From Haliotis rubra (taxonomy: Eukaryota): DNA of 64,000 nucleotides. How positions within the stretch are numbered: the stretch's first letter is position 1; each line of letters starts with the position of its first letter. The stretch covers positions 992,001 to 1,056,000 of the forward strand of contig NW_025765670.1 in the NCBI RefSeq assembly GCF_003918875.1, written 5' to 3'. Below the pieces are notes generated by a model. It worked only from the letters and a program-made list of their open reading frames with translations. It searched no databases and had not been told where the DNA came from. Positions 1 to 64,000 of this stretch are shown here, one piece after another. The translations under genes were made by a program, and so were the position numbers.

Positions 1-1524
1 TGTACTACTTACTTAACAAATATCCCACTAACCAGCCACACATGACGTCTGCTGCAAACTGGCAAGACATTTTTGAAAATATTTTTGAAAGAACATGACC
101 TTTGGACAAAATAACATCTTAATGTGTGCCTTAAATGAGGTTGAGACATTTTTGGAAGAGAATGACAGCGAAATAATATAACAAATTTTGTGAGCACATT
201 TTCCCTTTGATCAAGAATGATGGTGTCTCAAACGAGATAATTTGCTCCATTTTCTTGTGAAGAAGGAAACATGTCCGAGCTGATGATCACTGACAGGGCA
301 GTAATAAAGAACACTGAGCTATTGAAGGATGCTATGTCCCTATCAGAACTGACACAACTAAACTGAAATACTGTTTTACTCCCTGGAAACAAGATGGCTG
401 ATTGCTGCTAACAGACAAGGGGAAACATGTCTGTTCAACACTCACACTCTTACGTCTGTCACGTTATGAGTGATGCACGTGTTCTCCAGGAAACCATTTC
501 ATTCTGCTTCTCCTCCTTTGTTTTTATCCCAAGACATTTAAAGGCCCACGTCACTTTCTTACGAATATGCCTATTTATATCAATGCATGCATTTGTTAAA
601 AAATCAAATCTGATGACCAGAAAGCAAATAGCAATTTGAGGGTTTGTTGTTTTAGTGTTTGTACAACTATCATGGAACCCATAATTTTGATCTTGATTTT
701 AATCTATAACAACAGCCCCTTCCTTTCCATAACCCTGAACCCTAAACCAAACCCTAAGGATTGTAGACTGGCACTAAAGGTCACTAGAGCGTGAGCGATA
801 TAGCGAGACAGCTATCTATTTATCTATAGCACCACGCAGTAGTGACGTAAGAACGTTGTTCTTATTGACACATTCCTATAACTCAAACCAGGTCATCAGA
901 CCATGCACAGTTATCTTCAAATATCTTTTTAAACTGCTCATATAAATGAACATCTGATCTTATCCAAGTTAATAAAAAACTTTTGAAATAAAATGTTCAC
1001 AAGAGAGAGATGACGTCAAAGGTATAACACATCCATCTTGTCAGACGATCATAATTTTTTGCAAGGTATTTTTGAAAATTTACAGATATCAAAATCTCTC
1101 TTCACAATGTTTTTGTTGAGACTGAAATCAGGGTCATTTTACAATTTGTTCCTGAACATGAAACTGATGCTATTTCTATGCTTCGTCAGACTTAGATTTC
1201 TACATAGCGCTAACCATAACACACATGATACAAACGAAAGAGCTTCCTTGTTTTGTTTTTTTTACCATGAAAAATTATTCTGATAAAGAGCCCAGACAAA
1301 CAGCCATTGACTCAGTCAAACAGATTTGTGCTGCTTGAACACATAACTTTGTGAATGAATCGACACACGGGGTGACTAACTATATTGATTTGGGGAGGTA
1401 CAAATAAATCTTGCATGTAGAGCAAACACAGTAGGACATTCCTCTGTGGAATATTGATGATTGTTCAGCTGCTCAGGTTCTACATCATCTTGGAAGGAAC
1501 AGAAGGCAGCCTAGAAACATAGCT

Positions 1525-1637
1525 CTGGGTTCCGTTCTCCAACGCGATCTTAGCCCTACAATTGTCGTAACACAATGTTATAGTATGTGAGTTACGATCA
1601 CCTTAGGGTTAAGATTGCTTTGTTGAACAGTTCCCTG
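1525..1637. mobile_element. ~110-bp degenerate hairpin MITE (related copies at 6978-7083 and 40979-41087)
   Basis: Inverted arms gcgatcttagcccta..tcgtaac / gttacga..tagggttaagattgc. The motif ttacgatcacctt..aagat..ctttgttgaa is shared with 41042-41078. Confidence 0.6.
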
Positions 1638-2407
1638 ACTTCCAACATTAAGGCTATTCCATGAAAGTAAGGTCCATCCTGGTTCGCAAAGGAACTGAAG
1701 CCTTGAAGCATGATTACCTTAATCTAATGTTAAAGGTATCCAGGCTGTTCTTTCAAGCCATCTTAGTATTAAGACTACTGTTGTGTGCCTAAAATCCCAC
1801 TTGCTGATAGATTATGTCCCTTTTGTACTAACGAAACAGAATATGAGTAACACATACTCTTGATTTGTCAAAAAATATCGAGAAATACGTAAACAGCATT
1901 TAAGTAATACTTTATTGGAAAATATAAGTATGTTTGAGTTTATCAAATTGTTAAAATGTGAAAACAGTTCTGAAATATTGAAAGCTGCAAAGTGTATTTA
2001 TTATATCTTAAATGAAAGAAACAAAATTGAATTTTTGTAAATAGTTCACACATATCCTCACTCTTGGGCAATAATGATAATAACAATATGATTGCTCTCT
2101 ATATACGTACCTCGACATATGCACAGGCAAATATTCAGTATATTTATATTGTATTGGTCTTTGACCTAATAAAAACTTTGTCTTGTCTTGTATTACTAAC
2201 ACATAAAGTCCCTTTAGTGCTAAGATCAGATTACAGAATTGGGCCTTGAAGGAATGCTAAATGTTAAGAACGTGTTCTTGTACTTTTTGGAATGTAAGCT
2301 GCCATAATGACTTCTATCTCTGCAAACAGTATGGAAAGCATTGAGTCTGGGTCTGACAGCCTAGTGACTGACATCATGAGCATCTATGCAAAGCTGTTAA
2401 TCTAACA

Positions 2408-2537
2408 GTGAGTCAGGTTTTGCGTGGCTTTTCTGCAATATCACTGCACAGGACACCAGAAATGGCCTTTACACCTGTACTATTGTTGGGAATTAAACCC
2501 AGTTCTTCGGCGTAACTAGGCTACCTACCACCCCCTA
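2408..2537 (-). mobile_element. SINE family A, degenerate
   Basis: ggacaccagaaatgg...ttcttcggcgt...ctaggctacc..ccaccccc. Confidence 0.7.
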
Positions 2538-2625
2538 ACCCAACATAGAGGTAAGGTTAAGTGATCAGATTTGTTAGTGTAACAATACTCTGACAGCTGT
2601 TGCCCAATACGTAACAGGTACTTAC

Positions 2626-4152
2626 TTGTTGAAAAGGTTGAGTCCAATTCGGTATGCCCTCTTGCGTTGCTTGTCATTAGTTCTTGGCATGGTCTGTTGG
2701 TCGGGCGTGACACTTAACCGTAGTCTCCTCTGATAACTAATGCTGTTCTCACTACAAATACTAATGTTCTCCGTGCTGATGTTCTCGGAACTTGGGGAGC
2801 TAGAGCACTGACCGTCAATACTATCTGGTTCACTCGTTTCAGAAATATTGCTCATACGTTTCGCTTCAGCTTTCACGGCATTCACCGGGGCAATATTATT
2901 ACCATTGACCGTCCCGCCATTGCCCTTTCTTTTCCAGATCGGAGATGTATCCGGTGCACGAGCAGGGGGCGCTGGCTTTACCTTCTCCTCGCCAGGTTTT
3001 CGAGATCGTAGTTTCACCTGTGAGTTCATGTAGTATTTCACGCCATCCTTTGGCGACGATGTTTGATTTTGTTCAATGAGTCTCGTATCCTCTGGAGAAG
3101 CCAAGTCCACCTTAATTTGCACATCACTAGCCACTGAGACATTTTCACATGACTCGGAGTTCAGGTTGCGGAAACTGTCAAATGATGCTGACGAACCTCG
3201 AGCACTGTCAGCAGTTGTATTGACACTGAAGTCAGACCCAAGCGATGATGCGGATGGGCGATGACTTAACGTCAGCGTGCTCGCCTCCTGACTACTTTCG
3301 CTATGTATACTATCACTATGAAAACTATCTGTGAGGATGTCAGTCTCTTTGCTTTCCAGTAAGGTCTCGAAGTCCAAGCTATGAGGATCTACTGCACTTT
3401 CTAAAGGTGTTGGTTGTGGAGAGTCACTGGCACTACTGTCATTCATTTCTGGGTAGGAATTACGATTATTATTTGTTTCTTCGATCAGGCCTGCCCCAGG
3501 CTTGCCTTTCTTCTCCTTCTCACATGGAATGTCTGATATATCTATCTCAACTGATCTTTCCAATTTCTTTCCACGTCTAGAGAACCGTGCCTTTTGAGAA
3601 TCCATTTTGACTCCATGGTCAAATGACATTTGGTGATAAAGTTTGCTGTGGTCACGGCCAGATTCGAATTCCGCAACCATCTTTCTGACATCACTTCCAA
3701 AAGAACTATCCGAACCTACATCCGAAGCTTCAAACTTCCCATCGGTGATGAAACGATCGGTCCAGATTGTGTTGCTGCGTCCTAGTTCTGACAAACGCTT
3801 TGATAGTCTTCGTTCCCCAACAGAATGTCTGAGTTTCTGGAAGTTCTTGGTCATGCAATACTGTCTGAAAGCTCTCTGAATGGTCTTAGCTGCTCGGCGG
3901 GATCTGATGGAACCTCCGTATTTGCGCTCTAGCATTTCAACTTGCTTGTCATGTAGGTCCTGAGACAATTCATACGACACGGACTGTGTCCGAGAACGCT
4001 TGATCACGTCATCGTTGGAACTCTTGAAGGAACGTTGTCTCTGGATTCGGCTACAGCTGATACTCCCCTGATTGACAAGTTTTGAGCTCCGCGGTGACTC
4101 AAGTGGAGATCCCACGGACTGCTTGCGGTCTCCAACTTTCGACCCGCCAACG
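2626..4152 (-). CDS. IQSEC1: Large internal coding exon of an IQ motif and Sec7 domain-containing Arf-GEF (IQSEC1-3/BRAG, Drosophila schizo/loner family)
   Basis: The ORF contains [21 protein letters not shown], the IQ motif [19 protein letters not shown] and the Sec7 start [14 protein letters not shown], all characteristic of IQSEC proteins. Acceptor: polypyrimidine tctttgttcttgcAG, with AG at 4154-4153. Donor: AA|GTAAGT, with GT at 2625-2624. Length 1527 nt = 509 codons, phase 2 at both ends. The symbol denotes the family (IQSEC1-like), not strict orthology. Confidence 0.95.
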
Positions 4153-5357
4153 CTGCAAGAACAAAGATCAGGATATAAATTCATGTTCAACAAACATCAG
4201 CAACAAACATTCATTCCTGGAACGGAAACATTACAGCTTAACTTCCCATCTGAAAACGATAGAAAGTTCTTAACCATGCCAGCAATATGTCAAATCGACA
4301 CAACATAACACACTTCATGAGTCCCATATTCCAATTGCAACCAGAACCTAACAGTATGACGTCATGGTACTTAAATGTCAACGTACAGAAATGGCTGTGT
4401 CAAACACACTGAGAAGAGCGAGCATGAGACGCCTGCTGAGACAGACTTCATGACAAAGGTACTGTGCTGTGTCTCTGCACAAGATACACTGTGTACAGGA
4501 ACCCCTGAAAATGAATACCTCCATACTAAATATACCCTCTGACTCACATGCTCACACCGCTTGCCGCCAAACACACTGCTCGTGCAAGTAAAAATAAAAT
4601 GCACGACTTTCAACTTCTAACCATCTGTGCATGCAAAAACTGCAAAACAACAATATTTTTCTCTGAACTGGATATATTAACGCCCACAGAATGTTAAAGC
4701 TAAAGTTTGAAGGTCTGTCATTGGGCAATGAAGTGTAAACCCTAGATGGTATCAAAGCCTCTTGGACGGGTTCATTGGCTTCTACTGGGACAGAAAAAAG
4801 TCACGGATTGTATGTGAGACATATTGAAATAATTTGAGACGGCATTGTGTTACATTATGTTGTGCACAGTGTGGATGATTGATAGTACAGGCATGGTGTC
4901 AGGTTTCTGGTTGACTGGCCTGCCACGCGACTTCAACAGAGGCGAGGTTCACATTCATCCAGTCTGTCTCACAGTCCCTGAACCACATTATATTCCCTAG
5001 TGCCTAGCCCTCTCTGCAATGCTAAAGCCGTGAATGAAGCAAGTCTAGATTTTCCCAGGTTCTGAATCTCTGGTCTCCCTGGGGTTCCTTTTCAATTTAA
5101 ATGGGTTTATTTGTTACTATCAAAATTATATCTATTCAGAGACTAAGAGTTAGTCTAACATTCATCCAGCTACAGCCTATACAATGGGACACATTTTTGA
5201 CACTATGAAACAAACACAAATATACACCAACTTCCAATTTCAAATTTTAAACCTATAGGCTTGTGAATGTGAAGCATTTATTGGACAAGAAATGTTTTTG
5301 GTTTTGTCATCGACACATAATACTGATCACCACTGTATGTGAATCTTTAACCATCTC

Positions 5358-5480
5358 CATGGTCTAGTGGATAGAGAGTTAGCCTGGGAAAGGTCCTGTT
5401 TGATTCCTGACCCATTATAACATGATGTGAAATGATGGTACTTATTGTTATCCTACCTGGTATTTATCATTATGGGATAA
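5358..5480 (+). mobile_element. SINE family C-related, old copy
   Basis: ggtctagtggatagag...tttgattcctg...atggtacttattgttatcctacctgg. Confidence 0.55.
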
Positions 5481-5527
5481 ATCAGAAATATCAGAGGGCT
5501 GGCTGACACACACAAAAAAATAGCATT

Positions 5528-5597
5528 AGTGAGTGCGTTTGGTTTAACGTCGCTTTTAGCAATATTCCAGCAATATCACAGCAGGAGATATCAGAAA
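5528..5597 (-). mobile_element. SINE family A 3' fragment
   Basis: gcttttagcaatattccagcaatatcac plus tail. Confidence 0.75.
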
Positions 5598-6024
5598 GCA
5601 TTAGTGCAGAGTTACCCACGAGTCATATCAATTTCGGCAGTTTAATGCACAAGTACTGCAACCTAAGGGACATATTTGGCACTGCAAAAAACAGGCATTG
5701 GTGTGGCATAGTATAAAAGTTATAACAGTTTCGACTAGTACAAGTACTACTGCCTAAGATATTTATTGCATCCCAAACTTCCTACAGGACAAAGACAACA
5801 ACAAACACAACAGCAATAACCTTGAGCTCCACAGAAAATCCCATTTTACTTCACCTTAATCTTTCTTTATAGGCGATAACATACATTTGGTCTCTCTAAG
5901 CAATCTGACACACCTGTCTATCGTGAAAATCCATTAATTGCATCATGTCAAATAAGTAAGTAACCTTTTGAATTGAAATTTACCTTGCATCATAATTGGA
6001 TCAATCTGATTACAAGTCAACCTC

Positions 6025-6050
6025 GTTGCCATGGCAACCCACCTCACGTG
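6025..6050. promoter_or_regulatory. Perfect RFX X-box palindrome with adjacent CACGTG E-box
   Basis: GTTGCCATGGCAAC at 6025-6038 matches the RFX consensus. TCACGTG at 6044-6050. Confidence 0.5.
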
Positions 6051-7364
6051 GGGGAACCATCTGGAGAGATGGCAGGTAGACTGGTACAGGAGTATAGGAA
6101 GAAACAGGCATGAGATAACAGGCAGGATCGTATTACCTCCGATAACAGCTTGCTTGCTTCCTTTTCCCTATCACTTAACACAGCCACAGGTAAACAGCAG
6201 ATTGTAATCTACCTCCGACAAACACTTCAATACTGCATTTCGGAGTAATCTTGATTTGAGAATGGAAACGCGAAGAAATTGTCTTTCATTTCAAACATGG
6301 CCATTTTTTTCGTTCTTGCAATCTTGGATTTGTTTTTATGGTAATTATTAGGAATAATGCATCAATCAAATTTAGCATTTTCAATTATCTGTTGGATCTC
6401 TTAACTCCTGGTAAACCACATAATTCTATTTAAGTAGCAAAACCTTGATTTTTACAATCATCATGGCAGTGCTAATTGCCTGCAAAGAAGGTTTCATTAA
6501 CTCAATATCTGCCTGTTCATTACTTGCTGATAATGGTGTGAGCGTGAATAATATCCAATACTCGCCGGGATATTGTGGCCGAGTTTGAAGGAATTCTGTG
6601 TCTTCAAGCAGCTCATTATCATTGTTATATGCATCTGAACATGGGGAAAATCAAATATTGATGCGTGAAGCTAGAAAATGTTCAGCTACCTTATTACATT
6701 TTTCAAGTAATCCATATTCGTGAAGCAACAGACTGCATGGACAAAAGCAATTAGAGTTGTTAATGTTCTAATTATGACCAGTGCTGAGTTTCCTGGCTAA
6801 CGACGTCACTTGAACTCAACTGCTGGGAAACCAACTTAGAATGGGTAGGAGTGATCACGGAGATGTGATCACAGAGGTGTGATCACATGTAGGACAGTGA
6901 GGGAGAAAGTCTCATCATTTGGGGGTTGGGTAAGGTTCAGCTGGCTGGTTGGATAGGGTAGTTTGTTGTACAGAACCTGGTGCCTGATCCAGAGACGGTT
7001 CTTAGCAGTATGTATTCTTAAGACTATGATAAACCATATGGTTATGACACATCATAATGTTAGGAACACTTTGTGGATCAGGATAAAGAAACACAATTAT
7101 CAAAATACCCAATGCACATTATTTTTTAATTTTTTTATATTTACCATTTATAAAATTATTTGCAGGTATCAATGCACATTAATGATAGTTAAGCAAGGCT
7201 ACACTGTTTCAGATTTCTGTTAATATTCTATTCCCGTTCTGCGAGCCTTTCTATATTCTATATACAGTTTTTAATCTTCCTTTTTCAGAGTTCTACTCTA
7301 ATTTCTCTGGAAATATTAAAGTTCAGTGTGCACATCGAATGTGATAATGGCTACAATGAACAGC

Positions 7365-7455
7365 AGGGTTTCACAGTAGAGTTTCACAGTATGGTTTCAC
7401 AGTAGTTTCAGAGTCTGGTTTCACAGCAGGGTTTCAGAGTATGGTTTCGCAGCAG
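7365..7455. repeat. ~13-bp tandem repeat
   Basis: gtttca(c/g)ag-type core recurs about 7 times. Confidence 0.8.
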
Positions 7456-9021
7456 GCATCATCATAATATCGATCTTGAGTGACTGGCAACATGAAAAGA
7501 TAATTTTACCATGTTTTTGTTCCAATATTTTCAGTTCTGAGATCATTTAGTAGTCTAGACAGAGGGATGAAGCTTCTGTCTTCTGCTGAGGATTTACTAG
7601 GAGTTGAAGCAGCAACAGACTACAAGTGACAGAGCTCTGTAGACATAAATCTTTGGGTTGGGTTGATTCGGTCACAGTTGTCGGGGTCCTGGATGTAGAC
7701 TGTAGTTGGTTTGGTTGGTTTGTTGGATATTGTAATTTATAAGAGTGGCGTACTAGTGAAATGATAGTCTGCCATATTAAGCAATGAAAGTAGATGAAAT
7801 TTGAGACCACAGACATCGACTTAGTGATTCACAATTCTTTTCCCCATAGAAATGATGTGAGCAAATTTGATCAGATTATTCTGCACCCTAAGGGGATGGC
7901 AACAGTCCTTTCAGTGCAAAGTAAATTCAATAATAAAAATATTGAAATTTGTTGGAGCAAGCTCCGATCACAAAGGTCCCTTGATGAAGAAGCTGGTGTC
8001 AGATCTTGACCTTAGGATTCATTCAACAGGGTAATGTGGTTTGCTTTTCAAAATATTGGTCCATTTTCCAACTGTTGCTGTAAAATGGAATAAGGATGAT
8101 CTGAAAACATGCCATGTTTCCTACATAATGGATAATTTGAGGTGGGCTAATGGTGCTTCACTTAAAGTCCAAACTTGGATCTTGACTTGGGTGCAATCAT
8201 TTACAAGGAAACTCAAGTGGAAAGCCAACAGGCTTATAGAAGTCGGCAACATTGGAATTACTAACCCTGCATGTTCTCAGGGCTGATGCAGCTACCGACT
8301 TTTTATGATTTTTAAATCAAACGGATGCAACATTCACGAGTTTAGCAAGAGCCGATGTTTTGAAATATGTGACTGAATGAAGATTAATTCTGGTTTTTAT
8401 TGGGAAAAGATGCTTCTATTGTTCAGGCGCATTTCAAAGGCAGGATTTCAGTCAAATGGAAATTCTAATCATCAAAGAACAGATGACATTCAATCCGCAC
8501 CAGTCACAAAGAGACACCTTCGGGAAGAATTCAAGACAGATTTTCAAGTCACTTCCTAATGCACATGAACAAGTCATCAATTAAAAGTCAAAATATCTGG
8601 TACCATCCCAACCTTTGCGAATCGTCCATAGGAAATGTCTTCTAAGACCTGGAATCTCTTTCATGAAACAGTAATTAAAGCTAAACAGAAACATGGAACT
8701 GAAGATTGGGTAATCACAATCCCAGGCTTACATCATGCATCACACAGTTACCATGGGAAAAGCTGCAATTATAGTTCACCTTTTCTAGGGCAGGATAGAT
8801 TTGCTTAGTCAATGTGAGAGCTTGTTTTGAAACTTAAGAAGGAACTAACTAGGAGCAAACCTGATAGGCCTCACTGAGATGCCACTGTAGACTAACTCTT
8901 AATCTGAATATATGTCATTTTGACAGTAACAAATAAATTCATTTTAAACTGAAAAAGGAGATCCAATGAGACGAGAGCCTCAGAACCTGAACCTGTGAAA
9001 ATCTTGATTTGCTTCATTTAG

Positions 9022-9180
9022 GGCGGGGTGGGGGTTGTGTAGCCTAATGGTTAAAGCATCTGCTCGTCACGCTGAAGACCCAGGTTCGATTCTCCACATG
9101 GGTACAATGTGTGTAGCCCATTTCTGGTGACCCCTGGAATATTCCTAAAAGAGGTGTAAAACCATACTCGCTCACTCACT
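9022..9180 (+). mobile_element. SINE family A
   Basis: A/B boxes, body and (ACTC)n tail. TSD tcatttagg. Confidence 0.88.
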
Positions 9181-10094
9181 CATTTAGGACTTTAGCATTG
9201 TAGAAAGGGCTAGGCAGTAGGGAAGATAATGTGATTCAGGGACTGTGAGATGCCATTGTCCTTGTCAGCTTTCTAGAATTTCTTATAATGGATTATTGAT
9301 TCATTATTTCTGATCATGGATAATTTATTAAGAATAAGAACCTGTTAAAGTGTAACTTATAGATTACCCAATGATGCTAGTACACATTGATTACCAACTG
9401 GCTGTTGTGATTGAATTATTACCTCACTCCCCCAGGTCAATGTTGACTCAGAGCCTGACATGTCCTTACGATAAATCTGACTTAACATTAACATGACAAT
9501 GTTGGTGAACACACAGAATGCACTAAGGCACGCAAGCTGCAACAGGCCAATCTCTATCAATAAAATAATCACTTACAGGATGAAAAACTAGGACCTCCAG
9601 GGAAAACTACCCTCCATCAGCAACAAACTGAAAACAATGTGAAGTACTTTCCCTTGCTGATTTGCAAGTCATTTTATGAGCATCTTACTGGTAATATAGA
9701 TTACCTACAGATGACAGGTGGGTTAGGTCGTTACAGGTAAGACATATGGTCAGTAAATTGTAAAGGATATGTGAAGGCTCGATATTGAAAGAGAGCTAGG
9801 ACTGGTATAATTCTGACAGTTGGAGGGCCATATACAGTGTGTATGAACACACATGGCTACTTAGCAAGTTTATTTTCAGAGTACATATATTTGTAGCAAA
9901 GTTCAGTATGGCATGAATCCAGGACAGGAGGTCACGAGATTTTTTCCAAAACTAAATCAAGCAATATTCAGAAAATCCTTAAAAGAACATTACATGTGTA
10001 TGAAGTTGAAACAATTATTCCCTGTTCATCAAAATTGCATATACTTGTGAAAAAGCGCCAAGAAAGAACCAGTATATTTTAAGAACACAAACAT

Positions 10095-10280
10095 ACCTTA
10101 AAGGCAAAAATAAATAAATTTCTGAAATATTTTGCTCCTCAAATAAAAGAAGTTGACATCCATAACTTCTCTCCTTTATGTGTATTACCTTAAAGGCAAG
10201 AATAAATACATTTCTGAAATATTTTGCTCCTCAAAATAAAGAAGTTGACATCCATATCTTCTCTCCTTAATGTGTATCAC
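10095..10280. repeat. 92-bp tandem duplication
   Basis: accttaaaggcaa...tttctgaaatattttgctcctcaaa...agttgacatccata...tgtgtat occurs twice. Confidence 0.85.
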
Positions 10281-10921
10281 CTCTAAATGCTGTTGAAAGA
10301 CACAAACATACCTTGACTTTAGTAATCCAGAGCAAACCAAATCAAATGTTGTCACAAATCCTTCAAATATCCAAACTGAACACCACGTCACGATAAATCA
10401 CTGTTCACATACAACAAAAACATATCCTCGAAGAACACCAGTCCTAGTGAACATCAAGTCCAGTTGAAACACAGATCTCCTCAGCATCCAATCGCTATCA
10501 ACATCAACATCAACACTAGCCATCCCATGCAGTCAGTCTCCACACAAGCTACATCCTCTCCCAGTAAACACTCGGGCTGCTCGCTTAATCCTTCCTGCTG
10601 GCCCCACCCCTAGCCCCTGGGTGGTGTGACCTAGTTCTTATCATGGAGAGCTCCAGCTGTGGGTGGGGAACTCGGGGTATAGGTAACTGTTAATTAGCTA
10701 AGTGTGACAGCACCCCAGGTGTATGGCCTGGATTACAACATGAAAACAATGGGGGAGCTTTTCTATACATTGATGCCTAGGGCTTGTGGTGTGGAACAAG
10801 CTTTGGTCTAATACGAACCAGATTGCATTTGGTTTAATTTCTGACACTAATGATTCTAATTGATGGTAACTAAAATATTTGAGACATTTTTTACACAAAA
10901 AGCTGACAATATCAATAAATG

Positions 10922-11022
10922 TATATGAACATCTGCACAATTGCAGAGTAAGTAAGTCATTTATAACTGACCCAGCTAGCACATACAGGTAAATGTGTGA
11001 AAAATCAGCATGAAATCAACCT

Positions 11023-11064
<42 letters not shown>
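10922..11064 (+). mobile_element. 3' end of a probable non-LTR retroelement with (ATC)n tail
   Basis: About 100 bp of unique sequence + (CAT)n. A reverse-complement copy with the same tail lies at 47774-47905. Confidence 0.65.
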
Positions 11065-11067
<3 letters not shown>

Positions 11068-13403
11068 TTCTTCAAAAAGAAACACTGAGCCTGCCCTTGG
11101 GTTAAAATCCTCAGTCAAAACAGGAAACAAATCACTGTAATGTTTCTGTATGGATCAAGGTAGTTTACAAAACACCCCAGGCACATATCTGATATTCACA
11201 ATAGATAAATCAACAGTCTTACTCAATATTTTTCCTTAACTCTCCCAACATTGTTCTACGTAATTCAGACCAGATCCTACTTCAAAGTCTTCATCAAACA
11301 ATTCACTGTTGCATCCATTGTATAAATCACAGACAGGTTGTTAAATACCAGTGATGCTAAAAATCTTAAACAACAACAAATCCATTTAAACAATCTGAAA
11401 AAAAAAGATTAAATCATAACGTATCCAGACATAAATAAAGATTGGTAGCCAAACAAACATTCATCTTATCCCTAAAATTCTTGTCTGATAACGTTCCATT
11501 GACAAAGTCAACAGCGAAGATAGTAATTAAAATGTATGCCTGTCTTCAATACAAACAATGGAGCAAGGTAAACAGCTTAATTACCACCTGATTGTAACGA
11601 CCCCGTCTCAGACTGTACTGCCAGGTGTGACAAATACTGTAACCACACATCTCCCCAGTTGAACATGTGTGGTATATACCAATAGGACCCAGGTCAGTCA
11701 TTGTGAGCATTGTAGCTGTTTTCTATGGATGACTACTTCACCCAGTGGTGTGGTCCCATATATATAATCAGGTGTTGGTTTACCCCGAAATAGAACTGTG
11801 AATCTACCTGTTATAAGTATACCCACTTACATCGGTCATATACCTGTCAGTGTTCTGATTAACCCAATACAACACGTCACACCCTCTACACAATAAATGT
11901 CAAATGTTTTCTCTCTTTTTGAAACAGTTTTTTTACCAATATGGCCGATGTACCCAATGTGGGTACTTGTTTAAAAGGAAATTTAATGACAAATTGATCT
12001 GAATGGTTGAAAAAAGTAAATTCACAAGTAAGTTTGGTTGACAATTATGGGCCACAGTCGATGCCTAAAATTGTCTGTGTAAAGATACAAAATAAGTAAA
12101 TACAGCAAGCTGAGACTAGGAGATGGTAATGTTCTAGTTAACACACACTCCATTTCCTCAAAGTGCTCATTCCCCAAACTCAACATCCATAGTCCAACCA
12201 AAATCTCTTCTTACATTAATCACGTCTGAATCCAGTGTAGCCATAACAAGGCCCACAAGATGGACGTCTGCTGCACAATCTAGATGATGCACAAACTGAA
12301 ATACCCTAACTTTCTCACAGACATTATGTAATTTGAAGTATATAACAGTTTCAGATTCTTGTGGTGGGATGGGGATCTTTGATGTTTTCTATAATTCAAA
12401 CCTTTGGAACTCCACATCTCTAGGCTTAAAGATTAGGATTATTGCAAGGACCAATTGACCTAAGACTATGTTTTAAACAGTAACACTTCTGTTGAAACTA
12501 ATAGTTGGTGATTAAACTTCAAAGGGCAAATCCTACCACCAACTACAATACTTCTGTCACAAGAAGTGGGAACTAAGTTAAAAAGGTACTAAAATCTTCT
12601 AAGAATGTGTTTAATCTGCTTACAGTAACAAATGCTTCTGATCTATCCTCCACCTCGAGTTCCTGGTTCCCACCTGGTCGGGGCACATCTGACTAAAGGG
12701 TAACTGCACTTGAAGTGTCAAGTAGATTACAATAATCAGTGTGTTAAACCCTTCATAAACACTACCACAGATCACATAGCAGGATTAGTCACCATTAGGA
12801 AACCTACAGTATTCCACACTTCAAGTGTGTGGACCTGTTCGACTGCATCAATTTTGTATGATGGTGAATATTTTATCACCTTTGTGTAAAGCATTCATGA
12901 TCAGGCATTTAACATTAAATTCTGTTAATGTGCTTGTCAGGGTTTGATTTCACAATTAGTGAATCATTGTGCAACAAGGATGAAGCTCTAACTGCCATTA
13001 AGATCCTCGGTTGAATGACCTTTGAAGAATTTGAATATCTTTTTAATCTATGTAATGTTTTTGAAGCAGGTGTCCTGATCGATGATGTGCCCAGATCGAT
13101 GATGTGCCAGCGAACTTTGGTTAAAAAGGTTATCAGTATTAGTCAACCCATATCATAGACGAGAGTAAATAGTGTCTAAATCAAGCAAACCAGTGCCGGA
13201 AAGCATGAGCAACAATACTCCCGATCCAGTGTGTTTTTGTACGGAGTGATCATAACCCATACTTTAGAATATGCTTGCAATCATCGTAGCTGTACAACCT
13301 TGGTGTACAATGACATAAAATAACTTCACTCAACTTTACTGCTATCATATTCTGTCGGTTCATAAGACAAGCACAATGTTCCACTGACCTATTCGGACCA
13401 GAA

Positions 13404-13545
13404 GGGTGGTAACGGGGTAGCCTAGTGATTAAAGCATTCGCTCGTTACACGAAAGCCTGGGTTTGATTCCCCAAGAGTACAAGAGTCACCTACCATGATA
13501 TTGGTTGACTATTGCTAAAAGCAACGCAAAAAACACCTCACTCAT
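13404..13545 (+). mobile_element. SINE family A, degenerate
   Basis: ggggtagcctagtgattaaagcattcgctcg...attgctaaaagc...ctcactc. Confidence 0.75.
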
Positions 13546-13777
13546 TATTCTGTCCAGAAATTCCCCCAGATTCCAAAAGGATGAAACTCTATACCTCTGT
13601 TTCAAGCATTCGTAATAATCCATATCCTAAACAACCATCTCAACCACTACCAACAACACACTGATTTCACTCCTTGCATGCATTAGCTATGACAGATGAC
13701 TATTCATCAGAAAGAAAACAAACCAACTCCAACAAAACAAACATCAATAGCCATCATGTAAACAAGAGAATACCTAC

Positions 13778-13785
13778 CACTTCAT
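13778..13785 (-). CDS. Candidate micro first coding exon (MK-C)
   Basis: AAG ATG AAG TG|GTAGGT, phase 2. Unique CpG-containing sequence lies upstream (13800-14170). So short that chance is likely. Confidence 0.3.
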
Positions 13786-16700
13786 CTTTCAAATCACCGC
13801 CTCTAGTCATCACAAACAATTAGCCTTCAACAACTTCACCAACAATCTCACCTCCTTACCACCAGCCGTTCCACAAGGTAAAATCCAAAATAACCTGTAG
13901 GATATTAACAGGTATTAATTAAGCAAGCAGAAAGCACCGGTCACATTATTTTCGGCTCAGCACTAAACGTCCCAGTGCTGTAACAAGTCCCCAGTGTCTC
14001 AGCTGACGACACGTAACCACGGTCACATGCCTAGCACATCTCCATCCTCCCTATACCACATCCACTGCACACCGAGCACTCGCGATTGTTGACCGAGAAT
14101 GATAATGAGGGGATATTTACCTTCATGACCATGCTCATAAGCAAAAGTCGAGCTCTGACGTAACCTTTTTCGTACTCAGTAGACATACATGGAATATTTT
14201 AAATAAACGTCAGTTTTCAAACTTCTGGAGAGCGACAGAATTTGTTTTTGGTCATTTCCGTATTCATGACTCTTCAAAGGATTTAATGTCTGTATATTTT
14301 GAAAACGTTTGCCTATTATGCATCACCAGCTCATACAGAATACTTACATCATATTTACTGCTTCACACATTTACAAGCTATTTTCAGATCTCATTAAAGT
14401 TTTATAAATGTCAAACCAACCTACAATGGCAACAATGACCTGATCAAACAAACTTGTATGTGTTCACTGTCGAGATCTTCGAACCAGTTCCCATTTTGTA
14501 CAATCCAAAACTATACACACACCGTATTCACTATTTCAAGCATTTACCACTATTTTCAGTCTTCAATAACAGTTGTTTAGGGTCAAAACAAGCCTGAATG
14601 TTAAGAAAAGAAATGTTCTTAACTTGCCTGTGTTCACGAAAACTCCAAAACAGATCCCACTACACTCGATCATCCATGCAATGCTTACATGAAGCAAGAT
14701 TCACATTGAGATTGTGAAGTTCCCAGGTAAACCAAGCTGACAGTTGCACGATACTGATTACCCAGGATCAGTGGCTATCGGTACGTCTGTAAGTATAACC
14801 GTCTGGCTGGGGAGATCACAGAAGCGTAGAGTTTCCTCAGAGCTTGTTACAACTCTTCACAGTGACATAATACGTCTCATAAGGACTCACTCGTCTGTGA
14901 ATTTACATCTGTCTAAATAGTAACTATCCTTTAGGTCTGCCAGCCAAGATTGAAAACTGACCACAAATATAATCTCTACCTAACCATCGCCTCAGTTGAT
15001 CAAACCCAAGGAAATATCAAGTTCACTTACCCCACTGTCCTTCCAGCTGCAGGTTTGAACAAACCCAGTTGAGCACAAATATGTAATAACTCATAAATAT
15101 TATTTCAATTGGTGAATCCCAGCAATAAAAGTCCAATTAGATTCTCATAACGACTGTCACCACATAGGAAGTAATCACACAAGCTTCTGACATAATGTCA
15201 TGGTTCTGCGACCATGTGCTTACCACTTGAACTTCAATCTAATGCAATGTTGTAAGATGTGGTCCGACTCCGCAGTGGTAATTACAATCCGTGGTCATGT
15301 AACGTTTCCTAGCTTGCCTCAGCCAGTTACACAATGACCCTGAAACTTATACCCAAGGGAAGTGAGCGCGCGTGGAGGAGTCGTCCAGCTTTCTGAGACC
15401 CCACTCTAACAGGTTGCACTTCCTCACACTTAATTATTTTTGGCCATCAAAGACGAAGGGTTAACAGTGTTTGTTTCTATATTTTCTAAATTTGATCTTG
15501 CAATTACCCCATGTGTTTTCACTTTTTTGTTGAAAATGGTCTATGGAGGAAGGGACTGCTATGACAGACAACCTATGAAAATCTAGATTCATTTTCCGTT
15601 ATAAAATCCCTTACCAGTTTCACTTGCATAGAAATCCTGAGCGATCCTTATGGAAAGTAGTCCAATTACAAAACCTTCCTTCTTCCTCACATCCAGAAAC
15701 TGTCAGAATTCACGTATGGTTTAAAACCACTTCATGATGTTTTGCACATACACGCTACACCATCCAGACATATCTCAGCAAAACCCAAGTTATATCTCCA
15801 GTCACAGCAAACCTAAGTTGACGTCTGCTTCACACATCTGCTACTTGGACTGACCACCTGAACACCTGTACACATTACCCTGTGACCCAGGGTCAGTTGA
15901 GCCTGCCTCCACTGTAGGATTTTCACAACCATTACCTGAATTAGACAACAAAACTGGCCGGTCACGGTGTCGGTGTGGTTTGCCTGTATGCTTGTCCTTT
16001 CTAACCTGGGTGCTAGCAAGCAGTGAACATTGCCAAGTTCTGGTGTGAGGCAGATCTTTTGACCCAACACATAAAACAGCAGGCAAGATACTTTATTGTC
16101 CAGCAAGCACTTAGGTCCAGAACATTAAACAGCAATTCAAAGCTAGACACCAACAGCTACATTTAACATGCTTATGTAAGATATGATTACTGCATTGTCT
16201 GGTTATTTTTATATCTATTTCATCCAAGTCTTGAGTTAATGAGTCACACATAATCAAACAAAAGCCTGGTTTAATGAACTGTTTAAATAGATTGCATGCA
16301 CTAGTTTATAGGGAAGTTCATCAACATAACACAAGCACAACAGTAAATAAAAAAATTATGATTTTGAAATTTATGACCAAGAGAAGGAAGAATTTCAGAC
16401 ATTAAATCACCAAAATGTCAGAAGGAGTAAACTTGAGCGAACATTATCCAAATATTGTACCAGAAACTGAAACTATTCCCATGTCTGTTAGGCGCAAAAA
16501 TATTCCAACATGCATCTGTACCCATCATCTGAACTGATTAAATCATGGCTTACCATCATCGAATATCCAAAGCCTGTTCCACATACATCCTGAGTACATC
16601 CAGATTCACTAAAATGCTTGTCCAACTCAAACAAACACAAGGAAGACTGCACAAACATAAGAGAAGTACCTCTGTTCGATTACTCTAACACAACCCTCCA

Positions 16701-17605
16701 AGCAGAAATAAGACAAAGAGATGTAACCACAGCCAGTCCGTGGTGTCACCTGTGGGACGTATAGATAACCCATCCAGAATCACACAGGGTCGTACACAAC
16801 TGTGAGGGACAACTGAACCATGGCTGTTTTGATGGAGGGAGGTACCTTGAGAGGGCCCCCAGTCATCAGATGTGATCGTCACAAGCCTCCAGGTATGTCT
16901 ACGATCGTTACCCAATGATCCCAAAAAGATAACAAATCCTTCCTGCATTGTCATGTCACATGGAAACGTTTCGCCTTCACATTTAATTACTCACGATGCA
17001 ATTTGCTTGTCAGTTCTGTAATCATGTATGAATGAGAAAATTTGGGCATCAATTATATGATCGGCAGAGTCCCTACTCTGTGTAAATATTGTGATCCAAA
17101 TCCATTAAACATCATTATGTGAGCTGGCCTTTGATATTTAGCTGATGTGGCCCAAGCAACAGTCCTATTGAATGAACATGAAGGAGCCAATGAATATAAA
17201 GTGGGCTTAAAAGGCATATGATAACATAAATTACGACGTTTATTGTCACAGGACATTTATGTCGTGGTAAAGTCAGGGTGTCACTCAATATACAAACCAA
17301 CAAGGTCAGATCATCATGGATGAGGTGATTACCAAGAACTTGCCATCAGATGAACTGAATGGAAGCAGAATCGCAGTGAGCGGGAACATTTGATGGGAGT
17401 CATCTGGAGATGAATAAATTTATTCTGATGTCAGTGTGAATATTTACGAGTCAGCACTATTCTGGCTGTATGAAGCAGCATGTGGATCAAAAAGAAAAAG
17501 TCTTGGCGAAACTAACCAGACGTTGATGGGGAACAAATGGGCCATGCAATAATATGAACAGTCCTGCTGGGTCGCATGTTTGAACCAAACAGACATCATT
17601 CAGGA

Positions 17606-17778
17606 NNNNNNNNNNNNNNNNNNNNNNNNNNNNNNNNNNNNNNNNNNNNNNNNNNNNNNNNNNNNNNNNNNNNNNNNNNNNNNNNNNNNNNNNNNNNNNN
17701 NNNNNNNNNNNNNNNNNNNNNNNNNNNNNNNNNNNNNNNNNNNNNNNNNNNNNNNNNNNNNNNNNNNNNNNNNNNNNN
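17606..17778. other. Assembly gap (173 N)
   Basis: Run of n. Confidence 1.
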
Positions 17779-17905
17779 TCCAGCAATATCACGGTGGGGG
17801 ACATCAGAAATGGGCTTCACACATTGTAGTTTTTGTACTCATGTCAGGAATCGAACCTGAGTCTTCGGCATGATGAGCGAATGCTTTAACCACTAAGCTA
17901 TCCCA
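17779..17905 (-). mobile_element. SINE family A, cut by the assembly gap
   Basis: Family A body and head start immediately after the N run. Confidence 0.85.
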
Positions 17906-18120
17906 TTATTTTGCCTTAGAATCCATACAAGAAGGACCTATTCTACCTTACAATCAACACAGGGTTGACCTATTCTGCCTTACAATTCACACAGGAAAAC
18001 CTATTTTGCCTTGGAATCCACACAGGGTCGACCTATTCTGCCTTACAATTCACACAAGAAAAACCTATCCTGCCCTAGAATCCACACAGGTGGACCTATT
18101 CAGCCCTAGAATCCACAGGA
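17905..18120. repeat. ~32-bp minisatellite, ~6.5 copies
   Basis: Unit like cctattctgccttagaatccacacagg..ga. Confidence 0.85.
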
Positions 18121-19808
18121 GAATGCTGATTCATCCTGCATGCAATGGTTACTAGTCATCACACAGAGATGCATCAGATGGTGACCATGGGACATATTAG
18201 AAGTGATTACCACCCTCATACAGTCCGAGGTGTTACACCCAAATGGGCTTCCAGATCAGGAAACACTGTGTCCTTGAACATGTCCTTGAACATGCCGGCG
18301 CCATACCCCTGGTGATGGCCGAATATGATTAATATGACAGCTACTGGTCATTTATCTCCCGGGTTCTGGTGAGTCTGACCTTCACTTCAGACTGCAGCTC
18401 ATAAACCCTGTATAAAGCAAAACAATACATCTAGTGTGATGGATGCCACACCACATCCTGTTTGCCACATGGAAGGCAGATAAAATTTCAGCTCCGTGCA
18501 AAAAAAATAAGATCTGGCCAAGCAGACGGTCGGAGTTTGGAAAGGAATCGGAGATAAATCACTTCTTTGAACAACACGTTGACACCGACTGCACATTCTG
18601 TCACAGATTATTGCCATAAAACTAAACGTTATTATCCCAACATTTCTTTCTGCATGGAGATCTGATCAAGGAGGGTACTGTCAGCAGTTGCGCTGCTGCA
18701 TGTATATACAATGATATTATGCCATGCGTATGTGCCCTGATAGAAAATGTCACATGGAAGGAGTATCATAAATATTTAAGCCCCTGTCAGGAGCTGATAC
18801 ACCCAAAAGTGTCATCAGAGGTACAAGCTTGGATTCAGTTCTCCAAGAATATGAAGCAAGAGTATGTGCACCATCTCACCACAGCTGGTATATCATGATT
18901 ACAGCTACAGTCTTCACACCTTGTAATAAGAACATTAGTAGACAGCTTTGGTTAATATTCTTGTCCTCTTGTACAGAGTGTATACTTGTAACATCCAAAT
19001 GTACCGTAAGGATAATTGATGGTGTTGTGTTCACAGCACAGCTCAGACTATTGTGTATCAAAAGTCAGTTAAAGTCTTATTTGAATCACAAATCATCAAA
19101 CATAAGATACAGTATACCATATAGAGAGTCAGCTTGGTCCCATTTTATGCCAGATCCTGAATTGCTGATATTCCTGTAATGTTCTATAAACTATGACATC
19201 ACTATATCTTAACCTTGGTACATCAAGTCATCCACAGATTGTCGATGAATCTTATTTGGAAAGTCAGATTCAATAACAAAAATTGCCGAAATACATATCT
19301 TTGAAAAAGTTAACAGTATAAATACAGAATGGCTGACCTTTAAAAGAAAGCTAATTAATTATCCAAAAGAAATCAGTGAGATACCATCTTTACGAATCTC
19401 AACAGTATTTTGGCTGTATACATTCCACACTTTACTTTTCAATACATCTTACAAACTGCAACATTCCATTGTGTGATTTTATCATATAATTTGAGGCAGG
19501 TGGGTGGGTGCGACATTAATCTGTTTCTACAATATCCTAAAACGTATCAACCAGTATCGAGGACATGACTCGAAGAGCTACGAAAGGCAAAAGGTGATGA
19601 CATTTCGGCCAGGCCTTACAAGTCACTGGCCATGTCATACATCTGTGGGTGACAGCGAGGTGACATTTTGTTTTCCAACAATACAGGAAGTGTTGAGAGA
19701 AAATAGCTTATTAGTAATCCTAATATTACAAACACAGGAAAGCCTTGTCCTTTAGAAAGGCCATGTGGCTGTTGGATAAACATGAACATATCTCTAACCT
19801 TAACTGAC

Positions 19809-19968
19809 TGACTGAGTTTGGTTTTACCCCGCTTTTAGCAATATTCCAGCAATACCACGGTGGGGGACACCAGAAATGGGCTTCACTCATTGTACCCATG
19901 TGGGGATTCGAACCCGGGTCTTTGGGGTGACGAGCCAACGCTTTAACCACTAGACTACCCCAGCGCCC
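19809..19968 (-). mobile_element. SINE family A, full length
   Basis: Near-identical to 26639-26804. TSD ctaaccttaactgac (19794-19808, 19969-19983). Confidence 0.92.
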
Positions 19969-19985
19969 CTAACCTTAACTGACGT

Positions 19986-20265
19986 ACACACTGAAAATAA
20001 CTACAAAACACACATAAACTTTCACACACAAATAAACTACTGTGACTTCAGTATAACAAAATCTTTCATTATCAACTTGGACGTCATTCATATCAACACT
20101 TATGGAGCAATGTCAATTAATACACACTGAAAACAAGTAGAAAACATGCATAGACTTTCACACACCAAGAAACAACTAAGACAGTTGTAAAATATAATCT
20201 CTCATTATCAAACTGTATTACTCAGATATGATTCATATCAACACCTATGTAGCAAATGTCAATTG
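19986..20265. repeat. ~135-bp tandem duplication
   Basis: tacacactgaaaa...cattatcaa...attcatatcaacac...atgtcaatt occurs twice. Confidence 0.75.
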
Positions 20266-21521
20266 ATATATCATGAACGAAAAAATGTCCGAGCATATGA
20301 AACATTTTCATATACCATACACAAGTAGAATATCTCAGTTTTCACTATAAAATTAAAAACACATCCCTGAAAATATCAATGTACCCTAACTTTTCTTGTT
20401 CAGTATATATGAATCTGGCCTAATTAGTTTTAACAAAATAGATTGAAACATGCAGTTCAATATACAAATCGTGATGAAAAGGACAACTGGGGTACAGCGA
20501 CTACCTCAATGTAAGGAAGCCATGTATTAACAGACTCATGATGAACATCCCGTTCCATTCCAGCTGTCAGCCAGTTGAGCACAGCTGGACAAACATTTCA
20601 GGACAAGACTGTCTCACATCAGGCGATACGGAACATATGTACTACTGGTGTATAATAGACATTATTACCCAAGGTTAGGTTACATTTTTTCAGATTAGCG
20701 AATTAGCATAATCAATCAATTATATTCCATCACCGAGTAATCAAACATTTTTATTGACTAGATTTTCAGTCAATGTGACGTACGGCAGGATAATTTACAT
20801 GAATTCATAATGTTGGAACATATACATATATAGTAAATTGAACATACAGAAACATTCAAATATTATATCCAAAACGTTCGAGCAGCTAGATATAAAATCT
20901 GAAAAGACTATAGATAATATGTGTCCTTCATGACCTTAGAAACTAGGCTAAATATATCTTACTTTTCCAATAATTTATTAAAGTCATAGTATTTCTAAGC
21001 TAAGCAATTATTTGCAAGGTATATAGCTTTTTCATGTTTTGCTTCACGATGTCAACGAGCTCTATTAATCAAGATTGACACCCAGACCATGTTTCCCCCG
21101 TCGACAGAAAGTCAATACACTCCATCCTAATATAGACCCAACCACGCAACTAACTTCTCAATGAGCTATAACAATAGCAATAGAACCATATATATTAAGG
21201 CTCATAAAATATGCCCAATTTAGCATAATAAGACCAGAATAGCATACATTCGCACCAAACATCATCAAAATAAAAATTGACAAGAAATACCAATCATGAA
21301 CTGTCAAAGGGATATATACATTAATATGTATAAAATGATAATTTTGGTCTTATGTGGTAAACATGCATAAATTTTAGATAATATTAGCGGGGTATGTTGA
21401 CCTGTTATCAAATCTGATCTAATAAAATGATGAAATCAGCATCCTATATAAACCAGCACCGTTGTCTCGTAACAACACAGAGCTGTAAGCAAGGACTGAT
21501 GGTTATAATGACTTGTTCTAC

Positions 21522-21574
21522 CTTTTCTCCATCTCCAACTGCTGAATGCGAAGACGTACAATATGCTGCATCAT
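21522..21574 (-). CDS. Candidate alternative first coding exon of IQSEC (MMQHIVRLRIQQLEMEK-S)
   Basis: In-frame TGA upstream, ATGATG at 21574, 17 codons + 2 nt, donor AG|GTAGAA, phase 2. The peptide looks protein-like (amphipathic) and unique sequence lies upstream. Confidence 0.5.
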
Positions 21575-23660
21575 CACTGCTGTGCTTCACCTGTCCACTC
21601 GAAACAATCAGTTTTCCATGTCCTTTCCTACATCCAAACCTGCCCTAGCCATGTTGTCTCCTCAAAGTCGTATCCGAAGCGGAAAGCACTGTCCTCCATT
21701 TTTCCTTCCTACATTATGTTGATTGGAAACTGACCAAATCCAATAGTGGAAGGCAACTCTACATTTCAGTCAGCGATTTTCTGTTCTCTCACGACAAGCA
21801 GCCGCAGTCGACTGCATTGCTAATAAGCAAGTAGTAATAATTTGCAGTTAGTGCGATCGCCGCCGTGTTCGACTGTTTCCGTAGAGAAACCTTGGATATC
21901 GGGATCAATATTCGAGGGTATGAATATTGTAGCAGCCCCACAGCTGAGTTCCTAGCACAGCAGATGCCATTTAACAACCAATCAGTCAGATTGGTCCCAT
22001 TCACTGCGGCTCTTTCATTCACTGCAGTCCTGGTATATGACATAACATTTTACTATGTTGATGTACATCTGTCCAACACGCACAAACATGAGTTAGAGGA
22101 TGTCACACATTCAAAATGAGCTAACAGAATCAATATCCAGATTTACCTCGGTGACGGAATAACGTAAACTGTCCAGCCATTATCAGTGGGCAGATGTGGC
22201 CATAATTAGAGACAGACAATGAAGGACACAGCGCAGCTCCTTGCCGACTCACACTGTCCTGTCACCAGCACTCAGCTGGGATACAATGAACTACGCCTTT
22301 TAGAATTAACATGCAGGAATACACCGGCTACCAAACACAATGGAAAGAAAATTTTGGATCAATAAATTATTCAAGCCAAGCAGTTGTACACATGACTGGA
22401 TGGGTCTGTGATCCTTTGGATTTTGTAATGATGATGCTCAACTTACACTTCTAACAAGGAAAAGGAACTTGAAGCTTATTTTACATAAGTGTGGTATCAC
22501 TTTCAACTCATTGGACTTTTAGTGTTTATGTATAATAAATGCAAATTGTTTAGTTTCATATAAATCTCAAAAGAAAATTACTGACATGAATCATTAAGCT
22601 TTTGAGAACTAGAAATGAAGAATATTTTACAATTTTCAAAGTTTATTAACTTCCTCGTTTATTTATTAAATAGAGAATTCCAAAAAAAAGTATTTTGTTA
22701 TCAAATTAAGCAATCCCAAGAGATTGCAAAGAAACATTTTTTTGTAAAAAAGGAAAATATTTTTGAATAATTAATTAGTTAATACATAATCTCCGATATA
22801 AATTAAGGAGGTGTTGAGTATGTTTGCGATATTAATGGCACTGTTCAATATAACTCCATTTATTGATAGAAATGTCACAATGACAGTACCATTGACTGAG
22901 ACATGATCAATTCAGACAATTACAATGAGAAGATTAGGTCATGTTAGGAAAATACCAATATTTCACAAACAATGATTGTAAGTACCATTTGTATAAGATC
23001 CTATCATTAACTGAATTCATTTACTACTGTCTGAAACAAATATGGAAATTTTAATATTTTTAAAAGTCTTTTACAGGCATTTAGAACTTGAAAGAACATT
23101 ATACAATTGTAATGATATAAACTTTTGCAATTTAGTAATCTTTGCAAAGACATTCTAGAGCTATTTCTTGCCTCTTTATCAAATGATTAATAAGTAGGGC
23201 TAAATAGTTAATACATACATATATATACACGTCTTTTACATTTTAATCATAATCCCTGATATTCCATTTAACATTTATATATATTCCTGTGTCAAAGATG
23301 TTTAACTTTGTATCGTGTGGCCTCTACTGCCAGTTGGTGACCATGTCGGATTCTATGCCCACGGTCAGTATTGATGTTCAACTACAGCCCCAAGTCAATG
23401 CTAATGTCCACTATGGCTTTAGATAGTTCACCTGTGGTCAGTTACATACATGTATGCCCAGCCAGGCACCCTATTAATAAGGTGATAAAGACCTTGACAG
23501 CTGGCCAGTGTTAATTAAGCATACACCCCACCTGGACTGGTTAATATAGACTTGCATGAACATGACCAGCTTTTGAAAACGTACCGAACGTGGTATACTG
23601 TGGGAAACAAATTAGGGAACACCAGTGTTCCTTTACTTGTTCTCAGAATTTCACTCAGTG

Positions 23661-23755
23661 CAATACAAAGCTTGGAAGAAACTAGGAATAGGATAGAAGA
23701 GACTAACAATACAAAGCTTGGAAGAAACTTGGAATAGGATAGAAGAGACTAACAA
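23661..23755. repeat. 46-bp tandem duplication
   Basis: caatacaaagcttggaagaaact.ggaataggatagaagagactaa occurs twice. Confidence 0.9.
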
Positions 23756-24342
23756 CTAGTCTCTAAAATATTTTACAGAATTTTTTTTTTCATAATAAAA
23801 TAAATTAAATATAATGAAAAGGAACCCTGAGACTTTCTCCAATTTCTGTGGAAATCTACACTTGCAACATAATCTAGACTTGCATAGGCTTTCTAGGATA
23901 TGTTTGTTTCAGCGTCTGTATCACAGACTAAGGATAGCTTAACACTTTTACTTTCATGTGATACCTTTTTTCTTTCTTTCAGTATATGTTGATATGAAAA
24001 GTTGATACTGAATATAACACGTGATAAAGATTATCGTAACAGTAAGTGTAAGTTTACCATTATGACAGGCGATGGAGGACAGAGTGACAAGAACTGTAAC
24101 ACAATAATTACATGCTGTGGGTAGGACATCATATGAAAGCTGGAACATGTTTTCTGTTCACCTCTGTCTAATGAAAACACAAGACTTAGCATCTGTGATA
24201 TCTCCTTAGAGCTGGACTGAGTAGCTTCATTTACAGCTATTGCTGTATCCTGAACTCAGCACAGCAGGGAACAAGCATAGGTTTCAGGTTGTGTATCTGA
24301 ACAGGGAACCGTACCGACTTGATTAATGAAGAGCAGACTCAC

Positions 24343-24383
24343 CTCAAAACAACACAGGCTTCTCTGTGTCTGTGTGCAAACAT
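24343..24383 (-). CDS. Candidate alternative first coding exon of IQSEC (MFAHRHREACVVL-S)
   Basis: ATG at 24383, 13 codons + 2 nt, consensus donor AG|GTGAGT, phase 2. Confidence 0.4.
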
Positions 24384-24964
24384 TAAAGTCGACCTGCTGA
24401 TGTCTGCATCTGTTTGTCTGAGATGTTGTCGGCCAGAACTGTACGTGTCTAAGATGTGTCAAGATATTACTGTCAGAACATTGCACAATCACATCTGTCC
24501 ATCTGACTTCATTCCATGCTGAGATCTGCCTCCAACACATATATTTCCTTCCCAAACAACAAGCAAAATAACCTCTTCCATTTTTCAGACTGGCATTAAC
24601 AGTTCGACAGATGACTCTCCAGTACAGACTATCATCAACTTGTAGTCCTGCCTTGAGCCTGTCTGTAACCCCCATGTGACCTGTGTGCTGTTGATGGTAT
24701 CTGTCCCTATCACACCTTCCACCACCAAACTCTCACTTTCATATCAGAATCTCACGTTTTAATCACAGAACCATCACACATTCAGACCTATCTGTGGGTG
24801 TCATGTGTCCAGTGCATATCATACAGAAAGGTGAGACCACCTTGGAGAAGAACGGGAAATGAATCTTTATTGGCCATCACTTCAAGAGATCTCCTTCTTT
24901 GGGTCTACCTTATCTCAATTGTTTTGTATCTCATTGCATGAAAGAAAGCTGTGGTCATGTACTG

Positions 24965-25080
24965 GACTTTTTGCAACTTCAGTTGATCTAACAGTAAATT
25001 TCTGGGCTTTTTGCAACATCTGTTAATCTAACAGTAACATTCTCAGCTTTTTGCAACATCTGATAATATAACAGTAAAGT
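24965..25080. repeat. 40-bp tandem repeat x3
   Basis: ctttttgcaac.tc.g...atctaacagtaa recurs every 40 bp. Confidence 0.85.
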
Positions 25081-25170
25081 CCTGGGCCTAGATTTTCAAA
25101 GCTCTCTTAGTGGTAAGATAGTTGTAAGTTAATGTTATTGCTAAGAGAGCTTCGAAAATCTAGGCCCAGG
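25081..25170. mobile_element. 90-bp hairpin MITE
   Basis: 30-bp arms cctgggcctagattttc(a/g)aagctctcttag with one mismatch. It interrupts a 40-bp tandem repeat. Confidence 0.78.
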
Positions 25171-25447
25171 AGCTTTTTGCTAGGCTAAGAGCTAAGTCTA
25201 TCCTCAAGTACGATATCATTTACAGGACCAACATAAATCACAATTGGGTGGTTAAAATTCATGGCCAGGTTGATTGCATATATTGAAACATACCAGACTT
25301 ACCCGGATATCGGACTATTTTGCAGCTGGAATATTGCTTCCTGACATAAATATACATTCACTCCGATATTCTTGTGAACAATCACAGCACTTGGTATGCC
25401 TTCATTATTAAAGTAACCAGACTGCCAAAACGAAGATGTGCAGATAC

Positions 25448-25599
25448 CACTGGCATCGACAACTTGATCCAGATGTCGAAGATGAGCTGTTCAATGAACG
25501 CTTTTCTATCCTGCCACCATTACAAAACAAAACATCACGAAAGAAAACTTTGGAACCCAAATCAGAAATAACCAAAGAAAACGAGACCTCAGAAGACAT
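25448..25599 (-). CDS. Candidate alternative first exon (MSSEVSFSLV...SSSSTSGSSCRCQ-C)
   Basis: ATG at 25599, 50 codons + 2 nt, weak donor TG|GTATCT, phase 2. Confidence 0.25.
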
Positions 25600-25954
25600 G
25601 AAAACTGAACTCCAGTACCAAAATGCTTACTACTTTCAAATCTAACACCTGGCAGCAGCGTTACACAAACTTAAAACGCAAACATTTACTTAAACTTCGG
25701 TATTGGCAACCTAACGAGGAAGATAGCTCAGTGAGAAAATGAACCCGGACCAAAACAAACAAGTGAGTCTTTGTGAGGCGTGTCATCAGATTTCAGGGCA
25801 AGTAATAAGTTCAGGTCATTTCCCTTGAGGAGATCTTACAGCTGTGTAGAGAACAGTAGTTTGTCAACAGAACAAACCGGCCACACTTCCACCTCTCACC
25901 AGGCCAACAGTCACAGACTATAAGGAACCAATCAGCAGCGGTAACCACAGCATG

Positions 25955-26046
25955 GGTCATACTTTGTTATCAACCATGTCGTACTGTGTTATCAACCATG
26001 TCATACTGTGTTATCAACCATGTCATACTGTGTTATCAACCATGTC
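25955..26046. repeat. 22-bp tandem repeat x4
   Basis: Unit tgttatcaaccatgtcatactg. Confidence 0.9.
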
Positions 26047-26638
26047 CTCCATCCTTGTATCAGACACCCTATTAACATTCATGTGCTTGCTTCTTCAAAA
26101 AATAGCACATACTTTCATGTGCACGATTGATGGAATTGATGGAGAGAAACTCGGATCAGTCACTTTTGATCTTAATTATTATGTAGGAAAATATAATCAC
26201 GTTGCCGTTAGAGGGTGCCATGTGTTTGCCATTATATGCTGACCTCATCGACCTTTACTTACACCATTCACATCAGGAAGATAGTAAAACTTTGCTTCAT
26301 ATCAACACAAATGAGTCAAGTTATTCTTGGCGAACTTCAAGGGCCAGTGAAATATAATCCTCCATTAATGTTCCTACCTTGTCAGAACTGGCTTAAGTGA
26401 CTTATAAAACTCCCAATTTCCTCCCAAAATAAAACTTGATAACTTTCCAGTTTTGGTTCCACAACCCAATCAATATGTCTATGGCTGCTGATGTTTTGGG
26501 TGTTGACGTAGTTGTTTAACTGTCTGCGAAACAGGAAGTTAAATTTAAGACAGAGTGCAAGAAAAGTCTAAATACATCGAGGAAGTGTCAATATTTTAAA
26601 CACGCCTTATCCACTATAATGAAAAGATTCTCTGAAGA

Positions 26639-26804
26639 CTGACAGACTTAGTTTGGTTTTACGCCGCTTTTAGCAATATTCCAGCAATATCACGGCGGGG
26701 GACATCAGAAATGGGCTTCACACAATGTACCCATGTGGGGATTCGAACCCGGGTCTTCGGCGTGACGAGCCAACGCTTTAACCACTAGGCTACCCCACCG
26801 CCCC
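26639..26804 (-). mobile_element. tRNA-derived SINE family A, full-length young copy
   Basis: A box TAGCCTAGTGG, B box GGTTCGAATCC, tRNA-Asp/Glu-like GTCACGCCGAAGACCCGGG, body ending GCTGGAATATTGCTAAAAGCGGCGTAAAAC plus a simple-repeat tail. 12-bp TSD attctctgaaga (26627-26638, 26805-26816). Confidence 0.92.
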
Positions 26805-27185
26805 ATTCTCTGAAGAAGCTAAGAGATTGTGTAGTCCAATGGAATTAATGTTATACAATACGGAAGACTGTTACAAATTTTTGACAGGTGTCTAAAGTTC
26901 AAGACAACAACATTAGGGAATAAAAGATAACACAACCAACAGGAAAGATCAAACTCATACGCCACACTCAGCAGTATTCCAGCTTTATGGCGGTGGTATC
27001 AATATTCTAGCACAATCATGGTACAGAACACTTGAATTAAGATTCACATATTTAATCCATGTGGGGAGTCAAACCTTGATGTTCGGCTTAACAAATGCTT
27101 CAACCACTAGTTTAGCCCCAATGTACACTTAGTGAACACAATGATGACATGACTGCCTTAGATCTTCCCTTCCTGAACCACAGGA

Positions 27186-27332
27186 CTGACTGAGTTTCAT
27201 TATACGCTGCTTTTAGCAATATTCCAGCAATATCAGAAATGGGCTTCACACATTGTACCCATGTGGGGAATCGAACCCGGGTCTTCGGCGTGACGAGCGA
27301 ACACTTTAACCATTAGGCTACCCCACCGCCCC
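27186..27332 (-). mobile_element. SINE family A with internal deletion
   Basis: Family A sequence. TSD cctgaaccacagga (27172-27185, 27331-27344). Confidence 0.9.
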
Positions 27333-27978
27333 TGAACCACAGGAGAAACTGTGGCACAATACAGTAATAAATTACATTTATCACCGAACAGATACTGGTA
27401 AAATGACAAACAAACAATACAAACTACAGCCCAGAATTAGTTCTGGAAGATACCATGACAAATTACAGATACATCAACAAGAAGATGTCATAACAAACAG
27501 GATTAACAGACACCCCCACAGGGACCCCTCTTGAAAATACACCGTTGCATACCAATAGGGACCCATTCACACTAACACGTTCTGGATAAGAGGCAACCTG
27601 ATTACTTAACAGCCTGGGTTTTGAATATGAACTGAAGCTACCCACAGCCTTTCCTACAGAAGATACTCCATTCAGCCTCTATTATGGCCACTTGTGACAG
27701 GCAGACGTCTGTAATACATACTGAAGATGAACTTTTGCACTTGGCCTTGTAATTAGATGAGCATGTTGGTCCTGTGGGATTAGCTGCTGACAATATAGGG
27801 TCTGTGAGGACACGGCATAGGGGTACAGGTTAGGACTATACTGGGATTGTCCTCTAGGGAAGGGCTGTCGAGTGAGGGGGTGGTGGAGGGAGTTTTGTGT
27901 AAGGATTACCAACATGCAATGGGAAGGTTGACTCCACAAAGTTACAGATCTGTTGGTTCAAGGGTTAAAACTGACCTC

Positions 27979-28160
27979 CTAGCCTTGTTCCAAGGCTGTA
28001 CTGAATGCTAAGCCCATGTATAGTAATTCTATCCTTTTAAGAGGCAAGTCTATAAGTGGGCAGTATGGACACAGTCTGTCATTGATATATTTTTGGACAT
28101 CTCCATTAACTATAACTATTAACTATAATTATTACCTTAGAGACTTGTGCAAGTCTACTG
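27979..28160 (+). repeat. Unclassified interspersed repeat (second copy 47227-47426)
   Basis: ctagccttg(t/c)tccaaggctgtac..aatg.taagcccatg..tatagtaattctatcctt..aagaggcaa...acttgtgcaagtctac is present at both loci. Confidence 0.75.
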
Positions 28161-29163
28161 ACCTCCAAAAGCTATAAAATCCATGAATTACTTCACATTG
28201 GGACCACCAAGCACCACTAGGCATGACCTGGCTCTCAATTATAGGATAGACATTCAATACATAATTTACAATGACATACACTGGAAGGATCACACATTCA
28301 TGCTGCTGAGATAGCATCTGGTCTGTCCACTACTTAATGGACATGACCACATTTGTCTGAGGTAATTCTAAGCTCAGGATCAGCATCAAGTCTTGGATAA
28401 GCCAACAGGGTGTCAATACAAAAGGTAGATATTCATCAGCAGCTTGAGAAGTCCTCCTTTACAAAAGAGAAGAAATTGGGATAAAGAAAAAGACACAGAA
28501 GCGTTAAACTTAATTGTATCTGACAACAAGACAGGTAGAAAACATGGCCGTCTGATGGTATCTGTTCTCTACAGTCATGGCTAGATCTCAATGGTGGAAC
28601 AACAGGGTGTCTGAATATGATACATTCCTGGCAACATGTTACAACAGGAACTGCAGGTGCAGCCCTATCATTCAGAACACGTCTGAATGTCAGCCGTACT
28701 GGATTTGAGGGTTCTGTTAGGATTGTGGAACAGACAGCTGTCAATATTCTCAGATAAGAGCGGCAAATCACATTTTCATCTATCTGAGAAGATTTTACTC
28801 TTCTCTCAGTGAAGATATTTTATTGAGCTTGTCTTCTTCAAGATGGATGACCTGATACTTCTTGCTGACCTTGCAGGAAGGTCATGACAAATTTGGCTAT
28901 TAGACCTCATCAATATTTAAAGCTGAACATAACCCAAAAGGAGGACTCCACCAAACCAAATCCTGTGCCGAGTAACAGGAAAGCTGATTAACTGAACAAA
29001 ACCAAAATGGAAAGGCAGACAAAACATAATGGCAAGCTGGACAAAACTGAATAAGTTGAACCTTAGATACAAACATTTCCTCTACATTTTCACCAAAGTC
29101 TGTCAAGGCTTAGTGGAGCACCATGCCATCTTTTTCATAATCTTCCTGCAACTGATTGCAGCA

Positions 29164-29404
29164 CAGGGGTGGAAATAACTTTAAAATTGCTAGTGTACTC
29201 CAGTACAGTGGCACATGTAAAATCACTTGCTCTGATAATTTTTCAACTATACCGGCCATTTTCTTGTTGATTTTTTTAAATAAACAACATAATTAACATT
29301 GGAATATCAACTGGACACCAGTACAGTGTGATATACAAATTTGCTTGCCCGACAGAAAAAAACACTGGACTCGGGCGTCGGGCAATGGGTTATTTCCACC
29401 CCTG
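29164..29404. mobile_element. MITE with perfect 16-bp TIR (hAT-like CAGGG ends)
   Basis: CAGGGGTGGAAATAAC ... GTTATTTCCACCCCTG. The flanking 8-mers ttgcagca/cagcagta match only partly. Confidence 0.75.
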
Positions 29405-30564
29405 CAGCAGTATAGATGGCTATAGCAACTTGTCATTGCTTCCCATCTTGCAGACACTGCTGATACACCAAATACCTGACAGTCTGCTAACGACCTGACA
29501 GGTGTAATGGCAGAAACATATATCTTAGATCCTTACATACAAAACAAGACATCATAATTTCAAAGATGATTTCTCATATTTCTTAAAGTTCACATCTATT
29601 GAGACATATTTAGATTAAATGTGATCTAAACATGGCGTTTCCATAATCTACAACACTTTCCTATACATAATTCACATGCTTTTGTAAGATCACAAATAAG
29701 ACAAACGGAAAAAAATATTTTTAAAGGATTATTTTATGTTTAATTCAATAGTAATATCAGAATGGTATGTGTGAATGTATTTTTTTACAGAGATTTTTCA
29801 TCATTAAGGAAAGGGTTTTTGTGGCTCTCATCAAAACCATGAATTTACAATAAGTTTGAACTCTAATGAAAACACTTACATAATCACATAAAGTAGAGCA
29901 ATGTTACCAGTCCAAGAGGCTCCTTAGTACAACATTTAGGAAAGAGTTGACCCTCTTGGAAATCTACTAAATCTTCATGGCAGTTTGAGCCTGGAGACAC
30001 ATTTCAAAATGTCTGTCAAAGGACTGACAGTTGGCCCCAGCTTTACCTCAGTGTATGGAGTAAAACAGTCAGATGAGTGGATGTGTGAAAAACACTTTCC
30101 AATCTGACTCAAGCAGGTAGTTTACAACACATCTCGGTATGAACTGACGCATGTAAGTTTCACACTCACGCCAAAAAATATTGTTAAATTGCTGTTTTTG
30201 TCAGATAGGCACTTCTTTATGTCAAAGATCACACTCAGAAATAAGTCTTTGCCAGTGCAACTATGCCGTCATGTAACATACATAGAGTGATGTTCGACTA
30301 GAGTTAAAAGTCAGTTTATGGTCCTCGGTTGAGAGTGAAGATGACATTTTCAAGCAGTAAACACAGCAGCTGCAATGAAGCCATGGCAGTAACTAACAAG
30401 TTGATTCAGTATAGGTAGTTCTCTGTTCTCATACAACTCTTAAAGGGACATTTCCAATAAACTACAACACTTTTCTACACTTTCTTATCAAGAAAAATGG
30501 CATAAAAAGAACAACATGTCCTGACAAAGACTAACACCATCACTGTTTCCTTTCATCCTTCTAA

Positions 30565-30737
30565 GGGGGTGGTGGGGTAGCCTTGTGGTCAAAGCGGTCG
30601 CTTATCATGCCAATGGCCCCGGTTCAATTCCCCACATAGGTACAATGTTTGAAGCCCATTTCTGTTGTCCCCCATTGTGTTATTGCTGGAATATTGCTAA
30701 CAGCGTCATAAAACGTAACTCACTCTAGTATTGTCAC
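30565..30737 (+). mobile_element. SINE family A
   Basis: Family A sequence. TSD tcatccttctaa (30553-30564, 30738-30749). Confidence 0.88.
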
Positions 30738-32649
30738 TCATCCTTCTAAAAACATTTGGTGATGTTACAGTAACTCAAATGTCTCCAGAACCAATACAGA
30801 AGCCTCAAGAGTATTGATCCACTCGAAGTAGGGTACAATGAAATGCTGTTCAAGTCGTTGAACCGACCACCCTATCTACTCAGTCATCTCTTCTGACAGC
30901 ACAGGTTGCTGAGGAACCAAATTTTCACATGGAATTCCCATTGTGGGTCTAATATTAGTAGTTACGTTCTATTACTGAGTCCATGCCACCAGTCTCAAAG
31001 GAGGACTATGGTAAGGAGCCAGTGAACACTTACTATCTCAGTGCCCAAGTCTTAATAAGACATTTTGTCTGAGTAATTAGTTAAATTTTTTACACATTAT
31101 TAAAAGATATGGGTTTGCGAGAATTGTCTGAAGGGCCTGAATCAAGCATGCATGGACTGCCAACTGATCTGAGTCAAGAGCCTCTTTACACATCACATGA
31201 AGCAGCACGAGTGACAGAAGCGGATTACTTGGAGGGGGCTGACCGAGTCAAATGGCACATTATTGAGCTGACCACACATCTGGCCAGAACTAACTAATCA
31301 GGCATCAAGTCGTCAGCCAGACGGATAATAGCTGGACCCCACCCAAACCATGGTCACAAGCCATGGAATAAGGCCAATCATCTGCACAAGTACCTACACA
31401 GATATAATCCGTATTCAATACAGTCTACATACAAACGTGACATGTGTTGACTCGCTGATGCGAAAAACACCCCCTTCAAACGCTCTGTTGGCCAATACGA
31501 AGAGTATACACTGTCATTAAGATATTGGAGAAATCTACGAACAATGGGATGATCTTGGATGACAATGACATGATAGTTTATAAATGGATAGGGCACAAAG
31601 TGTATGTAGTGGAACACCAAGGTGGATAAGTAACATTAGATGAATGACCTGTGTAGAATGTGACATGGGTGGCAGATGAAAGGGTCTGGGTGGAGGAGGG
31701 TTCCTTAGTGCCGACACACCTGCAGAAACTCTATCGGACATGACCCACATTCTAACTCCTCACCTGATTGAACTCACATTTCAATGAATAGATGGTCTCA
31801 AATTCTGACATTCTGGCCTCAGTCTTGAACCATAAATGGATAATCTAAAACTCGATCTTGACTGTTTTTGATAAAGCAAAAGTGCTTCACATTTTTACCA
31901 TTCTTAAATCTAACAATACCAGCATATCCCACTTCAGCATGTCAAAAAATCAGAAAAATTGGCTTCTTCTGATAAAAAACAGACACTGATTCCTGACTGG
32001 TAAGTAGATAAACTTCAGATTCCCATCACAAATACAAACCAGAAGGGGCCAACCAACTTTCTTTCTCACTGCTAACCAAAACACACAAAAGATAGGATTC
32101 ACAGATTTTCCTTTCCTTAAGTCAGTAGATGACTTTATCTCCTCCCATAATCAATTTAAGCAAAAGGTGTAGGTTACCGGCACTTTTCACAATGGAGAAC
32201 ACCACATCCTGCAGTGGGAAGGTAAACAGCTTACACTTAGCATGGCAACATTTGTCTAACATATTGGCAGGAGTAGGAATACATCAAAAACATCCCTGTA
32301 ACCTCCAAAGTAGAATACAGTTCCTGCTCGACAAAAATACTACACCTACAAAGCGTGTGGTAACAAAATACATCATCGGTACCTCTGATACACTGAAGCA
32401 GCAGAAGAGGAGGACTGCCATAGCTCAGGAGGAGAGCTAGTCAGCATGCAGTTCCACAGGTGGAAATGTGCTTTCATGCTATGGATGCAACTGGGAAGGA
32501 AGATAGACCTCGCCGCACCGACAGAGCTATATATTACCATTGTTTCTGTAGGACATCACATGTCCATTCACACAATGTTCGGAATTGGAGATTTGGTAAA
32601 CAACGTCATGGTGGTTGTTCTGGAGAAAATGATATACAAACAGATACTG

Positions 32650-32888
32650 GTTGGTTGGTTTGTTGTTTAACGCTGCACTCAGCAATATTCAAGCTATATG
32701 GCATCAGTCTGTAAATAATCGAGTCTGGACCACACAATCCACTGATCAACATCATGAGCATCGATCTACGCAATTGGGATATGATGAGTCAAACAAGTCC
32801 GCGAACCTGACCATCCAGTCCCGTTAGTCACCTTTTACAACAAGCATGGGTTGCTGAAGACCAATTCTAACCCGGATCTTCACGGGTC
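32650..32888 (-). mobile_element. SINE family B, full length
   Basis: Same sequence and same 5' start as 45522-45795, with a (CAA/CCAA)n tail. 12-bp TSD aaacagatactg (32638-32649, 32889-32900). Confidence 0.88.
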
Positions 32889-33399
32889 AAACAGATACTG
32901 ACATATATTTAACCGTACCTTAAAGATTTGAGTGCCACCTTACTCCAGATCCAGAGAGGTAAGACAAGTGCAGCTCCATACAAGAATGGTAACAGCTTGG
33001 GTTGAAAGTGAAACCGTTTTGTTTATTGAGATTCCCCGACACCTTTATCGTTCGGTGGGCATACTTCCTCTACCTGGGCCTGAGTGTCTCAGCCACATCA
33101 AAGTGGGGGAATCAAGTGGAGTCTATTTACACCTGGTGTTTCAGCTAGCTTACACAGAAAACACAACCTACAGGTAACACACCGAGTAGATTGAACACAT
33201 GGCTGGACCATAAATAAATATAACGAAAGGATCTTCAATAGGTATGAGAAATGAAAAAAGTAAAGGCGAGTCATATTTTCTCATAATTAAAGTGTCAATG
33301 TGACAGCAGCTTGCTTAAAATACAAACACTGGACCAGACAGACCAGTGATTGATGATGTGGGCAATGAGCATTCAATGATATTCAATAAACCAAGTACC

Positions 33400-33487
33400 C
33401 CCAGATAGCATTCGGACGTTGGCCCAACGTTGGAAAAGTTGGCAAAACCATTGCCAACGTTGGGCCAACGTCTGAATGCTATCTGGG
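33400..33487. mobile_element. 88-bp palindromic MITE (CCC..GGG ends, 2-bp TSD, CACTA/EnSpm-like)
   Basis: Arms cccagatagcattc(g/a)gacgttggcccaacgttgg with one mismatch. Flanked by cc/cc. Confidence 0.75.
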
Positions 33488-34096
33488 CCCAAGCTCGATC
33501 ATATGATCCATTTAGTCGCCTTCTCCCACATGCAAAGGTTTTACATATTTCAATTACCCATAATTCATCATTACTTGTGTACATGGCGGATGAATTGTAA
33601 AATGAATGCAAGAGCAATCTAAAGACATAATTTCATTTCCCATGACTTACCCTACTTGGGATCCCAAACCTTGAGTAATATTATAAGCGACTTAAAGGTT
33701 TTCTTATTGCTGGTTTCAGAAAAGGAAATGAAAGTGACTTTCCTGAAGAATTTCCTGAAAACCTGGGGTTATCGCACACAGACACATGAAGCCTAGGGCT
33801 GACTTCCTGACATTTGCAATGTAATAATCCAGTTTGGCTTCACCCATGACAATAGCCTCAGTGCCAGGCTTCCATACACAGTCAACCAGTGCAAAAACAT
33901 AACATTCTTTAAGAAGCATCGCAACTGCTTCCAGTTCGACACTATAACTTCTGTATTGTCAATATCTTATTTCAAACAACAGCAAATGTTAGCTACATAG
34001 TGCGGTTGAGACTTCAAACCTTAACTCACTCACTCACTAATGGACATTAACAGTCCATCTACCTTCTCTCACTCATTTATTCCCTAACAAACATAC

Positions 34097-34110
34097 CGTA
34101 TATAAATCAT
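34097..34110 (-). CDS. Candidate micro first coding exon (MIYI-R)
   Basis: ATG ATT TAT ATA CG|GTATGT, phase 2. Confidence 0.25.
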
Positions 34111-35264
34111 ATGAAATGAAATCCTTAATTAACAATGATACTTCACTCTACTACATAATCCACTAGCCCAAAGCCTGGTCTTAAAGTTTGGATAAGTTTG
34201 TTCAGCTAATAAAAGCCCATATCACAAAACCGAACGAAAATAATACATATAACAAAATTTGGGATCAAATGTTTTTGGTATAGTTTCAGCAAAGGCTCAA
34301 GAACTCACCACAGAATCTGTCTTCTACAGCAGAGCTGGATCAGAATCGGTACACACGCCATTGCCGGGCATAAAATCCAATACACACCAAGCAGTACATA
34401 TACTCCTTTATATCACGCTTCTTCCAGTCACAAATTGTCAGGTCAATTCTGTGAACATCTGTACAAATTCTCAGTCTTTCATAAAGAAGTCCTCCCAGAA
34501 AGTCAGATTCCTAACCACAATGTCACAAATTCTCCATCTGTGTTCTGTGTGATTCAATTTTAAACCAACCAGCTCCTTGAGAAGTTGTTCAGAAACTCGA
34601 ACATACACTCCAAGTTGGTGTGTTGATAGCCCTGGGTAATATTCTGGAAGTTCGGGTCAGTTTGCCAGAAGCCCATGGGCAGCTCAATAATAAATCACAC
34701 TGTCAGTCCACAACACACCTTGATAACATAAGGTCATTACAGGCGATTATGTGGTAAACTTACCAGCTTATGTCGTCTACATAATATACCAGCTTTCTGG
34801 GGCTTAATGAAGGAAACAACTTCAAGGACAAAGAAAGCAAAAAGTAACTGCAGGAAAACATAAAACCCATCATTATCGTGACATGGCGTCAGGTTGCAAA
34901 TGATGAAAGGGAGGTACAAGGAACTGAATGCATCCTTGCATAGATAACACTGATGTTCCTCATGAGAGGGTATATGTTGATAACAAGCTGGTTCAGGGAT
35001 AATTAATGATTTATGCTGCTAAATATCAGCCGTATTACAGTTGGTGCATGGTTATAAATGCAACAGAAAACCATTGGAGTTTCGTCAGTTGGGATCGGTA
35101 TTTGAATTAGACGTAAGACCTCAGTCAATTTCGTTTGTTGTTTACCCAACGCTGCTCATAGAAATATTCCCTCTGGTGTAATTAATATAGTCTGGAGCTG
35201 ACTATCCATTGCTTGACATCATGAGCATCGATCTATCATCAATGAAAACAGCGTGAACTCTTCG

Positions 35265-35372
35265 AGTGAGTGAGTTGGGTTTTGCGGGGCTTTTAGCAAT
35301 ATTCCAGCAATATCATGGTGGGGGACACCAGAAATGGGCTTCACACATTGTGCCCATGTGGGGAATCGAACG
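35265..35372 (-). mobile_element. SINE family A, 5'-truncated
   Basis: Tail and body up to the B box. Confidence 0.85.
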
Positions 35373-36097
35373 TGTACTCTTGAAGTTGAGCATGAAAGTC
35401 AAGGGCTCCCTATAACAGAAGTTACAGAACTCGGGAAGATGCAGCCATACCATAAAAGAAGCCTGAAGGACCTCAATACCCCTTAATTTCAAATCAGTTG
35501 TCCAAAACAAATCCATGATGTATCAACAATGGGGCAAATAATCTGTAATCATCCATTCTAATGCTTCAGTACGACTTTGCACGACTTCCATTGGAATATA
35601 GAAAACTTTGCACTACTTACATCTTTTAAAAGTTGTCACCGAGAAACTCTCCTCCACTGATGATGATACTAAAAACTGTCTGACTATATTTTCCCCTATT
35701 TCTAATTATGTCAAAAGGTCTTCTTTATCATTGCAAAAATTGCAAAGCTTTTGTATATAACACTGTTTGAACAATTCGGTCACCCTCAATGAAGAATGTT
35801 TGTTCAAGAAAACAATCACCACTCCTTCACCAAACCCAAAAGAACACCTGAAACTTGACACAGATATCTCGACTAATTCAATGAAAGCCATTTAGTCGGA
35901 TTTGCTCTGCACTATTCCGTATTTGAAAACACACCCATTCTTCAAACCTGACTGCACTAGGACATCGTTAAAGTTTAACACTTGACAGAATAGCACTGGA
36001 ACTAGCTCAACTGAGACAAGCACGGTGTACCCACACAACGTATAACAGAGCTTTAATGGACCTTAGACACACTAATCACATTTTCACAGTGAGAGAG

Positions 36098-36449
36098 AGT
36101 GAGTGAGTGAGTGAGTGAGTGAGTGCTTTGGACACAATTCAAGTTTTTCAAATTTTGAGTGAGTGAGTGAGTGGATGCATGCATGGGCGAATTGGGTTAA
36201 ACAATGCTTTGGAGTGAGTGAGTGAGTTCACTTTTACGCCACTTTTAGCAATATTACAACAATATTATGGCAGGGGACACTAGAAATGGGCTTCACATCT
36301 TGTACCCATGTGGGGAATCGAACACAGCATGACGATGCTTTGATGACTTGGCTACCCCACCGCCCCTATTTTTTGGACACAATTCAAGTTTTTGATATTT
36401 TAAGTGAGTGAGTGAGTGAGTGAGTGAGTGAGTGAGTGAGTGAGTGAGT
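36098..36449. repeat. (GAGT)n microsatellite cluster
   Basis: Runs at about 36098-36124, 36157-36172, 36212-36226 and 36403-36449. Another run at 41392-41420. Confidence 0.9.
36211..36366 (-). mobile_element. SINE family A within a (GAGT)n-rich cluster
   Basis: Family A match. Flanked by duplicated tttggacacaattcaagttttt and (GAGT)n runs. Confidence 0.85.
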
Positions 36450-39400
36450 TAAACCCATGAGCACAGGTCGCTGACAACTCAAGAAACACAATCAAAGTGA
36501 AGGAGGATTCAAATACACAATCCCAGGTTTCTCTGCAGTGAATGTAGTGCTTTATATGAATGGCCTTCTGCACCCGACAAGACTTGAAATACTTAACACG
36601 AAAATATATTACCATATACATTCAAGATAAAAACGTTGACAGAGAAATCATAAACACGTTTGATATGCAATGTTGGTATAACCTTGAAGGTCATATTCGA
36701 CAATCTAAATAGCTGTAGTGTTTGAATAAAACCTTCTCGAAGAAAATGCTGTATCGGCAAATATTGTGTCCAAATCTTAACGATAAATGAATTTAACATT
36801 GAAATCAAGGATGATAAAAGAAGAGCATAAAATTTCTTCCCTTGGATGTTGACAGAACCTTATGAATGCCACGACAAGTTGCTTGAACTGTTTGACGTAA
36901 ATTCAAATCAGCGGTACACGCTGATGAATGAATGAAGGTCTGTCATCATGGTTATTTATTTACTTCCATTTCATGCATGGTCATGACCCGTATAGAGGCG
37001 ACAGACAAAAACTGTCTTCCTAACAACATTTATATACTACTGATGAAGCAACCACCCACAAGTCATGATGTAATTACTGAAGTACTTGCCACAGACAGAA
37101 CACGTATCACCTTGCTCCATGCTGTATACAATGAACCACAAAATCTACTTACTGCTAATTAGAAACATGGGGAGCAAGTGGGAAAATAAATACACCGGCT
37201 TATCAAGATCACAGCTCAAGAACCATATTGTATTTTAGTCACAGAATGGGGGCTGCTTCCGCAGATTTTTTTTTTTTTCACCACAAAATCAGATCCACTT
37301 AGAAATAACATTCGCCCACAGTTAAAAAAAACCCATCACACTTTGACATTCAGATTTTCAGAAAATATATTACAAGTGATATTTTGACATTAAGACTCTT
37401 AGAAATACAAAGAACTTCTTGCTTAAAAAACTGGGGGAACTGAACAAGAAAAAACATTTTTCAAAGCTATAAAAACCTTAAATACAATGAGGACTCTCAA
37501 ACATAAGTAACATTAATGATCAGTGGAGTGTAAACCAAGTTAAAACCATCCTCCATAAACCTTATTGATAAAGGAAAAAAGATAATCACAAGACCTGAAG
37601 ATTAACATAAAATACACAGAGTTTCGAATAATCAGATTTAACTGACAAAAATGCAATATGAAAAAGTTTGCCGACCTGCAACTGGGCACTTGTTGCGAGT
37701 TATCCTACTCCTGGCCTGGAGAGGTGTTTCCACCTCCTTGCGCTACTGTCGAATGAGACCGATGCAGGCGCGAAACGGTGGCTGAGACCCGGCTCTCCCC
37801 TTGATTTCCTCAACAGGACAACACAACTACCTCCAATATCCTATAGGAAGCATGTACTATGCAGCAACGGCAGCAGCAGCAGCAGTCTCAGGCTACGTAG
37901 TACATCACTATCTCTCTACATTCATAATGCTGATATCTACACCGTCTTATCAAAAACATGTCACACTGCAGCTGAGGGCTACACGGTTTGGCAAATTATT
38001 GAGGGAAGTGCAGGCAGGTATCCAAGCTTGTCCAAATTTAACTGAAAGATTACTTGTTACTTAAGCAAACTTCTCCTCCCTGGTCGAGGCGAGCGGCAGG
38101 TAGCCGTGTAAGCTTGGGGGGCAGATAGAGTGTATGGGGACCGTCACCCTCTGCTGAAGGATCCAGGTGTTTCACTGCTGATGGGCAAAACTGGTTGATT
38201 GGTCTGAAGCTGGATCCACTTGTACATTCTTGACAAGTTTAAAGGACGCTGCTAAGCCGCGAACCAACATCCCGAGACTACTGTCATTATCCCACTCAAA
38301 CAGCTACCACAGACAACATGGTCTCAACAAAACCCCACACCATGGCATTCCTCTTCCACAGCCTGTCATTTTCCATTTTTCCCCTAAAGAATTCATCAAA
38401 CAAATTATTTCACACATTCTCCCCATATGATTCATCTCATTAATGGAATAATGGTAACGACCAATTTCTATAAAAATTATTAACTTCACTGGTGCTGGAA
38501 TTGGGACATTTCAGACGAATCCTGTTGCTCTGACTAGAGTTTATCGAACGTTGCCATAATCTTGAATTAGTTTAATCTCGGATTCCCCTGGATGGAATCC
38601 TTATGGGGAAGCTGTCCAGTGATAGCCAACATCCTAAACACACAGCTGTTAGCGGTGAGCTGATCTCAAAATGTTTTAATTTCCTCTGTTTTGTTTGAAC
38701 AGAATTTTTTCTATGACAGCAATCAAGTCTATTTAGCCACGAAAGAGCATGGGTAATTTAGCTAATGCATCAGGGTAATGTCACTGCATTAAATAAATAT
38801 CACCTAGCAAAAAATTTGTACTAAAAAATTACTTCTTTCTCCAAAATAATCAAAATGGTTGGTTAAGAATAAACATTCTTTCAAAACAAATCCGTAGTTC
38901 AATGTACGACTTCCGAATTGTCGCAGGAACAACTTAATGGCATTCCACTGGTCAATGTCGGTTTGGCTCAGAATGTTGAACATTAACGTCAGAACCTAAA
39001 TTGTCATTGAAAGAAGAATTTTCACAGAAAATGAAATCAAAGTAAATAATCTAACAAGATATTTATTTTCCCTTTTTCTCACCTCATCACAAAACATTAT
39101 ATACTGAAAAAAACATTTAGGGATCATGAATATTTCATGTGATTTTTTAACAGTGAAAACACAGTAGACAAATCATAAAAAAACCTATTCCTGACTACCG
39201 TCTTAGTTCAAAATGTAACAGCTTTGATAAGGACAACTACATTTTTGTAATTTGAACATCCAACAACGCACATACGTCTTTGCCGTGAAAGTTTCAAATC
39301 AAAAACGTCTTTTTCAAACTAAATGACCCATCTGGCCATTAATAAAACAGATGGCCACCATAAGAAGGTGATGGTTCCATATCTCAAATACTAGAGAAAC

Positions 39401-41549
39401 AAAAATCTCACCAAAATATTTGTACAACTGTTGTTCTAAGACGGCAACAAGCCAAATGTGTTTCACAGCATCTTCTTCAAATACATTCAACATGGTAAAA
39501 ATAATTACTGAGTAATTGCTATTTACTTTTCCAAGGCTTATCTGTAAATGACACGGTCTATTTTAGAACTATTGATACACCCATCTGATTTTCACATTCA
39601 GGACCTTTCATCGCCAATAAATATCAGCCGTCTATTGGAGCAAAAGATCAAAGTTTACCTGAAAGATCTTCTTGCGATGAATTCGTAACATCCACCATTA
39701 TCTCAAGTCTTTAAAAGCACAACGTTTAAGAAAACAACATCACATCCGTGGCTGATCAGACACCTCTTTGTATGTAATTAAACTTAAATATGGACTTTTA
39801 ATATATTTTCATGAATAGGACATGTCTTTTCGAAGACAACAAACACATCCTCCATTTATTCAAAGGGAGATAAATCAAGCCAGCGTGAGACCCTCTTTAT
39901 TTACAAGGCCACTGAACTAACAAAGTGTGCATGAAAGTTGAGCAAAATGCTATCTCCTGCATGATGTCTGACACGCGCCTTTAATTGTTTTTTCAGCTTG
40001 ACTTAACATAAATCTCCAGACTGGCGAGCGTATTGATGGTTTTTGTGGATGGATGTGAGAAATATTCCACCAAAATGGCAAAGGAGCTTTCATAATCTTA
40101 ACATGTGCAGAGAAACAAATCTTTCAACCAAGTCCCTCGGAACATCACAAGCATCAGTGCATATTCATCATAAAAACTCAACACATTACAAACGTTGTTT
40201 GTCAGAAGCACATTAAATTTGAGCAACTGCACCAAAAAGAAAAGAAATTGTCATTTTTTATGTATTTTAAACTTTGTGGTTGCACATTTCTCCCTTGACA
40301 TAATCGTCTCATAAATTCAAAAAATTCGGTAAAACACAGCACCAGATTTTATAGATATCTATTCCATTAGTGGTCACAGTGGTGAAAAGGCAATAATGTT
40401 TACAAGAATAAAACCCCAGTGAATATTACCAGAAAAAAGAACAAGCTGAATAAGAATTGCAATTAAAGTGATTTATTACCCGAGCTATCTCTCCCTTATC
40501 CAGAACACTCTGGGCCAATAGACTGCTGCTGTGACCTAATGACATCCAAACAAGCCTACAGCTTCTCTGGAGAAGTTCAATCCACAAAATCACGATTCCG
40601 CAATCCAGCAAATGTTCTGCACAAAGTTGGTCCACTTCCAACTTTTACTTCACCGTTTACCTTCTTATCAGTTGCGATAGCCAACATGGTGCTGCCACCT
40701 ACCATCTCTACATTGATTCTGCAATTACCTGAAGATATTTATCTAGACAGATCCTACTGACGTAGCAAAGAAACCGATTCTGCTTTGATTCCACGGGAGT
40801 TGATGTTTACCTGACCTATATACCCAATCCTGACCATCATGCGAGGATGGATGTTCGACATCCTATTACAGATCAGTCTCAACACGACTGATACACGATT
40901 CCTCTGCTGTAATCATGTCACCATTATATTCATGTAGAGACAGAAATAATTTGACAAGTCAACACAGATTTTCTTCAACAGGCCTCTTGTTCCACAAAGC
41001 TATCATAGTTACACGATTATCGTAAGTCTAAAGTATCATATTTACGATCACCTTTTCGCGAAGATCACTTTGTTGAATTGGATCCAGATCAATAAGTGGA
41101 TTACAATAAATTTCAGATTTCTGTTTGAAAATAATCCCGAAAGTCAATGCAATGGTTGAAGTTAAATATTTAAGGCACACCAGATTCAAATGTTAAAGGA
41201 GAGGAGCAAACGTCAAGAAGCCTAGTACCGCCATAATTTTAAACACGGAGGATACGGAAACTCAGGAGTAATCAAAGGAGCATGTGGACGCAAGCATAAA
41301 GAAGAATACATCATAGACATTTCGGAAATGTGTCCTTCACCTAAACATCTTTGCGATAAACAATCTGTGAATTTATCTCTCGTCTGGAACATGAGTGAGT
41401 GAGTGAGTGAGTGAGTGAGCGAGCGAGCAGTTCGAAAGTGGCATAAAACAATATTCATCACAAAACATTTTCATCACGTTGATACAGAGCACAAGCAATA
41501 AATACCCCACAATCACATTCATCTTTCAAGAAGACTTAAAACAACTCAC

Positions 41550-41563
41550 TTAGCATAAAGCAT
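41550..41563 (-). CDS. Candidate micro first coding exon (MLYA-N)
   Basis: ATG CTT TAT GCT AA|GTGAGT, phase 2. Unique purine-rich (minus strand) leader upstream, but out-of-frame ATGs lie just 5'. Confidence 0.25.
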
Positions 41564-42029
41564 TAACTTCAAACATCAGCATCCTCAAGGTAGGTAAAAC
41601 TTCTTCATCCCTTCATTACACATCTTATCACCCAGTCTCCCCACTGTCCTGGTGTATATCATTGATTTATTCCCTCCCTCATCTTCAACATACGCTTCTC
41701 CTCTCTCACCATGCATCCCCGTCTCCACCTTGGAGACGAAGCTTCTTGAAGCAGCTCTCTACAGCACTACAAGCATAATAGGAGCCTGATACGGTGGAAG
41801 TGGCTCTCCTTTACCTTCTTGCATGTACTTGCTGGATTCTGATAAACCCCCAGGCTTTATATAGAATGAGATAACACTCAAGTATAGTTTTCCTGCCAGT
41901 TTTTACACACCTTGAGAATGTTATCAGTCAGGTTAGTGCAGCAGTGCCATCTCAGAATCACTCAACATGACAAGGTGTTTCATTGGAATTACTTCCGTAT
42001 GATTTCGAAATTTTGAAAATATGTGAACG

Positions 42030-42465
42030 TAGGGCTGCAACGAATACACTATGTGGCGAATATGATACGTATCATGAATATTGGGTAACGAATACGAATA
42101 ATTATTCACGAATACAATATTGTAGGTAAGTGATTGATGTTCAATATGGAACGCCCATGTTGACAGTTTTGATTTGTCACAGCAATAACCAGTCATCTCA
42201 TGACACTCAAATTTGATATGTAATAGTTATAATTGACAGTACCATGTGTGGCCAACATGACTAAGGCTACTGCAAGGCTAGTTCATATTCCATTACTGCA
42301 TATCTCACTTTCAGAAAGTACACAAGGGTTCAAGTAAAACATGCTCCCTTAAAAAAACGTAAATATTCGTTAATATTCGGTTCTGGTGACCACGAATAAC
42401 GAATTGAATTCATGAAGGGCCACGGTTCGATTCACCGAATATGAGAGTGAATCGTTACAGCCTTA
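42030..42465. mobile_element. Non-autonomous hAT-like DNA transposon (MITE)
   Basis: TIRs TAGGGCTGCAACGA / TCGTTACAGCCTTA, 8-bp TSD tgtgaacg/tgtgaaag, and subterminal CGAATA repeats. Confidence 0.8.
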
Positions 42466-42471
42466 TGTGAA

Positions 42472-42645
42472 AGTGAGTGAGTTAATTTTACACCGCTTTA
42501 AGCAATATTTCAGCGATATCATAGCAGCGATAGCATGTGCAGAGGACACCCGGAGAAATGGGTTTCACACTTCGTACCGACGTGGTGAATCGAATCAGGC
42601 CGTAATGAGGAGACAATTTAACCACTAGGCTATCCCAACGCCCCA
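42472..42645 (-). mobile_element. SINE family A, diverged
   Basis: Degenerate reverse-complement match to family A from tail to head. Confidence 0.8.
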
Positions 42646-42680
42646 GTGGATAAAGACACAAACTGTCTTCTTGATAGGTG

Positions 42681-42843
42681 GACGGTGGGGTAGCCTAATG
42701 GTTAAAGCGTTCGCTCGTTACACTGAAGACCCGGTTTGATTCTCTACATGGGTACAATGTGTGAAGCCAATTCTGGTGTCCCTGCCGAGGTATTGCTGGA
42801 ATATTGCTAAAAGCGGTGTAGAACTAAACTCACTCACTCTCTC
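42681..42843 (+). mobile_element. SINE family A
   Basis: Family A sequence. TSD cttgataggtg (42670-42680, 42844-42854). Confidence 0.88.
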
Positions 42844-43597
42844 CTTGATAGGTGAGCTACAAGACGACCTGCAGTTGAGGGGATGAGTGAGCAGACTACC
42901 GATGCATCGACAAGTGTCAGATCTGACCACAGGAGACCATGGACACAGATGACTCATCAGTCATCTGTCGCTGCCACCAAACACCAAGAGAGAAGTCCCG
43001 CACAAATTAAAACAAAATTAAATCAGTCATTGGGCGCCAAGTTTTGTTGCGCTTAGTTGAATGACATTTTGCAAAACTTTTTCTCATTTTCTTTCGGTGC
43101 CATCACTTTGTGACAAAGGTGACAAAAAGTCAGGAAACTGTGTCAAAAGGAAAAGAAAGGATTACGATTCCCAGTTTTCATGCATCTCATTCTTGACTAG
43201 CATCTTTTGTAACAAATGCAGCTTTTAGTAGAGAATGAGTTTGGTTTTAAGCAGCTCTTCCCAACAATCTAGCCTCAATAGCAAGAACTGCTTTTACATG
43301 CAAGATGATTGTTTGTTAAAAGGTTATTCTTCCAGATTTTAACTTTTCTCTCTCTGTAATGGACTTGTGACCAAGTTTTAAGTGTGAGATGTAGAAATAA
43401 AAATTTCAAGTTTAAGTATTGTGCCAAATTCCCTAATTCCACACATCTTAAATGGGAATTGAACAAAGTAGTTCAGTAATCAATACAAAATCATAAAAAA
43501 AAGATTTTTCCTTCAATTCCTCTCTTGGTCCTAATTGAATTGTATGGTTTTTCTTTGATTCTCTGAATGGACCTACCTCTGGTGAGCCTGAAGACTT

Positions 43598-43640
43598 GCA
43601 GCAGCAGCAGCAGCAGGAGCAGCAGCAATAGCAACAGCAC
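43598..43640. repeat. Imperfect (CAG)n repeat
   Basis: Seen directly. Confidence 0.85.
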
Positions 43641-45521
43641 CAGAGCCAACCTGCTGCTTCTACACAATCACCAGATAAAATACTGGTGACAAGGTCCTCC
43701 AAATTTATAGAAATGTCTTTTAATGATATTCAAGAGATATCTGAGATGAGGGAATCATGGACAGCTTAAGAAATCCAGAGATTGATTTTTGACACGAGGA
43801 GGGTCTGTGGACAATGGCCAGGGTGGAATGTCAACGGACACATGGGACTGTGACACATGCATGTGTTGGTAGATGATCATGTGACGAGCGTCCAAGTGAG
43901 GACACTATGAACATGCATGACTCACAGACTTGACTGACCAATAAAGACCACACTGGAAGAACAAACAGCTTCCTTTCTAATTTCACCAGGGAATCTAATT
44001 ATGAGATCTGTCCAACCTTTTTTCAGATTACTTCTGCAAGTGCTAATTTTAACATTCCCACACCAATTTGTTGAACAGTCAGTTGTTGAGCCAGTGAAAC
44101 TGTTGGATTATGAGGGAAACAAAAAGCAATTAGTTCATGATGAGGGTGGGGTCTGCAAAGGATACCATTATCCCCTAGACAACACTTGCACTGGCATACC
44201 ATCCTACCAGTGACAAGACTGAACGCTGCAAGGCAACAATAATAAGTCAAAACTCTTATCACAGTCTGTGACTTTAGACTTTAATTAAAATAAACACCGA
44301 GTTTGTAAATATTCCATGTTGGTCTTGTAAGCTCAGCTGAAAATAGTCCACAATGTGATAGTAAATTCTACTGAAAATGAAGCAGATTGCCAAGATTGGA
44401 CCAGTAGTCTCAAACGTTTTTTTTATATCAGTAGAACAGGTGTAGCAAAGTGGCCATCTTACAAGCAAAATGAAACACTAGAAAAAAGTCCTAAAAAATA
44501 AGACAACATCATTTGCTTTGTAGAATAATGGCCAAAAATTTCCATAATAAGAATTCTACTTAAATAAGTATTCCTTGTACAATTTGGACTATATCAAAAG
44601 CAAGCCTGTTTGAATCATGAATGTTCCGAAATGCTGCAAGGAATCAATGGTTCAACCCTGTGCTGCCCACGCTAGATGATATCCCACAGAAAGGGTGGCT
44701 CTCATGCCCAGCCAGCATTGGACTATTTAAAAACTTTCACCAGACAATCAATACAGATTCCTGCATCACAACTGGCAATCAACAGCTAGCCTCCCAGAGT
44801 TACCTCCCTTGGCACATAGTTATTCCCATCCATGACAGGCATCAATCTAACTAAACCCAATAACCCTTCAGTCAAGAAAAACGAGGATACCAAGGTTTAC
44901 CGCTTCAACACATTCAAATTTTGACCTATGAAAAGACGCTGACAGGAAATTACTACACTTTTAAATCATTTTCATGAATGTTGTCTCCTGAAGCCCTGTT
45001 GCAACTTTCAAGGTTACACACCTGTCAGATGATAAACATCGTATCTTGCCGTGAGATGTATATGAAACATTATCTGTACACTCTCTACATTTATATTTCT
45101 GGCGCAGGAAAAAAACCTGATATGTGAGGAGGCGTTTCTATGAAATCCGCAAACATAAAGATTTTTCAATGGAATGGTGAATTCAGATTTTGACAAATTA
45201 CCTGCTTTCTTCTTACTGAGTCTGTTAAAGATCACATATACTCTAGGGGGTACAAATACATAAATCATTTATTGGCATCGTTATAAATGAAACCCGTCAT
45301 CAAAACTACTCATTTTGACAGTTACGTAACCTGTCTGGGGTTTCCTTGGCAGGCTAGAGTGAAGCGAAGACTTTTGGGCAACTTTTAATCGCTCGGTATT
45401 AATTAACCACTAGTTTTTTAAGCATGAATTTGGCATTCCACTTAAGACTAACCACAACTATTCATATGTAATGGTTAAAAGAGTACAAAAAACAAAAGTT
45501 TGTTTGTTCTTTAACAAATGT

Positions 45522-45795
45522 GAGTGAGTGAGTGAGTTGAGTTTTACGCCGCACTCAGCAATATTCCAGCTATATGGCGGCGGTCTGTAAATAATCGAGT
45601 CTGGACCAGACAACCAAGTGATCAACAGCATGAGCATCGATCTGCGCAATGGGGAACCGATGACATGTGTCAACCAAGTCAGCGAGCCTGACCACCCGAT
45701 CCTGTTAGTCGCCTTTTACGACAAGCATAGTCGCCTTTTATAGCAAGCATGGGTTGCTGAAGGGCTATTCTAATAGACCCGGACCTTCACGGGTC
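45522..45795 (-). mobile_element. SINE family B (V-domain-like), full length
   Basis: 5' GACCCGTGAAGG..., core ATGCTTGTCGTAAAAGGCGACTAA resembling the V-SINE conserved domain, 3' GCTGGAATATTGCTGAGTGCGGCGTAAAAC(ACTC)n. 13-bp TSD ctttaacaaatgt (45509-45521, 45796-45808). Confidence 0.88.
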
Positions 45796-46234
45796 CTTTA
45801 ACAAATGTAAAACATTCTTCAAAGCAGGTCTAAAATATTCCACTACCCTTTCTGATGATTTGACAACAATTATAACTCAAACTACCATATGATTGTATTG
45901 ACTCTGATAAATTCAAATATTTCAATGATTCCATTTCGACATGGGCATTTATTACGTCAAATACAGTATTCCTGTTTCTATCTGCACTACTGAGACCAAT
46001 TAACCCAGCCAAACTACATAGTATCCCATATCTCTCCACCACAGATACACTGGTCCCCAGCGTGCCAGTCTGGTGAATGGCCACATGCTTGTCTTGATTG
46101 TTTCCTACTTGAAACACCATGAACCAGTTGAACACTTGATTGTGATTGTATTACAGTGTGTTTATGGTAAAGTAGTTCTTACACGTATCACCCATGTGAA
46201 CATGGTGATAAACACGCAATATTTTAAACCTTAA

Positions 46235-46422
46235 TGAGTGAGTGAGTGGTATGAAGAGTGAATGAATGACTATATGTGTGAGTGAGTGACTGCATGTGTG
46301 AGTGACTGCAAGTGTGAGTGGAATGAGTAGTGAGTGACTGCATGTGTGAGTGAGTGACTGCATGTGTGAGTGGAATGAGTAGTGAGTGACTGCATGTGTG
46401 AGTGGAGTGAGTAAGTGAGCGA
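46235..46422. repeat. Compound (GAGT)/tgactgcatgtgtgag satellite
   Basis: Repeated gagtgactgcatgtgtgagtg units next to a SINE A tail. Confidence 0.85.
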
Positions 46423-46440
46423 GAATTCTAGATTTAATAG

Positions 46441-46588
46441 AGTGAGTGAGGAGTGAGTTGTGTTTTACGCCACTTTTAGCAATATTCCAGCAATATCCCG
46501 GCGGGGGACACCAGAAATGGGCTTCACACAGTGTACCCATGTGGGGAATCTAACCCAGGTCTTCCGTGTGACAAGCAAATGCCTAACA
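46441..46588 (-). mobile_element. SINE family A
   Basis: Tail, body and partial head. Confidence 0.85.
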
Positions 46589-46615
46589 CCAAAAACAACA
46601 AAGCATAGGACTTAC

Positions 46616-46647
46616 CATGTCAAACCAGGCCTTTGAACCCACTGCAT
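46616..46647 (-). CDS. Candidate first coding exon (MQWVQRPGLT-C)
   Basis: AAAATG context, 10 codons + 2 nt, donor TG|GTAAGT, phase 2. It lies between two SINEs, which weakens the case. Confidence 0.2.
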
Positions 46648-46826
46648 TTTGTAATACTGCACGGCAAATGTTGCGAATGTTTCACAGAAATATTGACGTT
46701 ATGTTTCACAGAAATATTGAAGTTAACACAACAAGCATTTCATATTCAAATGAAACATCAGTTTCTTAGGGAAAATGAAACAGGCACCCCAAAAACAACA
46801 TAACCATGTACATAAAAACAAGTCTC

Positions 46827-47030
46827 TTGCTTGTCATAAGAGGTGACTAACGGGATCGGGTGGTCAGGCTCACTGACTTGGTTGACACATGTCACCATAT
46901 CCCAATTGTGTACATCGATGCTCAGGATGTTGATCACTGGAATGTCTGGTCCAGACTCGATTATTTACAGACTGCCGCCATATAGCTGGAATATTGCTGA
47001 GTGTGGCGTAAAAACTAAACTCACTCACTC
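46827..47030 (+). mobile_element. SINE family B, 5'-truncated
   Basis: tgcttgtcataagaggtgactaacgggatcggg...gctggaatattgctgagtgtggcgtaaaa...actcactc. Confidence 0.85.
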
Positions 47031-47067
47031 TTATGTCCTGCATGCTACTAACCTTGAACTAACACTC

Positions 47068-47240
47068 TAACACTTCTACTCACTTAGTCTTGATCCCCCC
47101 CGTAACACTTCTACTAGCCTTGATCCCCACGTAACACTTCTACTAGCTTTGATCCCCACGTAACACTTCTACTAGCCTTGATCCCCACGTAACACTTCTA
47201 CTAACCTTGATCCCCACGTAACACTTCTAGCCTTGCTCCA
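47068..47240. repeat. 29-bp minisatellite, ~5.5 copies
   Basis: Unit gtaacacttctactagccttgatccccac. Confidence 0.9.
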
Positions 47241-47436
47241 AGGCTGTACAGAATGATAAGCCCATGGATGTATAGTAATTCTATCCTTTAAAGAGGCAAA
47301 TCTAGATAAGCAGACAGGACATCTAAGGACGTCAGTCTGTTAGAGGGGCAATGTGTTCTTTAATTAATATTTAGAAATCATCATTTAAAATATTAATTAT
47401 TACCTTTGAAACTTGTGCAAGTCTACACTTCCATGT

Positions 47437-47773
47437 GAAGTGAAATGGGGTTTAACGTCATAATTTAAATTATTTCACTCATATGCTGTGCATGCGTGGG
47501 TATGTGCGGCTGCTTGTACTAGCCCAGACTTAAGCTGGTTTTATTGTGTTAGCTCACTTAGATACCATGCCGCAGTGAAGCATGAATGCCCCACTCAGAC
47601 ACATTACACTGACTCCGACCCGACCAGTCCTTGTACCCATTAGTGCCGAGCGCCAGGCAGGGACCAACAAGTACCATATTTTAACGTCTTTTGGTATGAC
47701 GCAGCTGGGGATCGAACCTGCAACCTTTCACTCTCCGGTCGGACGCTCTAACCACTACACCACGGAGGCGGTC
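47437..47773 (-). mobile_element. tRNA-derived SINE family C (Meta-domain-like), full length
   Basis: Head GGTGTAGTGGTTAGAGCG...GGTTCGATCCCC, then AAAATATGGTACTTGTTGGTCCCTGCCTGGCGCTCGGCA, which resembles the Meta central domain. Second close copy at 60609-60931. Confidence 0.82.
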
Positions 47774-47905
47774 GATGATGATGATGATGATGATGATGAT
47801 GATAGGTTGATTTCATGTTGATTTGTCTCGCATTTACCTGTATTTGTTAGATGGGTGAGTTATAAATGACTTACTTACTCTGCAATTGTGCAGATGTTCA
47901 TATGA
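47774..47905 (-). mobile_element. Second copy of the (ATC)n-tailed retroelement 3' end
   Basis: Reverse complement of 10922-11064. Confidence 0.65.
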
Positions 47906-49361
47906 ACTCTCCGGGCGGATGCTCTAACCACTACACCAGGCGGTACACTTCTATGTCAGTCTATACATGTGGACCAGTTTCACTTCACTATTGCTCAGTT
48001 ACAAGTTTGTTACATTATTCCTAATTCGCCCCAAACTTCCTTCCTCGGCAGTGTTAACACTGACACGGGCCAGCTAAAGATAAAGTGACACTCTTGTAAA
48101 ACTACGTCGGAAACAATTTAGTTGGAGGTTATCTTGACATTGTATTAATAGCTGCTGTTGACGAGTGACAAAATGTCTTGCCCAAAGTGCCTACAAAAAC
48201 TTAACATCATCATTATCTAACTCTGATATCATTTGACATGCTCATTTATCATAATCACAAAACATAAGGGTATCATGTCATGTGCATTAACGCTATCATT
48301 TACATATGACTTCATGAAACAGAAAGTGAATTTATCATTTTCTTTTTCTTATGACTTTAAAAGTAAAAAAACAACTTCAAGAATTAATAAGAGAATTTTA
48401 AATATTTGAAACTTCTTACATAATTTTGGTCACATGAAAATGTCGTAATGACTATTTCTGAATGATTTTACAAGGTTGATGGGTAAGTACTGATTTAAGA
48501 AATGGTGCAATGTCCAAATTTAATATTCATCATTTCCTCTAGAACAATCAGCTATAGATATGACACATGGAAATCTACTAGAATCACGAGAACATTGCAA
48601 ATCTTGGTCATCAATCCTGAACATGAATTCTGGGAAAAACTACTCCAGCCACATCACATAAGCATTGTGAGAAGTCACTTTGAAGTAAGAAATCCAAGAA
48701 AGTAGAGTTGAAGGAGATCAATGATCTCAAGAATATACTAATCAGCTCTCTCTTAACTACCAGCTGGCCCCGGAGTAAGGCGAGATTACTTCAGTGGAAC
48801 ACGTGCACAGTGCACTTGCGTCATGGTCCCGTCACTCCTGTCTTTATCTCGCCGATATCTACATGACACACCAGCAACAGAACCAGGATCTACATGCACT
48901 GTTACATAAACAATGTCATAAAACAGGATGTCCATCAACTGGGTTTTAATCCTGTTTTCAAATAATAATGACATTCGTCACTGAAAGGTCGGTTAAAAAT
49001 ATCACTGACTAAATGTCATAAAATCTCTCAACTTCTTTCTTATGGATCTGGTTCTGTGATCTTTTCCATGGGAGTAGGGTTTGACATCACTTTTGAAAAT
49101 ATAAAACCATTTTGTTGACTTATATGATCCATCAACATGTACAACAAGACCATCAGCATAAAGCCATTTTGTTTTGGAGATACTAAAATTGGGCAAACTC
49201 TACCTTTGTGGGAATAGAAGCATTTGGCTACCATGATATCCAAATGCCCCTCTTCAGAAATGATTAAATAAATGATCAGTTTTGTGACTGATATTGTGAG
49301 CATTGATCCATCCCATCGGTATACACTGACACTATCAAAAACAAGGCAACAAGTCTGATCC

Positions 49362-49853
49362 CAGAGGCCCAGATAAGCTGCGTATCCGGGTAAAATATGC
49401 ATAGAAAATTTCCAATAACGCATTGAAAATTAATTGTTGCGTACCAATTACGCATTTAAAATGTTAGATACGCAAAAAGTTTAAAACAAATGCGTATGGA
49501 ATATATTTATAAAAATCGCTTGCATAATGAAAAAGACATTGATTGCTATCAAGTTGTACTGTTAGTATAGGACAAGTGTTGTACTGTCAGTATAGGAAAA
49601 GTGATTTTTTATGAAATCATTTCCATTATATTTAAGTTGGTTTTGATTAGGTATGACATAAGGCAGAACATACCTGCTTAGTAAATTTACCCAATGACAT
49701 AATACTTAGGTGAGTAAAATGACTGAAATACGTACATATTTGAAAGCAGTGGGTAACTGAAAATGAAATACCCACTCAACATTCATAATACCCACTCCAA
49801 AAAAATAAAGTGGGTACAGTACCCACATGAGCTAACTCTTATCTGGAGCTCTG
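49362..49853. mobile_element. Non-autonomous DNA transposon with 16-bp TIR and 6-bp TSD
   Basis: TIRs CAGAGGCCCAGATAAG / CTTATCTGGAGCTCTG (14/16). TGATCC on both flanks. Subterminal TGCGTA (left) and TACCCA (right) repeats. Confidence 0.8.
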
Positions 49854-52098
49854 TGATCCAATTGTTCACCATTTACGATCAGCAAAGACATTTGCCGTGA
49901 TCTATCACACACAAAAACCCAAAAGTAAACCATCCTCAGATGTCATGATAAACAAGCCAAACAGCAAAGGTGAACAATTTCAATGAATGTTAGATGTTTT
50001 GTCTCTAAACTCCAAGAGAAGCAAATAACTCTAGATAGGAGCTGAAGTCAGACCCTGTGGAAACTATAGACTTGCTTCATTTACAGCATCTTCATTTACG
50101 GCAGTGCTGGGCAGACGGGAAACTATAAGGTTCAGGACTGTGAGACAGACAAGTGAGTGTGTAAGCAAGAAGTGATTTCATCAATAAAAGAGTTTGTCCT
50201 CAACAGTCAGTTTCATAAACAGTCATCGACTAATGTTCCGGAATGTTTGCGTAACATTACTTACATAGAATGGTGAAGTGTCAATACATCCAGATCACCT
50301 GACAACTGCTCCCCACAACGGTCAGCCCAGGGACCTACTGACCAACACTAACAGCGTCATGGCATCAGAAAGGCCGATCCTCCACATCCAAGCCAACAAA
50401 GATACATAGTGAGTGGAATATTGACACAACAAATGGATTAAGCTAATCCACTGAAGTGACCTTGACCTGGTATGTGAGAGACTGACAACCGACAAACCAT
50501 CACCATCACTGGTTACACGTTTACATTTAGGTCCCTGTCGACTCGCTGTTGACTTATTCGATATAATCAATGAAATGTTATTAAGAAGACAAGTAAATGA
50601 AGAGGGACATCACAGACAAAACAATTCTGTGTGTTGTAAGAAGGAGAATGGAAATGGATAACTTATGTCACACAGGGACTTCATTACAATACCCCTAAAG
50701 CTGGTCCCCTACAGTTGTTGTATACATATCCATCATGAGGGCCCATCAGTTGTAGTTACTGGCCCTGACCATGGTACCTGAACAAAACATACATAAACCG
50801 AACTCTGCAAAACTCTACCTGTATCAGCTTGCGTAATACAGAAAATAATGTTTACCAAAAACAATCTATAAGACAGCAGCTTGTATATAATCAAGTTTGG
50901 ACCAGGCAATCCAGTGAATGATACTGAGAGGATCGAGCCATCAGGGAACTAAGACATGCAATCAACCAAGTCACACAGCTAGACCTTCCAATCCATTATC
51001 GAGCTTTGTGGACCAATTCTACCCCTGCATCCCCACAAGTGGCAAAGAAGAGTTGGTGCAAGTAAACCACCTTGATTTGCTGCATCGGGTTCGAACCCAG
51101 TCAGAATCAATGCAGAAACACAATGACACATTTACCCAGTCAGTCTGGAGTCATTTACCCTGGAGATAATCATCCATTACCTCACAAGCATAGAAAGAGG
51201 TTCCCATTATGAAGTCCTGCCATTTCATCACATATATGTTGATGTGTAGGAAGACAAGCATTTGGTTAGAAACAAAACATTCGTAAATTAACTGAAAAAT
51301 AAAAATCCTTCTACTTCTAAAATAAATAAAAATCATAAATAATATTGCATTAAAAACTAATATTATATAAGGTGACATTATATTAAAACAGATTAAAACC
51401 CTTAGTACCTGCTTAACACTGTAGCCTGTTACAGATTTGAAACACATACCTATTAAGTAACGGGCCTATATAGGCTGTTCATCTTACTGACCTACTGCCT
51501 GATATATGTAGTAACTCTCACCTTAACCATCCAGTTCAGTGACAATTCATCCCTTACAATCAACACATCAAACACACAACATCAGTGCAATGTCTATCTC
51601 TCCAGAACATGAGTTTGTACCTACGCTCAACAAGAGCTTCCAACTATTTGAAATAATGGCATTTTTGAACATTTGGCGGTAACTGCCAGTCACTTCCTAT
51701 GATATCATCGAGGTGCTGTTTGCTGTGGAGTTGGGGCAAGCTGAGAGGGCATGAGTTGGGCCACGTAATAGCTCCATCGCAAAACAACAGGAACTCTCTT
51801 AACAAGCGCCATGCCACTTTCTCAATACTCAATGTCCTAACCCACGCACATTTTTAACTTTTGCAGTATTGACCAATTAAAACGCAAGTTATAAGGCAAG
51901 GAAATTTAAGAAAGGAAATTTAAGGTGGGAAATATGGGAACATATGGATATTAACGCCCAACTGCCTAAAAAAGAATTATGGAGAATTCTTTTTGTAAAA
52001 TTTTCACGGAAGGTGCAACATTTCAGAAAAAAAATACTTTTTAATTTGACACTGATTGTGTTAAAGTTTGAATGTAATTAAAAGAAAAAAATTCTTAC

Positions 52099-52178
52099 CG
52101 TTTCTTAAACCTTGCTATTTTGAAGAATAGTAGACTGCAACAATCTTCAGATGTAGATGCAAAAACAGCTTGGTTCAT
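52099..52178 (-). CDS. Candidate alternative first coding exon of IQSEC (MNQAVFASTSEDCCSLLFFKIARFKK-R)
   Basis: ATG at 52178, 26 open codons + 2 nt, then donor CG|GTAAGA. Phase 2 matches the acceptor at 4152. Confidence 0.5.
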
Positions 52179-53277
52179 TAACAGATCAGAGGTTTAAGTC
52201 ATATCACTCGCAGTACCTCGAATCCAGAGTCACACTTAAACAACCTGTGTCAGCAAAACTGCCAATAAGCAAATATCCACAGACAGATGGTGGCATTTGT
52301 CTGAAATAGTTTTGTCTTAAAAACACAATTGTAGTTCAAAACGTTACGAGTCCAAAGTCCTTCAAATTTTTCTCCACCGTTTCCAAAGCATTCTATTACG
52401 CCTGTTTTCAATATGTGAGCCCAGTGTAGGAGACTTGAAGACGTATTTTCCCACTTGCATCACCCACATACACTGCCCACATTGAATCAGCACGATTTTT
52501 CTAAGACATGTCCAAAACTTCATTATACTGCGACTTCAGCGAATCCACATAACAGAGAGCCATTTCCTAAGGAACAATTGCCATGAACAAGAAATCATTT
52601 AAAATGAAAAATAATATGACGACACATCAGGTTTTAATAAAACAATGACCTAAATTCCAAATGTCATATGCGCGTTATACAGAGGCATATACATTCAAGG
52701 TATCGGCAACATCTGTCAATAATAGAACTTCAGATATCGATTATCATTATTAACGTAATATTGTTCGACTTTGTATTAAAATAAGGTTTTCTAAAGTGCA
52801 ACAATTTGTCTCTGTTCTAAACAGTCTGGCTGTCTCCAGTGAAATCAATATGAGCTGAAAGATTTTATGTTGCTTTTGTGAACTACAAGTAGGAGGACTT
52901 CACGACCTGGTGTTTATGTAACTGGATCAAAGAATCTAAAAGAAGTTAACATTTATGGAACATAATTTAGAAACTGCAAGTTGTTGATCAACATGTGGGC
53001 GCTATTTGATCTCTAGAGCTGATGAAACAAGAACTGGTTCTGTAAACCATGTCACGGATCAAAACACGCTTGTTCATATTTACAGTTGTAACTATCAGCT
53101 TTACAATTCGGGACAACCGTCCAATGTTACTTTATTGGTATTTCGGTTAGATCACTGTCAATGTAAGGGTTACAAACTTTCATATTTAACATTGCACTAA
53201 GCAATATTTCAGGCACATGACATGTGCCTGTACATAATCACATCTGGACCACACTATCTAGTGATTGATACTGTGAT

Positions 53278-53417
53278 GAGTGAGTGAGTTTAGTTTTATG
53301 CCGCTTTTAGCAATATTCCAGCAATATCAGGGGTCACCAGAAATGGGCTTCACACATTGTACCCATGTGGGGAATCAAACCCGGATCTTTGGCGTGATGA
53401 GCGAACGCCTTCACCAC
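53278..53417 (-). mobile_element. SINE family A
   Basis: Tail, body and partial head. Confidence 0.85.
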
Positions 53418-54320
53418 GTCAAATGTTTTTACTGTGTTGACTGACAGATATCTTCATTAAAGAGTGAACCACAAACTCTCCACAACACTCTGACGAAACA
53501 GTGCCAAGCAGGAATATGCAAATATTGCAGGTAGCGTTCAAACAACTTTTTCTCACCTTGGATTTGGAAAAATTCCTGTTTGATTAACACTGTTATAGGG
53601 ACTCATGAATAAATAAGAGTTTCCTTTTTGAGAAAATTCTCTAAATATTTTCAATTTAACAAGCAAATAAAGGACTATATGAAAGATTAATCTTTTGAAG
53701 AGAATTATGCATTTGCCAAGTTTAAAAAGTAACTCACTAATGCACACCACTAAAACTTTAATATGAGACATACTGACTAAACAATGGTCAGACCGCCGCC
53801 ATATAGCTGGAATAATGCTGAGCGCAGAATAACACAACAACAAAAATCACCAACGGTTTAATGCCGATTCAGTTAAAGTGTGGAATTATATAAAGCTGCT
53901 ATAAGGTTATAACATATTTTTTATTAATAATGCCGTTTCTTTATAGAGTAAATATGGTTTAGTGACCTGGCTAACATCGGCTGATAAGCCGAAAATGACA
54001 ACCATGTCACTTATAGATGACAGATTGACATACAACAATGTCACGTGTACATTTAACCGATGACTCACTACATGGAAATAATTCAAAATGTTTCGTCCAT
54101 ATATAGACATTTTAAAACTTCCAAACAAACTTTCCAGAGGCATCTAAGTGACGATGGAAACCTAATGTGCTGCAATTTTTACATTACATGTGACATTCAG
54201 ATTCTACAAGGGATTGTAGGCCAACATGTCAATCATGATTGGGGGGTTAAACAAGCTCATGAATGTCTGACTGTGTGGTGGACCAACAACAAAACAGCTG
54301 CTACTTGTCTACTTGGCCTG

Positions 54321-54488
54321 GGGGGGCGGTGGGGTAGCCTAGTGGTTAAAGCGTTCGCTTGTCTCTTGGAAGACTCGGGTTCGATTCCCCACATGGGTAC
54401 AATATGTGAAGCCCATTTCTGGTGTAACCCGCTGTGATATTGCTGGAATATTGCTAGAAGCTGTGTAAAACTGAACTCACTCACTCAC
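54321..54488 (+). mobile_element. SINE family A, full length
   Basis: GGGGCGGTGGGGTAGCCTAGTGGTTAAAGCG...GGTTCGATTCCCC...(ACTC)n. Confidence 0.9.
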
Positions 54489-56251
54489 TACTTGACCACT
54501 GTATTATACGAAAAAACATTAAAAAAATACCCAAGGTATTTGTCGAAGACCTCAAAAAGAATATGATACTATCTGACAGTATTTCATCTCTCTTAATCAT
54601 CTCTAGAAAACACTGAGAGTAGAGTAACATCATGCTCAACAAAATGGGATGCTGCAAGTAAAATCAATCACTGGTTTGTCTGGTCCGGTCTGTGATATTT
54701 GCAGGATGACAGTTTAGCTCAAATACTGCCGATGTGATGTTAAACATCACACAGTCAAAGTCCCTGATTCATTTTGAACTTGTGGTATAAGTGGATTATA
54801 CTTCTGTGGTATATACTTTTCACTAGTCTTGGATGGGCAGGCTTGTGTATTTACTGCACCAAACAGGAGACATTGATGCTATTGGGTGGTCAACTGATTG
54901 ACAGATTGACTGGGATCTACAGACTGCCATCAGATAGCTGACTGTGGTGTTAAACAACAAACAAACACAAGTGTGCACAGAGAACAAAAAAACATTGATG
55001 GGATCTGATCAACGTTTAGTCAAAAACAACAAAAAAACAAAACCATCCCCGTTATCTTAAAACGATATCATATAAAAAAATATCTTAAAAGGATATAATA
55101 AACAAAATTTAAGTTTGAAGTGTTCAAAATTAAGTGTAGGTCAAAGTACTGAGATTTACATCTACACTATTTGAACCTAGGGACCACCTAAATCTTTAAC
55201 TCTCAAGATAAGGATTTTGACGAGAACAGTATGATTTTCATGCTTAATATTAAACCCTGTGTAATCTCAAAAGCCCTAGCTCAGAACTAAAACATCATCT
55301 AAGTTTCATAACCTTATCTAAGTTCTGGACAAAAGACTCAGCAAACACTTCTGTCACTGAACTTCTCAGGATGTGTCAAAAAGGTCTCAGCTACTCTACT
55401 GGCCACAAGCTCTTGACCACACTTCAAAGGAAAGAACTGACCAGCAACTTACATTCTCATGTAAACAGGTGAGATCAAAGGGTGCAGGGGTCGTCAGTAT
55501 TCCCCTCAGACAGGTACAACGCTCCGCACCTGAGGCCGCTACCCTCACAACGTGCCACGCAACAACAGTGCCTCTCCTCTCCTGTTGATTTCTTACTTGG
55601 GATTAATCTATTGTCAAATCTGAGTTTCTCGTCTCAAAACAATCCGACCCATTGTAATGACACATCAATGGAATTACTGCCGAAACATCAGACAAATCTC
55701 AAGCATCTTCGTATTTCTGCAGTCTCAACAACACAGGAAAATGAAAATGTTTCTTCCAAACTGACATATATAACTCATAAGAGAAAACTGAAACCTAAGA
55801 GAAATCAAAACCACATGAATGTTATGGTGCATATCACATGTTCGCTTGTAATTACCACAATGAAAAGAAGCATTGACGTCTGCTCTGTGGAAACAGCTGA
55901 CTGGATGCAGACGGACATATTGACGTACCATCCCACCCAGCTGACGTGCATCACAAACAACAAGCTGTAAAACTACGACAAACATTTTATGTATATACTG
56001 TGTCACAAACAAAGACTTCAAAGCTTCTGTAGACATTTCCTGGAGTCTTTCAGACTACCCCAGTTAACAGTGGATCACAGAGGACAGACAGGCTTTGTCT
56101 TTTTGTTTTTAACAACAGGACCATGTAATGGATTGTTATTGGCAAAGTCTTGACAGAACTTATGTAAGTCTTGAAATATGCCTGTTACGACAGGATCATT
56201 GCTTGAAGTGAATGAAATCAGACGATGTCATGCTAGTGTTTCTTCTGTATA

Positions 56252-56384
56252 AGTGAGTATGGTTTTAAACCGCTTTAGCAATATTCCAGAAATATGACAG
56301 GGACACCAGAAGTAGGCTTCACACATTGTACCATATGGGGAATCGAACCCGGATTTTCGGTGTGACGAGCAAACGCTTGAACCG
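56252..56384 (-). mobile_element. SINE family A
   Basis: Tail, body and partial head. Confidence 0.8.
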
Positions 56385-57244
56385 CATAATCAATACATTT
56401 CATCAATTTGAAAACATCTGAGACCTGGATACTTTGGGCTTTCCTCCCACATTAAGCAGACGGCGCTGAGTTGTAACTGGAATACAAAGCAGACGTAACT
56501 CTCTCTCCCGCTCATCAAGCACATCATCAAACTATCACGTTTCTGGAACCATATTGAACTTAATCCCAATTCTTATTCACACAGTAACAATACCAATATT
56601 GAAAATCAATGCACATATGTTGAAAGCGAAAGTCTACTCAAGGGAAATGCACTCAATGACCGGCAAACAAACCGAGTGGCTCACTTCAATCCCATAATAT
56701 ATTCCACTCTATTACAAAGTTAAAGATTTATCCTCAAGTAACAAGCTGTTTGTTTGAACATGTGGCTGCGATGAGAGACACCGGAATACAATAGGTATGC
56801 ACTCGTTCACTGCACCCTGCTCCCCCTACCCATGCCCTCAAACCCTCCTTCCCATCCCTTCAAACCCTCCCATCACACCTACCTGATAAGCCTGAACACT
56901 TCAACACCAGCCCTCCACAAGGAAGAGCCTCAAAAGCAACATCCACTATTCAGGGCAAGTACATTAAAATGTCACCTGGCTGTCCTGAGATGACCAATGG
57001 TGTTGACCCTCGGACACTCCTGCCTTTTGTCTTTACCTTCTACCTGTGTTATATGGTGTCGGATACGATCTGGTTTATCGTATTACGTTGGATTGCAGGT
57101 AAACAATGGCCGGTAATTCCAGGTCAGATCAACATCAACAGATACCTTCATGATTCACATTTCTGTACAGTGACCATCAGTGACCTCATCTTATTACCCT
57201 CATCAATGGAAAATTACACTGTCCCAATTTCTGTTTTCATGAGG

Positions 57245-57392
57245 GAGTGAGTTTGGTTTTACACTGCTTTTAGCAATATTATAGCATTATCACAGAGGGA
57301 ACACCAGAAGTGGGCTTCATTGTACCCATGTGGGGAATCAAACCCTGGCCTTCGGTGTGACAAGCAAACACTTTATCCACTGGGCTACCCCA
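57245..57392 (-). mobile_element. SINE family A
   Basis: Tail, body and head. Confidence 0.85.
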
Positions 57393-58315
57393 TCTTTCAT
57401 GACATACACATGACATACAAATCTCCAATAAACACAGAAAACATTTCAAGATTTCAAAAGAATTCAATGTCATGGTTTGAACTTAAATAAATAAAGGTTT
57501 CATTAAAAGAGTAGCAATCACTGAATGATGGTTTAAATATTAAGCAATGAAAGTAAGTCCTTATGGCTGGGGACAAATGCCATAAAGATATTTTCATCAT
57601 GTTCAATGAAAATTTCGATAGGCCATTTGTTTAAGCCATCACCAAAATTTAAAAACTATCTTCAGGACATTTTGTGTGGCACTCAGTCAGCCATGATATA
57701 CCACATCTTTTGCCCGTCTGCTCAATCTATTTCTTCAAGAGCTAATGCTTTCTAATGTTGTTTTAACAACACACACGAACATACCACAATAATCCAATTT
57801 GGACCCAGAGACAGATCCACATATATAATGCCCATCAGAAAGAAGACTAAAATTCTCACCATCTATTCCATCAAGACACTGGCAGCAATAAAGCTCCTAT
57901 TGACAACCATCCAATCTAACATTGTGTTCCTCCAAGTGCTTCATAACTAGCAGCTGCTAGTTCTAGTCCTTCACTTAATGCAGCTTGTTCCAACACTAAC
58001 TTTGTCATAACTTGATTAGCGAAAGTATATGTTTTATCAATGTTTGATGGCCTGCCTACTCTGTGTAATTACTTCTCAATCTACACACTTTGCTTAATAC
58101 ACAAACATATAGCAAATGTAATTACGTTAAAACAAGTACGACGATTTATTACTGTTGTCATGAAAGAATAAAATGTTTTCAGTAAATATAGTACACAGAA
58201 TCTTATCACAGATCAGCAATTTTTCTAATTATCTCCCCATTCCACACCTTGTTTATTCATTTCATGATTATTTTGCGAAATATATTACAAAATATGATAT
58301 CCTGTTCTATCAGGA

Positions 58316-58498
58316 TACCTGTGAAGATCTGGGTTAGAATTGATATTCAGTAAGCCATGCTTGTCATAAGAGGCAACTAACAGGATCCCAATTGAGTAGA
58401 TCGATGCTCATGCTGTTGATCACTGGATTGTAAGGTCCACACTTGATTATTTACAGACAGGCACCATATAGCTGGAAAACTAAACTTGCTCACTCACT
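58316..58498 (+). mobile_element. SINE family B, internally deleted
   Basis: acctgtgaagatctgggttagaat...catgcttgtcataagaggcaactaa...ctcactcact. Confidence 0.8.
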
Positions 58499-59336
58499 GT
58501 TTCTTCAGGTCACCTGCGTGTTTCATATGTTAAAATTGTGGTTTCTATATCAGTTTAATCAGTGAGAGTAACGTGATGATGTGAAATCACAGCCTTAATG
58601 ATGTACAGGAAGGAGGACACTGAAACAAGCAGATCACCACCACTGATGCACGTGACAATGAGGAGCGCTTGAACCCTCTTAAAGGAGGGTTTATGATGCA
58701 ATGTGACGTCAGTAACAGTCTGTTTGACAAGGAAGATAGGCTCAATGTCAAGTGACTTTTTATACCCTCATTACAGATGGGCATTTCACTTGGAAGAGGC
58801 ACTAGGTCCCAAACAATGCCGCCTTAGCTGGTTTCAGTAAGGCTATTCACACATTTACCACGTTTAATAAACAGGAAGTGTTATCTTGACCAGTCTACTA
58901 ATAATGGTTTAGCGTAATTATGAAAAAACATCTCACTTTCAAGCAAGGACTAGACTATGACCGAAAAAGACACCAGCATCAGCTTAGCATTAAAGGATTC
59001 TGCTCTTACTGATTTATTATTTACCAATATTAGCATTGTTGATTTTTGCACTATACTTCTACATAATTATTTATCCTTCTTCATATATATTTTGTGTATC
59101 TAGTTTTCATATTTATCTTTACATGGAACTGAATCCACTTTGAAAAAAATAAGTCACACTTTTTAACAAACTAAGGATAAAAATCAAGATAAATCATGGA
59201 TTTGAACCCATAATCAGCTGATCACAACATTATAATGGGATAAAACAGTAAAACTTTATGAAGCATAAAACTAACAATATTTCGTCAGAAGAATACAAAC
59301 TAAAACATAGTTAACTTTAGTTGTTCTCATCACAGT

Positions 59337-59504
59337 GAGTGAGCGAGTGAGTTTGGTTTAACGCCGCTTTTAGCATTATTCCAGCAATATCACATCAGGG
59401 GACACCAGAAATGGCATCACACATTGTACTCATTTGAGGAATCGAACCCGGGTCTTTGCAGTGACAAGCAAACGCTTTACCCACTAGGCTACCCCACCGC
59501 CCCC
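59337..59504 (-). mobile_element. SINE family A, full length
   Basis: Family A sequence. TSD tgt(t/g)ctcatcacagt (59322-59336, 59505-59519). Confidence 0.9.
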
Positions 59505-60138
59505 TGTGCTCATCACAGTTTTTAACAGTATTCCAATTCTATCACAACATGCCAGCTTCATGTGGGATGAATACCCAAAATGATCCAGGTTTGAGACATT
59601 GACTGGAAATCAAGCTGAAGATGAATGCCCAGAGCCATATTTCATTCCAAATGCCATCAAGCAATTAAAAGACTTTATTGAACCCCTTTCACATATTTTT
59701 CCAAATCTAAAACATTTCATTGAAGCAAGGTTCAACCTGTACAATAAGGAGAGGCATAATCTGGCTCTCAACACACCATCATTTCATAAAACCTCCCATA
59801 TTGAGCAGTGAGTTGTGACTAACCCCTGCCCTGCAGTCTAACATCGGCAAGCAAACATGTAAGTGCCGACTTCATTTCCGTGCAGGATCAGCTGACGAGA
59901 GACATCCTCGACTCATCACTGACGATGAATATGATTAGGACCAGTTGTATTCATAATTCACAATTACCGCCAAAGATTATGACAATTATGCATCCTTGGA
60001 AATGCAAATGCAAACGTTTGGTAATTAGGAGACTCGGGTTTCATGCCATAGGTCAAATGAAGTCATAGCTCCTGTGACTCTCGGGATTTCACCTCTTTAA
60101 TCACTATGGGTATTCAAGTAGAAGACTCAGATAAATTT

Positions 60139-60352
60139 GACCGTGAAGATTCGGGTTAGAGTCGGTCTTCATGCTTGTCGTAAAAGACAACGAACAGGAT
60201 CAGATGGTCAGGCTCGCTGACTTAGTTCATCCATGTAATCATATCCCAATCCAGTATTGGATGCACATGTCAGTGGATTGTCTGGTCCAGACTCGATTAT
60301 GTACATACCAGCATCACATAGCTGGAATATTGCTAAGTACAGGGTTACACAA
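60139..60352 (+). mobile_element. SINE family B, diverged
   Basis: gaccgtgaagattcgggttagag...catgcttgtcgtaaaagac...gctggaatattgctaag. Confidence 0.8.
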
Positions 60353-60608
60353 CCATTTTCAGAGAGTCAGGACATGGTGAGTGGTTTAATTTTCTGGTTG
60401 TAACAAACCAAAAGATGTTAACACACAGATTTTCCACTGGCTCTGTATCTTCCACTGTCTTGCACTGGAGCGCCTCTTCGATTTAAGGGTAGTTGTTTGT
60501 CGCAATCAAAATTATAACTTTTCAGAAACAAAGTGTCACACATGCATGTACTTCACTATATAGGTGCAATGATCTGGAATCTTCTTACCCATCAACTGGC
60601 TTGATTGG

Positions 60609-60931
60609 GTGACGTGAGGTGAAATGGGGTTTAACGTCGTACTTGAGAATATTTCGCTCATATGACGACGTGCATGTGTGTGTATGCGTTTGTGTGGCTG
60701 CTTGTACTAGCCCAGACTTAAGCTGGTTTTATAGTGCTAGCCCACTGAGATACCATGCCGCAGTTAAGCATGAATACCCCACTCAGACACATTATACTGA
60801 CTCCGAGCCGACCAGTCCTTATTGTACCCATTAATGCCGAGCACCAGGCAGGGACCAACAAGTACCATATTTTAAAGTCTATTGGTATGACGCAGCTGGG
60901 GATCGAACCCGCGACCTTCTGTTCTCCGGGA
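60609..60931 (-). mobile_element. SINE family C, 5'-truncated in the tRNA head
   Basis: Aligns with 47437-47740. TSD cttgattgg (60600-60608, 60932-60940). Confidence 0.82.
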
Positions 60932-60992
60932 CTTGATTGGAACCTTCACTGACATAGAATCTAGATCTTGAATAATCTCCTAAGATAATGCT

Positions 60993-61031
<39 letters not shown>
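60993..61031. repeat. (ATCA)n microsatellite
   Basis: Seen directly. Confidence 0.95.
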
Positions 61032-61639
61032 TTCTCACAGACTTCTACCCATAATACCAACAAAACATGAGAAATTGCCAATCTAAATTATTAAAGAAAT
61101 TATTAATACATATTTGTATGTAGTAAATAAATATTTTTGTCATATATTAATACAGGAAACTTACATCCTATTTCACCTGATTTCTCAGCAGGTCAGTGAG
61201 GTCACCCACATGTTGTAATAGAGAGATAACCGTCCACCATCGCCTGTGACTTTTGATCTGAGGTGACCACTGGTCTCATGTCGCGTTCAAGATAATTTAC
61301 TCATAGAGCAATGTGCCAGAACCTTTGTTCATACAATACTGACAGCAGCACTTTTTGATCAGTGGTTTATGTAAAAAAAAGTACATTTGGGGATAAAACA
61401 AACAGAAAGGTTTAAACTAGTCAGTCATGCAGACCCTGAAACAAATATACTCAATTCAGCCCATGCAAGTCTATAGTTTGTGGCAAGTCTAGATTACAGT
61501 TAGTTTAGATTTTCATCAGTTTCAGACTAAAGGGTTGGTAGCCATGTCTAACCATGGTGTGTGTGTGGTTGTTTGTACCCTTCTGGTACATGGATACCCC
61601 TGGCAGACACAGCTAACCCACTCACAGACAACAACCACT

Positions 61640-61797
61640 ATCATCATCATTTAACCCCTTTAATGCTGAGCATCAGGCAGGCAGGTAAACAATAAGTACC
61701 ATCTCTTAACCTCTTTTGGTATGACCCAGCTAGGGAATTGAACCGATGACTCTATTCTCCTGGCAGCCGATTTATCTACTACACCACAGTAACGGTC
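61640..61797 (-). mobile_element. SINE family C-related, degenerate (head + central domain)
   Basis: taatgctgagcatcaggcaggcag...aataagtaccat...tttggtatgacccagctagggaattgaacc. Confidence 0.65.
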
Positions 61798-62757
61798 TCC
61801 TTTGACCCGATCCGACCCGACCTGACCTGACCTGACATAAGGTGACGTCTGCAGGTCACGTAGGGCGTCCATTAGGAACAGCTGGCAAGCATGAAGTAGG
61901 GACATTGGAAAAGTTTTACTACTATTGACCTGAAGATGATATCAAGGAAGCTGCTCATTCAGCTTGTCTATTTCAGGAATTATCTCTTCACTTCCAAGAT
62001 TTATCATCTGGTATCTGAACTGTCACGCTCCCTGTTTAATGGAGGTCCATGTTATTCTATCACTGTGGCTGACCACACACAACATGGCAGCTCCTTCCTA
62101 CCGGCCATCACGAAAATCAAACTGAATTATGCCCGCCATTATTCTTCAGCAAGAAGTAATCTTTTACAAATTCTTTATAAAAACCTCAGTAAGCCTCAAA
62201 CATCCTGATTTCAATATAAGACTATACATTTCATGTGTCGTCACTTTGAAGTTGACAAGCCCACTCAGCATTACCATACATGTGTTGGGTATATAATTAT
62301 TAAGGATAGGCAGTTAAAATGATTTTTAAAAATCTTTATGTAATAAACTTGTCCATGAAAAGCTAAAGAAGGTAATTTGTCATTTAAATCCAACCAAGCT
62401 GTAGAGCCTTTTGTTCAAAATCCTTTCCTAAGAAAACAAAATTTAGTTTCCTATCTGAATGGCACAGAAGATGTTTTTCATGTTGAATACCGTTGAAATC
62501 ACCAGCCCATTCATTCTTATAAGAGTTGACACATGTAATTTATGGCCCTGATATGTACTGTTTACCCTTGTGATGTGGCTGCCGCACCATATGTTCCACA
62601 GGCCACACTGTGATAAACTTATCAGCTGGGTTAGTAACATAGTACAGACCCAAGACACTGTACAGGCTTACTGTGTACAGATATAGAACATGGGTACTTG
62701 TAGTATATACCGTAGAGGACACCTGCATAGTGTAGTACAGATATTTGAACATCACCT

Positions 62758-62972
62758 TCTCTCTCTCTCTCTCTCTCTCGATATATATATATATGAGGCC
62801 TGCACAGCTCTCTCCTCTCTTTTTTTTTCTCTCTTTGTATATGCATGCGGACTGCACCACTTCCTCTCTCTCTTTCTCTCTCTCTGTCTATGAGTCATTC
62901 TCACAATTCGTGCATGTTTATGTTTTATGTTTGTACCCAACACTCTCTCTGTCTCTCTCTATATATATATAT
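62758..62972. repeat. (CT)n/(AT)n low-complexity region
   Basis: Seen directly. It explains the cluster of spurious ORFs. Confidence 0.9.
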
Positions 62973-63740
62973 CCCCATGTACATATAAATAAACAGACTG
63001 CACAGGACAGACTAAACACTAGTGATACACTAACACCCCAACTAGAGGAAATTTGGCAAGAGAATACAAATGAAGATATTGTCAGATTAGTTTTTTTAAT
63101 ATTTGAATACTCTCCAGTTGATTTTGATAGGTGGCAACTCGTATGACCATTAAACCCATCCACTACCCGACCCCTAAAATCGCCCCAGTATCCAACGACA
63201 AACTTCTGAGATGGTCCTATAAATCTTTCAGCTAAACCTTCAGGTTATCATGACCCTGTTCTCTCTGACTTTGCCACTTAATTCTGACTCCGTATAAATG
63301 TGTTGTGATTAGCAATCAGAATGTATAAAGACTTGTAAAACTCCGACAAGCAAACACATGTATGAAGCATTAAAATTAATCATTCATATTTCATCCAGTT
63401 ATATATGTTTACATTATAAATATTAGATGTTTTGGAAAAATAAAACAAAACTAGGCTCCAGGTTTCACACACAAAGAATATTGCTGTGTCATTTCTTTTC
63501 AAGTCTGACAGAACATAACATTAATGAAATTATGAGTCATCCTTTCCATTTTGTATGAATGTGATATTTCAGCCATTTCCAATCTGTAGAACATGAAACA
63601 TATTTAAAACAATATTTACAGACCCTGTTCACTACCATTAACAGTTACGTTTTAACTGATCTCAAAATTAGACAAGGACGAAATTACCAATCAATTAATC
63701 TCTTCAATCTTATACCTTGACAGGCTTTTATTGAAGGCAG

Positions 63741-63754
63741 GTAACCATGGCAAC
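63741..63754. promoter_or_regulatory. RFX X-box-like motif
   Basis: GTAACCATGGCAAC. Confidence 0.35.
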
Positions 63755-64000
63755 ACATCAATCTTGCCACCCAAACCACTAATTATGTGATCATTCCTTT
63801 TCCAACTTTGATATTTCCGTCCTACCTTTTTCCCAGCAGTCCGGGACTCCAGAATAAATCTGCCATAGTTGTAACTCAACCAGTATCCTTTCTTGTCTAT
63901 GATAAGGGTCCAAGTCCACTGAGACAAAGACGTAATAGGACGGAGTGGACCCCACCCTGGCAGTAGGCTTTGTCTAGGTTTCCACAACAAGCTGCTGGAC

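What the first reader, a model, noticed from the sequence alone, without database searches (positions are those of the whole stretch)
13778..52178. Dispersed array of phase-2 candidate alternative first exons feeding one constant IQSEC exon
Seen: the big exon needs a phase-2 donor. At least eight ATG-initiated, stop-free minus-strand segments upstream end in a phase-2 GT donor: 13785-13778 MK, 21574-21522 MMQHIVRLRIQQLEMEK, 24383-24343 MFAHRHREACVVL, 25599-25448, 34110-34097 MIYI, 41563-41550 MLYA, 46647-46616 MQWVQRPGLT, 52178-52099 MNQAVFASTSEDCCSLLFFKIARFKK. Several have a few hundred bp of unique, repeat-free sequence upstream. Known: vertebrate IQSEC1/2 use alternative promoters that give different N-termini. 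Inference: this locus may be a much-expanded variable-first-exon/constant-body switch generating many Arf-GEF N-termini, some Cys-containing or basic and so possibly membrane-targeting. Caveat: short ATG..GT phase-2 hits also arise by chance in 60 kb, so only some are likely real.
Basis: partly seen in the sequence, partly recalled or inferred. Interest (0 to 1): 0.7.

Follow-up and report, generated by a model that had tools for sequence, protein, structure and literature searches.

The report
Alternative first exons of abalone IQSEC

Summary
All eight ATG-to-GT segments exist exactly as written. As a class they are chance-level: the minus strand upstream of the acceptor holds 1,832 such phase-2 pairs, against 1,879 and 1,803 in the other phases.

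The big exon (4152-2626) is 97.8% identical to Haliotis rufescens IQSEC1-like protein. RefSeq isoforms of three Haliotis species share one body and differ only in the N-terminus, exactly at this acceptor.

Nine such N-termini map to this genome as intact ATG exons with phase-2 GT donors:
- Six lie in the window: 4451, 13785, 21574, 34361, 52178, 63866.
- Three lie beyond it, about 79, 103 and 132 kb.
- Five candidates (24383, 25599, 34110, 41563, 46647) have no support.

RNA-like contigs of this species cover exactly this exon. By where their alignments end, they join at least three different upstream ends to 4152.

The same layout occurs in other gastropods and in bivalves. The coiled-coil, MYICITG and MAxxFWSP exons keep the same order in abalone, apple snail and oyster.

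This is a known kind of feature (alternative promoters and first exons), already in database gene models but apparently undescribed in papers. The scan had not noted this locus before.

The parts
2626..4152 (-). Constant large exon (509 codons including split ones) with the IQ motif. It is the common acceptor for all first exons, and its first base is codon position 3.
   Evidence: Searches give frame, acceptor and donor. It is 97.8% identical to XP_046372179.2 residues 26-531. Contigs of four RNA-like runs cover exactly 2625-4152/4. Sec7 exons follow downstream at C780:990243-990416 and 975779-975967.
4387..4451 (-). First exon of the H. rufescens X5 / H. cracherodii X3 type, encoding MKSVSAGVSCSLFSVCLTQPF+L. 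Donor GTACGT; it lies only 234 nt upstream of the acceptor.
   Evidence: tblastn 21/22 identical, E 2e-11; coordinates. Not used in the four RNA-like runs: no depth at 4201-4600 and no joint.
13778..13785 (-). Probable first exon of the H. rufescens X12 type (MK+C). Donor GTAGGT.
   Evidence: RefSeq N-terminus MKC. Only two ATGAARTG|GT sites lie in the 128-kb 5' region: this one, and 15735 with a poor donor GTTTTA. In-frame stop directly upstream. The assignment is likely but not certain.
17606..17778 (.). Assembly gap (N), intronic, between two first exons.
   Evidence: A SINE copy abuts it at 17806-17893. No exon or candidate touches it.
21522..21574 (-). First exon of the H. cracherodii X6 type, encoding M-MQHIVRLRIQQLEMEK+S. 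Donor GTAGAA.
   Evidence: 16/16 identical to XP_071083659.1. 75% identical to Gigantopelta aegis X3, MHHVVRMRIRQLEMEKS.
34309..34361 (-). First exon of the H. rufescens X3 type. Here it can start only at an internal ATG, giving MACVPILIQLCCRRQIL+C. Donor GTGAGT.
   Evidence: tblastn 72% over 25 aa, E 3e-10. The frame is closed by a stop at 34415-34413, so the longer H. rufescens start is not available here.
52099..52178 (-). First exon of the H. rufescens X4 type, encoding MNQAVFASTSEDCCSLLFFKIARFKK+R. Donor GTAAGA.
   Evidence: tblastn 67% with an in-frame 2-codon indel, E 3e-7. Single copy in the genome.
63826..63866 (-). First exon of the H. rufescens X8 / H. cracherodii X7 type, encoding MADLFWSPGLLGK+S. 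Donor GTAGGA. It belongs to the MAxxFWSP family shared with Pomacea, oysters and Mercenaria.
   Evidence: 13/13 identical. Family. Collinear position in Pomacea and C. virginica.

Best explanation
The window holds the proximal half of the 5' region of an abalone (Haliotis) IQSEC-type Arf-GEF gene on the minus strand. At least nine alternative first coding exons are spread over about 128 kb. Each carries its own ATG and 8 to 218 coding bases, and each ends in a GT donor after codon position 2. Each is spliced to the single acceptor at 4152 of a 1,527-nt constant exon, which is followed by the Sec7 and PH exons.

The most likely mechanism (inferred, not shown) is promoter choice. Each first exon has its own transcription start. 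Being a first exon, it has no acceptor, so only the cap-proximal donor of a given transcript pairs with the first acceptor downstream. The first exons lying in between are removed as intron.

The most distal exon encodes the ancestral coiled-coil N-terminus. The others replace it with short peptides. So the array switches between a coiled-coil form and several forms that lack the coiled coil and carry different micro-N-termini.

Some of these are old and constrained: MYIC[IV][TI]G, MAxxFWSP and MQHIVRLRIQQLEMEKS. Others, the Cys-rich X2, X3 and X4 types, are Haliotis-specific and evolve fast. They may matter mainly as carriers of promoters.
For: (1) The listed RefSeq isoforms of H. rufescens, H. 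cracherodii and H. asinina that keep the full-length body share it and differ only N-terminally at '[10 protein letters not shown]', the first residues of this exon.
(2) Nine N-termini map to this genome as ATG...NN|GT exons. The split-codon residue predicted with the acceptor's C equals the RefSeq residue: R, S, L/I, C, C, S, C, G, G.
(3) All nine regions are single copy within 194 kb.
(4) RNA-like contigs of four runs cover the exon exactly and carry 58-163 further bases 5' of 4152. At the 3' junction all end at 2625. At the 5' junction they end at 4154, 4153, 4153 and 4152, so the upstream exon ends in AG, in xG and in non-G respectively. That implies at least three different donors.
(5) The same junction-limited N-terminal variation is annotated in Patella, Gigantopelta, Pomacea, Biomphalaria, Physella, Mizuhopecten, C. 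virginica, Mercenaria and Ruditapes, with 2 to 10 distinct N-termini each.
(6) In C. virginica, Pomacea and Physella loci each N-terminus is one exon with a phase-2 donor. The order coiled-coil > MYIC > ... > MAxxFWS > ... > common exon is the same as in abalone.
(7) A MYICVTG+GT exon that is absent from the listed Pomacea isoforms sits at the predicted collinear place.
(8) MYIC exon DNA differs between abalone, oyster and Physella mainly at third codon positions, while upstream sequence does not align.
(9) The X8 and X6 types are 100% identical to sister species, although the coiled-coil exon is only 88% identical.
Against: No transcription start was observed for any first exon, so separate promoters are inferred only from the first-exon anatomy.

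The letters 5' of 4152 in this species' contigs were not shown. So no specific first exon is proven to be used in this species, and the proximal X5-type exon was not used in those four runs.

Each run's contig passes the junction unbranched, which means one donor dominates per sample.

RefSeq 'X' isoforms are computed models. X2, X3 and X4-type peptides are only 67-72% identical to H. rufescens, and the X3 start codon is not conserved. This fits weak or no constraint on those peptides.

Isoforms that start at the internal MLERKYGG, several accessions per species, show that some first exons are non-coding. So the coding capacity of some first exons may be incidental.
Confidence: 0.78

Rival explanations
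1. All eight segments are chance ATG..GT hits in a long intron, and the constant exon is fed by a single upstream exon.
For: Phase-2 hits (1,832) are no more frequent than phase-0 or phase-1 hits (1,803; 1,879). Five of the eight match nothing. Each RNA-like run shows one unbranched contig through the junction.
Against: Three of the eight match RefSeq N-termini of sister species (two exactly, 52178 at 67%), and six further first exons map nearby. Contig alignment ends at 4152, 4153 and 4154 imply at least three donor ends. The array is conserved and collinear across molluscs. My own arithmetic: 8 random picks among 1,832 pairs with 6 real ones would be expected to give 0.03 hits.
Confidence: 0.03
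2. The first exons are real transcription starts, but the peptides are by-products. The array is a set of alternative or cryptic intronic promoters that regulate where and when the gene is expressed, and the short N-termini have no function of their own.
For: Several isoforms start at the internal MLERKYGG from non-coding first exons. X2, X3 and X4-type peptides diverge fast, and the X3 start shifts. N-termini within one species are unrelated to each other. There is no Cys enrichment across molluscs.
Against: MYIC[IV][TI]G, MAxxFWSP and the LEMEKS peptide are conserved between classes or orders, with synonymous variation. X8 and X6 types are 100% identical in sister species while the coiled-coil exon is 88%.
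Confidence: 0.12
3. There is one promoter far upstream, and the ATG-bearing exons are mutually exclusive internal cassette exons chosen by splicing, not by promoter choice.
For: No start site was observed. Mizuhopecten X2 joins the MYICVTG exon to an extra internal cassette before the common exon, so internal alternative exons do exist at this locus.
Against: Every N-terminus begins with the exon's own ATG and an in-frame stop lies shortly upstream. After the coiled-coil exon such an exon would therefore end the reading frame rather than extend it. No isoform combines two of the N-termini except that one scallop model.
Confidence: 0.07

Closest known systems
RefSeq gene models of the same gene in sister species (H. 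rufescens XP_046372177-189, H. cracherodii XP_071083653-663, H. asinina XP_067685075-77)
   Same: Same gene, same constant body, same junction. Nine N-termini are recovered here, most nearly unchanged and X2-X4 types at 67-72%.
   Different: These are computed models in other species. Here the exons are placed on this genome, one start codon differs (X3 type), and 12 of the 27 cluster members could not be listed, so H. rufescens X6, X7, X9 and X10 are unseen.
Vertebrate IQSEC1 and IQSEC2 alternative promoters / initiation sites
   Same: IQSEC2 isoforms arise from an upstream and a downstream promoter, and the long form carries an N-terminal coiled coil said to promote self-assembly (PMC9409358). 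IQSEC1 v1 and v2 have unique N-termini followed by a common N-terminal extension (PMC7955138).
   Different: Two or three starts in vertebrates against 8 to 12 in abalone, scallop and oyster. Here several N-termini are micro-peptides of 3-17 residues. No sequence similarity of the short N-termini to vertebrate ones was seen.
Clustered protocadherin / UGT1A variable-first-exon arrays (from general knowledge)
   Same: Many first exons in a row, each joined to the same first constant acceptor. The cap-proximal-donor logic is the inferred mechanism here too.
   Different: There the variable exons are large paralogues that encode whole domains. Here they are tiny, mutually unrelated and not duplicates of each other.
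Synaptic scaffold and regulator genes with promoter-defined N-termini, such as SynGAP
   Same: Different N-terminal sequences from alternative promoters combine with a common body and change function (abstract of PMC3621422, seen).
   Different: No functional data exist for the mollusc IQSEC N-termini.

Membership tests
IQSEC/BRAG Arf-GEF | IQ motif N-terminal to the Sec7 domain | tested here: met
   The IQ-like stretch [21 protein letters not shown] lies in the exon. The Pfam IQ hit PF24609 is weak (E 0.0027, below cut-off), but the exon is 97.8% identical to RefSeq IQSEC1-like protein.
IQSEC/BRAG Arf-GEF | Sec7 domain followed by the IQSEC-type PH domain in the same gene | tested here: met
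   Sec7 exons lie downstream on the same strand at C780:990243-990416 and 975779-975967. tblastn of the H. rufescens protein follows the gene to residue 821, and the rest lies beyond the fetched DNA. Homologues carry PF01369, PF16453 and PF22697.
Alternative-promoter / variable-first-exon array with a constant acceptor | Several exons, each with its own ATG and a donor of the phase the acceptor needs | tested here: met
   Nine exons, all of length 2 mod 3 with GT donors.
Alternative-promoter / variable-first-exon array with a constant acceptor | Each is joined directly to the same acceptor in RNA | tested here: inconclusive
   Met in sister-species models. In this species the contig ends imply at least three donor ends at 4152, but their letters were not shown.
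Alternative-promoter / variable-first-exon array with a constant acceptor | Each first exon has its own transcription start | not testable with these tools
   No CAGE or 5' end data. Contigs cannot show starts.
Protocadherin/UGT1A-type paralogous variable-exon cluster | Variable exons are paralogues of one another | tested here: not met
   All-against-all comparison groups N-termini across species but never within a species.

The most novel reading that the evidence does not exclude
The mollusc IQSEC 5' region is an ancient, collinear 'N-terminal code' dating at least to the gastropod-bivalve ancestor. A fixed series of promoter-linked micro-exons (MYICITG, MAxxFWSP, LEMEKS and others) each gives the same Arf-GEF body a different short signal for lipidation, membrane or synaptic targeting, or turnover, in place of the self-associating coiled coil. 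A spider isoform that starts MYILIDG hints that one of them may predate molluscs.
Probability: 0.35. Interest if true: 0.65.

Novelty: new member of a known kind. Interest (0 to 1): 0.45.

Why it matters
IQSEC/BRAG proteins control Arf6-dependent membrane traffic at synapses and adhesions, and in vertebrates their N- and C-terminal variants change localisation and function.

This work shows that molluscs keep 8 to 12 promoter-linked N-termini. Three of them (the coiled coil, a 7-residue MYICITG start and an MAxxFWSP start) keep sequence and gene order between abalone, other gastropods and bivalves. That gives concrete, short, testable peptides for asking what an Arf-GEF N-terminus does.

For the scan there is also a caution. 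Listing ATG..GT segments in the right phase has no statistical power by itself. It was homology to sister-species models, not the sequence pattern, that separated the real exons from chance.

Tried and rejected
- The reads tool (one call, window 1-6000) did not print the loose ends at 4152, so the 58-163 upstream letters of the contigs remain unknown. Only the alignment end positions could be used.
- The X5-type exon as the donor in those runs: rejected, because there is no depth at 4201-4600 and no joint.
- Fetching the H. rufescens, Mizuhopecten, Gigantopelta and Mercenaria loci failed because the gene ranges are 109-187 kb. P0186 is not on record, since only the longest product is kept. So I made no exon-versus-intron divergence comparison within Haliotis.
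- Twelve of the 27 members of the Haliotis protein cluster could not be listed. H. rufescens X6, X7, X9 and X10 are therefore unseen.
  - 25599 (51 aa), 34110 and 41563 (5 aa each) fit no H. rufescens isoform length.
- I did not build or search joined (spliced) protein models. Exons were searched one by one, by reference or as short peptides.
- Cys enrichment as a general property of the N-termini: rejected across molluscs (5.9% against 5.5% null). It holds only for Haliotis.
- Pfam on ten intronic ORFs of 100 aa or more: nothing.
- Donor strength does not separate real from unsupported candidates. Real donors include GTAGAA and GTACGT, while unsupported ones include GTGAGT and GTAAGT.
- A paper search found no description of mollusc IQSEC isoforms.


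Full report
**The constant exon.** On the minus strand an open frame runs from an acceptor (pyrimidine tract, AG at 4154-4153) to a GTAAGT donor at 2625-2620. Base 4152 is the third base of a codon, so the upstream exon must supply two bases. The exon carries an IQ-like motif; the Pfam hit is weak. Sec7-domain exons follow downstream on the same strand of the same contig; the window is G000:C780:992001-1056000. Contigs of four small, RNA-like runs of the same organism cover exactly 2625-4152/4154. They cover nothing of the flanking intron apart from repeats, and they continue into the Sec7 exon. The exon and its borders are therefore real and transcribed.

All eight are as written: ATG, no stop, length 2 mod 3, GT next.
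- The minus strand of 4153-64000 holds 1,832 ATG..GT pairs in phase 2, 1,879 in phase 1 and 1,803 in phase 0.
- With GTRAGT donors the counts are 20, 19 and 9.
- The plus strand behaves alike.

The pattern alone says nothing.

**The assembly gap.** Positions 17606-17778 are N. The gap lies between the exons at 13785 and 21574 and touches no candidate. A SINE copy starts right after it at 17806. The 105-aa 'ORF' across it is an artefact. I did not try to fill it, and continuity across it is untested.

**What the gene is.**
- The exon's translation is 97.8% identical to residues 26-531 of XP_046372179.2, IQSEC1-like isoform X4 of Haliotis rufescens. So the genome is a Haliotis.
- Its size (1.378 Gb, 2,855 contigs) and earlier notes of this scan suggest blacklip abalone. 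I did not verify the species.
- The 90% cluster of that protein holds 27 sequences from H. rufescens, H. cracherodii and H. asinina, of which 15 were listed.
- The listed full-length isoforms share one 968-residue body that begins at '[10 protein letters not shown]', the first residues of this exon. They differ only before it, in N-termini of 3, 7, 14, 17, 22, 25, 36, 37 and 73 residues.

**Mapping the N-termini to this genome.** I used tblastn and pattern searches on the window and on 130 kb of flanking contig fetched from the same assembly. Nine intact exons resulted. All are on the minus strand, all start with ATG, all have length 2 mod 3, and all are followed by GT.

| Type | Window coordinates | Peptide (split-codon residue after +) | Donor |
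|---|---|---|---|
| X5 | 4451-4387 | MKSVSAGVSCSLFSVCLTQPF+L | GTACGT |
| X12 | 13785-13778 | MK+C | GTAGGT |
| X6 | 21574-21522 | MMQHIVRLRIQQLEMEK+S | GTAGAA |
| X3 | 34361-34309 | MACVPILIQLCCRRQIL+C | GTGAGT |
| X4 | 52178-52099 | MNQAVFASTSEDCCSLLFFKIARFKK+R | GTAAGA |
| X8 | 63866-63826 | MADLFWSPGLLGK+S | GTAGGA |
| X2 (beyond the window) | 78749-78640 | MGCCEVFMSLF... | GTAAGC |
| X11 (beyond the window) | 102954-102935 | MYICII+G | GTAAGT |
| X1, coiled coil (beyond the window) | 131972-131755 | 73 residues | GTAGGT |

- In every case the residue made by the exon's last two bases plus the C at 4152 is the residue RefSeq shows at the junction.
- The X5-type intron is only 234 nt long.
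- The MKC assignment rests on 8 nt. Only two such sites exist in the 128 kb, and the other (15735) has a poor donor, GTTTTA.
- All nine regions are single copy within the 194 kb examined.

- Three of the eight are backed: 13785, 21574 and 52178.
- Three real exons in the window were missed.
- Five match no listed N-terminus of any mollusc: 24383, 25599, 34110, 41563 and 46647.
- The 46647 candidate lies between a SINE and a high-copy repeat. The regions tested around 24383, 25599 and 41563 are single copy genome-wide, as are real exons, so uniqueness does not discriminate.
- Twelve cluster members could not be listed. By isoform length order, 24383 and 46647 could still correspond to unseen H. 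rufescens isoforms, but the other three could not.
- My own arithmetic: three hits from eight picks among 1,832 pairs is far above random picking (expected 0.03).

**RNA in this species.**
- At the 3' junction the contigs of all four runs end at 2625, whatever their strand.
- At the 5' junction they end at 4154 (run X2), 4153 (runs X3 and X4) and 4152 (run X1). They carry 58, 163, 97 and 106 further bases that lie nowhere in window 1-6000.
- The intron ends ..c-a-g. So the upstream exons end in AG, in xG with x not A, and in a base other than G. That implies at least three different donors.
- AG fits the X6 or X8 type. xG fits the X12, X3, X4, X2, X11 or X1 types.
- The non-G end fits none of the mapped exons except X5, which is excluded by zero depth at 4201-4600. 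At least one used first exon is therefore still unmapped.
- Each run has one unbranched contig through the junction, so one donor dominates per sample.
- This is an inference from alignment ends; the letters themselves were not shown.

**Beyond abalone.**
- The same junction-limited variation is annotated in other molluscs. Distinct N-termini per species among the listed isoforms: Patella 2, Gigantopelta 2, Pomacea 4, Biomphalaria 8, Physella 6, Mizuhopecten 10, Crassostrea virginica 9, Mercenaria 6, Ruditapes 8.
- All-against-all comparison groups the N-termini into families across species but never within a species. The families are:
  - the coiled coil, in all species, which also matches the N-termini of spider, tick, insect and rotifer IQSEC;
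  - MYIC[IV][TI]G, in Haliotis, Biomphalaria, Physella, Mizuhopecten, C. virginica and an unnamed Logan/ENA sequence;
  - MAxxFWSP, in Haliotis, Pomacea, C. virginica, Saccostrea, Ostrea and Mercenaria;
  - MQHIVRLRIQQLEMEKS, in Haliotis and Gigantopelta.
- In three loci that could be fetched, every N-terminus is a single exon with a phase-2 donor. The orders are:
  - C. virginica: coiled coil, MYICITG, MGFGW..., MALMFWSP, four more, common exon;
  - Pomacea: coiled coil, MDAMFWS, two more, common exon;
  - Physella: coiled coil, ...MYICITG, four more, common exon.
- Abalone has coiled coil, MYICIIG, MGCC..., MADLFWSP, then X4, X3, X6, X12 and X5, then the common exon. The shared exons are collinear.
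- As a test of that order, I looked for a MYIC exon in Pomacea, where no listed isoform has it. MYICVTG followed by GT lies at L027:18438, between the coiled-coil and MDAMFWS exons.
- MYIC exon DNA of abalone, oyster and Physella differs mainly at third codon positions, and the upstream DNA does not align. This fits selection on the peptide.

**How it probably works.** Shown: many ATG-bearing exons with compatible donors, one acceptor, sister-species models joining each to it, at least three donor ends in this species' RNA contigs, and deep conservation of some exons and of their order. Inferred: each exon has its own promoter, and the cap-proximal donor of each transcript pairs with the first acceptor at 4152. 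The intervening first exons lack acceptors and are spliced out. In-frame stops just upstream of the ATGs argue against their use as internal coding cassettes after the coiled-coil exon.

The functional contrast most likely to matter is the coiled-coil form against the forms without it. The coiled coil of IQSEC2 is reported to promote self-assembly (PMC9409358).

The short peptides may add targeting or lipidation signals, but this is untested. Cys is enriched only in the Haliotis-specific N-termini (13.9% against 5.5% in null segments, p 2e-4). Across molluscs only Lys and Arg are enriched. The X2, X3 and X4 types are only 67-72% identical to H. rufescens. Some isoforms start at the internal MLERKYGG from non-coding first exons. 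Part of the array may therefore matter only as promoters.

**Known or new.** Alternative promoters and unique N-termini are described for human IQSEC2 (PMC9409358) and IQSEC1 (PMC7955138). The abalone isoforms themselves are in RefSeq as computed models. It is therefore a new member of a known kind. The added observations are the placement of nine first exons over 128 kb in this genome and the class-wide, collinear conservation of micro-N-termini.

**Limits.** I did not search any joined (spliced) protein model. No letters were put into the gap. Nothing here looked human.

Noticed in passing
window 17806-17893, 19863-19950, 26698-26785, 27226-27313, 35321-35408, 36273-36360, 46504-46591, 53330-53417, 56298-56385, 57293-57380, 59397-59484; also 5537-5597: At least 11 copies of one SINE-like element with a tRNA-like core (GGGGAATCGAACCCGGGTC...) lie in the intron. 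Short contigs matching the copy near 5401-5600 reach summed word depths of 8,000-24,500 in the RNA-like runs, so the family is abundant in those libraries.
   Followed up: partly
window 10094-10277: Tandem duplication of a 92-nt AT-rich unit, 93% identical.
   Followed up: no
window 24256-24675 (-): A 139-aa ATG-started ORF in a genome-wide single-copy stretch, with no Pfam match. Its meaning is unknown.
   Followed up: partly
window 46828-46947 and 47487-47738 / 60675-60929: A 120-nt repeat with many copies in the 194 kb around the gene (75 hits in all for that query), and a roughly 250-nt pair of repeats 13.2 kb apart at 90-91% identity.
   Followed up: no
L027:92030-94951 and L028:86899-92846: A KDM5-type (JmjN/ARID/PHD/JmjC) gene lies tail-to-tail just downstream of IQSEC in both Pomacea and Physella. 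This looks like conserved synteny. It was not checked in abalone.
   Followed up: no
protein P0183 (Stegodyphus dumicola isoform X3): A spider IQSEC isoform begins MYILIDG, 5 of 7 residues like the mollusc MYICITG start. Chelicerates also share an MFG[VLI]GEPPLVCQEAVF start. This could be chance or a wider conservation of N-terminal micro-exons.
   Followed up: no
protein P0243 (Mizuhopecten isoform X2): Here the MYICVTG exon is followed by an extra 33-residue cassette before the common exon. So the locus also has internal alternative exons in scallop.
   Followed up: no
proteins P0197, P0200, P0205, P0213, P0219, P0253, P0276: In seven species an isoform starts at the internal MLERKYGG, often under several accession numbers for one protein. 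This implies further, non-coding alternative first exons.
   Followed up: partly
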